Shown in pieces: positions 1-39,975 of a stretch of 39,975 nt of DNA. A model generated the notes under the pieces. The model worked only from the letters and a program-made list of their open reading frames with translations, was not told where the DNA came from and did not search any database. The stretch is from a virus (taxonomy: Duplodnaviria; Caudoviricetes). How positions within the stretch are numbered: position 1 is the stretch's first letter; each line of letters begins with the position of its first letter. The DNA is taken from IMG/VR virus record IMGVR_UViG_3300043447_000338, positions 1-39,975 of that record, one strand, 5' to 3'. A program made the translations under genes and the position numbers.

Positions 1-138
1 GCTGCTGAGCGGGCGGCTGCTGTGGCATCTTCCCTGCTGTACCGTCCAATGTTCGGATCGTTGGCTCAGCTCGCATCTCGTTCGCTGGCCCGTACCCGCC
101 CGCATTGAATCCACCCCCGGACGCGAACCCCAGATTAG
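1..138. repeat. Terminal direct repeat / circular assembly overlap, copy 1 (matches 39838-39975)
   Basis: 138 nt identical to the last 138 nt except A127 vs G39964; falls inside an open reading frame, so the genome is circular or permuted with a unit length of about 39,837 bp. Confidence 0.95.
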
Positions 139-439
139 CCAATGCCCCAGGCAGCAGCGCTTGCGCGGCGTTGCTGCGCGCTGCCTGGATAGCCATCTGG
201 CTATCCAACGCCTGTTGCTGCTGCGGACTGAGCTGAATGTTTTGGTTCCACTGCGTGACAGGGTTGCCCGTGGCGGGGTCTGTAGCAATGGAAGGGGCCC
301 AGGTTTGGGAGCCCCAGGGGGTAGAGATGTTCGGACGGTTAGCCCAGGTCTGCTCAGTGGTGACTGCTCTGTTTGAGTCCGCAGTCGCCTCCGCCGCTCC
401 TCGGTAATCTGGGGCTGGAGGTGCCTTACCACTGCTCAT
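1..439 (-). CDS. N-terminal part of the ejection/pilot (DNA transfer) protein; continues across the junction into 38828-39975
   Basis: ATG at 439 with SD AAGGAG upstream; translates MSSGKAPPAPDYRGAAEATADSNRAVTTEQTWANRPNISTPWGSQTW with no stop and in frame with ORF 38828-39913 (about 482 aa in total). Confidence 0.85.
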   Translation of the reverse strand, partial: MSSGKAPPAPDYRGAAEATADSNRAVTTEQTWANRPNISTPWGSQTWAPSIATDPATGNPVTQWNQNIQLSPQQQQALDSQMAIQAARSNAAQALLPGALANLGFASGGGFNAGGYGPANEMRAEPTIRTLDGTAGKMPQQPPAQQ

Positions 440-442
440 CGT

Positions 443-850
443 CTACTCCTTCAAGAACTTACAATTCTCTCGCTTCATCTCTATAAGAAGCAAATCTGCC
501 CCAGACATTGCACCTTCAGGAACCCTGTGTACAATTTCAAATCCGAGTTTCAAGTCTATATTGAGCGGATGTGTGTCTGCTTCATCCATCCAAGCGTAAA
601 CTCTTAACAAGTCGCACTGCTCAAATGGGTAAGAAAACCCAGCTCTCAAAAATTCCTTAGAAATCAGAGTCCCTGGTAAGATGGCTATGTGAGTATGACA
701 AGTTCTTCCAGCAAAGCAATTATACCCAGCTACGGCCACAAGGCAATCGTTTTTTACAAGTCCAATTGCACGAAAATCAGAGCTCCAGGGGATGCCTATC
801 TTGTCATTCAGCCACGCCCAGAGAGACTCTCTGGGGGAGGATACAATCAC
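443..850 (-). CDS. GNAT-fold acetyltransferase-like tail-module protein
   Basis: 135 aa with FSYPFEQC..RVYAW..N..LKLGF pattern; typical position between the tail stabilisation and ejection genes in podoviruses. Confidence 0.65.
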   Translation of the reverse strand: MIVSSPRESLWAWLNDKIGIPWSSDFRAIGLVKNDCLVAVAGYNCFAGRTCHTHIAILPGTLISKEFLRAGFSYPFEQCDLLRVYAWMDEADTHPLNIDLKLGFEIVHRVPEGAMSGADLLLIEMKRENCKFLKE

Positions 851-2475
851 AGGGGTCCCCCAGAACGGAGCATGTAATCTATAGAGGATAGTACCGTGTC
901 TCCAATAGATGCGGTCTGCAGCACTGCCCCGCCGGAATGGCCTAGAGCCGCGACGCCTACCCAGTCACTGAATGCACGAGGGGCTGACGTCCAACGCGCA
1001 GTACCCCACACACCTACTCCCCATTGCGAGACTCCGCCAACAGGATACGCAGGGGAGAAGTCTCTGTCCGCTAGGGCGTAGTTCACCTTTACAGAAGCCT
1101 GTGAGCCGGGAGCGACAAGGGACAAGAAGTTGGGCCGCACCATCATGAATTGTTTAGTCAACCCAGGGGTACCAAACGCGCTGTAAGATTGCTGAACTAG
1201 ACCGTAAATACCATCCCCAGTGGCTGTGTTATAGGGGACGTTGTCAAACAAATCGGCGAACAAAAGCAGCACTTTGCCATCTTTGGTTCCAGCAAACCCA
1301 TAGCCCCCGCTCACCCCAAAGCTGTACGCGGGCATATCATTAAATATGCTCCACTGATTTAGGGTGGTTGACAAGCTGTATTGGGTATTCCTGCGATTCT
1401 TTAAATCGGGGGTGTTGATTAAAATCAGTCGCTCAGACGGGTGCACCATCACATCCCACCCCCGCAGGGTGAAGCTGCTGCGGAGGTCTGCACCTATGGC
1501 TGATCTAATCTTAGAGCTGTACTCTTTGGCTGTGGCCTGCAACAGTGCGGATCCGCCACGGGTGACGTAGCTCATGGGAAACACCCCGTCCGCGCTCACA
1601 ATCACTAAATCCCCACCGTACTGACAATACGCTCTGCGGCCGACAGGAATTTGCCCAACACTCCAGGCTCCAACAAGGGAGAATGTGCTGGAGGTCGTGG
1701 GGTCTGTGCCCTTGTAGACTAGAACGTCTCCATTACTAGAGACTACGACCATCAAATCGTCAATGCCCTCGCCCGCGTCAATGGTCCAGTTGGCTATGTA
1801 TGACAGATGTCCACCGCGCTTAAACAATGGACCAAAGTCAAACTCTTCCGCTGGACCTGTAATAGCATCCGTACCTAAGTACCATGCGCGAGTGCTGTTC
1901 TTCTCTACAAACCACGCCCGCTTTTTCCATATGGACACATGGCAAAGCAGCGATGGGCTCACCCCGTCTATTTGCCCAGGGAGAGCCCCTGCCACAGGTT
2001 TAATCCAATTGGTTCCATCATAGTAGTGATACCCATCGTCCTCAGACGCCACTAACAGGAATGTTCCACCAGCATTCGCCAGCATTTGGCTGGAAAACCA
2101 GCCTGCCTGCCCACTGCCAGAGAGTATGAATACGGGCGCAGGAGCATTGGTTTGCGCTGTAATGTCGTAAATAGCGGCGGGCGTAGCTGCGAATAACTTG
2201 CCCGGCATAGTGGAGGGAATCTCTAGATACTCGCCTGTGGGAAATTGTGTGGTGCTAGAAAAGTACGACACAATAGATTGAACGGGCAACTCCCCAGGGA
2301 AGTTTACCGCCCACTCTCTAAACCCTTTACGACAACGCAGTCCGTAAGTGTCTGGGATCCAGTTCACCAAACGAACTGCATCCTCATCGGCCATGCCCAT
2401 CAGACCGTCACGTGCGTTCAAGCCCCCAATAGGGGCAGGGCGAGTTACAACGACACGTTCACGTCTAGTTGCCAT
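847..2475 (-). CDS. Tail tubular/nozzle (packaged-DNA stabilisation, P22 gp10-like) protein
   Basis: 542 aa beta-rich protein; N-terminal PAPIGGLNARD, WTIDAGEGIDD and C-terminal W-G-x-x-x-W repeats; position after the adaptor gene. Confidence 0.7.
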   Translation of the reverse strand: MATRRERVVVTRPAPIGGLNARDGLMGMADEDAVRLVNWIPDTYGLRCRKGFREWAVNFPGELPVQSIVSYFSSTTQFPTGEYLEIPSTMPGKLFAATPAAIYDITAQTNAPAPVFILSGSGQAGWFSSQMLANAGGTFLLVASEDDGYHYYDGTNWIKPVAGALPGQIDGVSPSLLCHVSIWKKRAWFVEKNSTRAWYLGTDAITGPAEEFDFGPLFKRGGHLSYIANWTIDAGEGIDDLMVVVSSNGDVLVYKGTDPTTSSTFSLVGAWSVGQIPVGRRAYCQYGGDLVIVSADGVFPMSYVTRGGSALLQATAKEYSSKIRSAIGADLRSSFTLRGWDVMVHPSERLILINTPDLKNRRNTQYSLSTTLNQWSIFNDMPAYSFGVSGGYGFAGTKDGKVLLLFADLFDNVPYNTATGDGIYGLVQQSYSAFGTPGLTKQFMMVRPNFLSLVAPGSQASVKVNYALADRDFSPAYPVGGVSQWGVGVWGTARWTSAPRAFSDWVGVAALGHSGGAVLQTASIGDTVLSSIDYMLRSGGPL

Positions 2476-3187
2476 ATCCAGTATCTGGGATGTTGATTAT
2501 TCCCAGATACTGGGAGTGCGCTCCAGCCAGAGAAATAGTCCTGCCTGGAGAATCCTTGGCTTTAGCAGACGCTATCAGCCTATTCAACGCTCCAACATAC
2601 ATGGTGACGTCAAACTCTTTGGAAACCATCCACGCAATGCGCAAGGCTAGCTTGAACATCTGAGGGTCAAGCAAGATTACATCGTCGTTCTCTTGCAGGT
2701 TGTCCCTGGGAACGTTCTGTGCAGATCGCACCCAGGCCCGGCTTTGGTAGGGGATGACCAGTGTCTGTATCGTAGACACCGCATTTGCGAGCACAAGTGC
2801 ACCCTCTGAGATCCTAAAGAGGGAGGCAAATGTAGCCCCCGCCAAGTTTCTAGCCTTTAGGGCCTGCCACTCAGCCTCTCCAAGAGAGCCAATGGCGGGT
2901 AGCTGCGTGGTCCTGTTCCAGGAGGAGTCTGAGATTATGCGATCACAATCTGCAGGCAATGGGTAGATTGTCTGGCCTGGGGCCGTAGTGATTATAAATT
3001 CTGAAGACAGTTGCTGCCAGTCGTGCTGATCACAAAGCTGTTGCCCAACATCACTCGCAAGTTCCCACATCTGCACAACGCTAGGGTCTGTGCTGGCGGT
3101 CACGGACGCTGGGGCGGAGAGCCCCAGCGATTTCAGAACTGAAGATACTGCATCTTGTCCTGTAATTTGGCGAGTGATGTTAGACAT
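2465..3187 (-). CDS. Head-tail adaptor / tail tubular protein A-like
   Basis: 240 aa; YPLPADCDR..WNRT motif and C-terminal NIPDTGYG; synteny. Confidence 0.6.
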   Translation of the reverse strand: MSNITRQITGQDAVSSVLKSLGLSAPASVTASTDPSVVQMWELASDVGQQLCDQHDWQQLSSEFIITTAPGQTIYPLPADCDRIISDSSWNRTTQLPAIGSLGEAEWQALKARNLAGATFASLFRISEGALVLANAVSTIQTLVIPYQSRAWVRSAQNVPRDNLQENDDVILLDPQMFKLALRIAWMVSKEFDVTMYVGALNRLIASAKAKDSPGRTISLAGAHSQYLGIINIPDTGYGN

Positions 3188-3190
3188 CTG

Positions 3191-3793
3191 TTACTTCTTA
3201 GCTGGTGCTGGGGCAGGCGCTGGTTCCTTAGCCTCCTGTGCCGCGAGGCGACGCCCCAGCTCTACAATCTGAGCCTGTAAGGCTTCGTTAGTAGATTTAG
3301 TCTCGTTGAGCTCTGCTTGAAGTTTTTCCAGCGGAGCGGAGCCCTTAGCCAGCTCCAAAAAGGCGGCAGCCTTTTGCTTCATTGTCAGTAGCCCCGCCAC
3401 CTTGCCGCACACCGTATCCGACGCATTGGACACCTGCTCCACAGTATAGAACCCCAAATATTTGAGCTCTTCCACCATAGAAGCGCTCATGATGGGCCAC
3501 TGGTCCAGTGGAGTGCCTGATGCGAGCTGTACTGCACCCTCGGTGTAGCCTTTGTATGCTTCACGAAAGCGTCGCTTGTCTTCTTCACGCACAGGGCGCT
3601 GAACGATGTTGTTACGGTCGCCCCGCACACGAATCTCCACCATCTCTGTGTCGTCGAAGATCGGACGACCTTCTTCTACAGATTTAGCTTGATTTTGAAT
3701 CGGGGCTGTGTAGAACCGAACTGCGAGATTTGCGTCCTGCTGCGCGGCTTGTGGGTTGACGAACTGTGCGTCGTCAAAGTCTAGACCATCCAT
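3191..3793 (-). CDS. Conserved phage protein of the head-tail module
   Basis: 200 aa, SD AAGGAG; EEGRPIF, GTPLDQWP and C-terminal coiled coil. Confidence 0.6.
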   Translation of the reverse strand: MDGLDFDDAQFVNPQAAQQDANLAVRFYTAPIQNQAKSVEEGRPIFDDTEMVEIRVRGDRNNIVQRPVREEDKRRFREAYKGYTEGAVQLASGTPLDQWPIMSASMVEELKYLGFYTVEQVSNASDTVCGKVAGLLTMKQKAAAFLELAKGSAPLEKLQAELNETKSTNEALQAQIVELGRRLAAQEAKEPAPAPAPAKK

Positions 3794-3808
3794 TCACTTC
3801 TCCTTTAA

Positions 3809-4468
3809 TTATGGGGCGACTGCCCAAACACCCTCTCCAGCAACCATCGCTCGGCCACTGCGATTGAGATACCCACCGCTGACTGCTGCATTGTTAGCCA
3901 CAGCGCCCGCCGCCACAAGGTAGCGCGTGCCCTTGTTGGTGCCGTAGCCCGTGCCCAACATTACAGCGCGGCCCTGGGGGCCTACAGTAAGCGTAACACT
4001 GCCGCCAGTGCCCGCGCCCATTTCAGTGGGTAGAGCGACTGTTGGCGCACTTGTAAATGAGCTGCCTTCGTCGGTCACATCCACAGCCGTGATGGCTCCG
4101 CCCGCTACTGTAATCTGTACTTCGCCAGCCCCTACAGCCCCGCCTCCGGCCGTGCGCACTAGGAATACGCCGTTGGTGTAGCCAGATCCTGCCACAAAGG
4201 TGGCAGGTGCAGTGATCACGTTCCCGAGATTAGAGTCACTGTTTGAGCTGCCCGCGCTAGATTTTACGCCCCCGCCAATGCGAATGGGGAGTGCATCTGC
4301 TGCCGTGGCAGAGAAGTTGCTCTGTGAAACACCAGAGCGAAGAGTGCTGATGCCGATGCCTGTGGAAAGTCCGCCCTCGCCCCCCGCCCAGCTACCTGCT
4401 GCGCCCTTGCCTCGGCCCTCGATAGATACGTCTGCGAACACGCCACTCATCGTAAATGATGCTGCCAT
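3809..4468 (-). CDS. Gly/Ala-rich virion protein (capsid decoration or head fibre)
   Basis: 219 aa directly after the capsid gene; GSGYT and VTDEGSSFTSAPTV beta-repeat motifs common in fibre proteins. Confidence 0.55.
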   Translation of the reverse strand: MAASFTMSGVFADVSIEGRGKGAAGSWAGGEGGLSTGIGISTLRSGVSQSNFSATAADALPIRIGGGVKSSAGSSNSDSNLGNVITAPATFVAGSGYTNGVFLVRTAGGGAVGAGEVQITVAGGAITAVDVTDEGSSFTSAPTVALPTEMGAGTGGSVTLTVGPQGRAVMLGTGYGTNKGTRYLVAAGAVANNAAVSGGYLNRSGRAMVAGEGVWAVAP

Positions 4469-4483
4469 TTCAAGCTCCTAAGA

Positions 4484-4506
4484 AGGAGCCCCGCCTGAGC
4501 GGGGCT
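4484..4506 (-). terminator. Hairpin / putative intrinsic terminator after the major capsid gene
   Basis: AGCCCCGC-CTGA-GCGGGGCT stem-loop just downstream of the capsid stop; T-tract is weak. Confidence 0.5.
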
Positions 4507-4511
4507 GTGTG

Positions 4512-5477
4512 TTACGGGGTAATCAAGCGGCCCGAGAATTGAGGTCCCGAACTTGTCAAGTTACCCGCGAAGGCCAGAATTTGCACCTCGGCATCTTGGT
4601 TGATAGCGAAGCGGCGGTTTGGCGACAGTGGCACCATGTTACGCTTGGCGTGAGGGCGGAAACTGTGGTACTTCGTATTCAAGAAATACGCAGTTTTGGT
4701 GGTAGAGAAGCCGCCGATACCGCCGTCCAGCACCACATCCGCATCCATAAACTTGATGGATGGGAAGCCCAAATTGGCCGAGCTAGGGTCGGTAAACCGT
4801 TGCAGCGGCTGCAACGATGCCATGTAGATGCCCCAGAAATTGTTATCCATGATAATCAAGTCTGGACGATCCATACCACGAATCAGGCTAGCCCACATGG
4901 TGTTCATTGCACCCTGCACAGTTGCGGCCGTGAGAGCTGAACCTGCTGTGGTGGATTTGCTGCGCCAGAAAGTCCAAGTAGCACGATCAATGCCGCCGTA
5001 GGTGCCTGTGGTGGGGGTTACGGGCACCGCAGCGTCCAGGCCCACCAGTTGCTTGCCGCCAGAGCCCGTGCCATCGCTGTAGATAGCTTGAGCAATCATG
5101 TTAGCCATTGTCGACTCGGCTACCTTTAGACGAGACTCCATGAGGTCGATGATCTGCTCAGGGCCAGAGTTGCGAAGTTGATCCAAACCGCTGATGACCA
5201 CAGGAACAGCGGCCTGCTTGATGTCAAATTGCGCAGCAGACAAGACGTCTTGTGCAGAAACCGGAAGCAGGTCATAGCCAGAGTACCAGCCCGCGTTCGC
5301 GTTCTCAGCAAACGACAACTCTTCCAGAATAACAGAGCCGCCAGAGAAGGTACGAACATTGCCCTTATCCTTAATGTATGTGAGAAGAGCGTTGTTTTTG
5401 GTGACGTTATCTTGAATCTTTTTCGACCGTTTTTCAATCGTGGTCGCGACGATGTCGGTTACATTTGGAAATGCCAT
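4512..5477 (-). CDS. Major capsid protein
   Basis: 321 aa; MAFPNVTDIVATTIE..DNVTKNNALL, YSGYD, GTYGGIDR and NQDA motifs of an HK97-fold podovirus capsid family; follows the scaffold gene; SD GAGGA. Confidence 0.85.
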   Translation of the reverse strand: MAFPNVTDIVATTIEKRSKKIQDNVTKNNALLTYIKDKGNVRTFSGGSVILEELSFAENANAGWYSGYDLLPVSAQDVLSAAQFDIKQAAVPVVISGLDQLRNSGPEQIIDLMESRLKVAESTMANMIAQAIYSDGTGSGGKQLVGLDAAVPVTPTTGTYGGIDRATWTFWRSKSTTAGSALTAATVQGAMNTMWASLIRGMDRPDLIIMDNNFWGIYMASLQPLQRFTDPSSANLGFPSIKFMDADVVLDGGIGGFSTTKTAYFLNTKYHSFRPHAKRNMVPLSPNRRFAINQDAEVQILAFAGNLTSSGPQFSGRLITP

Positions 5478-5486
5478 GATGTCCTC

Positions 5487-6548
5487 TTAAACTTTTGAAA
5501 GTTGCTTCATTGATGCCATAAGTGTTGATCTTATGTCATCGCCCATAGGTTCTGAAGTGTCATTCGGTGCGGCTGTTGAGGACAGGCTGGCCGATGCTTC
5601 TTGTGCTCGTCTTGCTGCGGCAGTCGCTTCGCTTACAGCCTGGGCGCGGGTGCGCTGTTCTACAAGTTGACCGATCTGCGGATGGCGCATAATAGCACGG
5701 TTGTAGGCCGTTTGCAAGCTCATTTGTATGCCGTGCTTAGCGGCGCCCTCCAACAAATCGGCTACATCGTCGCGCACATCGGCAAAGAACTCATTTTTGG
5801 GGTCTGCCTCAAACTGCTCGATTTCAGACAACACGCCCGTGTGCATTTCCTCAGCCTGTGCGGCCTTCCGTTGCTGAAGTTCCTGCATGAATTGTTTTAC
5901 AGGGGCAAGCTCGTTCTGTAGCAAGCTGTGCACGTGAGACATAGGATCCTGTGGCGCAGCAGTGCCCGACACTCGAGAAGTCAGTTGCTGGTCCAACAAG
6001 TTAATGTCAACGCCGAATTGTTGAACAATATCTGCTATCAACGCAGCGCGTTGTGCGGGGTGCCCCGTGCGCAGGGTGGCCGCTACTTGCATCATATTGG
6101 ACACCGTCTGTATCGGCGTTCCACCATCTTGCTGAATGAAGTGTGCGTAGGGGCTAATCACGGCCCCAAACTCTTCCGCAAATCTACGTGCTTCCGCAGA
6201 AGCGCGCAGGGTAGAGTTTATCTCTAATTCTCTGCGCTTAACTTCAGCTTTAATTTCTGGGTCTAGAGAAGCCCACTTCTCTCGAGCCAATGGCTTCCAA
6301 GACGCGGGTGTCCACGTATCCTCTACTGGGGGAGGTGTTACGGCTGGCGCAGATGCCTCAGTAGGGGGAGTCACCTCTGCCGGTGGGGCTGTGGGGGCCT
6401 CAGTAGGCTGCGGCGCCTCCTGTGCAGGGGCGGAGTCATCTAACTTTGCAGATTCTGTAGGGCCTGGAGAGTCCTGCGCAGTCTGCTCTGAAAGAGACTC
6501 CTCTAGGTCTTTACGCAAAGATTCTGCGGTGTTTTCTTCTGGATCCAT
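5487..6548 (-). CDS. Capsid scaffolding protein
   Basis: 353 aa; acidic Pro/Ala-rich N-terminus, PASWK..W motif and helical C-terminus; immediately upstream of the capsid gene. Confidence 0.7.
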   Translation of the reverse strand: MDPEENTAESLRKDLEESLSEQTAQDSPGPTESAKLDDSAPAQEAPQPTEAPTAPPAEVTPPTEASAPAVTPPPVEDTWTPASWKPLAREKWASLDPEIKAEVKRRELEINSTLRASAEARRFAEEFGAVISPYAHFIQQDGGTPIQTVSNMMQVAATLRTGHPAQRAALIADIVQQFGVDINLLDQQLTSRVSGTAAPQDPMSHVHSLLQNELAPVKQFMQELQQRKAAQAEEMHTGVLSEIEQFEADPKNEFFADVRDDVADLLEGAAKHGIQMSLQTAYNRAIMRHPQIGQLVEQRTRAQAVSEATAAARRAQEASASLSSTAAPNDTSEPMGDDIRSTLMASMKQLSKV

Positions 6549-6559
6549 TTACTTCTCCT

Positions 6560-6952
6560 TTAATTATTGATTGCGGTGTAGACTTGCTTAGCGACTTCTG
6601 TGTGAAGTTCTTTGTCTTGGAAGGTGGCGGTCCTCAGTTGCTCTCGTTGCACCTGCTGCTCTTTCCAAGAATTTGTAAAATCTGACGTCATGGTCAGATT
6701 ATTTCTCTTCATATACTCTCTGTGTTTGGTTCTAGAGCTCAAATCCGTACCGTCTTGGGCCTGTAGCCCGTCATAGTGTCTGTCCCCCGCCAGGGCATTG
6801 GCAAGCCCACTCATCGCAGGTACGACTGACAACTTGCGTTCCATAGCCCCGTGACAGCTAGGCGTGGCAGGATTGCGCGAGTAGTCCCCAATTGATTGAA
6901 ATGTGGACGCTTCTTGTCCACACAGTGGGCACTTGTAGTCGTATGTGGGCAT
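6560..6952 (-). CDS. FmdB-family zinc-ribbon protein
   Basis: MPTYDYKCPLCG...CHG N-terminus; C-terminal SRTKHREYMKRNNL. Confidence 0.7.
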   Translation of the reverse strand: MPTYDYKCPLCGQEASTFQSIGDYSRNPATPSCHGAMERKLSVVPAMSGLANALAGDRHYDGLQAQDGTDLSSRTKHREYMKRNNLTMTSDFTNSWKEQQVQREQLRTATFQDKELHTEVAKQVYTAINN

Positions 6953-7632
6953 TATTTACTCCTCAATGCCTTGATCAAATTAAATTGTGCGATTAGTGCT
7001 GGTGCTGGCGCGGGAATAAATTTAGTCTTCTTGGCTGCTGGGGGAGGTGTAGCCTCCTCTAGTTCTATTTTAATGCGCTCTACAGGTTCCCGTTTCTGTA
7101 TTTTTCTATTGGTCTTTTTATCTTTAGGAGTTGCGTCTGCTCCTGTCCAAGGCATTTGGAACACGTACTCCTGCCCCAAAACCGTGGCGGCTGGCTTGCT
7201 AATGCTCAGTATGGCTGGGATTGTAGTTATCAGCCCTGGGATGGCTCCCACAATAGTAGCCGTAGAGCCTGACAATGTCAGTTCAGGTGGGCTTGTTATA
7301 ATGAGCCCCGCTGCCCCCACCAAAATGTTGTGAGTGTGTAGAGTTTGTCCAACTCCATCTATGTACCAGTAGCCTGAGAATGTGTATGCTCCATCTGACG
7401 CCTGCCACGTGAAAGCACTATTCTCATCCATAGAGAACAGCCCCGTAGGTGGAGTTGTGTCTAGAAAAAAGCGCACCTCCTTGTCATCTTCTGCAGGAGT
7501 CAGTAGGTCATGAAGGGCGCCTGGGCCGTGAAGCCCTGTACTGGGCACTTCCGCTCCGAGCACACCCAGCCCGGAGCCTCCGTAGTGAATGCCTCCTAAT
7601 CCTGGAGGCTCCAGTCCATATGCTATGCTCAT
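6952..7632 (-). CDS. Hypothetical virion-associated protein
   Basis: 226 aa ORF overlapping or abutting both neighbours; beta-rich N-terminal part and basic C-terminus. Confidence 0.55.
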   Translation of the reverse strand: MSIAYGLEPPGLGGIHYGGSGLGVLGAEVPSTGLHGPGALHDLLTPAEDDKEVRFFLDTTPPTGLFSMDENSAFTWQASDGAYTFSGYWYIDGVGQTLHTHNILVGAAGLIITSPPELTLSGSTATIVGAIPGLITTIPAILSISKPAATVLGQEYVFQMPWTGADATPKDKKTNRKIQKREPVERIKIELEEATPPPAAKKTKFIPAPAPALIAQFNLIKALRSK

Positions 7633-8798
7633 GTTTGTGCCTGTATGAATGCTTTAAACGCTGCACTTCTGTCAGTGTTCCAACCTATGACTAGATACCA
7701 TGTACCTGAGACAAGACTTGCATCCGCCAATGTGATGTCTCCTCCTGCCGTAGTTGTGACACTGCTCAGATTGAGTACAATTGCCCCTGTGCTGATATTC
7801 AACACCATTACTTTAGGAATCGTCACACTTGTCTGCAGTGTTCCACTCCAATTCTTGATGTCTGTCAGAGCTAGAAAGGGCACTGCTGGGGCTGCTGCAA
7901 CTACAACGCTGAATGCGTTGGTTGTGGCGACGTTACTGCCAGTATCAGTAGCTCTGATTTGAATGCCTGTAGAGGTTCCAGCAGTTGACGGAGTACCGCT
8001 AATTACAGATCCACTACGGCTCAATCCGGCAGGCAATGTTCCAGCGAACGTGGACCATGTGAATGGTGTCAGAGCGCCGCTGAAATAGCTTGCCAAATCT
8101 ACAGAGAATGGCACACCTACCGTCGCGTTCTGTGTTGGCACAGTGCCAGAGAATGAAACTGGGGAAGCTCCCGCTGCGGGATTGAGCGCAACAGCGACAG
8201 CAGATACTTGTGTAGGGCTTGTCCCTGTCCAAGAGAAGTTAGTCGATGTCCCGTTCAAGAGATCGGCTACTGCACTCTCTCCAGACGCAGAGCCCACAAG
8301 CGTCGCCAATCCAGAAGGGGCAAGCGATGAGCCCCCAAACGCACGCGCCGCAAATACGCCATATCCCCCGGATGGTGTTGTGAGTGGTGCGATGCCGATT
8401 GGGCTTGGCACACTGCCGCCACTGCCAGCCTCAAAATCTGCGATAGGCGTTGTCTGGTCTACGTCGTCATACATAGCAACAAGCAACAGACCTCCGTTTG
8501 CGCTGGAAGTGCTAAAGTTTGCCGCGATGTTGTAGGTGCCAGTAGTGGGGTTGACGAGCGCCCATACACGAATGGAACGGTTAGCCAGCCCTGCTCCAGA
8601 GTTTACGACAGGTACAACCCCTGTCGTAGACCCATTCACCGTGACGTTATTGAATGTTGTCCACGGAAGATCGTTGTTACAGTCTTTGAAAATCAACAGC
8701 GCAGTATTTGTAAACCCTGATGGAATGGTTACAGAAAGCGTATGGCTGTTCGACGTGAACGAATTAAGGTTAGATTGTGCGGTATAGCGGAGTTGCAT
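7629..8798 (-). CDS. Ser/Thr/Gly-rich virion protein with a putative Ig-like (He_PIG/cadherin-like) domain
   Basis: VPTQNATVGVPFSVDLASYF...LPAGLS.SGSVISGTP..AGT..IQIRATD is a typical He_PIG pattern. Confidence 0.7.
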   Translation of the reverse strand: MQLRYTAQSNLNSFTSNSHTLSVTIPSGFTNTALLIFKDCNNDLPWTTFNNVTVNGSTTGVVPVVNSGAGLANRSIRVWALVNPTTGTYNIAANFSTSSANGGLLLVAMYDDVDQTTPIADFEAGSGGSVPSPIGIAPLTTPSGGYGVFAARAFGGSSLAPSGLATLVGSASGESAVADLLNGTSTNFSWTGTSPTQVSAVAVALNPAAGASPVSFSGTVPTQNATVGVPFSVDLASYFSGALTPFTWSTFAGTLPAGLSRSGSVISGTPSTAGTSTGIQIRATDTGSNVATTNAFSVVVAAAPAVPFLALTDIKNWSGTLQTSVTIPKVMVLNISTGAIVLNLSSVTTTAGGDITLADASLVSGTWYLVIGWNTDRSAAFKAFIQAQT

Positions 8799-8799
8799 G

Positions 8800-10113
8800 T
8801 CAGCCTCTTAAGGTAAAGCAGCGCACGTCGATTGATCCAATGCTTGCGCCGCTGAATGTGCTTTGCCACTTAAGCAAGAGTGCTAGATTTATGCCACTCT
8901 CTGTAGCTCCACTTTGTCTAGGTAAGGCACTACGCATCACGACAGTCTCTGTGAGCGTCGTAGCCTCTGGCCCCAGCTTAAGCCAGAATGGGGGCAGCAA
9001 ATATTGATTGTTGGTTGTATTGCCCCGAGCGATAAGTTCTAGCTCTTTGGCATTGGCCAAATTCAGTGCATTGAATCTGACTTCAACAATGGCCTCACAG
9101 CGGGATGGGTCTATCGCTGTAATTGCCCGGCCCGTGGTTGCCATGCGAATTTCTGTCCACCCACCGCCCACGCCCCCTGTAGGGGTTACTCTCTGCCACG
9201 GTACTTGATTCTCATCTGAAATATCTGCTGCGACAACTGATGCAGTGCCCGCACCAAAGAATGTGTCAATGCTGAACCCAGTGATGAGTGTACCACTCCA
9301 GCCTCCAGCAGAGAATGATCCGCTGCCCACTCCAGCAGGGTTGTTGCCCCACTGATTGCTAGATGGCGTGACTATGTAGGTGTCTGTATTGCTGGTGACC
9401 ACTTGAAGTGGGTAGCTGTAGCCGCGTATAGCGTATTCAGTAGTCAGCAAGTTCCCGCCACGAATGCCCATTAGTCGCACACCTGCCGGGTTCATGTGGA
9501 TGCCGTCGCTGAAGTATGTGCTGATGCCTGCTCCAGCAGGTACTTGCCCGACGCGCAAAGCTGCTCCATCATCAATATAAATGACGCCCGGCACAGCTCC
9601 ACCCCCGTAAGCGGCAGCTATGCCCGCATTGATGTTCTGCACAGACGCGTCTTTGCCCGATGGATTAGACTCTGGAGCTGTGATTGGCGGCACTGAGCCA
9701 ATTATCACCTGCTCTGCATAGGTGAGACACTTGGTCACTAGCGTGGCATAGTTAGCGGATATCCCAGACCAGTTCGTCAGCGCCCGTGCATCATTTGTGC
9801 CACAGCGCAGGAAGACAGTGCCCAGCTTAGGCAGTCCAAGTGCGGCGGCAATGCCGGCGAGCCCTGGAGAGCCCGCTGTGTAACTGTTGTCTATGCGAGA
9901 GAGTATCTGTGCCGTGGTCTCTGTCGCTACTCCGATATTGAGTACAGGCTTCAGGACGCCACCAGCAATACCGCCCATGTAAGTGACAGTAGTTGCTTCG
10001 TAAGTTGCGTTCTGAGTGAGCGAGTCTCCGACAAGCGCAGTCGCAACATCAGGGAATAAAAACTTACCCCCGACAACCAGTGCCGTTCCGGCAGGAGCAA
10101 CATAGTCTGTCAT
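8800..10113 (-). CDS. SGNH/GDSL esterase-domain virion protein
   Basis: Blocks GDSLT (I), GTND (III) and DGIH (V) are present; C-terminal beta-sandwich-like region. Confidence 0.8.
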   Translation of the reverse strand: MTDYVAPAGTALVVGGKFLFPDVATALVGDSLTQNATYEATTVTYMGGIAGGVLKPVLNIGVATETTAQILSRIDNSYTAGSPGLAGIAAALGLPKLGTVFLRCGTNDARALTNWSGISANYATLVTKCLTYAEQVIIGSVPPITAPESNPSGKDASVQNINAGIAAAYGGGAVPGVIYIDDGAALRVGQVPAGAGISTYFSDGIHMNPAGVRLMGIRGGNLLTTEYAIRGYSYPLQVVTSNTDTYIVTPSSNQWGNNPAGVGSGSFSAGGWSGTLITGFSIDTFFGAGTASVVAADISDENQVPWQRVTPTGGVGGGWTEIRMATTGRAITAIDPSRCEAIVEVRFNALNLANAKELELIARGNTTNNQYLLPPFWLKLGPEATTLTETVVMRSALPRQSGATESGINLALLLKWQSTFSGASIGSIDVRCFTLRG

Positions 10114-10589
10114 GTGTTTGGAATCCGGAACACGAAACCAACCCCATCAGTGCCATTCCAGCGGATCTCTACAGGAGCTCCTACGAGAGATAGTGTGCCA
10201 GATGCGCTCAGCTCCACAGCAGCTACAGCGCGTTTGTTGGCGTCTGTGTTATTGTAGATAATGCCCCAGGCGATGTTCGCAGGTCCGGCAGCGTCCTGCG
10301 CCAGGGGACCTACTTTATTAGCCGAGAAACTGATGATGCCTGAACTGTTAGAGACTGCCTCACCCGTTAGAGGTATTGGCCCCGGGTACGATGTGCCAGC
10401 CGTGCTTACTTGATTAGTAGCAAAGTTGGTGGTGCCCGTGCCGCCCCAGTGCGGGGCAGGAGTGGTCTTCAAGGGAGTGGTTACAGTAGTCGCAAACCCT
10501 ATACGGAAGTCGTCTCCGCTAAAATTGTGAACTTTATTGAGAATGTCGATGACTGCTTGGTCAAAGACGATAACTGATCCAGTAGCCAT
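10110..10589 (-). CDS. Virion structural protein
   Basis: 159 aa; DILNKVHNF..DDFRIG...WGIIYNNT pattern seen in phage virion proteins; abuts the portal stop. Confidence 0.55.
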   Translation of the reverse strand: MATGSVIVFDQAVIDILNKVHNFSGDDFRIGFATTVTTPLKTTPAPHWGGTGTTNFATNQVSTAGTSYPGPIPLTGEAVSNSSGIISFSANKVGPLAQDAAGPANIAWGIIYNNTDANKRAVAAVELSASGTLSLVGAPVEIRWNGTDGVGFVFRIPNT

Positions 10590-12628
10590 TATGCTTCCTC
10601 TTTAGAAAATGTGTCTAAGATTTCTTGCTGTTGCTGCGCTAAGTCTCCGACTATCTTAGTCAGTTGAGCTATCGCGTCTTTGATCTGATCCAGCTCATCG
10701 TCTTCTTTTTCGATCTCTTTTTCTTTTTTCTCTGCCGCCTTGCCCTCTTGATCTAGCGCGAGCTCAAGTTGTTTTTGCCCGTGCAGCTCTTTGTCCTTAG
10801 TGAGGTTCATATTAGCAATCTGCAGCTTGACCTCTGCATCTTTGTCGACCTCGTACTTCTTAACCTGAGCGTTGATGTTGGCGACTTCAAGTGATGTGTC
10901 CGGCTTCTCTTGCTGCTCAGGCGGTGGGGCTTGAATTTGCTGAGCCGCTGCCACAGCTTGATCAAACACGCTCTCAATGTCCGAGCTCGCTTTGAAGGAT
11001 GCTGTAGCCCATTGCAGAATCTGCAAGATAAATGGCAGTGCCTGGGGCATGCCTTGGGTCATTTGTGCGGTTTGGCTCACAAACTGCCCCACAGAGGTGA
11101 GATACTCCATGCGCATCTCACGCTCTGCGTTGTAGTCTGCGATTGAGAGGCTTTCCTCAGAGATTTCAATGCGGTAACGGCTTGCGTCATACTGCTTGAG
11201 CAAGGCCACAGCAGGCTGAACAAACTGAGCAGACTCCGTAAACTCCATCTGGCTCTGTTTGATGATGACATCTGGCTGGAAGTGCTTTGAGATGATCTCT
11301 GCCTTAATCCGCATGGCGTGCCGCACAAACTCGCCCACATCCTGCTGCGTGAGTTGTAGCCGGACGGAAGAGTACTGAGCCTTGAGTGTCTGGGCCTTGG
11401 CAGTTTCCCGTGGGTTGCTGGAGCCCCGCATAATGTCACTAATGCTGGTGAGCTCATAAATTTGGCCAATGACGGCCTGCCGTTGAATCATCAACTTCTC
11501 TAGCACAGCCGCCACCTGCTCAACTGGATACCAGTCGATGGAGCCCTTCATACCATTTTTCTCTGAAAATACCGCCCAATTGTCTACAGCGACCATGTTG
11601 AGCTCTGGGCCGGTTAAGATGGACTTAAGCTCAGTCACTGTAGCGTCGTAGGCGCCCACCACGCGCAGAGACTTCGTCAGAGAGTTAATTCGCGAGTTCA
11701 AAACGTCTAATTCATCGTACTGGTCCTGGGCCATGACGTAGTCAGGTCGTGGAATCAGGCTATCAGTGGAGTGGGTGGCAAATAGGGGCTTCGGGCATGG
11801 GAAAAAGCCGTCTAGCTTGAGAAAATCGTCTTTTACGTCTAAACACTCGTCCAAAACAGGCGAGCACCAGTAGATTTTGTTCGTATCCTTACACCAAACC
11901 TCATAAATCTCTACCCGCCCCTTGCGGAAGCCTTTAGGCAGGTGCTCTTTGGTTGCTTCAGTAGAGATTACAGCGTGCTTGATCTCGTCAAACTTCTCTT
12001 TTCCGAATTTTTTGATGAATTTGGTCTTTCTAAGCCAAATCCGCCTTGAAATCCAACCTACTTCGTCCCAAGTGCGGGCAGCTTCCCAGGCAAAGTCGCG
12101 CCAATGTACGGCCTCGGTGTAAACCTGCTCATCTACAATGATGGATTTTGGAATCGCCGGAGAGATTTCCTCCCCTGAGAAGGGATCCACAACCGCTGGG
12201 ATTGTGGAATTCTGCACTTGAGCCTCATATCGCAGCCACACTTGGCCCATGCCGGGCACTAAACGGTCCTCCACGGCGGACTTAAACGCCTTGTGCATGT
12301 CGCTGTCGTCTTTAGTGACGCCGATAGACAGTAGCCGCTCTAAAATAAGGGCCGCAACGCGGGCAATGTCGTCTTTAGAGTCACCATACTGCCGCGCCAC
12401 GGTGGGGGCGGGTGGAGTGGCGTAGAGTGCAGACTTGAGAATCTGCACATTCGCCCAGAAAATGTTGTAGCGCTTCTTATTCTCGTCTTCATCATTCGTA
12501 GCGAGATACCGCTCCACTACTCGACCAGCGGAAGTCCGCCACTTGTCGTCAAGCTGCTTCTCGACCTTGGCGATTTCCGAACACCACCACTTGGCGGAGT
12601 ATTCCTTAATGGCGTCGTCTGTGCTCAT
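10589..12628 (-). CDS. Portal protein
   Basis: About 679 aa after TerL; YNIFWANVQILK.ALY, FFPCPKPL and ISDIMRG motifs; start reassigned to ATG 12628, which overlaps the TerL stop (ATGA). Confidence 0.85.
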   Translation of the reverse strand: MSTDDAIKEYSAKWWCSEIAKVEKQLDDKWRTSAGRVVERYLATNDEDENKKRYNIFWANVQILKSALYATPPAPTVARQYGDSKDDIARVAALILERLLSIGVTKDDSDMHKAFKSAVEDRLVPGMGQVWLRYEAQVQNSTIPAVVDPFSGEEISPAIPKSIIVDEQVYTEAVHWRDFAWEAARTWDEVGWISRRIWLRKTKFIKKFGKEKFDEIKHAVISTEATKEHLPKGFRKGRVEIYEVWCKDTNKIYWCSPVLDECLDVKDDFLKLDGFFPCPKPLFATHSTDSLIPRPDYVMAQDQYDELDVLNSRINSLTKSLRVVGAYDATVTELKSILTGPELNMVAVDNWAVFSEKNGMKGSIDWYPVEQVAAVLEKLMIQRQAVIGQIYELTSISDIMRGSSNPRETAKAQTLKAQYSSVRLQLTQQDVGEFVRHAMRIKAEIISKHFQPDVIIKQSQMEFTESAQFVQPAVALLKQYDASRYRIEISEESLSIADYNAEREMRMEYLTSVGQFVSQTAQMTQGMPQALPFILQILQWATASFKASSDIESVFDQAVAAAQQIQAPPPEQQEKPDTSLEVANINAQVKKYEVDKDAEVKLQIANMNLTKDKELHGQKQLELALDQEGKAAEKKEKEIEKEDDELDQIKDAIAQLTKIVGDLAQQQQEILDTFSKEEA

Positions 12629-13980
12629 AGTCTTATAGAGTTCCTGCTGCTGGGGCCAGTGTCCCAAATGTCATTCAATGCAAAGCCGTAGTGTACGGGC
12701 CGCGCTGGGCCGTTGGCAAGGGGTTTTGCGCGGCTGGTTACGTACTCGCTATCGGTAGGCACGTCAAACGACAGGTTGGCATACCTAAACATGTCTGCAT
12801 GATGGCTGGACCAGTCATGTACAGGCTCGTTAGAGTACACTTTCTTATCTTCATCATACTTTCTATGATAGGATTTGAGTGCTAAGATTAGCGACTCGCA
12901 CTCTCGCTCATTAAAATACCACCGGGGGAACATTTTGCGCACTGCGGCGATACCATCCAGTATGGAAAGCTCCGGCACCAGCTTAGGGCGTAGGTTGGCG
13001 TCCCTAAAATTCTCAATAATGGACTTTCCCGTCTGTAAGCTCTTCGCTCTCGCGTCGTGTGGGAGGTAAATCTTGTCTAGACGGAGCTTCTTTTTATGCG
13101 TGTAGTCCTTAATATACTTGATGTAGTGGCTAATCGGCTTCAAATTATCACTGTAGGCGTGCCCCATCAGCAGGCCGTCAGGTCGGGGCTGGACAAAGCC
13201 AATGCTGGTAGAGTCTGTATAGCCCAAATCCATAATCGCGCTCACTGGAGCATGAGGATCAAATTGAAAATCTCCGATTCTACGCTCTTCCATCATCTGC
13301 TCAATTTGTCGAGCATAAATAGCCCCGCGCACGCTGGCCTCAAAGCTACAAAGCATCTCCTGAGCATACTGCTCAGGATCCATGATCTTCTTCATCTCTG
13401 CCAAGTCATCTTCTGGGATGACTCCAGTCTCTGTAACTGGGAGGAAGACTACGAGCCAGTCTTTTTCTCGTCGTTTGGCGTAGTACATGTCCCTAAAGTG
13501 GTTGGGCCCGTTGGGCGTGCCCATGAACACGGCCCATCCTCGTCGGTCGATAAGGGCTGGGAGGAGGACTTCTTTCCAAACAGACTCCACCATGTTGCCG
13601 AATTCATCAAGGACAACACCATCAAAGTACATACCTCGGAATGAGTCGGGGTTGTCGGCTCCGTAGAGTGTGATGCGGGGGTTGTTGGGGAGGGCTTCAA
13701 GTTCGACATACAGTCCTGCCTCGCTTATCTTTGGCTTGAATGGGAGGGCAGCCTCTTTTAGATACTGCCATGCGATGTCTTTGGCCTGTCTTAAGAGTGG
13801 AGCTACATATGCGTACCTGGGGGCTTGGCGGGTGTTACGGGTGGCGCGCTCAATAAGGTCATTAATCGCCGCTACGGTTTTCCCCGCTCGACGGTGGGCC
13901 ACTAGAATAGACCACCTCTGATTCCTCATGTGGAAGGGGAGAAAGTGTTTGCGGGGCTGGTAGTTGATTTTTATGCGCAT
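12625..13980 (-). CDS. terL: Terminase large subunit
   Basis: Walker A AHRRAGKT, Walker B VVLDE, coupling motif GTP, nuclease motifs DLG..DST, LPHDA and HDWSSH.AD.FRY; probable start MRIKINYQPR at 13980. Confidence 0.95.
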   Translation of the reverse strand: MRIKINYQPRKHFLPFHMRNQRWSILVAHRRAGKTVAAINDLIERATRNTRQAPRYAYVAPLLRQAKDIAWQYLKEAALPFKPKISEAGLYVELEALPNNPRITLYGADNPDSFRGMYFDGVVLDEFGNMVESVWKEVLLPALIDRRGWAVFMGTPNGPNHFRDMYYAKRREKDWLVVFLPVTETGVIPEDDLAEMKKIMDPEQYAQEMLCSFEASVRGAIYARQIEQMMEERRIGDFQFDPHAPVSAIMDLGYTDSTSIGFVQPRPDGLLMGHAYSDNLKPISHYIKYIKDYTHKKKLRLDKIYLPHDARAKSLQTGKSIIENFRDANLRPKLVPELSILDGIAAVRKMFPRWYFNERECESLILALKSYHRKYDEDKKVYSNEPVHDWSSHHADMFRYANLSFDVPTDSEYVTSRAKPLANGPARPVHYGFALNDIWDTGPSSRNSIRL

Positions 13981-14263
13981 TGTGGTTGTCCAGATCCGTA
14001 GTGGGGGTGCTGTGCTCAATTATGAGCGTACCGTTGGGGTCCGTGATATTCAGGCTGGTGGAGGGCAGCAACTTAGCGAAAAGTGGGTAGAATTTATCCG
14101 GGTTCTTATTGGCCCAGAGTGTGAGGCGGGTGGTGCCCCCAATGAGCTCAAATGCTTGGGTAAATGCCTGGACAATGTCCATGCGGTTAAAGCCATCCCG
14201 TGGGCGGGAAAAGCGGGGCAGTTTGTCAGTCTGCTCGATGGGGGTAAAGTCTTGGTCATCCAT
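13862..14263 (-). CDS. terS: Terminase small subunit
   Basis: AFELIGG..RL..WA..NP..FY.LF.KLLP motif; directly upstream of and overlapping terL; probable start ATG 14263. Confidence 0.7.
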   Translation of the reverse strand: MDDQDFTPIEQTDKLPRFSRPRDGFNRMDIVQAFTQAFELIGGTTRLTLWANKNPDKFYPLFAKLLPSTSLNITDPNGTLIIEHSTPTTDLDNHNAHKNQLPAPQTLSPLPHEESEVVYSSGPPSSGENRSGD

Positions 14264-14329
14264 GGGTGGGCAGCCTAGCACAGGCCCTGGGGGGTTGACA
14301 AGGGGTGTGAACTATAGAAATACTGAGTT

Positions 14330-14407
14330 TCTAAATAGAAAATGCCACGACATCTAAATAGTTGACCAAGTGGTAATGCTAGGATATCTAAATAGTCGAA
14401 TAAATAG
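14330..14407 (+). repeat. Four direct repeats (TC)TAAATAG upstream of terS
   Basis: TCTAAATAG at 14330, 14353 and 14387; TAAATAG at 14401. Confidence 0.75.
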
Positions 14408-14490
14408 AAAATACACGGGGGCGGTGGGTAGAGGTTTTAGTTTCGGTGGGGGTCTCCTCCCCCGGGGGCCAAGGCGCTCCAGGCCCCCCA

Positions 14491-14610
14491 GTTAGTACTT
14501 ACTTACTTACACCGCACGGCGGCCCTAAGTTAGTGGGCGCTAACTAACTTAGGGCCCCAAGTTGGTGCGTAGCGTGGCCCTAAGTTAGTGGGCACTTACT
14601 AACTTAGGGC
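14491..14610. repeat. GTTAGT-N8-ACTAAC palindromes, including two near-identical 13-14-bp-stem hairpins
   Basis: GGCCCTAAGTTAGT-GGGCGCTA-ACTAACTTAGGGCC (14521-14556); GCCCTAAGTTAGT-GGGCACTT-ACTAACTTAGGGC (14577-14610); degenerate copy at 14491-14510. Confidence 0.85.
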
Positions 14611-14647
14611 TGGGTTAGTGGGGTTTTGTGTAACAAGGTGTTACGGC

Positions 14648-14930
14648 GGTGGCACCTGCCACCGGGCGGGCGGGGGCGGGTAAGTTGTTGTTTTGTAAGG
14701 GTTTTGCCCCCGTGGCAGGCCATTTTGGCGGTGGCAGGTGGCAGGTGGCAGGTGCTAAAAGTTGCCAAAACTGCTGTGCGTGTGCGTGCGCGCACACATA
14801 GGCAGGCGTACATACACACATATTACTTTATAAATTTAACTGCCACCTGCCACCCCTACACAAAACACGCCTTACAAAACAACAAGTTAGCGCGGTTACG
14901 GGTGCCAGTGGCAAGTTGTGGCAAGTGCCC
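14648..14930. other. Putative replication origin: inverted iteron arrays around an AT-rich core
   Basis: GGTGGCA tandem repeats (14730-14753) and inverted TGCCACC copies (14840-14854); perfect 16-bp inverted repeat 14685-14700/14870-14885; AT core 14821-14840; lies downstream of the primase-helicase gene. Confidence 0.55.
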
Positions 14931-14959
14931 CCACCTTACCACCCGCCACCAACAGGCGT

Positions 14960-14983
14960 AAAAAAGCCCGCGCAGGGCGGGCT
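14960..14983 (-). terminator. Intrinsic terminator after the 106-aa gene
   Basis: Minus strand AGCCCGC-CCTGC-GCGGGCT followed by a T run. Confidence 0.8.
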
Positions 14984-15004
14984 GGTGTGGTAGTGGGGGT
15001 GTGC

Positions 15005-15325
15005 TTACTCTGCCGCAGCTACAAGATAGCCCTTACGCACCGCGTAGCCCACAAAGTGGCTAGGTACGCCCTGCTCAACAACCTGGGCCACTGTGGCGGG
15101 GCCCTGTGCCAGTGCCTTACCAATAATGGCCCACCATGCGTTGTTGTGCTCACAAGCCACCTTGTAGGGCTTAGGGCCCATTACAACGCGCAAGGTTGCG
15201 TTTTTAGGCTGCTTAGCTACCTGGGCCTTAACTGGCACGCTTGGCGCTGCCAAAAGCCCGCTAAACGGGGTTGTAGGTGCCACAACAGTTGCTGCCTTAA
15301 CTTTGCTGTTTGCTTTAGTTGCCAT
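15005..15325 (-). CDS. Small basic protein (106 aa), putative DNA-binding
   Basis: SD AAAGG, own terminator; contains no Asp and only 3 Glu; C-terminal similarity to 26671-27123. Confidence 0.7.
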   Translation of the reverse strand: MATKANSKVKAATVVAPTTPFSGLLAAPSVPVKAQVAKQPKNATLRVVMGPKPYKVACEHNNAWWAIIGKALAQGPATVAQVVEQGVPSHFVGYAVRKGYLVAAAE

Positions 15326-15494
15326 TTTGTGCCTTTACATTGCCACCAAACAGGGCGGCTAGCTGGTGCATACCACTTGGTTGCACAGTTGCTATTATGC
15401 ACTCAGGCACCATTAGTACCATAAGGGTAAACCCTACAAATTGTAATAATGTGTAACTGCGCTATTGCCACCACACGCCCGCATGGTGTAGGCA

Positions 15495-15556
15495 CTTGTT
15501 AGTGGGCATTTACTAACAAGCCCATTGCCCTTATTTGTTGGTAAGCACACACTAAC
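15495..15556. repeat. Two further GTTAGT-N8-ACTAAC-type palindromes
   Basis: CTTGTTAGT-GGGCATTT-ACTAACAAG (15495-15520) and GTTGGT-AAGCACAC-ACTAAC (15537-15556). Confidence 0.7.
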
Positions 15557-15571
15557 TGCTGTCAACTGTGG

Positions 15572-17638
15572 TTAAAGCCCGCCGCCAAGCTTGCCGCAGT
15601 GGGCGTCCCACTGGCGCTTGACTCGGTCGGAGTCCCACAAGTCGATCTTGTCTCGGTCTGTAAGAATCCAGAACCGTTTAGTTGCACCGTTGATTTTAAC
15701 CTTCACCGTGTTAAAGCCTACCTCCTGCATGCGCTTGCCCAGGGCTATCTTCAACCCAGGGGACACATGAGCACCAGCATCCCCACTCAGGTAAGCCCAC
15801 GCAAGCTGTTCACTCGTCAAGCACTCCGCCCCTAGCAGTACAGGTGGCAGCACCTCAGTAGGGTCGGCCCACAGAGTGCGCACCCACTGTTCCATGCTGG
15901 AGCGGGTCGAGTCCGTCACAAACTCTTTAGCTTCCGTGTGCGGAGCGCGTCCGTGGGGGTCGAATCCTGTAAGGTCCACCTGTAGTAACCAGCCGTACAG
16001 GGCGCCAGCACCGCCGCCCTGTACCCAGGCAAAGTAGTCATCCCAATAAGTAGCATCAAATATAACCTGCGTGGGCGTTTTGCAGTGGATGACGCATGCT
16101 CTACGATCTCCATCGTCCAACTTTATAGAGTCACTGTAATTGCTGGTGCTCACTAAATTGAGGCAATTGCGAGCTTCATACTCTTCTCGCCCCTTGGCGT
16201 TGACTGTAAGTGTGGGCGCGGTGATCAGCATTTTGAGTTTGTTGGTCAGTATAAGAGCATCTTTGTCATTCCCACCCTGCACCTCGTCCAAGTTTACAAA
16301 TTGACGAGAGGCGTAGACCTGATTGAAGTCGGACACAATACGTTCTTTGCCCAGACTAATCGCATTCTCGCCGTAGATTTCCAATATGGGAGTGAGTGCA
16401 GCATTCTTCCCACACCCGCTGGCCCCGTACATGTGGATAAATTGGCCTGTTTTGGCCCCTAAATTCTGCAATGGGTAGGCAAACCACTGGTAAATCCAGC
16501 GTCTAAGGTCAGCATCTGGACACAACTGCTCCCATAAGCGCTGCCACGGCTCCGCACTGCCGCCCGTGGGTTCCACACCCATACCGCACCACAAGTTAAT
16601 CAACTCTCCCTCAACCAGTGGAGGGTCTCCAGGTGAGTATTCCAGCCGTTCAACTTCCTTACGCCCAGGCCATTGCAGCCACACGCGGGGCACATTCACC
16701 ACCTTCTCCCCTGTCTCGTCTGGGGCGGTGTAGTGCGCGTAGTTGACGCCACAAAAGTCCTGTGTGGACATTAACACATGCGTGCGCTGATCCACCACTT
16801 TCTTTAATGAGCGTACAATACACACTTCCTCATTCAATTGGAGGCGTAGACTCTCCAATTCGCCAATGCCAACCTCCACGGCAGCGTCTAGGCCAGCTAA
16901 AAACGCAGCGCCAGCATCAAAGCCAAGGTGGGCGCAGTAGTCGTCAAAGCCCCAATCTGCCGCAGCCCACTCAGCGGGGGGTTTGGGGAGTAGCAAATGT
17001 TGGACTTTTACCTTACAAATGAGGCTCATGCGCGCAGCAAAACGCCTGATGGCGAGGGCTACGTCGTCATTCGTGGCAGCATTAGAGTCGAAGACTACGA
17101 CGCATTTAAGCTCTTTCTCCCGCCAGGGCAGGTCACGGAGCGCGGGGAGCAGTGGGAGCTCGTTGGCCTTGCTGCCCCAGCCCCACACGCCATTCAGCCC
17201 CACGCTGTAGGTGCCGCATTTAGCGCCAGCAATCGCCTTGATGCAGGACTCTTGAATGTAAATGGTGCTACCTTGGGGAATATTTGTCCAATCCAGCGTG
17301 CGGGGCAGGTAGGCGCAGGGTGGGTATTTAGGGGGGCAGTACATTTTGCCCCGACTCTTTGGCGCGGCGGCAGCCCAACCGGTGGGCGGGGCAAGCTCAA
17401 CTAGACGAGCACTCCACCAATCTTCCATCTCTCCACGCACGTTGTGGTGGGTGAATACTGCGGCTGCTCGGTCATCATACAGCTTGCCAATGTCAGCACA
17501 GCGTAGAATGCGAATGTCGTGAGCATCTATGTCTTCCCGACTGACGCCTCGTTCTCGTAGGTAGGCGTAAACCCTATCAATTCCTATTTCATTCTCTGGT
17601 GTAGGTAGCTCAGGCAGGTCTTGGGCGCGGTAGTTCAT
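15572..17638 (-). CDS. Primase-helicase (DUF3854-like TOPRIM + D5-like SF3 helicase)
   Basis: IQES.IKA, GLNGVWGW, VVFDS and GFDDY TOPRIM motifs; Walker A GASGCGKN, Walker B NLDEV, STSN and DRR. Confidence 0.85.
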   Translation of the reverse strand: MNYRAQDLPELPTPENEIGIDRVYAYLRERGVSREDIDAHDIRILRCADIGKLYDDRAAAVFTHHNVRGEMEDWWSARLVELAPPTGWAAAAPKSRGKMYCPPKYPPCAYLPRTLDWTNIPQGSTIYIQESCIKAIAGAKCGTYSVGLNGVWGWGSKANELPLLPALRDLPWREKELKCVVVFDSNAATNDDVALAIRRFAARMSLICKVKVQHLLLPKPPAEWAAADWGFDDYCAHLGFDAGAAFLAGLDAAVEVGIGELESLRLQLNEEVCIVRSLKKVVDQRTHVLMSTQDFCGVNYAHYTAPDETGEKVVNVPRVWLQWPGRKEVERLEYSPGDPPLVEGELINLWCGMGVEPTGGSAEPWQRLWEQLCPDADLRRWIYQWFAYPLQNLGAKTGQFIHMYGASGCGKNAALTPILEIYGENAISLGKERIVSDFNQVYASRQFVNLDEVQGGNDKDALILTNKLKMLITAPTLTVNAKGREEYEARNCLNLVSTSNYSDSIKLDDGDRRACVIHCKTPTQVIFDATYWDDYFAWVQGGGAGALYGWLLQVDLTGFDPHGRAPHTEAKEFVTDSTRSSMEQWVRTLWADPTEVLPPVLLGAECLTSEQLAWAYLSGDAGAHVSPGLKIALGKRMQEVGFNTVKVKINGATKRFWILTDRDKIDLWDSDRVKRQWDAHCGKLGGGL

Positions 17639-17685
17639 GCCGTGGCCCCCTTGCTGCAGTGGGCGGGCTGCTGTATAGTGTGCAT
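17635..17685 (-). CDS. 16-aa upstream ORF (MHTIQQPAHCSKGATA) coupled to the primase start
   Basis: SD AAGGA 5 nt before the ATG; its TGA overlaps the primase ATG (ATGA). Confidence 0.35.
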   Translation of the reverse strand: MHTIQQPAHCSKGATA

Positions 17686-17711
17686 TGTTGTCCTTCGTTA
17701 AGTGAAAGCAT

Positions 17712-17748
17712 AAGCCCGTTGTCTCTTCCCCGACACAACGGGCTTTTT
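17712..17748 (+). terminator. Stem-loop with T-tract in the primase leader
   Basis: AAGCCCGTTGT...ACAACGGGCTT followed by TTT. Confidence 0.6.
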
Positions 17749-17783
17749 CACGCGCCGTAGCTTGTAAGCTGCAACGCCCTTAC

Positions 17784-17813
17784 AGTGTAGGCCAATACCT
17801 TGTTGGTGGGCAA
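17784..17813 (-). promoter_or_regulatory. Putative sigma70 promoter toward the primase gene
   Basis: TTGCCC-N18-TACACT on the minus strand. Confidence 0.4.
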
Positions 17814-17824
17814 TTACAGACCGC

Positions 17825-17853
17825 TTGCACGCCGTTTTGGACTGCCCTATACT
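17825..17853 (+). promoter_or_regulatory. Putative sigma70 promoter for the rightward early operon
   Basis: TTGCAC-N17-TATACT, 40 nt before the ATG at 17893. Confidence 0.65.
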
Positions 17854-17892
17854 GGCCCCGCCGCTGTGTAGCGGTGTAAATGGAGTATTCTA

Positions 17893-18105
17893 ATGCACAT
17901 AGAATCCAAGCCCTACGGGCCGCTCGTTAAAGTAGTCAGTAAATCAAACTTCGGCATCACTTCTTTAGAGGTGCGGGTGCTGACTAAAGACGGTTGGCAA
18001 GTGCGTGCCTTGTGGGCCGACGCCCTGCAGGACGGCGTGATGGAGGCTGCCGACCAAAAAGCCCGCCAACTGCGCGTCAAACTACTTGAGGGAGAAATAG
18101 CATGA
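17893..18105 (+). CDS. Hypothetical protein
   Basis: 70 aa, SD GGAG, first gene after the promoter. Confidence 0.6.
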   Translation: MHIESKPYGPLVKVVSKSNFGITSLEVRVLTKDGWQVRALWADALQDGVMEAADQKARQLRVKLLEGEIA

Positions 18106-18473
18106 GCACCACTAAACTCGAACCTGGAGACCGCGTGAAGACTTACAGCGGGCGGGCTACCACCATTGTCGGCCACACCCCGAACCATTTTCGTGAACAA
18201 TACCCAATCACAGCTTGGGCACAAGCTCCCGCAGACCCAGAGAATTTTTCTGAGGAGTTTGACGGGCATGAGTCTCTTACTTTGACAAAAAGCGGGGATT
18301 TCTTTCTTGGAACGCCCGGCGGCCTTTCTCTTGATCTTGACACTGTTGTTAAGTTCCGAGACGCTATGCTAACCCTGGCTACAGACCCCAAAGGCAAGTG
18401 GACTGACCTGCCAGAAGAGACATTCCTAGAGATTGCTGAGGCTGTGAGGGATTACCTGCTGTTGCCAAAATGA
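18102..18473 (+). CDS. Hypothetical protein
   Basis: 123 aa, SD GGGAG, ATGA overlaps at both ends. Confidence 0.6.
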   Translation: MSTTKLEPGDRVKTYSGRATTIVGHTPNHFREQYPITAWAQAPADPENFSEEFDGHESLTLTKSGDFFLGTPGGLSLDLDTVVKFRDAMLTLATDPKGKWTDLPEETFLEIAEAVRDYLLLPK

Positions 18474-18841
18474 CCAGGATTAACTGCGTTCCTGTGGAAG
18501 AGTTGTCCGACAAGCACTTAGGGGCCGAATACCGCGAACTGCCCCGAGTGTTCGCCCTGGCGCAAGCTGCCTACCTGCGCGGAGAAGACCCTAACACCTA
18601 CCCGCAAAAGTACGTGCTGGGTCCAGGGCACGTAAAGTTTTTCTACGACCGACTGGGATGGCTCACAATTAGATTTCATCAAATTGTGAATGAGTGTTTA
18701 GCCCGTGGGCGTGTTTGTAATTTTAGAGCCGCTCCACGAGTAACAAATCCCCCTGAGTGGTACAGGGCGTGGGAGCCCACTCCCGAAGCGCTGGCGCTTA
18801 ATCGCCAGAGAATAGCAGATAGAAAAGGAGGAAATATGTAG
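18470..18841 (+). CDS. denV: Pyrimidine-dimer DNA glycosylase / AP lyase (T4 endonuclease V family)
   Basis: MTRINCVPVEELSDKHLGAEYRELPRVF (catalytic N-terminal Thr and Glu), LG.GHVKFFYDRL. Confidence 0.92.
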   Translation: MTRINCVPVEELSDKHLGAEYRELPRVFALAQAAYLRGEDPNTYPQKYVLGPGHVKFFYDRLGWLTIRFHQIVNECLARGRVCNFRAAPRVTNPPEWYRAWEPTPEALALNRQRIADRKGGNM

Positions 18842-19122
18842 TGGCATTCTTTACCGTCAATCTTTGGCTAGACAGTCCAGATCTTAAATCAATCAATGAA
18901 AGGTTAAAATACATCATGGCTACACAAGCTCAACTCGCTGCTCAATTGACTGCTCTTGCTACTCAAGCAGAAAAAGCTAAGGCGGAAGTCACCACCAAAC
19001 TGGCAGACTTGCAGACAGCATTGGATAACGCCGGCTCCACCACACCAGAGGTAGACGCTGCCCTGGCCGCGTTGGCTGCCGCTGTGCAAGCTACGGACGA
19101 TATCGTCCCTGACGTAGTCTAA
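18841..19122 (+). CDS. Ala-rich coiled-coil hypothetical protein
   Basis: 93 aa; heptad pattern ending DDIVPD; start uncertain (GTG 18841 or internal ATG). Confidence 0.55.
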   Translation: MAFFTVNLWLDSPDLKSINERLKYIMATQAQLAAQLTALATQAEKAKAEVTTKLADLQTALDNAGSTTPEVDAALAALAAAVQATDDIVPDVV

Positions 19123-19124
19123 AC

Positions 19125-19808
19125 GTGATAGCTCTACTGTTCTCTGGAGGCAAAGACTCTAGGCTATTGCTAGAGGGCTTTGCCCCTTTTTTAGACCAAA
19201 TTACAGTCGTTTGGGTAAACCCAGGCGACTACCTGCCTGATGATGAGGCGTATGTAAGAGACTTACTTAGCCAATGCCCGCACCATACAATCATAGACTC
19301 CGATGTCAAAAGTCACATCAAAGCTTGTGGCTGGCCTGTGGACGTTGTGCCTGTAAACTGGACCGTGCCCGGACAAATAGGACATGGCAAGCGACCTTTT
19401 ACGTTTCAACCGTACACTGAATGCTGTGCTCACAATATTTGGAAGCCACTGAATGACTGGATTGCAGCCAATGGCGTGACTAAGGTGTACACAGGCCAGC
19501 GGAACGACGAAGAGTTCCACGACCGTAGACGGGAAGTGAAATCTGTTACCCACAATGGCGTAGAGTGGGTGAGCCCACTTGCTAACTGGACAGAGGCTGA
19601 GGTGTGGGCTGCCCTGCACCGCTTGCAGCGGCAAAAGGGCTTGCAGGTAGCCCCTAGCTATTTACGAGGCGCCACCGCCAGCGTAACATGCGCCCACTGC
19701 ACCGCCTACAGGCCCAAGGCCAGGGGGCGCGTACTGCCCCAGCAAATACAGTCTACAGTGGATGCCGCGCTACTTGCCCTCCACTTAGCAATTAAGGAGT
19801 CCATGTAA
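19125..19808 (+). CDS. PAPS-reductase-family (PP-loop) protein
   Basis: FSGGKDS PP-loop, CC pair, GQRNDE, PLANWTEAEVW and CAHC. Confidence 0.85.
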   Translation: MIALLFSGGKDSRLLLEGFAPFLDQITVVWVNPGDYLPDDEAYVRDLLSQCPHHTIIDSDVKSHIKACGWPVDVVPVNWTVPGQIGHGKRPFTFQPYTECCAHNIWKPLNDWIAANGVTKVYTGQRNDEEFHDRRREVKSVTHNGVEWVSPLANWTEAEVWAALHRLQRQKGLQVAPSYLRGATASVTCAHCTAYRPKARGRVLPQQIQSTVDAALLALHLAIKESM

Positions 19809-20665
19809 TGTTCAAGCCAATGCTCGCCTGCGAGTTAGAAGATCCCACAAAGCTCAAATTTCCCGTGCTTGTCAGCCCTAAGTTAGACGGGATTCGTTGT
19901 TTGATGTTTGCGGGGGTTGCCTACTCTCGCAATATGAAGCCTATACGGAACAGGTTCATTCAACAACAGCTCAAAGAGCTAGACAACCTGGATGGAGAAT
20001 TGATTGTGGGCTCCCCCAAGGCACCTGACTGCATGAACGCCACGCAGTCTGGAGTGATGTCTGCAGATGGAGAGCCAGCATTCACTTACTGGACGTTTGA
20101 TTCTCCACTGGCGAATGTGCCATTTGCGCAGAGGCTGCGGCAGGCAGACGCCTGCAATATTAGAGTTATGCAGGTGCCCCATGTACTTGTGAATTCTGTG
20201 GAGGAGTTGCTTGAGTATGAAAAAGTGATGCTTGAGGAGGGGTATGAGGGTATTATGGTGCGCTGCCCCCACGGCCCCTACAAGCAGGGCCGCAGCACCG
20301 CCCGGGAAGGCTGGCTATTTAAACTCAAACGGTTTTCGGACGGCGAGGGTGTGGTTGTTGGCCTAGAGCCTGCTAAGCACAACACAAATGTGATGACGCG
20401 AGACGAGCTCGGCCGTGCTAAACGCTCCACCCACGCGGCGGGCATGGTGGAGCTAGATATGATTGGCACGATTTTGATTCAAACTGATGATTGGGGACTC
20501 CTACGCCTGTCCCCTGGCATCATGACGCACACGGAGCGGGCCAGTTACTGGAAAAACTATGGCGCTCTAATTGGACAAGTGGTACACTGGCGCAGCTTTG
20601 GCTACGGGGTAAAGGACAAGCCAAGGTTCCCCAGGTTCTACGGCATTAGAGGAGATCACGTATGA
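19808..20665 (+). CDS. lig: ATP-dependent DNA ligase
   Basis: Motif I KLDGIR, DGEL, GYEGIM, LFKLK and PRFP. Confidence 0.92.
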   Translation: MFKPMLACELEDPTKLKFPVLVSPKLDGIRCLMFAGVAYSRNMKPIRNRFIQQQLKELDNLDGELIVGSPKAPDCMNATQSGVMSADGEPAFTYWTFDSPLANVPFAQRLRQADACNIRVMQVPHVLVNSVEELLEYEKVMLEEGYEGIMVRCPHGPYKQGRSTAREGWLFKLKRFSDGEGVVVGLEPAKHNTNVMTRDELGRAKRSTHAAGMVELDMIGTILIQTDDWGLLRLSPGIMTHTERASYWKNYGALIGQVVHWRSFGYGVKDKPRFPRFYGIRGDHV

Positions 20666-20781
20666 ACATCATCTATATCGTACTTTGCGTCATCGGCTTT
20701 TTGGCAGGCTGTTTGTTCTTTTTAGGCGCCCACGGTAACAACTTTGAGGCTCACGATTATGACAGCAAATTCCCTGATTAA
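20662..20781 (+). CDS. 39-aa membrane peptide (not in the ORF track)
   Basis: MNIIYIVLCVIGFLAGCLFFLGAHGNNFEAHDYDSKFPD; SD GAGGAG; ATGA overlap with the ligase stop. Confidence 0.5.
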   Translation: MNIIYIVLCVIGFLAGCLFFLGAHGNNFEAHDYDSKFPD

Positions 20782-21085
20782 AGAGCGCGGTGTGTATGAA
20801 GTGATGGGAACTCTGTTCTTTGTGGAGTATACAAGGACAGCGCCCATCTCCATACACACGGTGCGAGTTGTAGATGGAGACTACAAGCCTTGCGGGCCTG
20901 AGCTTGCCATACTTGCGGATAATATTTACACTTTACAAAGCAACGGCCCGCTTAGAATGCTTGCTGAATCCTTACTTGCCCACCTTATTGGAGAAATAAA
21001 TGAGCGACCCCTTAACACCGAGCCAGCTAGCCCAACTAGCGACCGAATTCAAGCAATTGCAAGAGCAAAGACTAGAGGCGGATAA
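20759..21085 (+). CDS. Hypothetical protein
   Basis: ORF fills the operon gap; probable start ATG 20759. Confidence 0.5.
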   Translation: MTANSLIKERGVYEVMGTLFFVEYTRTAPISIHTVRVVDGDYKPCGPELAILADNIYTLQSNGPLRMLAESLLAHLIGEINERPLNTEPASPTSDRIQAIARAKTRGG

Positions 21086-21392
21086 GCTTGCAGCTGAGCT
21101 CAAGCTGCAAGAGGCCATGCTCAAGGTCAAGATACTAGAGGGGCTAGCCACCTTAGAAATTTCCTCTATTGGCGCTGGAGAGTATCAGGTCTCTCGTAAA
21201 TTGAAAGAAGTGCCTATAGTTACAGACTGGAAAGAGTTCACCAAGTACGTCATAGATACTAAAGATTTATCTTTGCTGGAACGCCGCCCCAGCAAAGCCG
21301 CGCTTACCGAGCGGCGCACAGGCGGCAATGCGGTGCCAGGGACTGGCACTTTTACTGACTACTCGTTATCATTCACTAAGTTGAAAGGCTAG
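21000..21392 (+). CDS. Coiled-coil replication/recombination-module protein
   Basis: 130 aa; V.DW.EF.KYV....DLSLLERR..K and VPG pattern common before phage SSB genes; SD GGAG. Confidence 0.55.
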   Translation: MSDPLTPSQLAQLATEFKQLQEQRLEADKLAAELKLQEAMLKVKILEGLATLEISSIGAGEYQVSRKLKEVPIVTDWKEFTKYVIDTKDLSLLERRPSKAALTERRTGGNAVPGTGTFTDYSLSFTKLKG

Positions 21393-21394
21393 AC

Positions 21395-22162
21395 ATGACT
21401 GAAGTTACTAAACCCAACCAAACAGCGCTCGCCCTGCCTCAGTCATTCTTGACTGAGCTGGCTGTACACGCTAAGGATGCTGCCGCCAAAGAGCGCCCAT
21501 CCGCCGGTCGGCTGTCCCTTAAAGGGGGGCTGTCCTATGACGGTACACCCGTGCCCGGCAACAAGCTAGAGGTGGTGATTGTGGGCGGCGCTTACCGCAA
21601 TGTTCTGTACAAGGGTCGTTACGACCCAGACAACATCACCAGCCCGGATTGTTTTGCCTTGGCTGTGGAAGACGAGGACATGAAACCACATGAGAATGTG
21701 CTGAATCCAGAGAACGACACCTGCAAGGGCTGCCCTATGGCGGAATGGGGCAGCAGCCCCACAGGGGGCCGGGGCAAGGCGTGTAAGGAGACTCGCCGAC
21801 TTGTGCTGTTGCCCGCCAACAACCTAGCGTCGGCGGACGCCATTAAAGGCTCTGAGATGGCCATTCTAGACATTCCCGTAACCAGCGTCAAGAACTATCG
21901 CAACCTTGTCAACGTAGTGGCGGGCACCCTTAACTTGCCAGTCTATGCGGTGATTGTGCTGGTAGAATGGTCTCCTGATCCTAAGACACAAATCAAGGTC
22001 ACATTCACCCCACTGCGTGTAGCCGGGGATGAAGAAATAATCCGCGCCATTATGGCCCGCCGTGAGGAGGCTACCCGCCTCGCCACCATCCCTTACGACA
22101 GCAAAGAACCTGAGGACGAGCAGCCTGTTAAGGCCCCTGTCAGCACTAAGAAGAAGTTTTAA
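21395..22162 (+). CDS. Putative ssDNA-binding / annealing protein with Zn-binding Cys
   Basis: PDCF..., C.GCP..EWGS...GKACK..RRL and an acidic tail ending in F; upstream of the polymerase. Confidence 0.55.
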   Translation: MTEVTKPNQTALALPQSFLTELAVHAKDAAAKERPSAGRLSLKGGLSYDGTPVPGNKLEVVIVGGAYRNVLYKGRYDPDNITSPDCFALAVEDEDMKPHENVLNPENDTCKGCPMAEWGSSPTGGRGKACKETRRLVLLPANNLASADAIKGSEMAILDIPVTSVKNYRNLVNVVAGTLNLPVYAVIVLVEWSPDPKTQIKVTFTPLRVAGDEEIIRAIMARREEATRLATIPYDSKEPEDEQPVKAPVSTKKKF

Positions 22163-22208
22163 GTCGGCTTCCAATTCGCAGTTGCCTGCCGACTCTTTTT
22201 ATTCACTT

Positions 22209-22232
22209 GAGCCCGCCACGTGCGGGCTCTTT
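22209..22232 (+). terminator. Intrinsic terminator
   Basis: GAGCCCGC-CACGT-GCGGGCTC-TTT. Confidence 0.65.
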
Positions 22233-22257
22233 ACCCTGCACACACTAGGAGAAGTAT

Positions 22258-24066
22258 GTGATAACGTTTGACTTTGAAACTGAAGCTATTGTAGGCAACC
22301 CCATCCACAACCCACCCAAGCCCGTGGGCGTCGCCATTCAGCACGATGGACAAGCTCCGTTTTACCTTGCATGGGGCCACTCTATAGGTAATAACTGTAA
22401 TTTTGAGGAAGGACGGCGCACCCTGCTTGGTGCCCTCGCCATTGCTGATGATTGGTGCTGCCACAACGCGGCGTTTGACATGGCAGTGCTCCAGAAATGG
22501 ATGGGAGTGAGTGCCCCTAAAAACTGGCTCAATTTACATGACACTCAATTCCTTGTATTTCTACATGACCCCTACGCCTTCAGCTTCGGCCTTAAGCAAA
22601 GCGCGGAGCGCATTCTAGGGACGCCGCCAGATGAGCAAGAGGCTTTACGAGACTGGGTTATGGCCCATGTGCAGGGTGCAACGCTTAAAACCTGGGGTGC
22701 CCACATTGCCAAGGCCCCTGGCACGCTGGTGGGCCAATACGCCTGCGGGGACGTAGCCCGTACCTACGCCCTGTGGGCTAAGCTACACCCCAGCATTGTG
22801 GAGCAGGGCATGCAAGCAGCTTACCAGCGAGAGCAGCTACTCATGCCCATCTTGTCCGAGTCTAGTAGGCGCGGTGTGCGCGTCGATCTTGAGAAGTTGG
22901 AGGCGGCAATTGAAAAATACACGGCGGCTAAAGAAAAAGCTGAGCAAAGCATATTCGCCACGCTTGGAGAGTTCAACATCGATTCTGATAGGGAGCTGGC
23001 GGAGAGACTGGCAGCTAAAGACCAAGTCACCGAATGGGTGCTCACCCCGACTGGCAAGCGGTCGACAGCACGGAAAAACCTCGTGGGTAGAGTCCGCGAT
23101 CCTGGACTCCTTGATGCCCTCGCATATCGCGGTATTCTTGCAACCTGCCTCGGCACCTTTGCCGAACCTTGGGCTCTGGCCGCACGTGAGAACTCTGGAC
23201 GCCTACACCCTCAATGGAATCAAGTACGTGGTGATAGGGGGGCTGGCGGCGACTTGTCCGGCACGCGCACCGGGCGCATGTCGTGTCGTGACCCAAACCT
23301 TCAGAACATCCCAAACGACTTTGAAGGAGTCACCGTCCCAGATGGGCTGCCTCCACTCATCCACATGCGAGAGTTCCTTTTACCTGAGGAGGGACATGTC
23401 TGGGTCAAGCGAGACTTCAGCGCGCAAGAAATGCGAATCATGGCGCACTTTGCAGAAGGTAAGCTGTTTGACGCATTCCTAGCCGATCCGGCCACGGACC
23501 CTCACAAGACAGTGCAGCAGCTGATCAAGGACATGCTGGGCATTGACATGCCGCGTAAGTACGTCAAGATTACAGGCTTCGGCATTATGTACGGTCGAGG
23601 CATCCCCAACCTATCCGCCGCGTTGGGCGTACCTGTGGATGAGGGCAAGGCTGTGCGAGATGCCTACTTTGCCGCCCTGCCAGAGATTAAGCGCATGTCC
23701 GCCGAGATTAGAGACATTGGGCGGCGCGGCCAGCCGATTAAAACTTGGGGCGGGCGCAAATACTTCCGCGAGCCTGACCCCACAGGACGAGACCTGTCTT
23801 ACAAACTGTTCAATTACCTTATTCAAGGTAGCGCGGCAGACCAGACAAAACAGTCACTCATTGACTGGGACAGTGCCAGATTTAAAGATCATCATCTTAT
23901 CGCTGCCGTACATGATGAAATAAACATCTCCGTACCCGAGGATCAGGTAGAGGTGGGAATGCAAGCTCTTAGAGAGTCTATGGACTGGTCACGTTTTGAC
24001 GTGCCCTTTATGAGCGAAGGCTACACTGGCCCCAATTGGCAAGACCTGGAGAGCTACGATGACTAA
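22258..24066 (+). CDS. Family A DNA polymerase with 3'-5' exonuclease
   Basis: Exo I DFET, Exo II HNAAFD, Exo III YACGD; TGRMS..PNLQN, motif A DFSAQEMR, motif B RKYVKITGFGIMYG (Phe at the E. coli 762 position), motif C VHDE. Confidence 0.95.
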   Translation: MITFDFETEAIVGNPIHNPPKPVGVAIQHDGQAPFYLAWGHSIGNNCNFEEGRRTLLGALAIADDWCCHNAAFDMAVLQKWMGVSAPKNWLNLHDTQFLVFLHDPYAFSFGLKQSAERILGTPPDEQEALRDWVMAHVQGATLKTWGAHIAKAPGTLVGQYACGDVARTYALWAKLHPSIVEQGMQAAYQREQLLMPILSESSRRGVRVDLEKLEAAIEKYTAAKEKAEQSIFATLGEFNIDSDRELAERLAAKDQVTEWVLTPTGKRSTARKNLVGRVRDPGLLDALAYRGILATCLGTFAEPWALAARENSGRLHPQWNQVRGDRGAGGDLSGTRTGRMSCRDPNLQNIPNDFEGVTVPDGLPPLIHMREFLLPEEGHVWVKRDFSAQEMRIMAHFAEGKLFDAFLADPATDPHKTVQQLIKDMLGIDMPRKYVKITGFGIMYGRGIPNLSAALGVPVDEGKAVRDAYFAALPEIKRMSAEIRDIGRRGQPIKTWGGRKYFREPDPTGRDLSYKLFNYLIQGSAADQTKQSLIDWDSARFKDHHLIAAVHDEINISVPEDQVEVGMQALRESMDWSRFDVPFMSEGYTGPNWQDLESYDD

Positions 24067-24271
24067 GTGGCGGAAGCGCCCCAAGCCCTGCCACTGTGGA
24101 GGCTATTGGTTCCCACACCGTAAGGGCTCCGGAGCATGTGAGCACAACGGAGCCGACGCTATTCGGCATATCGCCAAACGGCTTGGCCTGTCTCCAACAG
24201 AGACGCAAGAATTCTTTATAGACTATGCACTTGAAAACCCTGGGAAAGTGAGTACAACATGTCCATTCTAG
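24059..24271 (+). CDS. Small Cys/His-rich hypothetical protein
   Basis: CHCGGYWFPHRKGSGAC; overlaps both neighbours. Confidence 0.6.
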   Translation: MTKWRKRPKPCHCGGYWFPHRKGSGACEHNGADAIRHIAKRLGLSPTETQEFFIDYALENPGKVSTTCPF

Positions 24272-24975
24272 CATCTTCTTTTCGTTGGAGCTTTTCTCAA
24301 TGGGAAACTTACAATCAATGCCCTGCCAAGTGGAAGTTTAAGAGTGTGTTGAAGCTGCCGGGGCTGCCCCCTGGCCCAGCCGCTACCCGTGGACTAGAGA
24401 TACACGATAGTGTGGAGCATTACATTCTTAGTCCAGGCAGGGCAGCAGATACGCTCCACCATGCGGTAAAGCCCAAGTACATCCCCGTACTGGACGAGTT
24501 CAAGAACCACGGAAATGGAGACCGCCACACAGAGCTGAAGCTCGCCTTTACCAAAGACTGGGGGCTGGTGCAGGGCATTACTGGCGAGCTCACTTGGTGT
24601 GTTATGGTGCTAGATGCTGCCCGTGTGGGCGATGGTTGGAAGAAAACTGAGCCCTGTGTGGTGCGCGTGGGTGAGTGGAAAAGTGGCAAGCCCAAAGACA
24701 CCCACGGGGACCAGCGCAAGCTATACGCCCTGGGCGCGTTGCTCAAATGGCCATTTGCTGACTCTGTAGAAGTGACCACTTACTACCTTGAAGATACGGG
24801 CCCCCCACAACGACTCACTGCATCTAAGTCTGCAGAAGACAAATTGAAAGATCTGTGGCAGGGGCGGGTAGAGCAGATGCAGGGCGATAGTTTTTGCGCC
24901 CCCAAGCCCAGCATGGCCTGCAACTGGTGTGACTACGCCAAAAAGAAGGGAGGCCCCTGTGCGTTCGGTTCTTGA
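24259..24975 (+). CDS. Cas4-like PD-(D/E)XK exonuclease
   Basis: SFSQWETYNQCP, G..IH, LD..EWKSGK and C-terminal C.WC......C. Confidence 0.8.
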   Translation: MSILASSFRWSFSQWETYNQCPAKWKFKSVLKLPGLPPGPAATRGLEIHDSVEHYILSPGRAADTLHHAVKPKYIPVLDEFKNHGNGDRHTELKLAFTKDWGLVQGITGELTWCVMVLDAARVGDGWKKTEPCVVRVGEWKSGKPKDTHGDQRKLYALGALLKWPFADSVEVTTYYLEDTGPPQRLTASKSAEDKLKDLWQGRVEQMQGDSFCAPKPSMACNWCDYAKKKGGPCAFGS

Positions 24976-25366
24976 GAAAAAGATAGAAGATCGAGTTGTT
25001 AAGTGGGCTGACGCAAGGGGTGTTATCTGCTTGAAGTTGAATTTGTGGGGGAATACTGGCTGGCCTGACCGAATATTTCTCTACAATGGGCGGATCGCAT
25101 TCATAGAATTCAAGGCTCCAGGCCAGAAGCCCGCTAGAAATCAGCCCGCCCGCATCAGCAAACTTAAATCTCACATGTTTTTAGTAGGAGTGTACGATGA
25201 CCCAACTGCCGCCATTGCCTTTTTGGAAGCCGCGCTCTTTTCAAGCCCAGGCAGTGAAGCTGGGAGTGTCTCAGGCGTGTCTGGGGCTGCTCTTTCCAGC
25301 AGGGGCGGGCAAGACGTCCACGATGTATGCCATCCTAAGCATACTAAAGCAGAAAAAGCTGATTAA
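24929..25366 (+). CDS. VRR-NUC domain nuclease
   Basis: EKKIE..V, GWPDR, FIEFK.PG.KP..Q. Confidence 0.85.
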   Translation: MTTPKRREAPVRSVLEKKIEDRVVKWADARGVICLKLNLWGNTGWPDRIFLYNGRIAFIEFKAPGQKPARNQPARISKLKSHMFLVGVYDDPTAAIAFLEAALFSSPGSEAGSVSGVSGAALSSRGGQDVHDVCHPKHTKAEKAD

Positions 25367-26576
25367 ACAGGCCCTCGTCATCTGCCCTGTGCGCCCCATG
25401 TGGCGGGTGTGGCCCAACCAAAAGAATGCTTACGCGGACTTTGAACACCTTACGGTTGCCGTGGCCCATGGGGCTGATAAAGACGAGGTGCTGCGCTCGC
25501 AAGTAGACATCGTTTGTATTAACCCAGAGGCGTTGACATGGCTGTTCGCATCCCCAGAGAGGGAGAAGTATGTCAAAGCTAACTTTGATGTCCTCATAGT
25601 CGACGAGAGCACTTACTTTCAGAACACGCAAAGCCAGCGGTTCAAGCTACTGAAGAAGGTGGTGCCTATCTTCAAGCGGCGGTACATCCTCACAGGCAGT
25701 ATGATTCATAAAGACCTGCTGGGGCTGTTTGGCCAGATTTACATTCTAGATGAGGGGCAGTCGCTAGGGAGGTACATCACCAAGTTTAAGACTGAATACT
25801 TCTACCCCTCCGGCTGGGGCGGCTACGAGTGGCGCCCTATGGAGAACGCAGAGGCCCGCATCATAGAGAAGATACAGCCTTTAGTCTGCAGAGCGGAGAT
25901 TTCTGGCGTGGTGGACCTACCTGAGCTTATTGTGGAAGACATCTTTGTGGAGTTGCCTGCCCCCGCACAGGTGCTCTATAAGAAGATGTGGGATGAGCTG
26001 CTCGTGTCTGTAGGAGAGGGAGAGGTGGTGGCGGCGAATGCTGCCGTAGCCTCTGGCAAGTGCAGGCAAATCGCAAATGGAGGCATCTACGTGTCCCCAA
26101 GTGTGTGGGAGCCTGTACATGATGAGAAGATGGCTGCGTTGGAAGAGTTACTTGAGCGCCTCTGTGGTGACCCTGTGCTTATCACGTATGAGTTTCAATT
26201 TGATCGCGAGAGAATTGCGGAGCGGTTCAAAGTGCCATGTATCAGCACAGGCAATGCTAAGAAAGACGCAGAGTACATAGACCTTTTCTCTAAAGGACTG
26301 CTGCCTGCTGTAATGGGCTCGCCAAAATCTATCGCGCTAGGAATTGACGGGTTGCAAAACTCATGCAATCACATCGCTATGTTCGGCGTGCCGTGGAGTC
26401 TGTTGGACTACCAACAGACCATTGCCCGTGTACAGCGCAGCGGCAGCAAAGCCAAACACTGCTATCTGCACCGTATTCTGGCTGCGAATACTGTGGATGA
26501 GAGAGTCATCAAGGTTCTGGAAAACAGAGAAGCGACACAGGAGGCGTTTATGGGGCTATTGATTCCCCTTGAGTGA
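25197..26576 (+). CDS. SNF2-family (SF2) helicase
   Basis: GAGKT, VDES, LTGS, GIDGLQ, QTIARVQRSG. Confidence 0.88.
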   Translation: MTQLPPLPFWKPRSFQAQAVKLGVSQACLGLLFPAGAGKTSTMYAILSILKQKKLIKQALVICPVRPMWRVWPNQKNAYADFEHLTVAVAHGADKDEVLRSQVDIVCINPEALTWLFASPEREKYVKANFDVLIVDESTYFQNTQSQRFKLLKKVVPIFKRRYILTGSMIHKDLLGLFGQIYILDEGQSLGRYITKFKTEYFYPSGWGGYEWRPMENAEARIIEKIQPLVCRAEISGVVDLPELIVEDIFVELPAPAQVLYKKMWDELLVSVGEGEVVAANAAVASGKCRQIANGGIYVSPSVWEPVHDEKMAALEELLERLCGDPVLITYEFQFDRERIAERFKVPCISTGNAKKDAEYIDLFSKGLLPAVMGSPKSIALGIDGLQNSCNHIAMFGVPWSLLDYQQTIARVQRSGSKAKHCYLHRILAANTVDERVIKVLENREATQEAFMGLLIPLE

Positions 26577-26589
26577 TAGTAAAATTAAA

Positions 26590-26618
26590 TTGCTATTTTA
26601 CAAATGAACAAGTATACT
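26590..26618 (+). promoter_or_regulatory. Putative sigma70 promoter
   Basis: TTGCTA-N17-TATACT with an AT-rich upstream element; followed by the palindrome CAGTGC-GATAAT-GCACTG (26626-26643). Confidence 0.6.
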
Positions 26619-26670
26619 GTCTCTACAGTGCGATAATGCACTGCTCACCAACTAACGGAGTTATACAATC

Positions 26671-27123
26671 ATGGCAAAAGGTAAAAAGTTTGCTTCGCAA
26701 GAAGCTGTTGTAGAGGTTGCGGCTACGGAGGCAGCCCCTAAGGCTGCGGCCAGCCGGGGCCCCCGTGGCACTGTAGAGACCGCAGTGATTACTGTGCTTG
26801 TGGGCGACAACCCCAAGCGCGCAGGTAGCAAGGCCCACACAGTGTTCAGCCACTATCAGTCTGGCCAGACTATCGCCGCTTTTGCAGACGCCCTGGCCAC
26901 TGCTGGCCTGGGCAAGGAAGCTACACCTAACCTCGTGTACGACGCCAAGCACGGCTACATCGCCATTGAAGGCTACGACCCAGGCGAGATCGTGGTAAAA
27001 GCTGCCAAGGAGCCAAAAGCCCCTAAAGAAGCAAAGGCCCCCAAGGCTAAGAAAGAGAAGAAAGTAGCCGCTGCGGAAGACGCCTCCGCAGTTGAGGCTG
27101 CTGTACAAGAAGAAACGATGTAA
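26671..27123 (+). CDS. Lys/Ala-rich putative DNA-binding protein with a histone-H1-like tail
   Basis: NPKRAGSKA core; KAAKEPKAPKEAKAPKAKKEKK tail; own promoter and terminator. Confidence 0.7.
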   Translation: MAKGKKFASQEAVVEVAATEAAPKAAASRGPRGTVETAVITVLVGDNPKRAGSKAHTVFSHYQSGQTIAAFADALATAGLGKEATPNLVYDAKHGYIAIEGYDPGEIVVKAAKEPKAPKEAKAPKAKKEKKVAAAEDASAVEAAVQEETM

Positions 27124-27207
27124 AGAAGAGGGTGGCCGTAACTCCCCGGCTGTGCAAGCGAGCTCTGGCAGCACTCGTCCTTCGCAACGCTCCATAAATT
27201 ACATATC

Positions 27208-27232
27208 AGCCCCACTGAGCAGTGGGGCTTTT
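27208..27232 (+). terminator. Intrinsic terminator
   Basis: AGCCCCACTG-AG-CAGTGGGGCT-TTT. Confidence 0.7.
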
Positions 27233-27248
27233 GTTTGGAGAAATTAAA

Positions 27249-28028
27249 ATGGAAGTGTTTATTCTAACGCATGGGCGGGCTACAGGGGCGCAGCAGCACA
27301 CCGCAGCCGCATTGCTCGATGCCGGCATAGCTTTCAAGTATGCGGTGCAAGAGAGCGAACTGCCCAAATGGTCTTGGTGTAGTGCAGAGATAGTAGTCCT
27401 GCCTCCACACATAAAAGATGTTTCCGCCACTCGTGACTATCTTGTTCATGATGTGGGTGGGGACGCCCACATCTTTATGTTTGACGACGATCTGCGATTC
27501 GCTGCCCGCAGAGACGACGATGCCACTAAATTCACCCCAGCAACTTCCGCAGATCTATTTTCTGCCCTTGAGCGAGTCAATATAAATTTGTCCATCAATC
27601 CGATGGTTGGGCTGGGCGCCCGTGAGGGGGGCAACCGCGTCACCGATCAATGGGTGTATGAGACTCGTATCATGCGAGCCTTTGGGCTGAATAGAAACTA
27701 CCTGCGTCGACACGAGATAACATTTGCTCCACTCAAGCTAATGGAAGACTTCCACGTCAATTTACAGATACTTGAGTCTGGGAAAACTACAAGCGTCTAC
27801 AATCTTTTGGTGACCGATCAAGTAGGCGGCTCTAATTCTGCTGGCGGGTGCAGCACCTACCGCACGCCTGAACTACAGGAAGCTTCCGCCAATCTGCTGG
27901 CAGCCCGCCACCCCGGTGTTGTGAAAGTGGTGAAGAAAACCACCAAGGGCGCATGGGGCGGGGGCACCCGTACTGATGTGATTGTGCAGTGGAAGCAGGC
28001 TGCCAAATTTGCGAGGAACAGAGTATGA
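27249..28028 (+). CDS. GT-A glycosyltransferase of the TET-associated (TAGT) / base-J glucosyltransferase-like family
   Basis: FILTHGR, SATRD, FMFDDDLRF (DxD), MEDFHVNLQIL, GGCSTYR and V.WK motifs; SD GGAG, start ATG 27249. Confidence 0.8.
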   Translation: MEVFILTHGRATGAQQHTAAALLDAGIAFKYAVQESELPKWSWCSAEIVVLPPHIKDVSATRDYLVHDVGGDAHIFMFDDDLRFAARRDDDATKFTPATSADLFSALERVNINLSINPMVGLGAREGGNRVTDQWVYETRIMRAFGLNRNYLRRHEITFAPLKLMEDFHVNLQILESGKTTSVYNLLVTDQVGGSNSAGGCSTYRTPELQEASANLLAARHPGVVKVVKKTTKGAWGGGTRTDVIVQWKQAAKFARNRV

Positions 28029-28873
28029 GAGCCATGAATGCTAGTGATCTTGCCTATTGGATTGTTGAACGTGACCTTATGCGTGAGCGGAAAGAATATC
28101 CAGACAATCCACGCCCAGAATGGAAGTGTGGCTGGAGTGATGACCCCCACATGGGGCTGATTCGCTATTGCAACGTGCGCCGTGAGGATGACAAGGTAAC
28201 CCGCTGGCTTGCCAAGCACTGGCGCCCACAGCACAACAGCATGTGGGAGCTGACCCTGGCACGGATGCTAAACCACATCCCCACTCTAGAAATTTGCCTG
28301 CCCCTGCTACAGTGGCAAGACCCATTGAAGGGAGTGTTGGGCGAGCTAAAGCTGCTGCGCGCTACGGGGGAGAAAGTCTTTACTTCCGCCTACACCATCA
28401 GCACGGCAGGCAAAAGCATGGATAAGCTTGACTACGTGGTGGACTGGGTGGTGGGGGCAGTGAAGTGCAGAGAGATTGCTAGTGGCTACAAGCCTAAGCG
28501 GCTGGCGGAGGCTGCCGCGTGGCTGGAAGATTTTGATGGGTTGGGTAGCTTTTTGGCTGCCCAAGTAGTGGCGGACGCTAAAAACACCCCCAGCAACCCC
28601 CTAAAAACCGCGCCAGACTGGCAAACATGGTGCGCCCTAGGCCCAGGTAGCTTGCGCGGCCTTACGGCGCTGCGTGGGCGTAACGTAACGGCAAGGTATT
28701 TCCAAAAAGAAATATTCTCCGCCTGGAGAGAAGTCAAACCTATGCTGCCTACCCATCTACAAGACCTGCACATGCAGGACTTCCAAAACTGTCTCTGTGA
28801 GTTCTCCAAATACGCCAAAGCCTTGAACGGAGAAGGGAGGCCCCGCAATGGCTATAACGCTGGGAGAGGCTAG
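28025..28873 (+). CDS. aGPT-PPlase clade 1 / 5hmdU-DNA-kinase helical-domain family (HhH-glycosylase-like fold) thymine hypermodification enzyme
   Basis: WIVERD..R, D....YCNVRREDDKVT.W, GLGSFLAAQVVAD, GPGS.RGL and DFQNCLCEFSKY. Confidence 0.8.
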   Translation: MRAMNASDLAYWIVERDLMRERKEYPDNPRPEWKCGWSDDPHMGLIRYCNVRREDDKVTRWLAKHWRPQHNSMWELTLARMLNHIPTLEICLPLLQWQDPLKGVLGELKLLRATGEKVFTSAYTISTAGKSMDKLDYVVDWVVGAVKCREIASGYKPKRLAEAAAWLEDFDGLGSFLAAQVVADAKNTPSNPLKTAPDWQTWCALGPGSLRGLTALRGRNVTARYFQKEIFSAWREVKPMLPTHLQDLHMQDFQNCLCEFSKYAKALNGEGRPRNGYNAGRG

Positions 28874-29042
28874 ACTATGGGGAGAGGTACACGGGGCATT
28901 GAATCTCGCAGTGTCTTGGTATGATGGCACTATCTCACTTCACCAATTCATAAGTGAGACTGAAATGGATGTGTTCTGTAAGAAACATCAGTTAACTTTT
29001 ATTGAGGAGAGTAGCAATGACGACAGCAATATTGAAGGTTAG
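28848..29042 (+). CDS. Hypothetical protein within the modification cluster
   Basis: 64 aa, SD GGGAGG; overlaps both neighbours. Confidence 0.5.
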   Translation: MAITLGEARLWGEVHGALNLAVSWYDGTISLHQFISETEMDVFCKKHQLTFIEESSNDDSNIEG

Positions 29043-29985
29043 GAACGTAGAGCAAGCTTTGTCCGACGGCTTTTGGTGGCTGCGCGCAGCCGGGGTGCCC
29101 GAAAACAGCCGTAACGGCCCCGTTCTGGTGTCTCCAGGCCCTGTGGTTACGGAGTATTCTCACCCCACAGAGCGCGTACTATTCAATGCCCGTAGAGATG
29201 CGAACCCCGTATTCCACTTGGTGGAGGCTCTGTGGATGTTGGCTGGCTTGAACGATGTCACGTTCTTGGAGCCATACAATGCGAATATGCGTACCTACGC
29301 AGAGCCTGACACAGACATTATTCATGGCGCGTACGGCTACAGGTGGCGCACCCTGTTTAATGTGGACCAGCTGACCCTAGTGGTGAATCAACTGGTGGCC
29401 GACAGGGAAACGCGGCGTGCCGTTGTGCAGATGTGGTCTGCTGCGGATGATCTATACAAAGATAAGGTGGATGTGCCATGTAATACGCAAATCTATTTCG
29501 ATTTGCGTGGTGGCGTGCTGAACATGGCTGTGTGCAACCGCAGTAACGACATGCTGTGGGGCGCCTACGGCGCAAACGCGGTGCACTTTAGCGTGTTGCA
29601 GGAGGTTATAGCTGCCGCCGTGGCTGCCCCTGTGGGGGTGTACAGGCAATTTAGCAATAACTTCCACGTCTACACTGAGAATGAGATGGTGCAAAGCTTC
29701 CTAGAAGTGCCACCATCCATATCATTTACAGCATACCCAGGCGGAGCTGTGCCCCTTATTCAGCCATCAGAATCCTGGACTAGCTTTCTGGCAGATTGCC
29801 GAAAGCTATTCTACACGGACACCGGCGTTTTTGCCACAGAATTTATCCAAGACATTGCCTCTCCACTGATGCGGGCATATATCTATAGGAAGGAACGGGG
29901 AGTACTACCCCCTTACGTGTCCAGCATTCCCACATGTGACTGGAAACTGGCATTTCAAGAATGGGTAGCAAGGAGAGAAGCATGA
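29017..29985 (+). CDS. Thymidylate-synthase homologue, probable dUMP hydroxymethylase
   Basis: RDANP.FH..EALWML.G, HGAYG.RWR, DQL, TRRAV, PCN (catalytic Cys), RSNDMLWGAYGAN (Asn, consistent with dUMP specificity), NNFHVY; SD GAGGAG. Confidence 0.85.
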   Translation: MTTAILKVRNVEQALSDGFWWLRAAGVPENSRNGPVLVSPGPVVTEYSHPTERVLFNARRDANPVFHLVEALWMLAGLNDVTFLEPYNANMRTYAEPDTDIIHGAYGYRWRTLFNVDQLTLVVNQLVADRETRRAVVQMWSAADDLYKDKVDVPCNTQIYFDLRGGVLNMAVCNRSNDMLWGAYGANAVHFSVLQEVIAAAVAAPVGVYRQFSNNFHVYTENEMVQSFLEVPPSISFTAYPGGAVPLIQPSESWTSFLADCRKLFYTDTGVFATEFIQDIASPLMRAYIYRKERGVLPPYVSSIPTCDWKLAFQEWVARREA

Positions 29986-30428
29986 CTGATTTTGTAAAAA
30001 TTGCCGACATCGCCACAGAAATCGTTAGACTTCTTGAAGAGAAGGGTAGGTTCTACGGCGACTCCTGGCGCAAACGGGGCGGGCCGGGCGCCTTTATGGT
30101 GATGGCCCGTAAGTGGGACCGTATAGAGAACATCTGCGGGCCCCAAGGGTATGACATTTTCAAGGCACTGGACGCAGACTCTGGTGGGGTGCGAGATGAC
30201 ATTCAAGACCTCATCGGGTATTTGCTGCTGATTCTTGAAGCTACACGTCGTGGCTCTATAGCTGATAACTTAGTTCCTCACAAGGTTACATCTTCAGAAA
30301 GTACCGTAGAGGGGTACACTATTGAGGGGTATTACGGTGATGGGACTCTGCTGTACAAATGCAAAACCTGCAAGAAAGAGATAAGAGCTAATTCAGAGAC
30401 ATTAGTACACACTTGCACTCCTAGCTGA
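29982..30428 (+). CDS. Nucleotide-modification-associated domain 1 (DUF1599-like, all-alpha NTP pyrophosphatase-like) with a C-terminal Zn ribbon
   Basis: K...YGDSW.KRG..G, RKWDRIEN, DDIQDLIGY; C-terminal CKTC...HTC. Confidence 0.7.
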   Translation: MTDFVKIADIATEIVRLLEEKGRFYGDSWRKRGGPGAFMVMARKWDRIENICGPQGYDIFKALDADSGGVRDDIQDLIGYLLLILEATRRGSIADNLVPHKVTSSESTVEGYTIEGYYGDGTLLYKCKTCKKEIRANSETLVHTCTPS

Positions 30429-30482
30429 CCCACATATACTGGTGGTGCCTGCAATAAGTAGGTGCCACCAGTCCTTATTATC

Positions 30483-30650
30483 ATGAAAAACTTCCACGTA
30501 TTCTTTGCAGTCTTCCACCCAAGCTACGCACCATTCTACAAAGTAGAGATGGTGCTGCGGGGTACAGTTACCGCAGCGTCTGAAGCTCACGCCCTACGCA
30601 TTGCCAAGCAAAAATTCGGCGGAGCGCCTGTTGTGGGAGATGCAAGATGA
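30483..30650 (+). CDS. Hypothetical protein
   Basis: About 55 aa, V.AASEAHALRIA motif, ATGA coupling to the next gene. Confidence 0.45.
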   Translation: MKNFHVFFAVFHPSYAPFYKVEMVLRGTVTAASEAHALRIAKQKFGGAPVVGDAR

Positions 30651-31177
30651 GCAAAGCACAAGAGCTGAAGGAGTTGGTACAAAACTATGCTCAAGCGGTT
30701 GTCCAGTCCGCAACCAGCTCGGTTAACAGTCTTTCTCGTTCAGACCCTGTGTTGAAACGTTTCATGGCACTCCACGCCGCAATCGACGCACAGCAAAACA
30801 TCATCGACGAGCAGTGGGCTGAATTGGAACACGAGCGCATGCGCCTTGCCGCCTGTGGCGTTGTCGCGCTGTCAAACACACCAGAAAGTGCCGCCAGGGC
30901 GCGGGAGATGCTCCCCGAGTACCGCAGCGCGTCGTGTGACGATGTGGCTAGAGCGGTTGACAGGGAGATGCAATACTGCACTGAACTGGCAGAGGCCAGG
31001 GCTGAGATCGAGCGGCTGACCAATTCGCTTTCCACGACATGCGAACGGATGGACAGGGCAAGAGGGATTCTCACCAACGACAACCCTAGACCGGAGTGCA
31101 ACTGGGGCATGCTGGACTCAAGCGATCTACAAGCAATTGCCGCTGTATCGCAAACCGAATTGAAAGGTGGTGTGTGA
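30647..31177 (+). CDS. Hypothetical coiled-coil protein
   Basis: 176 aa; ELEHERMRLAACGVVAL..T segment typical of mobile phage accessory ORFs. Confidence 0.6.
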   Translation: MSKAQELKELVQNYAQAVVQSATSSVNSLSRSDPVLKRFMALHAAIDAQQNIIDEQWAELEHERMRLAACGVVALSNTPESAARAREMLPEYRSASCDDVARAVDREMQYCTELAEARAEIERLTNSLSTTCERMDRARGILTNDNPRPECNWGMLDSSDLQAIAAVSQTELKGGV

Positions 31178-31539
31178 TGACTCAAGACAAAAAAGAACTG
31201 CTTGAGCTGGCAGCTCGGGCGAGTGGCATCGTCGGCAATTGGGAGCGAGACAAGGCATTCGTACAAGAACGCTATTACTTCAATGTGCCGTATGCTGCAC
31301 ATGGAATGTTGAGCGGCTTTAGGTGGGATCCACTCACAGACGACGGCGACTGCGCACGGCTTGAGGAAAAGTTGAAGATCGATTTAGCTTGGCGTGAAGG
31401 GCCTGAAGGGTATATTCGTACAACAACAGGGGGCGTTTTCATTTTCGAGTACTACGCTGACCACAACAACGACCGCCAAGCCGCACGCAGACTGGCGAGC
31501 ACTCGGGCTGCGGCGGAAGTTGGTAGGGGGATGAAATGA
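31177..31539 (+). CDS. Hypothetical phage protein (W.PL.DDGD..RL family)
   Basis: ELLELAARA...WDPLTDDGDCARL...RAAAEVG; start ATG 31177. Confidence 0.65.
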   Translation: MTQDKKELLELAARASGIVGNWERDKAFVQERYYFNVPYAAHGMLSGFRWDPLTDDGDCARLEEKLKIDLAWREGPEGYIRTTTGGVFIFEYYADHNNDRQAARRLASTRAAAEVGRGMK

Positions 31540-31829
31540 TTTGGAACGACAAAAACACTTGCGGCGGACAGCTTGTTGCGAATCAAACAACGTTTGGCGA
31601 CTTTAAGGATTTGAGCGTCATCGCGACATTTGCAGGAGAGCAATTCGCGCTGGTAAGTCTTCTTGACGGAAGCTCGTTCGTGCTGCCTTGCAACAAAGAG
31701 ATCCTGATTGAGCGCCTGAACAAACATCACTTTGCTCCAATCGCAAAAGTGCTGGGCTCGGTTGACATGCCTGAGAACCGCGCCGGTTTGCCTGCGGTGC
31801 AAATTACTGGATTGAGGAAGCATCCATGA
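31536..31829 (+). CDS. Hypothetical protein
   Basis: 97 aa, ATGA overlaps. Confidence 0.55.
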   Translation: MIWNDKNTCGGQLVANQTTFGDFKDLSVIATFAGEQFALVSLLDGSSFVLPCNKEILIERLNKHHFAPIAKVLGSVDMPENRAGLPAVQITGLRKHP

Positions 31830-32365
31830 CCAACAAACCCGACACCTCTCCGGCGCGGCTGAGGGAGCTTGCAGATCGCATGCCGCATTCCACTACATAC
31901 GTTTTGGAGGCGTGCCGCGTCCTGCTCGCCATCGCCGCCGAGAAAGAGGCGCAGGCCGGGCAGGAGCCGTCCATAAAGATTGCCCTGCGTCAGATTCGTA
32001 CAACCGTGCACTGCTGGCATGAAAGGGCTGTTGCTATCGGGGCGGATGGTGTTGAAAACGTCATTCATGCTGCCGAAGTGGCTGCGCGCAGGGGTGCATT
32101 GCGGTGTGTTGACGGGTTCGTGGAGAAATGGACCCCGCCCCTCTACCTCGCCCAGCAGCCCAGCGAGGCATCATTTAACTTGTCTGACAAGCTATCAGAC
32201 AAGTTAAGCCCCACCTCTCCAGGGCATTTTATAAGTACGGCTGGCGAGTTGCGGTGGTTTAGTGATGAAGAGTGTGAGAAGCTTATTGCACACTTGTTAG
32301 AAGTCGTATCAATTGCTAAAAGTGAATATCTTCATAAATGGATAAAGGAATTGCAAAATGGCTAA
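31826..32365 (+). CDS. Hypothetical protein
   Basis: 179 aa, SD GAGG. Confidence 0.55.
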   Translation: MTNKPDTSPARLRELADRMPHSTTYVLEACRVLLAIAAEKEAQAGQEPSIKIALRQIRTTVHCWHERAVAIGADGVENVIHAAEVAARRGALRCVDGFVEKWTPPLYLAQQPSEASFNLSDKLSDKLSPTSPGHFISTAGELRWFSDEECEKLIAHLLEVVSIAKSEYLHKWIKELQNG

Positions 32366-32603
32366 ATTATGGAACCCATTCCGCCCTGTGCCCATCACCG
32401 TACTGGTGGAGGAGCACATTCACCAAACTCGGCTAGATCTGCTCAACGCTCAGGAAGATGCCGAATGCGCCACCAGCCGAGTAAATAGGTTGAAAACAAC
32501 ACTCAATAGGCTGGTGGAGGAGCGAGAGCAGCTTCACGCTCTCGAAGAAGCTGGGCTAGCTTACGCTGCCGGGCTGCAAGCTGTGCCGCTGAAGACCGAG
32601 TAG
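32358..32603 (+). CDS. Hypothetical coiled-coil protein
   Basis: 81 aa, SD AAGGA; last gene of the plus-strand arm. Confidence 0.55.
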   Translation: MAKLWNPFRPVPITVLVEEHIHQTRLDLLNAQEDAECATSRVNRLKTTLNRLVEEREQLHALEEAGLAYAAGLQAVPLKTE

Positions 32604-32763
32604 AGTTTGCGAACTCACTTTGCGTCATCGTTGGCCCGGCCTGTGTAGGCTGGGCCGCTGTCTGTATGGGGGGCGCGTCCAGTGCGCTGCGGCTAGCAAG
32701 CGCCTTACCTGCTGCGCCCGCGCCGCCTGGGCCAAGTAACTGTAAACGGGTTGCTGTATCCAC
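32503..32763 (-). CDS. Possible small gene after the endolysin
   Basis: GTG start 7 nt after AAGGAG; overlaps the convergent ORF by about 100 nt. Confidence 0.3.
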   Translation of the reverse strand: MDTATRLQLLGPGGAGAAGKALASRSALDAPPIQTAAQPTQAGPTMTQSEFANSTRSSAAQLAARQRKLAQLLREREAALAPPPAY

Positions 32764-32767
32764 GGCA

Positions 32768-33892
32768 TTACTCCTTAGTGTGGCTCATAATATCTGTCTT
32801 ACGTTGACTGGATGCACTGGTGCCGAACCAGAATGATTGAATGCCCCCGGTCAACAACCCGCCAAAAATGGCCCCCAGTACCATAGCTTTCATGTCATTA
32901 GAGAAGCCTGTCAAGAATAGTACCGCATACGCTGCCCCGTACACAAGGGGCAGCAGGCTCACAGTAATCCAGAAAGCTGGAGACTTCCAAAATCCCGTTG
33001 ACTGCACCACAGCATCCGCCCGACGGGCTCCCTCGATGCCCCCACCTCCTGACTCTGTTAGCTGCCACCACTGTTCTGTGATGGCTTGGCTGGCGGTCTG
33101 CAGGGCGGCGGGGTCCGCTTTAATAGTCTCTACGGCATCTTGCGCGTTCTTTGCACCTACGGCATTCTGTACAATCTGTACCGCAAGCTCCGCAGCTTTG
33201 ATGTTTCTCTCGGCTACATCAGAGCCTGACCCAAATAGCTTGCCAAGCTGGGGAATGGCGGCAATGATAGAGGGCAGCGCGGCTGCTACGAATGCAGGTA
33301 ATGGCATGGATTGCTCCTTTGGTGTTGCAGTGACTGTGGGGACCAGGGCTTTTAGCGCTCGCTCCCAACGAGCTTTACGATCCTCATACCCGTTAAGCCC
33401 CCCATTTATCCTGCGGGTAATGGTTTCAAAATCTCCGGCATCTGCCAAGGCGCTGAGCTTTTTGTCATCCCAATAATCGGCCGCACTAAGCGCAGCCCAG
33501 CGGGGGGCAGTAAGGGCTTCAGGGTCTTGCTCAAAATCTGGCACATCCTCAAAACGAGCCCGCAACCTGTCCCGTACGCGGGCGTAGTTGTAGCGCCCGG
33601 TGGTCTGTATCAGCCCACGCCCACGGTAACGAGAGCCATCCCCGGGGAAGACATTCCCTAAATCTGCGCGTCCCTCATACCGTTGCTGCGCAGGAGTGGG
33701 GCCCCATATCTCGCTCACATGCTTTAAAGACCCAGACTCGTGACCTATCTGCGCCAGGAATGCTGCCACCCGCTGCGGCGTGTTTATGGCGTAGGTGGCG
33801 CAAGCCAGCGCCAGCGGCTGCGCAAAAGCTGCCGCCGCCGTTGGGCTACAGGCGGTAGCGGCCACAAGCAGGTCGGCAGTTAGTGTAATCAT
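32768..33892 (-). CDS. GH19 (chitinase/lysozyme-like) endolysin fused to a C-terminal holin-like membrane domain
   Basis: AAFLAQIGHESG, YRGRGLIQTTGRYNY, ITRRINGGLNG; C-terminal hydrophobic helices ending FWFGTSASS.RK. Confidence 0.85.
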   Translation of the reverse strand: MITLTADLLVAATACSPTAAAAFAQPLALACATYAINTPQRVAAFLAQIGHESGSLKHVSEIWGPTPAQQRYEGRADLGNVFPGDGSRYRGRGLIQTTGRYNYARVRDRLRARFEDVPDFEQDPEALTAPRWAALSAADYWDDKKLSALADAGDFETITRRINGGLNGYEDRKARWERALKALVPTVTATPKEQSMPLPAFVAAALPSIIAAIPQLGKLFGSGSDVAERNIKAAELAVQIVQNAVGAKNAQDAVETIKADPAALQTASQAITEQWWQLTESGGGGIEGARRADAVVQSTGFWKSPAFWITVSLLPLVYGAAYAVLFLTGFSNDMKAMVLGAIFGGLLTGGIQSFWFGTSASSQRKTDIMSHTKE

Positions 33893-34179
33893 TTCCCTCG
33901 GACCTTAGCTTCAATCAAACGATCTAATTTAGCGTCGATCGCTTTGTATTGCTCTTGAAGATCCCGCTTTATTTCTAGCTGGTCGGAGTCTTGTTTTTGG
34001 TCTCGCACAGCCTGCACAGATTGCTGAGCTTTGAGCACTTCTACATCTTTACGGATGTCTCCCAGGTAGAGAGTAGCCCCCACCACGGCAGCCATAGTGC
34101 TCAGAATGTGAGTGATTTGCAGCCTGCGATCCAAGTGCCACTCCTGTCTCGGCTCCATTACAGCGCGTCTATCGTTCAT
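33889..34179 (-). CDS. Single-TM + coiled-coil lysis-module protein (holin/antiholin candidate)
   Basis: WHLDRR.....ILSTMAAVVGATLYL followed by a coiled coil ending IDAKLDRLIE. Confidence 0.5.
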   Translation of the reverse strand: MNDRRAVMEPRQEWHLDRRLQITHILSTMAAVVGATLYLGDIRKDVEVLKAQQSVQAVRDQKQDSDQLEIKRDLQEQYKAIDAKLDRLIEAKVRGK

Positions 34180-34955
34180 GATTGTGGTCCAAATTCCTCA
34201 ATGATTAAGAACCCAGGGGCGCCGTCCCCTGCCTTGGTCAAGTTGGCCTGGATAGTTGCTGCCCCCTGCCCACCCCCACCACTGCCAAACCCGCCGCCGT
34301 TGGTGGCTGTGCTAAGGGTGCCCGTGCCGCCCGTGCCGCCATTGCCCCCTGTGCCAAACATGCTACAGCCGCCGCCGCTGCCGCCGTTGTGGATGCCTCC
34401 GTCATTTGACGTGCCCGCCGTATTTGGCCCCGTGGCGCCATCACCTTGGTCTATGCTGCCAGGGAGGTGACCGGGGCCGGAGGATGTAATCGTTCCGCCC
34501 AAGCCAGGCCCGCCAGTGCCCCCAGGCACTGCGCAGGGGTTGCCCCCCACGCCTAAGGGGGCGCAGGTGCCGGAGTTACCGATCGTATTGAATGTGACCT
34601 TGCCCCCAACAGCCCGTAAAAAGCCGAATATGGTGTCCCCACCGGGGGTGGACGCTGGTGTCAGCGCTCCGGCGGCTATGCCCACCCCGCCAAGGCCTAC
34701 TTCGTAAGCTACAGAGCCAGCTATGCGCAGGGTGAACTCCAAGTATTCACCTGCTCCGCCGCCAGGGCCCCCTTTATATGGACCCGCGCCACTCCCTAAA
34801 TCTGCCGAGCCGCCTGCTCCGCCCCCCGCCTGCATCCGCACGCGAACCCAGCTATTGGCTGCCAGAGGGGTGAATGTGCCGCTGCCGGACAAGTATGTGA
34901 GTGTGCGGATGGGCTTGCCCCCGCCACCATTGACGAATTGTGAACGTAAGGTCAT
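34176..34955 (-). CDS. Glycine-rich tail fibre protein
   Basis: SGTFTP, GGGAGG and GGGAG motifs, C-terminal G.DGAPG..IIEE; start ATG 34955 overlaps the previous stop. Confidence 0.7.
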   Translation of the reverse strand: MTLRSQFVNGGGGKPIRTLTYLSGSGTFTPLAANSWVRVRMQAGGGAGGSADLGSGAGPYKGGPGGGAGEYLEFTLRIAGSVAYEVGLGGVGIAAGALTPASTPGGDTIFGFLRAVGGKVTFNTIGNSGTCAPLGVGGNPCAVPGGTGGPGLGGTITSSGPGHLPGSIDQGDGATGPNTAGTSNDGGIHNGGSGGGCSMFGTGGNGGTGGTGTLSTATNGGGFGSGGGGQGAATIQANLTKAGDGAPGFLIIEEFGPQS

Positions 34956-35749
34956 GTCGTAAACACCCATCCTCTCGTCAACGTGCCGACAATCGTAAAG
35001 CTGTCGTAGTTAACATTCAAAGAACAATCTTCAGCGAAGCCTTCAATTAGACTGGCTCCGCGCTGCATATTTACAGGGAAGTCGGTTAGTTTGCCGCCCA
35101 CGTCGGTTACCTTAATCCACGCCCCCTCCACCAAGGCAGGCAGCGCAAGGGAGAACCCGCCACCAGTAGAGTCTATCATGTAGGAGCGGCGCAGTTGTAG
35201 CGTAGCTGCACTAGTCAAGGGGATAGGTGCACCATCTAGATCTGCCCACTGGGCGACGCCTGCAATGGTCTTGATTATCTTATAGTCTTGCCCAGCTTGG
35301 GCGGGCAGCACTGCGCTGAATGCTAGATTATCCGCATAAGCTTTTGTGACTAGATCTGTGGGCACGATAGGAGCATTCGTACAACGAATTGTGTCGAATG
35401 TGGCGATGCCATCTACTGTAAATGTATCACCATAGAAGTCAAAGGTTTGGCTTGTGATTTCCCAAACATTCACTCCCTGTACCACAGCAGAAAAAGCGCC
35501 CGCGCTGAGGCGGGCAAACCCCGAGCTACTTTCGTTACCGAAAGTAATTCCCGGAGCTGGCAGTGTGCCGTCTGCCAGTTTAAGTGGACTGAGCATGCCG
35601 CCCCGCCCTTGGCGATCTAGGCTCTCAGTAATTCCTTGGGAAATGTCGTTGACTGAGGTGTTAGCCCACTCAGCCGTGATCACCGTTCCTGTGACTACAG
35701 GATTTACATTTGATGGAGGCGTAAATACGCCTTGTGAATTGCGGCCCAT
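34952..35749 (-). CDS. Tail fibre / fibre adaptor protein
   Basis: N-terminal podovirus anchor NPVVTGTVITAEWAN...DI...T.SLDRQG; TKAYAD repeat; DSTGGGFSLALP domain. Confidence 0.7.
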   Translation of the reverse strand: MGRNSQGVFTPPSNVNPVVTGTVITAEWANTSVNDISQGITESLDRQGRGGMLSPLKLADGTLPAPGITFGNESSSGFARLSAGAFSAVVQGVNVWEITSQTFDFYGDTFTVDGIATFDTIRCTNAPIVPTDLVTKAYADNLAFSAVLPAQAGQDYKIIKTIAGVAQWADLDGAPIPLTSAATLQLRRSYMIDSTGGGFSLALPALVEGAWIKVTDVGGKLTDFPVNMQRGASLIEGFAEDCSLNVNYDSFTIVGTLTRGWVFTT

Positions 35750-37375
35750 TTAATCCTCCAATACAGCAGGGGCAAGCCCCGCGCCGTAGCCACGGCGCAC
35801 TAGGTCGGCCAGTAGCTTCTGTTTGTTGGTCTCGCCAAATAACATCTTAGCCCCGCCCGCCGTTTGGCCGATAGCGCTGGTGCCGTACAGGCCAGCCAAG
35901 CTGGGGGCTACTCCTGGAATGCCGTAGGCTGTGGCTGCCCCCGCCCCAGCCAGTGGGGCGCTCACCCGCATGGCAGACACTAGCTGGCTGCGAGACTCAT
36001 TCATGGCGTGGCTTGGGCCGAGTATGCGGGCAGCGGGAGCTATCAAATCCTCTAATGTAGAGTTAGAGGCCATGTTCTTTTTGGCGTAGGCGTTGGTCAG
36101 TGCGGGGATGCTCAGCCCCTCAAGCTCCCCACGAATGCCCTTGGTGGCCTCCTCTAGCCGCTTTACGTCGAAGTGTTTGCTGTCCAACACACCAATCCGC
36201 TCAAGCTCGTCAGGAGTCAGTTTAGTGTTGCGCACCCGCTCAATCAACACATTGCGGGCTGCTAAAATCCTGTTACGTACTTCGGCAGAACTGCTCTCAT
36301 ACGCTGCGGCGGATAGCTTATTGGTCAAATCTGTAAATTCGGCAGATGAAATCTTTGTGGGAGCACTGTTAAGCTGTGCTGGCCCCAATATGTTGGACAC
36401 TGTGCGACCTGCTTCTTTGGCCTCGTCCGCCATTTGGCCCCGTGCATTCAGTTGTTGTGCAGCCTGCCGAGCCTTAGACAGTCTAGTTCCTGACAAAATG
36501 AAACTTTTGTTTGCCAAAATCTTGTCATACTCTCCGCTCACGTAGTGGCGGGCAGCTGCTAGAGTGTTCTTGCCAGTGTCATCGGCGGCTTCAACCGCCC
36601 CGTCTGTTATCTTTTTCAACAGGGCATTCTGCAATTCACGCTCTTGCCGAGTCTTAACTAGACTAGATCCTGCAGTCAACCCGCCAATAAAGCGGCCCAC
36701 AGCACTGTCCGCCCCTTGCTGCAGAGTGGGGATGATACCTTGACGCATCAGGTCAAGCGCATCCACTTTAGCCTTGAAAGGCTTTGCCAGCGTGGCGAGA
36801 GTGCCGGTCAACCCTCCGCTAAGGCCACCAGCCCAGGCTGCGGACTTAGCTTTGTCCTTTAATGAGCCCTGTGCCGTGGCAAATTCAATGCCAGCGCTAC
36901 TGCCTGCCGCTGCCACTGCCTGGGCAAGCCGACCAGCGCGGCCCGCCTGTAGCGCGCCCTGGAGTTTAGCCCCTGGCACTGCGGTCAATAGCAAATTGCC
37001 GGCGATATTACCGCCCATGCCCGCCTTAGTGTCAAGCAAAGCGGCATCTAGCCTTTTTGCCTCCTCCACAGCATCTTCCGTTTCTGCCGCGCCCTGCTCT
37101 GCAGAAATTGTGCCTGTAGCCTGTGCAAGGCGTTTATTGGGATCTAACTTCTGCTCTAGCCACGTAGCCGGTGCATCAATAAGCTGCTTGACCCCACGCC
37201 CCGCCGCTACTACTGCCCGGCCCATGCCAGCGGCAAAGTTTTGCCCATCAGAGCCTAGTGGAGAGTGCTCAGGTGCCGCTGCCACAGGCTGCGCAGGGGG
37301 TGGGGTGGGGGCAGCCTGTGCGGGCCCCTCTATAATGTAGCGCTTGCCATCGGGCCCCTCGACAATGTACTTCAT
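35750..37375 (-). CDS. Internal virion / ejection protein
   Basis: 541 aa; MKYIVEGPDGKRYIIEGP N-terminus; Ala/Gly-rich helical protein; synteny. Confidence 0.6.
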   Translation of the reverse strand: MKYIVEGPDGKRYIIEGPAQAAPTPPPAQPVAAAPEHSPLGSDGQNFAAGMGRAVVAAGRGVKQLIDAPATWLEQKLDPNKRLAQATGTISAEQGAAETEDAVEEAKRLDAALLDTKAGMGGNIAGNLLLTAVPGAKLQGALQAGRAGRLAQAVAAAGSSAGIEFATAQGSLKDKAKSAAWAGGLSGGLTGTLATLAKPFKAKVDALDLMRQGIIPTLQQGADSAVGRFIGGLTAGSSLVKTRQERELQNALLKKITDGAVEAADDTGKNTLAAARHYVSGEYDKILANKSFILSGTRLSKARQAAQQLNARGQMADEAKEAGRTVSNILGPAQLNSAPTKISSAEFTDLTNKLSAAAYESSSAEVRNRILAARNVLIERVRNTKLTPDELERIGVLDSKHFDVKRLEEATKGIRGELEGLSIPALTNAYAKKNMASNSTLEDLIAPAARILGPSHAMNESRSQLVSAMRVSAPLAGAGAATAYGIPGVAPSLAGLYGTSAIGQTAGGAKMLFGETNKQKLLADLVRRGYGAGLAPAVLED

Positions 37376-38442
37376 GGTGCAGGCCCAATCAACTTAAACC
37401 CTGGTGGCAGTTGGAGCCCTGGAGGTACTGCCTGTGGAGCAGCTTGGGCAGGTTTGGCGGGGGCCAATACATCCATCCAGTCCGTTGCTGCGCCAAGTGC
37501 TTCCTGACGCTTACGGTACTCTGCCAATGCAGCTGGGTTGGCGCTGCCTAGGGCGCTGCCCTTGGCTTGATCAATAAGTGGGATGATGTGTGTTCTGAAG
37601 ATTTGTGCCCGCGTTTTTGCGCTGGTGCTGGGGCTGTTAAACATCTCCAGCGCTTGGCGTTGAGTTTCCCCTAGGGTTTGAGACAAGCCGGCATCTGCGC
37701 GAGTGAACGCATTGTAGATGCCATTGATCGCAGCCATGTTGTCCAGCGCTTCTTTAGACAGTACACGGTCCCCAAACGGGGTGCGTTGGAGTAGTTGTTC
37801 AGACGCAGAGAATCCTGGGGTCTTGTCCCCCATTGCCTCCAGCTGCGTGAAAAGCTGTCTAGCTTGGCTGCCAAGTCGTGGAAGCTGCTTTTTGTCGGCA
37901 AACTGCGCCAACTTTTGAATGTCTGTCTCTTTAAATCCTGGGTCTGCTGGTTTTTCAGTGGCGGCACTGCCCCCACCACTGCCGCCACTGTTGCGCATGG
38001 ATGCGATTGTCATACGCAAGGCGTTCGCCTCTGCGGCGCGTTGTCGTTGAGCCTCCAGCCTCTCTGCTTGCATTTCTCGCTGAGCAGCAAGCTGTGCAGC
38101 CTGTTGCTCTGCTCGTGCGGCTACTTGAGCCTCCGCCATAGTGCGTTGCTGGTTGCGCATCTCCATTCGCTCGCCTGAATAGAGTGGGGATTGTGCCACT
38201 TCTCCGTCTGGCAGCATCACTCCTTGCGCACTGGCTGCCAGGGGCGCGTATCGCTGTCGCTGGGCTTGGTGCGCTGCTTGTGCCGCTTGGGCCAGTGCAG
38301 GGTTATTGAACAGGTGAGACGCAGCGGCAAGTGTGGAGAATTTGTTCTGTTGCTGAGAATTTTCCCCTAAAAGCATCTTCGCTCGCAGGGCTTGCGCCGC
38401 GAGTGTCTGTTTCTGTTCAAGAGAAAGGTCTAGGTAGTCCAT
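37372..38442 (-). CDS. Internal virion / ejection protein
   Basis: 356 aa, Gln/Ala-rich; C-terminal LPPGFKL motif. Confidence 0.6.
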   Translation of the reverse strand: MDYLDLSLEQKQTLAAQALRAKMLLGENSQQQNKFSTLAAASHLFNNPALAQAAQAAHQAQRQRYAPLAASAQGVMLPDGEVAQSPLYSGERMEMRNQQRTMAEAQVAARAEQQAAQLAAQREMQAERLEAQRQRAAEANALRMTIASMRNSGGSGGGSAATEKPADPGFKETDIQKLAQFADKKQLPRLGSQARQLFTQLEAMGDKTPGFSASEQLLQRTPFGDRVLSKEALDNMAAINGIYNAFTRADAGLSQTLGETQRQALEMFNSPSTSAKTRAQIFRTHIIPLIDQAKGSALGSANPAALAEYRKRQEALGAATDWMDVLAPAKPAQAAPQAVPPGLQLPPGFKLIGPAP

Positions 38443-38831
38443 CAGAACTCCGGGTATTGCGCTTGCCAGTCATTGGTTGGAGGCATTTGTGGGGGCATCT
38501 GCGGCGGCACGGCGAGCGGCTGCTGCCCCTGCACAGGCTGCTGTGGGCGTGCGCCAAGCAGTCCCTTCAACATTAAGGCCTGCTGCTGCGCCCGGTTGGT
38601 GGGTAGTTGGGCGCCATTCCTCATCGCCATGCCCTGCATGGCCCCGCCTGCAAGGGAGGTGATACCGTTCATGATGGCAGATGAGCGAGTAGGGAACCCC
38701 TGCTGGTTTGCTGTGGCCCGTAGCTGCTGCGCTACAGCAAGCTGTTGCTTCATTTTCTGCTCTAGACTGTCGTTCTCGCTGCCTAGCTGCAAGAGCCGCG
38801 AGTATTCGTCATCTGAAAGTACGTCGTTCAT
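38442..38831 (-). CDS. Small internal virion protein
   Basis: 129 aa, Gln-rich, coupled to its neighbours. Confidence 0.55.
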   Translation of the reverse strand: MNDVLSDDEYSRLLQLGSENDSLEQKMKQQLAVAQQLRATANQQGFPTRSSAIMNGITSLAGGAMQGMAMRNGAQLPTNRAQQQALMLKGLLGARPQQPVQGQQPLAVPPQMPPQMPPTNDWQAQYPEF

Positions 38832-39975
38832 GCCAGCACCTTACTATAGTCTACCTTCAAAACACCATTCGCATCGACTGCCACAGCGTCCGGCATAATC
38901 TCGCGCACCTGCTGCGCAATCACGCCCAGCTCTTGATTGTCACTGCCGATGAATCGGTAGCTACAAATCTCTACACCGTTGGACAACGTAAACAGGTGTT
39001 TCACGTCTCTTTTCAGTCGAGCGTCAGAAAACATAAGCATCATGGCTGCTGTACTTGCAAGTCCAAGGCCAGCCTGGGTATTGGATGCAGCCGCTTGGTT
39101 AGCGATATTTGCCGCGTTGGCATCCGCTCCATATTGGCTATTCGCTACTCCCATATAATCAACTCCAGAGGCTCTGCCCGCCTGGGTACTGCCACCAAAC
39201 CCTGCGGGCATGCCAATTTGTGAACCGCTCAACAACGCGTTCAGCTCATTGATGCCCTGGGTGCGGCCCTGTAATGCCTCAGCAAGCTGCTGTTGTCGGG
39301 TCATGTTCTGGAAGTTTGCACTTTGCATTGATTGCTGAAATGCCTGCTGCTGGGTTGCGTTGTTGAGTGCCGCACCCTGCAACCCTTGTTGGAACTGCTG
39401 GTTGCCCTGCCCAAACATCAGTGCAGCTTCCTGCTGCCCGGCGCCAAAGGCCAATAAATTCTCACGAGCGTTCTGATCTTGCAAATCTCTAGACGCATTC
39501 CGCCACGCAGCAGAGCCTCGAGTCACCCCCATGTTAGAGAGTTGCGCCTCCAACTGCTGCTGTCGTTGAATTTGTATGGGCTGCTGAAAGCCCAACGCTG
39601 CCCCCTGGGCCGCAGCACGCCACCCGTTAACATCAGGCACGCTCGCCCGTGGTGCAGATGCGGGGGCTGGCCCAGTTTCTGACGGGCCAGCAACGAATGA
39701 GGGGATTGGCATACCCGAGTACATGTTCACAGGCCCTGCTGCAGAGCCTGAGTACATGTTTACCGGCCCCGTGGTGGGGGATGGGCTGGTGGCCCAGGGC
39801 GTTGCGCTGGCGAACACCCCCTGCATGGAGGGGGTAGGCTGCTGAGCGGGCGGCTGCTGTGGCATCTTCCCTGCTGTACCGTCCAATGTTCGGATCGTTG
39901 GCTCAGCTCGCATCTCGTTCGCTGGCCCGTACCCGCCCGCATTGAATCCACCCCCGGACGCGAGCCCCAGATTAG
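38828..39975 (-). CDS. C-terminal part of the ejection/pilot protein with a peptidase S74-like intramolecular chaperone domain
   Basis: SDARLKRDV...GVIAQQV....P.AV....G.LKVDYSKV; continues in frame from ATG 439. Confidence 0.85.
   Translation of the reverse strand, partial: NLGLASGGGFNAGGYGPANEMRAEPTIRTLDGTAGKMPQQPPAQQPTPSMQGVFASATPWATSPSPTTGPVNMYSGSAAGPVNMYSGMPIPSFVAGPSETGPAPASAPRASVPDVNGWRAAAQGAALGFQQPIQIQRQQQLEAQLSNMGVTRGSAAWRNASRDLQDQNARENLLAFGAGQQEAALMFGQGNQQFQQGLQGAALNNATQQQAFQQSMQSANFQNMTRQQQLAEALQGRTQGINELNALLSGSQIGMPAGFGGSTQAGRASGVDYMGVANSQYGADANAANIANQAAASNTQAGLGLASTAAMMLMFSDARLKRDVKHLFTLSNGVEICSYRFIGSDNQELGVIAQQVREIMPDAVAVDANGVLKVDYSKVLA
39838..39975. repeat. Terminal direct repeat / circular assembly overlap, copy 2
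   Basis: Matches 1-138 with one mismatch. Confidence 0.95.

Follow-up and report, generated by a model that had tools for sequence, protein, structure and literature searches.

Thymidine hypermodification in Pseudomonas phages M6, YuA, and PaMx11 and in phages ViI, phiW-14, and SH-Ab 15599 is described as 5-hmdU based (PMC6449724, PMC13458397, PMC8989533), and the available text on M6/YuA-type phages reports a TG or TC context and mentions no motif-free windows. The TAGT/GT-A phage glycosyltransferases and the base J glucosyltransferase form another relevant group: in the available part of the report, the activity shown for the TAGT family is the transfer of a sugar onto a hydroxymethyl-pyrimidine in DNA, and the studied members glycosylate 5hmC in a GpC context, once a methyltransferase and a dioxygenase have acted (bioRxiv 2023.12.21.572611). 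The 7-deazaguanine of phages CAjan and iggy is likewise placed at a two-letter self-modification motif, GA/TC on the two strands, and motif-free islands are not mentioned in the accessible portions of these papers (PMC7544227, PMC10484667).

The window analyzed in this study is the whole stretch of 39,975 nt, the circular genome of an uncultured podophage with a 138-nt terminal overlap at its ends. Positions 10000 to 29999 are covered by a single contig of even depth, although this check is not independent since the underlying sequencing run is possibly the genome's own source. TC/GA is absent or scarce in nine dispersed segments (115 to 178 nt, ~140 nt) and in one 1.1-kb block; these ten segments together contain 17 TC/GA against 270 expected, and their edges are sharp. 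Restriction-site avoidance in phages acts across the whole genome and is directed against host enzymes. The present pattern resembles it in that a short word is selected against and the selection is visible in synonymous codons, but here the depletion is local, has sharp edges, and goes with a phage gene, and TC/GA is near normal across the rest of the genome (observed/expected ratio [O/E], 0.90). No description of such TC/GA-free windows was found in the literature searched. The spacing is uneven, as gaps of 11.1 kb and 9.6 kb occur among the structural genes, so that the term "genome-wide" used in an earlier note on this DNA was too strong and regular packaging or ejection signals gain no support.

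Every length and TC/GA count of the 14 intervals listed in that note was reproduced on recounting, and most of the tracts are robust. When codons were shuffled synonymously within each gene (300 shuffles), coding TC/GA-free runs of at least 50, 60, 80, 100, and 140 nt outside 14400 to 15600 numbered 25, 14, 6, 3, and 2, against shuffle means of 8.3, 2.7, 0.4, 0.07, and 0 and maxima of 16, 7, 5, 1, and 0, respectively. For runs of 80 nt and above, none of nine other dinucleotide classes went beyond the maximum of its shuffles; for shorter runs, an excess over the maximum was seen for CC/GG at 40 nt, for CG at 40 to 60 nt, and marginally for AA/TT at 40 and 70 nt. Maximal-segment scoring (100 shuffles) gave seven coding segments with scores of at least 10, compared with a shuffle mean of 0.23 and a maximum of 2. 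Four listed entries (12676 to 12746, 17293 to 17353, 36886 to 36962, and 37191 to 37248/37270 to 37328) score 5.9 to 7.3 and are individually within the noise, shuffled genomes having 5.2 segments with scores of at least 6, and the largest TC/GA-poor segment of the genome, at 14479 to 15606, had been overlooked.

Seven of the nine robust segments are intragenic. They are located at 3882 to 4023 (142 nt, no TC/GA), in a 219-aa gene that follows the major capsid gene; at 19600 to 19752 (153 nt, one TC/GA), in a PAPS-reductase-like gene; at 22652 to 22829 (178 nt, two), in the DNA polymerase A gene; at 28536 to 28701 (166 nt, two), in a 5-hmdU kinase helical-domain gene; at 29521 to 29663 (143 nt, two), across the active-site codons of a hydroxymethylase gene; at 33759 to 33873 (115 nt, none), in the endolysin gene; and at 34252 to 34392 (141 nt, none), in a Gly-rich fibre-type gene, where shuffles gave a mean of 8.2 and a minimum of 3 TC/GA (n = 300). 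The segments starting at 3882, 19600, 22652, 33759, and 34252 stand out in both the shuffle and maximal-segment tests. The two non-coding segments, at 17749 to 17883 in a divergent intergenic region (135 nt, two TC/GA) and at 32629 to 32759 where replication and lysis genes converge (131 nt, two), stand out in the composition-corrected and maximal-segment tests; codons cannot be shuffled there, and their support is the composition-corrected test. With local base composition corrected for, the genome has 16 depleted windows for TC/GA and at most one for each of nine other classes.

The codon usage noted earlier was borne out in the seven main coding tracts, in which Ser is AGY in 15 of 15 cases and Gly is never GGA (0/50); in addition, Phe is always TTT (6/6) and Ile is never ATC (0/5). 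The remaining TC/GA lie mostly in Asp or Glu codons, as had been stated, except that the one at 19666 belongs to an Arg CGA codon. At homologous codons, the relatives have a TC/GA O/E of ~1, compared with 0.12 to 0.22 in this phage, and its amino acids are themselves shifted off TC/GA-bearing codons in comparison with theirs. The codon-corrected O/E is 0.12 in the 22652 segment (median of 0.95 in 31 relatives, 1 of which shares it), 0.22 in the 29521 segment (median of 1.05; shared by none of 53), and 0.17 in the 28536 segment, the only tract whose position recurs, in 4 to 6 of 30 relatives. The tracts also come at a cost to the encoded proteins: the synonymous TC/GA expectation at the same columns is as low in no relative for the polymerase (0/30), hydroxymethylase (0/53), primase (0/5), and TerL (0/4), and in 9 of 30 for the helical-domain tract. 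These results support the proposal that unrelated genes carry a second, superimposed code, which protein composition does not explain.

Three modification genes are found in the genome. The first (27222 to 28028, plus strand) encodes a TAGT-family DNA glycosyltransferase (PF20691, E = 2e-14, 54.4 bits against a cut-off of 27.5; phrog_842), the predicted writer of the mark, whose DDD motif is invariant across nine homologues. The second (27989 to 28873, plus strand) encodes a 5-hmdU DNA kinase helical domain protein (PF18723, E = 5e-26, over the cut-off). The third (29002 to 29985, plus strand) encodes a thymidylate-synthase homologue, predicted to be a dUMP hydroxymethylase, with 44 to 46% identity to the enzymes of YuA (gp17) and PaMx11 and with the RSND motif and the Asn specificity residue (N192) invariant in comparison with both. 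The hydroxymethylase homologue and the 5-HMUDK helical domain are held in common with M6/YuA-type phages, but the TAGT glycosyltransferase takes the place of the expected kinase; a P-loop 5hmU kinase search with YuA gp13 gave no match in this genome and matches in phages G008 to G010 and PaMx11. Unlike the studied TAGT enzymes, this one is accompanied by a thymidylate-synthase homologue, and a TC context is predicted. A general family scan gave no match to an amino acid:DNA transferase (Pplase2) among 52 ORFs (PHROGs) and 28 (Pfam), and dioxygenase (TET/JBP) and C5-methyltransferase partners had no match among the ORFs scanned.

Windows of TC/GA depletion are associated with the glycosyltransferase. 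They occur in 13 of 15 relatives that have the enzyme and in 2 of the 10 phages that have the same capsid but lack the enzyme (Fisher P = 0.0024, which overstates independence because the glycosyltransferase phages are related); a stricter method gave 12 of 15 and 3 of 10. The two exceptions with the enzyme are G011 and G016, and three cassette-less genomes have one TC/GA window each. In a survey of loci, 26 of 63 glycosyltransferase loci, including those of large phages with a distant polymerase, contain 48 TC/GA windows, the next class having 7. TG/CA, with 11 windows in 10 loci, is the most frequent class among the 31 hydroxymethylase loci that lack this glycosyltransferase, and several of these windows lie at promoter-like DNA. 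In the kinase-type phages G009, G010, YuA, and PaMx11, TG/CA or TG plus TC is among the top windows, no TC/GA tract being present in YuA (1 to 50000); hypermodification contexts given for the kinase type, in the available text, are TG and TC (PMC6449724; PMC13458397). The avoided word thus appears to change with the partner enzyme. Of 58 loci in which no cassette was seen, 13 have AC/GT windows. Bulky 5-substituents are reported, in the part of the source available, to block bacterial RNA polymerase at promoters (PMC11550810). A promoter role is not supported in this genome, since 1 of 34 sigma-70 consensus matches lies in a listed tract, and neither the block nor any of the nine robust segments contains one.

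Because the windows track the glycosyltransferase cassette and lean toward TG/CA without it, the tracts quite probably avoid the phage's own TC modification. The phage would replace thymine with 5-hydroxymethyluracil, which the TAGT enzyme is predicted to glycosylate at TC; windows without TC/GA on both strands would stay unglycosylated, and the sugar elsewhere would hinder proteins that need to grip DNA. TC/GA has probably been stripped from the windows because thymine at TC would be sugar-coated elsewhere. The association lends indirect support to the earlier idea of unmodified windows, freedom from the phage's own modification being likelier than invisibility to defence, and the uniform length is consistent with protein-loading sites. 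The block would serve the origin as well as the first gene when modified DNA comes in. The dispersed windows would most likely serve the DNA-wrapping gyrase of the host. Taken as a whole, this reading is evenly poised between right and wrong. If it is true, phage genes contain modification-free landing pads for DNA-gripping proteins.

If the tracts avoid the phage's own mark, gyrase is marginally favored as the main user of the dispersed windows. The gyrase motif is described as 130 bp long, with a 36-bp core and two periodic 47-bp arms (PMC6379681). The tracts resemble strong gyrase sites (Mu SGS; E. coli Topo-Seq, PMC6379681, Table DS10; bioRxiv 2025.10.21.683783), as described in the portions available, in being ~130 to 150 bp long and GC-rich, with phased arms in many relatives. 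The footprint of ~130 bp is matched by the lengths here (115 to 178 nt) and by those of 36 segments in relatives (106 to 258 nt; median, ~149), although short tracts are harder to detect and lengths are biased upward as a result. Enrichment for a phase-only gyrase matrix is seen at 66 TC/GA-poor segments from phages with the cassette (KS P = 1e-7) and not at 20 segments of other phages (P = 0.54). Unseeded alignment of the 66 segments, with symmetry imposed, gave a phased A-G-C-T profile that correlates with the gyrase matrix at 0.31 to 0.38 in 10 of 12 starts (3 of 12 starts being in antiphase), compared with at most 0.19 in 12 random-window runs. Eighteen segments outside the training set gave KS P values of 0.002 (own matrix) and 0.018 (gyrase matrix), and an element of G001 has a 12-nt word in common with the Mu SGS.

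In this genome, the 10.75-bp phasing of G+C expected in the arms of a strong gyrase site is weak: two of nine tracts have P < 0.05 (KS P = 0.12), and for the seven coding tracts against TC/GA-free synonymous recodings the combined P is 0.06 with the gyrase matrix and 0.26 to 0.37 with three others. The P values are 0.013 for the 3882 segment against such recodings, ~0.00 to 0.01 (phase only) for the 17749 segment against GC-matched positions, and 0.03 for the 28536 segment, which ranks second in the genome for the relatives-trained matrix. The two best held-out sites (15223 and 28645) fall inside tracts. No gyrase phasing was found in the segments starting at 19600, 32629, 33759, and 34252, and matrix scoring and recodings gave no clear phasing in that at 29521. 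Length and phasing thus point to gyrase in the relatives, with two of nine tracts scoring here.

The seven tracts without significant phasing leave some room for another user of the modification-free windows, namely, one of the phage's own proteins (the basic 106-aa or 150-aa product, the primase-helicase, or the terminase) or a nucleoid protein of the host, which we consider unlikely but the most serious alternative. As leads only, the 106-aa and 150-aa proteins have look-alike viral clusters and a weak winged-helix resemblance in common. The block is bracketed by a 20-bp palindrome, of which three tracts contain weaker copies (P = 0.013, 0.076, and 0.083 against dinucleotide shuffles), but it is absent from the other six. 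A phage protein could presumably adapt to the mark, which host enzymes could not, and the enrichment of gyrase-like phasing among relatives argues against this alternative.

The block (14479 to 15606; 1,128 nt, six TC/GA) lies between the primase-helicase stop codon and the small terminase gene and contains a 531-nt run with zero TC/GA; matching blocks are found in G001, G002, G017, G023, L037, and L039. Three copies of the operator-like palindrome, repeat family D1, occupy 14491 to 14603, with two further copies at 15498 to 15556 and related copies in G001 and L039. Inverted repeats I2, I3, I8, and I9 surround an AT-rich center at 14645 to 14890, likely the replication origin; by eye, similar repeats adjoin the primase-helicase gene in G001, G003, and L119. 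The 106-aa basic gene (15005 to 15325, minus strand), whose product has the weak winged-helix-like resemblance, is followed by an intrinsic terminator-like hairpin (14965 to 14983, minus strand) and is likely the first-expressed gene. A sigma-70 -35/-10 scan found no consensus promoter in the block, and the top gyrase-matrix site of the genome is centered at 15223 within it. In G001, G002 (part read), and L038, the counterpart of the 106-aa protein lacks Asp and Glu, against 10 such residues in G003 and 8 in G004; homologues encoded in blocks TC/GA-free on both strands are those without acidic residues. Strand patterns around the small gene differ: the template strand is TC-poor in L119, G017, and G019, and the coding strand in G004.

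A/T-G/C phasing signals DNA bending in general and is not a gyrase label. The tracts could be bendable DNA, such as strong gyrase sites, in which A-G-C-T phasing depresses TC/GA incidentally and modification is uninvolved. The elements are indeed raised in TA and GC and lowered in GA, AT, and CG; two of three GC-rich top gyrase sites of BUCT555 are among its TC/GA-poorest windows; and a PaMx11 element with a top gyrase score is TC/GA-poor, although PaMx11 is kinase-type. Nevertheless, we regard this explanation as improbable. Sites picked with the gyrase matrix have a TC/GA O/E of 0.76 to 0.81 in glycosyltransferase phages but of 0.92 to 0.97 in others, and BUCT555 has no significant window once composition is corrected. 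CG is not depleted in the tracts (0.79, against 0.77 for the genome), and the emptying of 1.1 kb and the loss of acidic residues go beyond any by-product. The Mu SGS is single, intergenic at the cut, and, with 12 TC/GA counted by eye in its 130 nt, not depleted, whereas the tracts are many and mostly intragenic, with phasing significant in two of nine.

Slightly less probable again is avoidance of attack on TC or GA by a host enzyme where DNA becomes exposed, for which an ADP-ribosylating toxin, a deaminase, or a phosphorothioate or restriction system would be candidates. One-strand patterns in some relatives would suit single-strand-specific host enzymes, and GATC (174 against 236) and TCGA (100 against 125) are somewhat under-used outside the block; however, palindromes without TC/GA are equally under-used, TCTC, TATC, TGTC, and GAAC are at expectation outside the segments, where TC/GA itself is near normal, and the pattern tracks a phage gene across different capsid types.

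Neutral scars of local mutation or recombination, or imported patches, would fit the sharp edges and the lineage-specific position of most tracts, and we consider them highly improbable. A change of Ser from TCN to AGY requires two substitutions, and C-to-T editing is disfavored by a G+C content above that of TC/GA-free recodings in all seven cases. In a 79%-identical relative, the 3882 segment is kept (3 TC/GA per 120 nt) and less diverged (11 of 33 four-fold sites differ, against 57 of 88 elsewhere in the gene), although low divergence reaches ~300 nt past its limits.

A mark on the G of GA rather than the T of TC, i.e., 7-deazaguanine introduced by DpdA as in CAjan and iggy, can be given very little weight. 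GA is a shown DpdA target in the available text (PMC7544227; PMC10484667), and a PAPS-reductase-like gene is present, but that gene is missing from the tract-bearing G001 to G005, and the complete genome has no TGT-family (PF01702) match (0/1; controls, 14/14 positive), a search that a very divergent DpdA could escape. Chance runs in Gly/Ala-rich, Asp/Glu-poor protein segments are hardly credible: they account for the four weak entries, and the main tracts are Gly/Ala-rich, but synonymous shuffles and the homologous codons of relatives refute them for these tracts, and two segments as well as most of the block lie outside coding sequence.

The earlier note listed 14 intervals with few or no TC/GA dinucleotides, and all of their lengths and counts were recovered on recount. 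Within genes, 14 TC/GA-free runs of at least 60 nt are present, whereas 300 synonymous shuffles average 2.7 and never exceed 7, and two coding runs are at least 140 nt long, a length that none of the 300 shuffles produced. Maximal-segment scoring yields nine robust dispersed segments of 115 to 178 nt, which start at positions 3882, 17749, 19600, 22652, 28536, 29521, 32629, 33759, and 34252; the main listed tracts are retained by this scoring, while those at 12676, 17293, 36886, and 37191/37270 are equivalent to shuffle noise. The largest feature, which had been overlooked, is a block at 14479-15606 with 6 TC/GA per 1128 nt. The ten segments combined contain 17 TC/GA versus 270 predicted from the outside rate, and TC/GA elsewhere in the window is near normal (observed/expected TC/GA [O/E], 0.90). 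The observation of TC/GA-poor tracts is confirmed and extended.

The depletion is specific to this dinucleotide. After correction for local base composition, 16 depleted 130-nt windows were found for TC/GA and at most 1 for every other dinucleotide class, and TG, TA, and TT are not depleted within the segments. A broader avoided word is ruled out, as no trinucleotide lacking TC/GA falls below a z of -1.7. A common sequence motif is likewise rejected, since the 20-bp palindrome of the block fits at most three tracts and k-mer counts returned weak words only. An assembly artifact is rejected on the basis of one contig of even depth across 10000-29999, from a run that may be the source of the record, and of the in-frame position of the tracts within conserved genes. 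Sigma-70 promoters are not enriched in the tracts; the sole consensus promoter match in any listed tract lies at 12690-12719, where terL ends, and points on the minus strand toward the portal gene. Across the window, CG-free runs of 40 to 60 nt exceed those of synonymous shuffles, and GGCC, CCGG, GATC, and TGCA are scarce, which resembles ordinary restriction-site avoidance.

A protein-composition artifact is ruled out for the main tracts by the synonymous shuffles together with homologous codons. The O/E values of the polymerase, helical-domain, and hydroxymethylase tracts at homologous codons are 0.12, 0.17, and 0.22, respectively, in the window, and the medians of the relatives are 0.95 (n = 31), 0.83 (n = 30), and 1.05 (n = 53). 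The amino acids are shifted too: for four of the five tracts tested, no relative has an equally low synonymous expectation at the homologous columns. Positional conservation, which the earlier note had proposed as a check, does not hold generally, because among these three tracts only that of the helical-domain gene recurs (4 to 6 of 30 relatives), the polymerase tract being present in 1 of 31 relatives and the hydroxymethylase tract in 0 of 53. The tract at 3882 is retained in a 79%-identical relative, in which 11 of 33 four-fold sites are changed versus 57 of 88 in the remaining gene; the adjoining DNA to approximately 3580 is equally conserved in that relative. The search for close relatives suitable for a population test returned a single 7.3-kb locus (L117). 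One sequencing run contains the stretch, and no RNA data set was listed as containing it.

The window represents an entire circular genome of podophage-like type, with a terminal overlap of 138 nt; the capsid proteins of BUCT555, Mx8, and Mx9 share 61-69% identity with its own. Adjacent genes encode a TAGT-family glycosyltransferase (PF20691; 27222-28028), a 5-hmdU kinase helical domain (PF18723; 27989-28873), for which no solved structure was matched by sequence, and a thymidylate-synthase homologue (29002-29985). The last shares 44-46% identity with its YuA and PaMx11 counterparts and retains the Asn residue that is linked to dUMP specificity (PMC13326640). A P-loop kinase resembling YuA gp13 had no match in the window. 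Judged from this gene content, 5-hydroxymethyluracil DNA to which a sugar is added later would be the simplest reading. DpdA/TGT is rejected as the modifier, since no such gene was found in the window, and the PAPS-reductase-like gene is rejected as the cause of the tracts, being absent from five of the relative genomes (G001 to G005).

The tracts are associated with the glycosyltransferase. At least one depleted TC/GA window is present in 13 of 15 near-complete genomes with this gene, 4 of which gave no capsid match, versus 2 of 10 genomes that share the capsid but lack the gene (Fisher P = 0.0024, a test that ignores the kinship of these related genomes). The 10 comprise seven without hydroxymethylase and three of the kinase type, which have a P-loop 5hmU kinase instead. 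A stricter method gave 12 of 15 versus 3 of 10. After shorter and redundant loci were removed, 155 non-redundant loci of at least 7 kb were surveyed. The 63 glycosyltransferase loci contain 48 TC/GA windows, with 7 for the next class. In the 31 hydroxymethylase loci without glycosyltransferase, TG/CA leads (11 windows in 10 loci), and 6 of the 8 TC/GA windows belong to one 63-kb phage (G005). The 58 loci in which neither gene was seen have 13 AC/GT windows and 12 TC/GA windows, 8 of which are in L145, L119, L159, and L162, where the cassette may lie beyond the fragment. For kinase-type hypermodification, both TG and TC contexts have been reported (PMC6449724 and PMC13458397). Taken together, the tracts probably avoid the phage's own TC modification.

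In G005, hydroxymethylase and helical-domain genes are present (approximately 52700-58500; L035 12658-18501), a different 302-aa gene occupies the glycosyltransferase position, and downstream ORFs resemble heptose-pathway enzymes by eye. Because this phage has TC/GA tracts with a different gene at that position, the TC context may derive from the helical domain. In the marine loci L206 to L275, an ORF of approximately 290 aa of unknown type precedes the hydroxymethylase and helical-domain genes, and TG/CA-free windows lie on promoter-like and phased intergenic DNA.

The primase-helicase stop lies on one side of the block and the small terminase gene on the other. Within the block are inverted repeats that flank an AT-rich center, five copies of the 20-bp palindrome, a gene for a 106-aa basic protein (15005-15325, minus strand), and a terminator. 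Blocks that are TC/GA-free on both strands surround the homologue of this gene in G001, G002, G023, L037, and L039, and in such cases the homologue lacks Asp and Glu (G001, L038, and, in part sequence, G002). Around the small gene, TC is scarce chiefly on the template strand in G017, G019, and L119 and on the coding strand in G004; in G003, the shortage is confined to approximately 200 nt at the origin-like repeats. No promoter in the block of the window passed the consensus scan; the block is a putative first-expressed unit. A TC/GA-saturated stretch (20 to 30 per 100 nt) adjoins the block in G001 (33800-34060) and G002 (330-600) and, upstream of the small gene, in G023 and L119; the block of the window has no such flank. 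In G004, approximately 0.9 kb (6100-7050) is almost TC-free on the coding strand only, a bias opposite to that of L119, G017, and G019, and the terL match at 7933-9276 contains one in-frame TGA.

Beyond the sequence pattern and gene content, we infer the following steps. Most likely, the TC sites on both strands of the incoming chromosome are glycosylated. Bacterial RNA polymerase is reported to be blocked at promoters by bulky 5-substituents (PMC11550810), and such groups would plausibly impede tight wrapping. Selection would then strip TC from regions that have to be dealt with before phage help arrives or in its absence, namely, the origin and first gene, plus footprint-sized windows along the transcribed early/replication region; eight of the nine dispersed segments fall within 17.7-34.4 kb. 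The windows would appear and disappear at sites that differ between lineages, which is what would be seen if any unmodified, bendable stretch of 140 bp were sufficient. The earlier interpretation, a second code that leaves unmodified windows for protein loading, recombination, or packaging/ejection, is supported in part; packaging/ejection sites recognizable by regular spacing are not borne out, the gaps ranging from 0.5 to 11 kb.

Gyrase is suggested as the user of the dispersed windows by the relatives, in which many elements consist of two TC/GA-free stretches of approximately 45 to 50 nt flanking a short phased core; the reported gyrase motif covers 130 bp, including periodic arms of 47 bp each (PMC6379681). 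The published matrix recovers the strong site of Mu at the annotated cut. A phase-only version of it, from which the base-composition preference has been removed, shows enrichment at the 66 TC/GA-poor segments taken from cassette phages (KS P = 1e-7; 12 segments with P < 0.05) and none at 20 such segments of other phages (P = 0.54). The signal resides in the arms; a core-only matrix gives none (KS P = 0.46). Unseeded alignment of the 66 segments produced a phased profile that correlates with the gyrase matrix at 0.31-0.38 in 10 of 12 starts (three in antiphase), compared with at most 0.19 in 12 control runs on random windows. The held-out profile ranks 15223 first and 28645 second in the window (KS P = 0.007 over 13 listed tracts), and it gives P = 0.002 on 18 new segments of relatives. 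Sites picked by the gyrase matrix have O/E values of 0.76 and 0.81 in glycosyltransferase phages (16 of 115 under half) and 0.92-0.97 in other phages (4 of 126); the contrast is weaker for the phase-only matrix (0.88-0.93 versus 0.96-1.08).

The window itself is less clear, and the user may instead be the 106-aa or the 150-aa (26671-27123) basic phage protein, both candidates. Against gyrase, only two of the nine robust tracts reach P < 0.05 for gyrase (KS P = 0.12), and phasing is reported as a mark of bendable DNA generally (bioRxiv 2020.08.22.262352). With the same proteins recoded at random without TC/GA as the reference, seven coding tracts give a combined P of 0.06 with the gyrase matrix and 0.26-0.37 with three others. 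All seven real tracts are more GC-rich than the recodings; gyrase selection reportedly prefers GC-rich words (bioRxiv 2025.10.21.683783). A missing gyrase score is weak evidence, since the matrix predicts weakly even in E. coli (r = 0.15-0.23; PMC6379681). The full model, with gyrase as the user, has at best an even chance of being correct. The two basic proteins belong to common look-alike viral clusters and may be paralogues with tails rich in Ala and Lys.

More tentatively, and with slightly less than an even chance, hypermodifying phages in general may carry a cis-acting "leave bare" code, in which their own two-letter motif is deleted from footprint-sized windows, even within the codons of conserved enzyme active sites and with acidic residues sacrificed, to leave host gyrase and RNA polymerase plain sites on which to land; the absent word would reveal the target of the enzyme, TC for the TAGT glycosyltransferase and TG for the kinase type. 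Full-text searches of mainly open-access literature listed no description of motif-free windows in modified phage genomes, and windows free of self-modification, if the link to modification is correct, would be a categorically new kind of element. How phages with bulky modified bases use host enzymes on incoming DNA has been poorly explained so far. Local motif removal would explain this simply, by an epigenetic pattern held in primary sequence, and would make the sequence context of uncharacterized DNA-modifying enzymes predictable from genomes alone. It would also point to base-J-like glycosylated thymine in phages and allow the possible blocking of gyrase wrapping or of first-gene transcription by glycosylation to be tested directly.

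Three AA/TT-free, GC-rich runs of the window (6288-6440, 35919-36160, and 37242-37335), in scaffold-like and ejection-type genes, are close to gyrase-matrix peaks and have normal TC/GA. In BUCT555 (L001), an unmodified relative, GC-rich, AA/TT-free, intragenic sites at 9706, 21286, and 32042, approximately 11 kb apart, account for three of the four best gyrase-matrix sites. In PaMx11 (L277), a cultured T-hypermodified phage, an intergenic site at approximately 28086 combines a top gyrase-phase score with low TC/GA.

Follow-up and report, generated by a model that had tools for sequence, protein, structure and literature searches.

Thymine hypermodification built on 5-hmdU has been described in phages M6, YuA, PaMx11, ViI and phiW-14 (PMC8989533, PMC6449724), which share with the phage analyzed here a dUMP hydroxymethylase-type thymidylate synthase (TS) homolog encoded beside aGPT-Pplase1. 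In M6, ViI and phiW-14 this hypermodification prefers TG/TC (PMC6449724), and NTC is the preferred context of a phage T-dioxygenase (PMC13229309). The same set as ours, comprising TS, aG/PT-PPlase1 and a glucosyltransferase, is described for phiJL001 and for uncultivated HTVC023P-type pelagiphage clusters in the accessible part of PMC9599517. Base J (glucosyl-hmU) of kinetoplastids and the phage DNA glycosyltransferases (bioRxiv 2023.12.21.572611) resemble the product predicted below, a sugar placed on 5-hmU via a GT-A enzyme. In our phage, unlike in the base J pathway, the hmU would derive from the nucleotide pool. Base J terminates transcription. Bacterial RNA polymerase is typically blocked by bulky major-groove groups and not by 5-hmU (PMC11550810), although glucosyl-hmC still allows transcription, as cited in the same article. 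Phage iggy carries dPreQ0 at GA (PMC10484667), likewise a bulky, dinucleotide-specific mark on the same strand-symmetric step. The most GA/TC-poor stretch of iggy is its terminal control region (11 vs 58), but iggy marks G through DpdA, and its depletion is partial with no gene fully purged; CAjan, with GA/GGC marks, has no clear island. DNA that enters the cell first is free of target sites at the T7 leading end and in the T5 first-step region, so that there, too, a motif is missing from the DNA that acts first; our phage, in contrast, purges a dinucleotide, likely its own mark, down to amino-acid choice.

The window, by which we mean the whole 39,975-nt stretch of DNA analyzed, contains an island at 14479–15605 (1127 nt) with 6 TC/GA, where about 118–140 are expected from the genome-wide rate of 10.5 per 100 nt (118) or from 5000 base shuffles of the island (mean 140, minimum 108). 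TC/GA starts are absent throughout 14479–15008 (530 positions), and the six that remain lie at 15009, 15025, 15075, 15150, 15403 and 15562, reading as five TC and one GA on the + strand. Elsewhere the longest stretch free of TC/GA is 142 nt. An earlier note on this DNA had described a sharp-edged, TpC-specific island of 1.1 kb, and each of these claims was borne out. The borders are abrupt, at 14478 and 15606, and the depletion holds in every 5' and 3' context (ATC 1/27, CTC 4/35, GTC 1/28, TTC 0/29). TT, CT, CC, TG, TA and the gapped TNC/TNNC occur about as often as expected or more often, with TT/AA and TA elevated; only AT falls, being halved (27 vs 58) because ATC/GAT are lost. We also checked whether repeats alone account for the signal, and with these masked 6 TC/GA remain in 771 nt against 81 expected, which together with the shuffles rules out repeats or base composition as the origin. 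No other di- or trinucleotide is the real avoided word, the next score in the window being only 16 compared with 85 for TC/GA. A single low-depth 150-nt piece within the island has five substitutions, none making TC/GA, which are too few to count.

Outside the island TC/GA is not abundant, contrary to the note, but slightly under-represented (o/e 0.82–0.87). The note had also offered evasion of a host system that hits unmodified TC words (GATC/GANTC R-M, Dnd, DarT or DddA-like), and this we regard as distinctly improbable. A mild genome-wide scarcity of GATC (o/e 0.75) and the T7/T5 precedent for site-free first-entering DNA are in its favor, but GGCC (0.69) and CCGG (0.57) are scarcer than GATC, and hundreds of target sites stand elsewhere, the motifs being frequent across the 97% of the genome outside the island. 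Moreover, every TC context is purged, which exceeds any 4–5-nt motif, and the same step is purged in lineages likely infecting different hosts. Frequently TC/GA-rich flanks and amino-acid replacements without a C-to-T pattern further disfavor this alternative.

At the core of the island is a small conserved gene (15005–15325, − strand), encoding a 106-residue protein with a basic Ala/Pro/Lys-rich tail and a C-terminal winged-helix domain. The protein has no Asp and three Glu residues, and four of the six residual TC/GA sites are its three Glu codons plus one Tyr-Leu junction. Its leader/promoter region (15326–15605, −) takes in the final 11 codons of the primase/helicase gene (15572–17638, −; DUF3854 + DUF5906) and contains TTGACA at 15562–15567, a candidate −10 CATAAT picked by eye at 15394–15399, and a ribosome-binding site, AAAGG, that lacks GA; a promoter scanner called no sigma-70 promoter for the gene on the − strand of the window. 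On its 3' side lies an intrinsic-terminator-like hairpin with a T run (14965–14983, −). Beyond this is a putative origin at 14600–14900, where inverted 7-mer repeats (GGTGGCA type) flank an AT-rich core at about 14820–14840, bracketed by TAAGTTGTTGTTTT at 14681–14694 (+) and 14876–14889 (−). These iteron-like repeats around an AT-rich core, present in single copy near the primase gene, would suit an origin; the GC-skew extremes, at 4494 and 32691, do not mark it. Of 43 family sequences, 25 carry the origin-linked motif, and its surroundings hold 296 TC/GA where 708 would be expected. Three palindromic operator-like boxes (GTWAGY-N4-RCTWAC) occupy the left edge of the island (14491–14610), and two more lie upstream of the small gene (15498–15556). 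Just outside the island and upstream of terS, a conserved CCGGGGG-AG..CCCC motif (14447–14471, −) is by its position a candidate packaging (pac/cos) site. The probable terminase small subunit gene (13862–14281, −) has no family match but is conserved immediately before terL in relatives; terL itself spans 12625–14019 (−). Rfam gave no match near a gathering score. The suggestion of the note that origin, packaging and early-gene functions meet here thus appears to hold; that a single conserved gene unit forms the constant core of the island was not recognized there.

The avoidance of TC and GA is also visible in the coding sequence. When the protein is held fixed, the window and 15 of 27 relatives have far fewer of both steps than synonymous codon choice would give. 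Asp and Glu are wholly absent from 52 of 150 family representatives and, since their codons need GA, their loss bears on the GA purge. Among the 79 members with at most one Asp/Glu, the dipeptides that force GA, [MW][IMTNK], occur twice where 44 are expected, but in the 40 members with at least five there are 27 of them against 30 expected. The ribosome-binding site is without GA in 8 of 13 intact cases purged on both strands, and contains GA in 6 of 7 island-less cases. Selection against TC/GA therefore extends to the protein itself. Purged proteins contain less Lys (4.8 vs 7.5%), as much Asn, and more Gln and Ala, which argues against a loss of the sites through local mutational processes (deamination at TC, UV damage) without selection, because GA-to-AA mutation would have given Asn and Lys from Asp and Glu. 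The raised TT/AA and TA of the island and the pyrimidine-dimer glycosylase encoded by this phage could point to such a process, but the island has abrupt edges that coincide with gene signals, and we find this explanation scarcely credible. Avoidance of T|C / G|A codon junctions is genome-wide in two island-less glycosyltransferase phages (0.50/0.65 in G013, 0.64/0.76 in G007); the ratio is 0.82/0.84 in the window and at least 0.94 in 11 of 11 cultured phages.

A predicted thymine-modification cluster lies on the + strand of the window. Following the gene for a basic protein at its head (26671–27123; homolog of phiJL001 gp18, E 1e-9), it encodes a GT-A glycosyltransferase (27249–28028; Pfam TAGT PF20691, 54 bits against a cut-off of 27.5; PHROG 842), an aGPT-Pplase1/HMUDK_hel helical protein (27989–28873; PF18723) and a TS homolog with a dUMP hydroxymethylase signature (29002–29985). 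According to the portion of PMC13326640 available, Asn at the N177 position denotes a uracil substrate, and an acidic residue at the L143 position a hydroxymethyl rather than a methyl product; the TS homolog has Asn and Asp at these positions. It retains the TS fold and catalytic Cys, the Asp falls in a D-V-P-C motif that aligns with D-V-A-C of the CMP hydroxymethylase MilA, which at the N177 position has Asp instead of Asn, and it is 42–45% identical to the YuA, PaMx11 and Ab18 enzymes. A TAGT-family GT-A thus stands beside a predicted hydroxymethylpyrimidine source, as in a base J-like DNA glycosyltransferase pathway. Unlike the M6/ViI/PaMx11 type, the window has no match to a P-loop 5-hmU DNA kinase among its 58 ORFs and none to aGPT-Pplase2 (its PF18723 protein belongs to clade 1), the glycosyltransferase occupying the slot. 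Prediction of a TAGT + aGPT-Pplase1 complex gave no support for one, scoring 0.28 against a mark of 0.32. A mark on the purine of GA, as with dPreQ0 in iggy and CAjan, and not on T, would leave the same strand-symmetric footprint as one on TC, and strict GA marking exists (PMC10484667). However, no DpdA, Que, FolE/QueCDE or other purine-modifying genes were found in the window with PHROGs and Pfam (58 ORFs each) or NCBIfam (29 ORFs), and the only modifying genes that every complete relative with an island shares are assigned to families acting on uracil, so that we hold a purine mark to be very unlikely indeed.

The cluster and the island were then compared across relatives, none of them a close cultured one (top primase matches 22–30%); a genome scan for the host returned only distant primases, at 36% or less. 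The small gene adjoins packaging genes in relatives and is covered by an island (score >25) of 462–1176 nt in 20 of 34, and every strong TC/GA island contains a copy of it. All 12 near-complete relatives carry the TS homolog and aGPT-Pplase1, and 11 of them a glycosyltransferase (nine TAGT, two T4-beta-GT-like GT-B in the same slot). The twelfth, G026, has a kinase-like gene in that slot (26.4 bits, cut-off 27) and neither small gene nor island. Several observations speak against a tight link between enzymes and island: five of the 11 glycosyltransferase-bearing phages keep the small gene without an island (G007, G013, G015, G017 and G027), five relatives are purged on one strand only, and an island is missing from all 11 cultured T-modifying phages. 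Among the latter is phiJL001, despite its TAGT, aGPT-Pplase1 and TS homolog; the small gene is likewise missing from the cultured phages tested, those of the M6/ViI/PaMx11 type included. Quick FastTree trees of three enzymes (the primase tree was also a quick one) do not separate phages with islands from those without. Island flanks are often TC/GA-rich, falling in the top decile in 8 of 17 cases upstream and 10 of 21 downstream, and TC/GA-rich repeat blocks adjoin many islands.

On balance, we favor the view that the small gene unit and the likely origin were purged so that host enzymes can read them, in a phage that likely glycosylates hydroxymethyluracil at TpC. The purge fits promoter-gene-terminator limits, recurs in relatives and reaches codons, ribosome-binding site and amino acids. 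From the gene families, the TS homolog would produce 5-hmdUMP, 5-hmU would replace T, and the glycosyltransferase would then glycosylate a subset of 5-hmU after replication, a subset that the footprint suggests is T in TpC. As the sole constant neighbor of a GT-A, GT-B or kinase, aGPT-Pplase1 is proposed as the likeliest reader of context, although M6 gp55, which is of this type, is dispensable in vitro (PMC8989533). The position of the small gene unit, just upstream of terS and the candidate packaging site, would make it the last DNA packaged and the first to enter, and its transcription by the sigma-70 RNA polymerase of the host would proceed on an unmarked template. The island elements would need to be read at a stage when all marks are still in place on the incoming DNA. 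We would guess that the winged-helix product binds the palindromic boxes at the island edges, or marked DNA, and so opens the marked genome to transcription or replication. A template-strand block predicts the direction of the one-strand purge in L008, L009 and L060; in G016 and G012, opposite to this prediction, TC is missing from the coding strand only. Of the readings considered, the link to modification by the phage itself that the note had proposed is best supported, but the support is circumstantial; the cluster is carried by 12 of 12 near-complete relatives.

The same TpC mark might have another reader, the island evading a host modification-dependent nuclease (type IV, END-like) while the product of the first-entering gene shields the genome or blocks the nuclease. 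The accessible part of bioRxiv 2025.03.31.646159 reports that END nucleases restrict T-hypermodified phages and that phages encode small inhibitors. A one-strand purge of either polarity would be enough for escape if the nuclease cuts only DNA marked on both strands, and host-dependent pressure fits the patchy loss of islands. Yet most islands are purged on both strands though one would do, their limits track transcription signals rather than lying at a set distance from the candidate end, and their flanks are often TC/GA-rich. The island protein, too, is modeled as a generic winged-helix fold that fits no known inhibitor: three helices with a beta wing (pLDDT 84–94 across residues 41–100) match winged-helix domains with Z 5.1–5.8 and rmsd 2.4–3.4 Å over 49–68 residues, where Z<8 may reflect a common arrangement. 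No solved fold exceeds Z 5.8; TM scores to PriA WH, MarR and GntR are 0.60–0.72. Escape from a nuclease seems to us rather unlikely.

A further alternative assigns the reading of marked TpC to the island protein or to the product of 26671–27123, which would thereby coat or silence the genome; the protein's own gene and the origin would then lack TC in order to escape it. The winged helix with its basic Ala/Lys/Pro tail, the TC/GA-rich repeat blocks edging many islands, and the lack of both small gene and island in cultured phages would agree with this, as would a fold match to the gene heading the modification cluster. Among viral folds, the island protein is closest to phiJL001 gp18, by which the 26671–27123 product is likely a distant paralog of the island protein, but the match is weak (Foldseek E 0.04), profile comparison gave no sequence link between the two families, and in seven relatives the small gene persists without an island. 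We judge a self-reading protein improbable. The island protein belongs to no named family in Pfam, PHROG or NCBIfam, and is akin to at least 143 small proteins without a family name (E up to 1e-10). Its alignment has no conserved stretch.

The favored reading, glycosylation at TpC with an unmarked pioneer unit, bears on how transcription by host RNA polymerase can begin on phage DNA that is heavily decorated, the islands pointing to both a cost of modification and its solution. It makes TpC the candidate target step of the predicted glycosyl-hmU pathway and marks out the small-protein family as one whose members likely serve as pioneer factors or in anti-defence. For the principle itself, a cultured model exists in phage iggy. 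An extension that we consider possible, though less likely than not, is an epigenetic layout written by the phage, in which TpC glycosyl-T would silence or shield the whole genome, and the pioneer gene and origin would stay unmarked, as islands between walls of mark-dense repeats. The histone-H1-like product of the pioneer gene would then act as reader or licence factor and turn on the marked genome. If so, island footprints would expose the target step of uncharacterized phage modifying enzymes from sequence alone. Our literature search found no description of such a TC/GA island; the enzymes are of known kinds, and the island as a genome feature matches no system found in print. In one relative (L285) aGPT-Pplase1 is part of a fusion, the N-terminal 580 residues of which have no Pfam family. 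As to the nature of the sugar, heptose genes are present in G007, G018 and G019, and an FkbM methyltransferase in G004 and G022.

The island at 14479–15605 contains 6 TC/GA steps against 118 expected at the genome rate, and base shuffles of the island (n = 5000) gave a mean of 140 and a minimum of 108, in full agreement with the 6 steps in 1127 nt counted in the earlier note. The first 530 positions contain none at all, bearing out its report of a TC/GA-free stretch at the left. The exclusion is specific to TpC, as had been proposed: TC is purged in every flanking context within the island and the other pyrimidine steps are kept. Masking repeats, which had been considered as a possible cause, left the deficit unchanged. 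The genome is circular, its first 100 bases being repeated at its end, and a 39,867-nt contig from a freshwater run, possibly the one the genome came from, is identical to it across 12000–19000. The TC/GA island is real and under selection. Two other control regions of the window are about half depleted, at 17639–17892 (12 TC/GA versus 27) and 32604–32767 (7 versus 17).

On the minus strand, the island opens within the 3′-terminal codons of the primase gene. An origin-like element at 14600–14900 has an AT-rich core flanked by inverted 7-mer repeats and is followed, in minus-strand reading order, by three further palindromic boxes. The small gene (15005–15325, minus strand, 106 codons) has a terminator hairpin at 14965–14983 (minus) and, within the island, a 250-nt minus-strand leader, in which lie a pair of palindromic boxes, a candidate −10 element and a ribosome-binding site reading AAAGG. 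The island ends about 10 nt short of a conserved CCGGGGG motif upstream of terS, the probable small terminase gene. On the plus strand, a sigma-70-like promoter (TTGACA-18-AATACT, 14295–14324) is directed into the origin side of the island; beyond it, a 34-nt tandem repeat spans 14341–14408.

Judged by sequence conservation, the small gene is real, since it has four close homologs (68–86% identity) and a family of 143 representatives at E values up to 1e-10. The C-terminal 60 residues of its protein are modeled as a winged helix, and the best viral fold match is gp18 of the cultured phage phiJL001 (E 0.04), a homolog of the first gene of the window's modification cluster (26671–27123). Asp and Glu are absent from 52 of 150 family representatives. 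GA-forcing dipeptides are lost from the low-acid representatives (2 versus 44 expected) and kept in the high-acid ones (27 versus 30), which shows that the purge extends to the protein and that selection acts on the DNA, not merely for a basic protein. In one relative the winged-helix domain occurs twice, the additional copy being acidic and encoded immediately upstream of the small gene (L008:9888–10211).

Searching with the terminase and primase produced 87 loci, and the relative set was built from 22 IMG/VR contigs taken whole and 21 of the longer loci, which makes 43 sequences in addition to the window, including one duplicate. The small gene occurs in 34 distinct relatives. In podovirus-like members its neighbor is terS, with the gene oriented either way; in members with a second type of morphogenesis it adjoins a conserved gene pair taken to be putative packaging genes. 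A TC/GA island covers it in 20 of the 34, starting 65–370 nt before the gene start where the contig permits and ending 40–395 nt past the stop; the island is widespread in an uncultured family. When 27 relatives were tested codon by codon, 15 proved to be purged of both steps, 3 of GA alone (TC on the template strand), 2 of TC alone and 7 of neither. Because every main primase clade of a quick tree includes phages with a both-strand island, the island looks to have been lost repeatedly. G016 has a one-strand island of about 900 nt (L102:6125–7028), in which the small gene's coding strand contains a single TC while GA is plentiful, a polarity opposite to that of L008, L060 and L009. Two whole contigs without an island over the gene show genome-wide avoidance of both steps at codon junctions (TC/GA ratios 0.50/0.65 in G013 and 0.64/0.76 in G007), and the overall TC/GA observed/expected ratio of G013 is 0.63. 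Four contigs (G002, G027, L001 and L003) have one of their ends within the small gene or shortly ahead of it, perhaps because the physical genome ends lie there or because repeats broke the assembly.

The origin-linked motif TAAGTTGTTGTTTT, with one mismatch allowed, was found in 25 of 43 family sequences, singly or as an inverted pair, and in none of 11 cultured phages. TC/GA is depleted around its copies (296 versus 708 expected), including in phages without the gene island. The palindromic box has 45 matches in 110 kb near the small gene versus 13 in 823 kb elsewhere, with a pattern derived from the same sequences, and a loose pattern for the CCGGGGG motif, a candidate packaging site, matched in 17 of 19 terS-bearing sequences.

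The window encodes a TAGT glycosyltransferase, aGPT-Pplase1 and a TS homolog with dUMP hydroxymethylase residues; searches of it for a kinase, a clade 2 transferase and deazaguanine genes were negative. Among 12 near-complete relatives none lacks the modification cluster: aGPT-Pplase1 and the TS homolog are present in all 12, TAGT in 9 and a GT-B enzyme with nearby heptose-synthesis genes in 2, and G026, with a kinase-like gene, has neither the small gene nor the island. The 11 that bear a glycosyltransferase divide into 5 with a both-strand island, 1 with a one-strand island and 5 with none, 2 of these last avoiding the step genome-wide.

The island very probably represents avoidance of the phage's own mark. 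The flanks of islands are often TC/GA-rich (top decile in 18 of 38, the window's own being average), which speaks for TC serving the phage as a mark and against its being the target of a host system. The purpose of the avoidance would, on balance, be readability: host proteins for transcription and initiation could use this DNA as it enters. In the likely mechanism, of which the footprint and the gene content are the observed parts, 5-hmU would take the place of T and a sugar would be put on 5-hmU at TpC; the DNA upstream of terS, by analogy with lambda and P22, would be packaged last and enter first, the unmarked unit would be transcribed, and its product would bind DNA and enable the next stage. 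Readability leaves two main facts unexplained, the coding-strand-only purge of G016 and the relatives with the cluster and no island, and for this reason two other readers of the mark are kept alive, a modification-dependent nuclease and the small protein itself.

An outside control is the cultured phage iggy, whose GA mark has been measured and which has a GA/TC-poor terminal control region (MN029011, 59958–60557) scoring 28.8 versus a permutation maximum of 10.9, a score to be read against unrelated dinucleotides, which reach 27.6 in some real genomes. Further GA/TC gaps lie at 27692, 39298 and 42698 in iggy. CAjan scored just 13.4, and 11 cultured phages with related T-modifying genes had no dinucleotide island fitting their known preference (best TC/GA score below 9.5). 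We found no paper on motif-free regions in modified phage DNA and no description of the island in print; supplements of hypermodification papers may hold context data.

Genes for a PfkB kinase, an SIS isomerase, a cytidylyltransferase-like protein and an HAD phosphatase lie beside the T-modification cluster at L093:9047–11369, L110:12658–14570 and L113:16700–18594, an ADP-heptose-type set that suggests heptosylated hmU. An FkbM methyltransferase immediately precedes the glycosyltransferase in G004 and G022 (L091:416–1048; L118:2958–3857), suggesting a methylated sugar. Four relatives (L088:12966–13922, L091:1112–2053, L093:4248–5195 and L118:2321–3208) have the basic protein that heads the cluster joined to a pyrimidine-dimer glycosylase domain, and at L285:1–2568 aGPT-Pplase1 forms the rear part of a fusion, behind 580 or more residues that match no known family. 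The window also carries a GDSL lipase gene among its virion genes (8800–10113) and, in the early operon, a PAPS-reductase-domain gene (19125–19808) that is missing in most relatives.

Follow-up and report, generated by a model that had tools for sequence, protein, structure and literature searches.

A kinase-free phage gene cassette predicted to place a sugar directly on 5-hydroxymethyluracil in DNA

Which modified base would a phage make if its genes point to 5-hydroxymethyluracil (5hmU) and to a glycosyltransferase, with no 5-hmU DNA kinase in sight? The question is raised by a five-gene operon at 27249–30428 (+ strand) in IMG/VR virus record IMGVR_UViG_3300043447_000338, whose whole 39,975-nt sequence is the window analysed here. 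The phage is uncultured and from freshwater; its genome looks complete. All five open reading frames of the initial annotation were found, all on the + strand: a glycosyltransferase gene (GT; 27249–28028, 259 aa), the gene of a helical enzyme (28025–28873, 282 aa), a 64-aa ORF (28848–29042), a thymidylate synthase (TS) homologue (29017–29985, 322 aa) and a last ORF (29982–30428, 148 aa). Their translational coupling was also borne out. The GT stop overlaps the start of the helical gene by ATGA (4 nt), the 64-aa ORF overlaps the helical gene by 26 nt and the TS gene by 26 nt, and the TS gene and the last ORF again share ATGA. A terminator-like hairpin (27208–27229, + strand) precedes the GT gene, and one of 15 pairs (30438–30472, + strand) lies 3' of the last gene; both come from a consensus scan, which carries no evidence of function, and promoter-like sites were at chance level in the same kind of scan. 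Just upstream, beyond the first hairpin, lies the gene of a 150-aa Lys/Ala-rich protein (26671–27123, + strand). A 39,867-bp public contig is identical to 26500–30600 (0 differences); it possibly stems from the source sample and so is not independent.

The TS homologue matched Thymidylat_synt (PF00303; E 3.7e-18, above the curated Pfam cut-off) and phrog_5131 (PHROG, E 1.9e-99). Its nearest annotated relatives are the M6/PaMx11-type enzymes (41–45% identity; 43% to M6 gp58). Residues D152, C155, D178 and N187 align with L143, C146, D169 and N177 of E. coli ThyA. C155, the equivalent of the catalytic Cys, and N187, the Asn said earlier to follow RSND..WG, are both invariant in 16 aligned TS sequences; N187 and ThyA N177 are aligned across a one-residue gap, and MilA has Asp at that position. 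According to published rules, Asn at ThyA 177 denotes dUMP rather than dCMP as the substrate, and an acidic residue at L143 denotes a hydroxymethyl rather than a methyl product (PMC13326640). D152 is such an acidic residue. The D169N mark of 5-hydroxy-dCMP synthase is absent, D178 being Asp. N187 and D178 led us to reject chemistry directed at dCMP or yielding 5-hydroxy-dCMP, and D152 to reject ordinary dTMP synthesis as the leading interpretation. Of 131 distinct TS sequences examined, 130 share this four-residue signature and the remaining one is truncated. The initial assignment as a dUMP hydroxymethylase is supported by this residue set, which the literature ties to that reaction; judged from its sequence, the enzyme very probably converts dUMP to 5hmdUMP.

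The GT matched the TAGT family (PF20691; E 1.9e-14, 54.5 bits against a curated Pfam cut-off of 27.5) and phrog_842 (PHROG, E 3.1e-34). R10, D79–D81 and E166-D167-F168 are invariant in 107 aligned GTs, so the DDD and ED motifs first read from this one protein are those of its relatives as well. The structure model (pLDDT 94.4) has the GT-A fold (Z 13.7), and its top viral matches include models of TAGT and of T-even beta-glucosyl-HMC-alpha-glucosyltransferases. Profile, fold and the R..DDD..ED[YF] motif being all present, the GT counts as a genuine TAGT, whose catalytic motifs recur in JGT and phage DNA glycosyltransferases. Phage GT-A enzymes with this motif, which resemble JGT, attach sugars to hydroxymethylpyrimidine in DNA (bioRxiv 2023.12.21.572611). 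The characterised TAGTs, as far as the accessible parts of the sources go, use as acceptor either 5hmC or a sugar already in place (the second glucose of the T6 type). Pfam and PHROG searches found no second GT in the genome, hence no upstream GT whose product the enzyme could extend. By extrapolation the present enzyme would accept 5hmU in duplex DNA; judged by the chemistry of its family and the genes it occurs with, it probably O-glycosylates this base with an NDP-sugar as donor. The sugars added by related phage GTs vary widely, so base J specifically is not predictable here, and we regard base J itself (beta-glucose) as an unlikely product.

The structural neighbours of the GT also include cell-wall and protein glycosyltransferases, and in the survey of Pyle most phage GT-A contigs had no modification gene nearby (bioRxiv 2023.12.21.572611). 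Both are in line with a GT that would act on a virion protein or the host surface, leaving a cassette whose product would be no more than unglycosylated 5hmU or T. The tight gene overlap, the TAGT-specific motifs and the linkage of the GT to a hydroxymethylase-type TS make this very improbable. A viral-contig scan with the single GT sequence found no relative; the profile scan did recover relatives, giving 80 IMG/VR loci, of which 79 carry the TS gene, 76 the helical gene and none a kinase. These loci are kin and not independent: clustering at 80% identity leaves 48 groups, each of which has TS. A homologue of the Lys/Ala-rich protein is found in 68 of the 80, which indicates that it travels with the cassette; an ESM Atlas feature search gave it no family name. 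In two loci (L005/L011) the GT slot holds a weakly GT-B-like gene instead (hhalign against T4 beta-GT, E 0.035, probability 1.5), and PF13524 was seen in 7 of the 77 members of its family. Sugar-nucleotide genes lie downstream of the cassette in 10 loci.

Within the genome, no match to the 5-hmU DNA kinase profile (PF18748) was found. This search detected four of six positive controls and missed the kinases of phiW-14 and 15599, so the absence rests mainly on a genome scan for Walker-A-like motifs, which were limited to the terminase, the primase-helicase and one 541-aa late-region ORF. The clade-2 amino-acid:DNA transferase (ADDT, PF18724) had no match at E ≤ 10; the clade-3 profile (PF18746) matched neither the genome nor the controls and is therefore uninformative. 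No TET/JBP dioxygenase of the base J pathway was present among the 28 (Pfam) and 49 (PHROG) ORFs scanned, and the cassette holds neither a TET nor a C5 methyltransferase gene. Small local profiles found no dCMP deaminase, dNMP kinase or HD nucleotidase in the genome, which suggests that T substitution may be low.

The helical enzyme matched HMUDK_hel (PF18723) over the whole domain (Pfam; residues 8–267, E 4e-26, 92.5 bits against a cut-off of 25), in agreement with the aGPT-PPlase1-type identity given at the outset, and belongs to clade 1. C258-E259-x-x-K262 is invariant in 45 sequences. The model (pLDDT 92.7), built from an alignment that excluded the M6, phiJL001 and LuckyBarnes rows, is all-helical with an HhH-glycosylase-like fold. 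Its best fold match was PaMx11 gp46 (Z 9.5, rmsd 4.2, 209 aligned), with which HhH glycosylases tie (Mag1, Z 9.1); Foldseek gave no match at E ≤ 0.001. Comparison of the helical-family profile with a gp46-type protein, which pairs Cys258 with gp46 Cys247, was non-significant (E 0.13). Where gp46 has Glu/Thr as metal ligands, the helical enzyme has Gln/Asn, and the clade-2 ETxxC metal/catalytic motif is absent, reading QNCLC. No significant match to PDB sequences came from the profiles of the GT, the helical enzyme, the last ORF or the GT-B-like gene. The initial annotation had stated that aGPT-PPlase-family enzymes hypermodify 5hmdU. This is too broad: in the accessible text of PMC8989533 only clade 2 is a proven transferase, acting on phosphorylated 5hmU, clade 1 is not among the listed transferases and the clade-1 protein M6 gp55 is dispensable. 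The present genome has clade 1 and no kinase.

What, then, would the helical enzyme do? It had been proposed that 5hmU replaces T, read here as full replacement, and receives a sugar from the GT, the sugar-modified base being possibly elaborated by the helical enzyme. The 4-nt overlap of the two genes fits such a sequence of steps, as does the gene order, which is GT-helical-TS in 55 of the 63 distinct GT loci. A scan from the TS side tells otherwise, since the helical gene adjoins TS in 79 of 80 TS loci regardless of the kind of decorating gene, and only 10 of these have a GT. Moreover, two complete genomes (MW202897 and G020) carry GT and TS without the helical gene, and in a tree of the helical enzyme sequences from GT, kinase and GT-less loci are intermixed. 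These loci and genomes counter a role in sugar extension, and full replacement is doubtful as well, because in studied phages that combine this class of TS with clade 1 the packaged DNA holds canonical T alongside the modified base. We thus consider the proposal as a whole quite improbable.

Alternatively, the helical enzyme might be a kinase-independent transferase that puts a small hydroxyl- or amine-bearing linker on 5hmU for the GT to glycosylate; the product would loosely resemble the linker-plus-sugar thymidines of SP-15/Carin-5. The fold family shared with the clade-2 transferase gp46, the invariant Cys and the QNCLCE-type motif common to GT-associated copies, distinct from the E-containing motif of M6, would suit this activity, as would SP10, where glutamyl-T is made and clade 1 is the only such domain detected. 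However, clade 2 requires a phosphate leaving group, which a genome without the kinase would not supply. Together with the dispensability of clade 1 in M6 and the genomes that have GT and TS alone, this makes a linker improbable.

The tie with HhH glycosylases, the lack of any nucleotide- or flavin-binding domain for a reductant in the model and an ATP-dependent ligase encoded elsewhere in the genome (Pfam search) raise another alternative: 5hmU is made and glycosylated, and the helical enzyme serves either as an editor of the glycosylase type, excising or dehydroxymethylating leftover 5hmU, or as a DNA-binding helper with no catalytic activity. The catalytic signature of glycosylases is a Lys/Asp pair. 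Here the invariant Cys-Glu-x-x-Lys stands in its place, and isotope evidence for in-situ 5hmU-to-T conversion, cited in the accessible text of PMC8989533, also speaks against this rather improbable role.

On balance we favour direct glycosylation of part of the 5hmU incorporated in DNA. The TS residues, the TAGT motifs and the gene linkage all support the initial prediction that the cassette adds a sugar to 5hmU. The TS homologue would make 5-hydroxymethyl-dUMP, host kinases would give the triphosphate, and the phage polymerase would likely incorporate the 5hmdU nucleotide in place of T while the last ORF probably lowers dTTP/dUTP. The TAGT enzyme would then add a sugar from an NDP-sugar directly onto part of the 5hmU in DNA, giving glycosyloxymethyluracil. 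The clade-1 helical enzyme would leave the sugar alone and act through Cys258 on unglycosylated 5hmU, forming a C6 adduct and an exocyclic methylene as in clade 2 and TS, after which a hydride donor would give T. The resulting virion DNA would contain T and glyco-5hmU.

The 5hmU-to-T step is stated as unknown in PMC5889632. Clade 1 is present in ViI, SP10, phiW-14, M6 and SH-Ab 15599 and absent from SPO1. The first four package T and a hypermodified base and no 5hmU (accessible text of PMC8989533); SH-Ab 15599 packages dT and dapT (PMC13458397). Clade 1 thus accompanies T plus a hypermodified base in 5/5 phages and becomes a candidate for the step, on a correlation over five positives and one negative of known composition. 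Against this, SP10 has no detectable clade-2 gene and its clade-1 domain may be a glutamate transferase, and lysate reactions containing clade-1 proteins are not described as yielding T in the accessible part of PMC8989533. In a kinase-free cassette, moreover, a bare hydroxyl would have to leave. We therefore assign the 5hmU-to-T step to the helical enzyme only tentatively, at somewhat less than even confidence.

The 64-aa ORF, to which no function was assigned, had no Pfam (E ≤ 0.1) or PHROG match and falls in a 25-sequence cluster; in some of the related phages its members hold this same position, flanked by the helical gene and TS. The last ORF matched no Pfam family at E ≤ 0.1. Its tentative assignment as a helical DUF1599/Nmad1-like protein (core approximately residues 1–95) comes from an ESM Atlas feature search (score 0.95, 219/256 features; DUF1599 on 25% of cluster members). 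DUF3310-like genes occupy this slot in 77 of the 80 GT loci, and in LuckyBarnes a related domain is fused to TS. We infer a dTTP/dUTP pyrophosphatase-like nucleotide-pool enzyme.

How does the cassette compare with known systems? Phages with kinase-dependent T hypermodification (M6, PaMx11, ViI, phiW-14, SP10, SH-Ab 15599; PMC5889632, PMC8989533, PMC13458397) share the TS class and its diagnostic residues, a clade-1 aGPT-PPlase beside TS and a small nucleotide-pool gene downstream. Unlike them, the present phage has the TAGT in place of the kinase and the clade-2 transferase, so that an O-glycoside is predicted where theirs is an adduct of an amino acid or amine. Kinetoplastid base J (JBP1/2 and JGT) has the GT-A R..DDD..ED[YF] motif and the predicted 5hmU target in common with the cassette, a likeness by motif and not by direct comparison with the JGT sequence. 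In contrast to base J, 5hmU would arise here from a nucleotide-level hydroxymethylase and not by TET/JBP oxidation of T, and its role would be defence rather than regulation. TET-associated phage GT-A enzymes (bioRxiv 2023.12.21.572611) and the T2/T6 beta-glucosyl-HMC-alpha-glucosyltransferase are of the same family and fold but act on 5hmC or glucosyl-5hmC, whereas the partner enzyme here points to uracil. SP-15, Carin-5 and YerA41 also carry sugar on a T-type base (PMC12686479, PMC13697223), attached through linker and phosphate by a large gene block, where one GT would act here on the hydroxymethyl oxygen.

The gene set is common and has already been noted in print. HTVC023P-type pelagiphages have the same TS, aG/PT-PPlase1 and beta-glucosyl-HMC-alpha-glucosyltransferase set as annotation only, and the accessible part of that report states no product, missing kinase or clade-1 role (PMC9599517). 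The same set is known from GenBank annotation alone in two cultured carriers, phiJL001 and Brevibacterium phage LuckyBarnes, in which no kinase was detected. Iyer et al. are said to have drawn, in 2013, TAGT genes beside TS genes in phages. Our literature search found no paper showing the product of the cassette, nor a directly glycosylated 5hmU as a phage base.

The base modification likely shields the DNA from host restriction nucleases. Relative to expectation, palindromes in the genome were at 0.57 (CCGG), 0.69 (GGCC), approximately 0.75 (ACGT, GATC, TGCA) and 0.87–0.98 (AT-only 4-mers), values that stand beside no unmodified-phage control and play no part in this reading. A wider reading is that a large family of 40–60 kb phages makes base J or another sugar-5hmU without kinase or TET, clade 1 reducing unphosphorylated 5hmU to T; we hold it to be doubtful, and with it the formation of heptosyl-5hmU where ADP-heptose-like genes lie downstream of the cassette.

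If shown, directly glycosylated 5hmU would be a phage counterpart of base J chemistry, reached by another set of enzymes upstream, and a small GT able to tag 5hmU in double-stranded DNA would make a useful reagent. In the phages studied, clade-1 aGPT-PPlase comes together with the kinase and clade-2 genes; in this cassette it stands apart from them. The conversion of 5hmU to T in phage DNA, open since about 1980, thereby becomes testable with three genes; if reduction by clade 1 is true, no system would show it more cleanly than this minimal cassette.

The phage genome comprises 39,975 bases (completeness rating 98%), and an exact 126-bp repeat at positions 1-126 and 39838-39963 joins its ends, which fits an assembly that is circular and complete. 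The five cassette ORFs lie on the plus strand where the initial annotation placed them: a glycosyltransferase (GT, 27249-28028), a helical enzyme (28025-28873), a 64-aa ORF (28848-29042), a thymidylate synthase (TS) homologue (29017-29985) and a last ORF (29982-30428). Consecutive ORFs overlap by 4, 26, 26 and 4 nt. Pfam searches bore out three of the families initially proposed, namely TAGT for the GT (E 1.9e-14), clade-1 aGPT-PPlase, now called HMUDK_hel, for the helical enzyme (E 4e-26) and thymidylate synthase for the TS (E 3.7e-18). Neither the 64-aa ORF nor the last ORF had a Pfam match; the proposed DUF1599/Nmad1 likeness of the latter comes from Atlas features only. Hairpins lie on both sides of the cassette, and Pfam/PHROG scans place PolA, a PD-(D/E)XK nuclease, a VRR-NUC-like protein, an SNF2 helicase and a 150-aa Lys/Ala-rich ORF 5' of it. 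Elsewhere, the early region (18470-20665) encodes an Endonuclease V (denV)-like glycosylase, a PAPS-reductase-like protein and an ATP-dependent ligase (Pfam/PHROG). The terminase and primase genes diverge from a gene-poor stretch (14491-15556) with two 35-nt palindromic copies (14521-14555 and 14576-14610) that are 94% alike. It also contains a 20-nt motif in five copies and repeats of TGGCAGG type, possibly an origin or packaging/regulatory sites.

The closest annotated relatives of the TS homologue are PaMx11/M6-type enzymes (41-45% identity). Aligned to E. coli ThyA, its residues D152, C155, D178 and N187 correspond to L143, C146, D169 and N177. N177 has been associated with dUMP, an acidic residue at 143 with hydroxymethyl products, and D169N with 5-hydroxy-dCMP synthases (PMC13326640). 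Since D152, D178 and N187 fit these rules, the enzyme is a predicted dUMP hydroxymethylase, like M6 gp58. All four aligned residues were common to 130 of 131 distinct TS sequences in the collected loci, the remaining one being truncated. One record carries the TS in two pieces (loci L090, 9212-10304, and L105, 11373-12465); it is whole in the near-identical L091, and the split is probably a sequencing error. Small local profiles detected no dCMP deaminase or HD nucleotidase in the genome, and Pfam/PHROG scans no dNMP kinase; for phage SH-Ab 15599, host kinases were proposed to suffice (PMC13458397).

GT residues R10, D79-D81 and E166-D167-F168 were invariant across 107 aligned sequences, including the query, taken from 120 homologues listed; together they make up the motif described for JGT and for GT-A enzymes of phages that act on DNA (bioRxiv 2023.12.21.572611). 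The structure model (pLDDT 94.4) matched GT-A folds with Z up to 13.7; its matches in viral models include TAGT proteins and a T-even beta-glucosyl-HMC-alpha-glucosyltransferase (E 1.3e-16). Phage GT-A enzymes were found to give hexose, HexNAc, uronic acid, heptose and Kdo products on 5hmC (bioRxiv 2023.12.21.572611), so several sugars are candidates here. In T6-like phages, TAGT probably adds a second glucose (PMC13390438). Pfam and PHROG scans found no second GT in our genome, which makes the 5hmU hydroxyl the simplest candidate acceptor. Phage LuckyBarnes (L003, 6989-8600) encodes a TS fused to an Nmad1-like domain together with two TAGT genes in tandem, an arrangement that would fit a disaccharide.

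Profile searches of the genome gave no match to the 5-hmU DNA kinase (PF18748) or the clade-2 amino acid:DNA transferase (PF18724), and the only ORFs with Walker-A-like motifs are the terminase, the primase-helicase and one of 541 aa in the late region. Over a set of 54 records, the kinase profile had four matches, each of them a positive control, and did not detect two further known kinases; the transferase profile had six, five controls and a weak match on the phiJL001 clade-1 gene. Neither profile matched in the 44 other IMG/VR records.

A GT profile matched 170 IMG/VR stretches. The best 80 contained the TS (79/80), the helical gene (76/80), a DUF3310-like gene (77/80) and the 150-aa gene (68/80), and local profiles found a kinase or clade-2 gene in none; at 80% GT identity these loci fall into 48 clusters, and they are related by descent and not independent samples. 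Of the four without the helical gene, two were cut short, one had a fragment at its record end and one, the complete genome G020, lacked it. Among 80 loci found through the TS, 79 had the helical gene, 10 a GT and three a kinase; most carried a SAM-methyltransferase-like gene upstream instead. In L052 (111-962) and about 60 similar loci among L014-L083 this gene lies immediately 5' of clade-1, TS and Nmad1-like genes, and neither a GT nor a kinase is close by; one conceivable product would be a 5hmU methyl ether. The cultured phages phiJL001 and LuckyBarnes combine GT, clade 1 and TS, and HTVC023P-type pelagiphages are reported to carry TS, aG/PT-PPlase1, 5'-deoxynucleotidase and glucosyltransferase together (PMC9599517).

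Related cassettes have additional neighbours. In 10 loci (L005, 8525-10900; L007, L011, L096, L107, L108, L110-L112 and L157), PfkB kinase, SIS isomerase, cytidylyltransferase-like and HAD genes follow the cassette; this ADP-heptose-like set, missing from our genome, suggests heptose or another dedicated sugar donor for T modification. An unnamed 300-aa family with 128 homologues takes the TAGT slot in two loci (L005, 4594-5502; L011, 5831-6742) and is weakly GT-B-like (PF13524 in 7/77 members; hhalign versus T4 beta-GT, E 0.035). A radical SAM/SPASM gene adjoining the GT (L080, 5896-6960; L127, 9723-10781; L142, 8042-9004) is a possible sugar-tailoring step, and an FkbM-type methyltransferase adjoining it in 4 of the best 80 of 170 GT loci (e.g. 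L114, 8365-8997; L137, 8098-8997; L144, 9677-10423) possibly O-methylates the sugar.

The aGPT-PPlase family had been taken as established modifiers of 5hmU. This holds for clade 2, whose activity on phosphorylated 5hmU was demonstrated, but not for clade 1, whose M6 member gp55 could be omitted (PMC8989533). In fold, the helical enzyme model (pLDDT 92.7) resembles gp46 of PaMx11 (Z 9.5) and HhH glycosylases (Z 9.1), the two matches being tied. C258-E259-x-x-K262 is invariant in its family and present in ViI, SP10, phiW-14, M6 and 15599; C258 aligns to the motif of gp46, whose Cys247 attacks base C6 (PMC11472151), only by a non-significant profile match. SP10, phiW-14, M6 and ViI virions are reported to contain T plus a hypermodified base and no 5hmU (PMC8989533), 15599 has a dT/dA of 0.77 (PMC13458397), and the route from 5hmU to T was stated to be unknown (PMC5889632). 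Clade 1 occurs in all five of these phages and is absent from SPO1, the one negative of known composition, and from Shanette. In a FastTree phylogeny of 76 representatives of 172 clade-1 sequences, rooted on ViI, copies from kinase, GT and no-GT loci were intermixed, as expected if the enzyme partners the hydroxymethylase and not the decorating enzyme. That clade 1 restores T from 5hmU is a tentative proposal, which we consider somewhat short of probable. Against it, the sample of phages is small, SP10 makes glutamyl-T with no detectable clade-2 gene, the enzyme has no visible reductant-binding domain, the lysate experiments considered make no mention of T formation (PMC8989533), and our genome has no kinase to activate the hydroxyl. 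In SP10 (L189, 6652-11296), the 896-aa gp185, for which Pfam gave no family scoring above the cut-off, adjoins the kinase/clade-1 fusion and is a candidate for the transferase activity not detected in that phage.

The component families are known, and this set of genes has already been published as an annotation. The literature searched, chiefly open-access papers, contained no demonstration of directly glycosylated 5hmU in phage DNA and no function for clade 1; an earlier prediction likely exists, and an earlier proof may. From the genes present, their order and the absences, we infer that the TS would hydroxymethylate dUMP, that PolA would incorporate the resulting triphosphate into DNA, that the GT would glycosylate part of the 5hmU sites and that the clade-1 enzyme may turn the remainder into T. 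Two complete genomes with GT and TS and no clade-1 gene, G020 (L140, 8995-11349) and MW202897, are natural controls in which free 5hmU should persist if clade 1 restores T. In the proposed scheme, virion DNA of the present phage would contain T and sugar-5hmU, which would hinder restriction enzymes.
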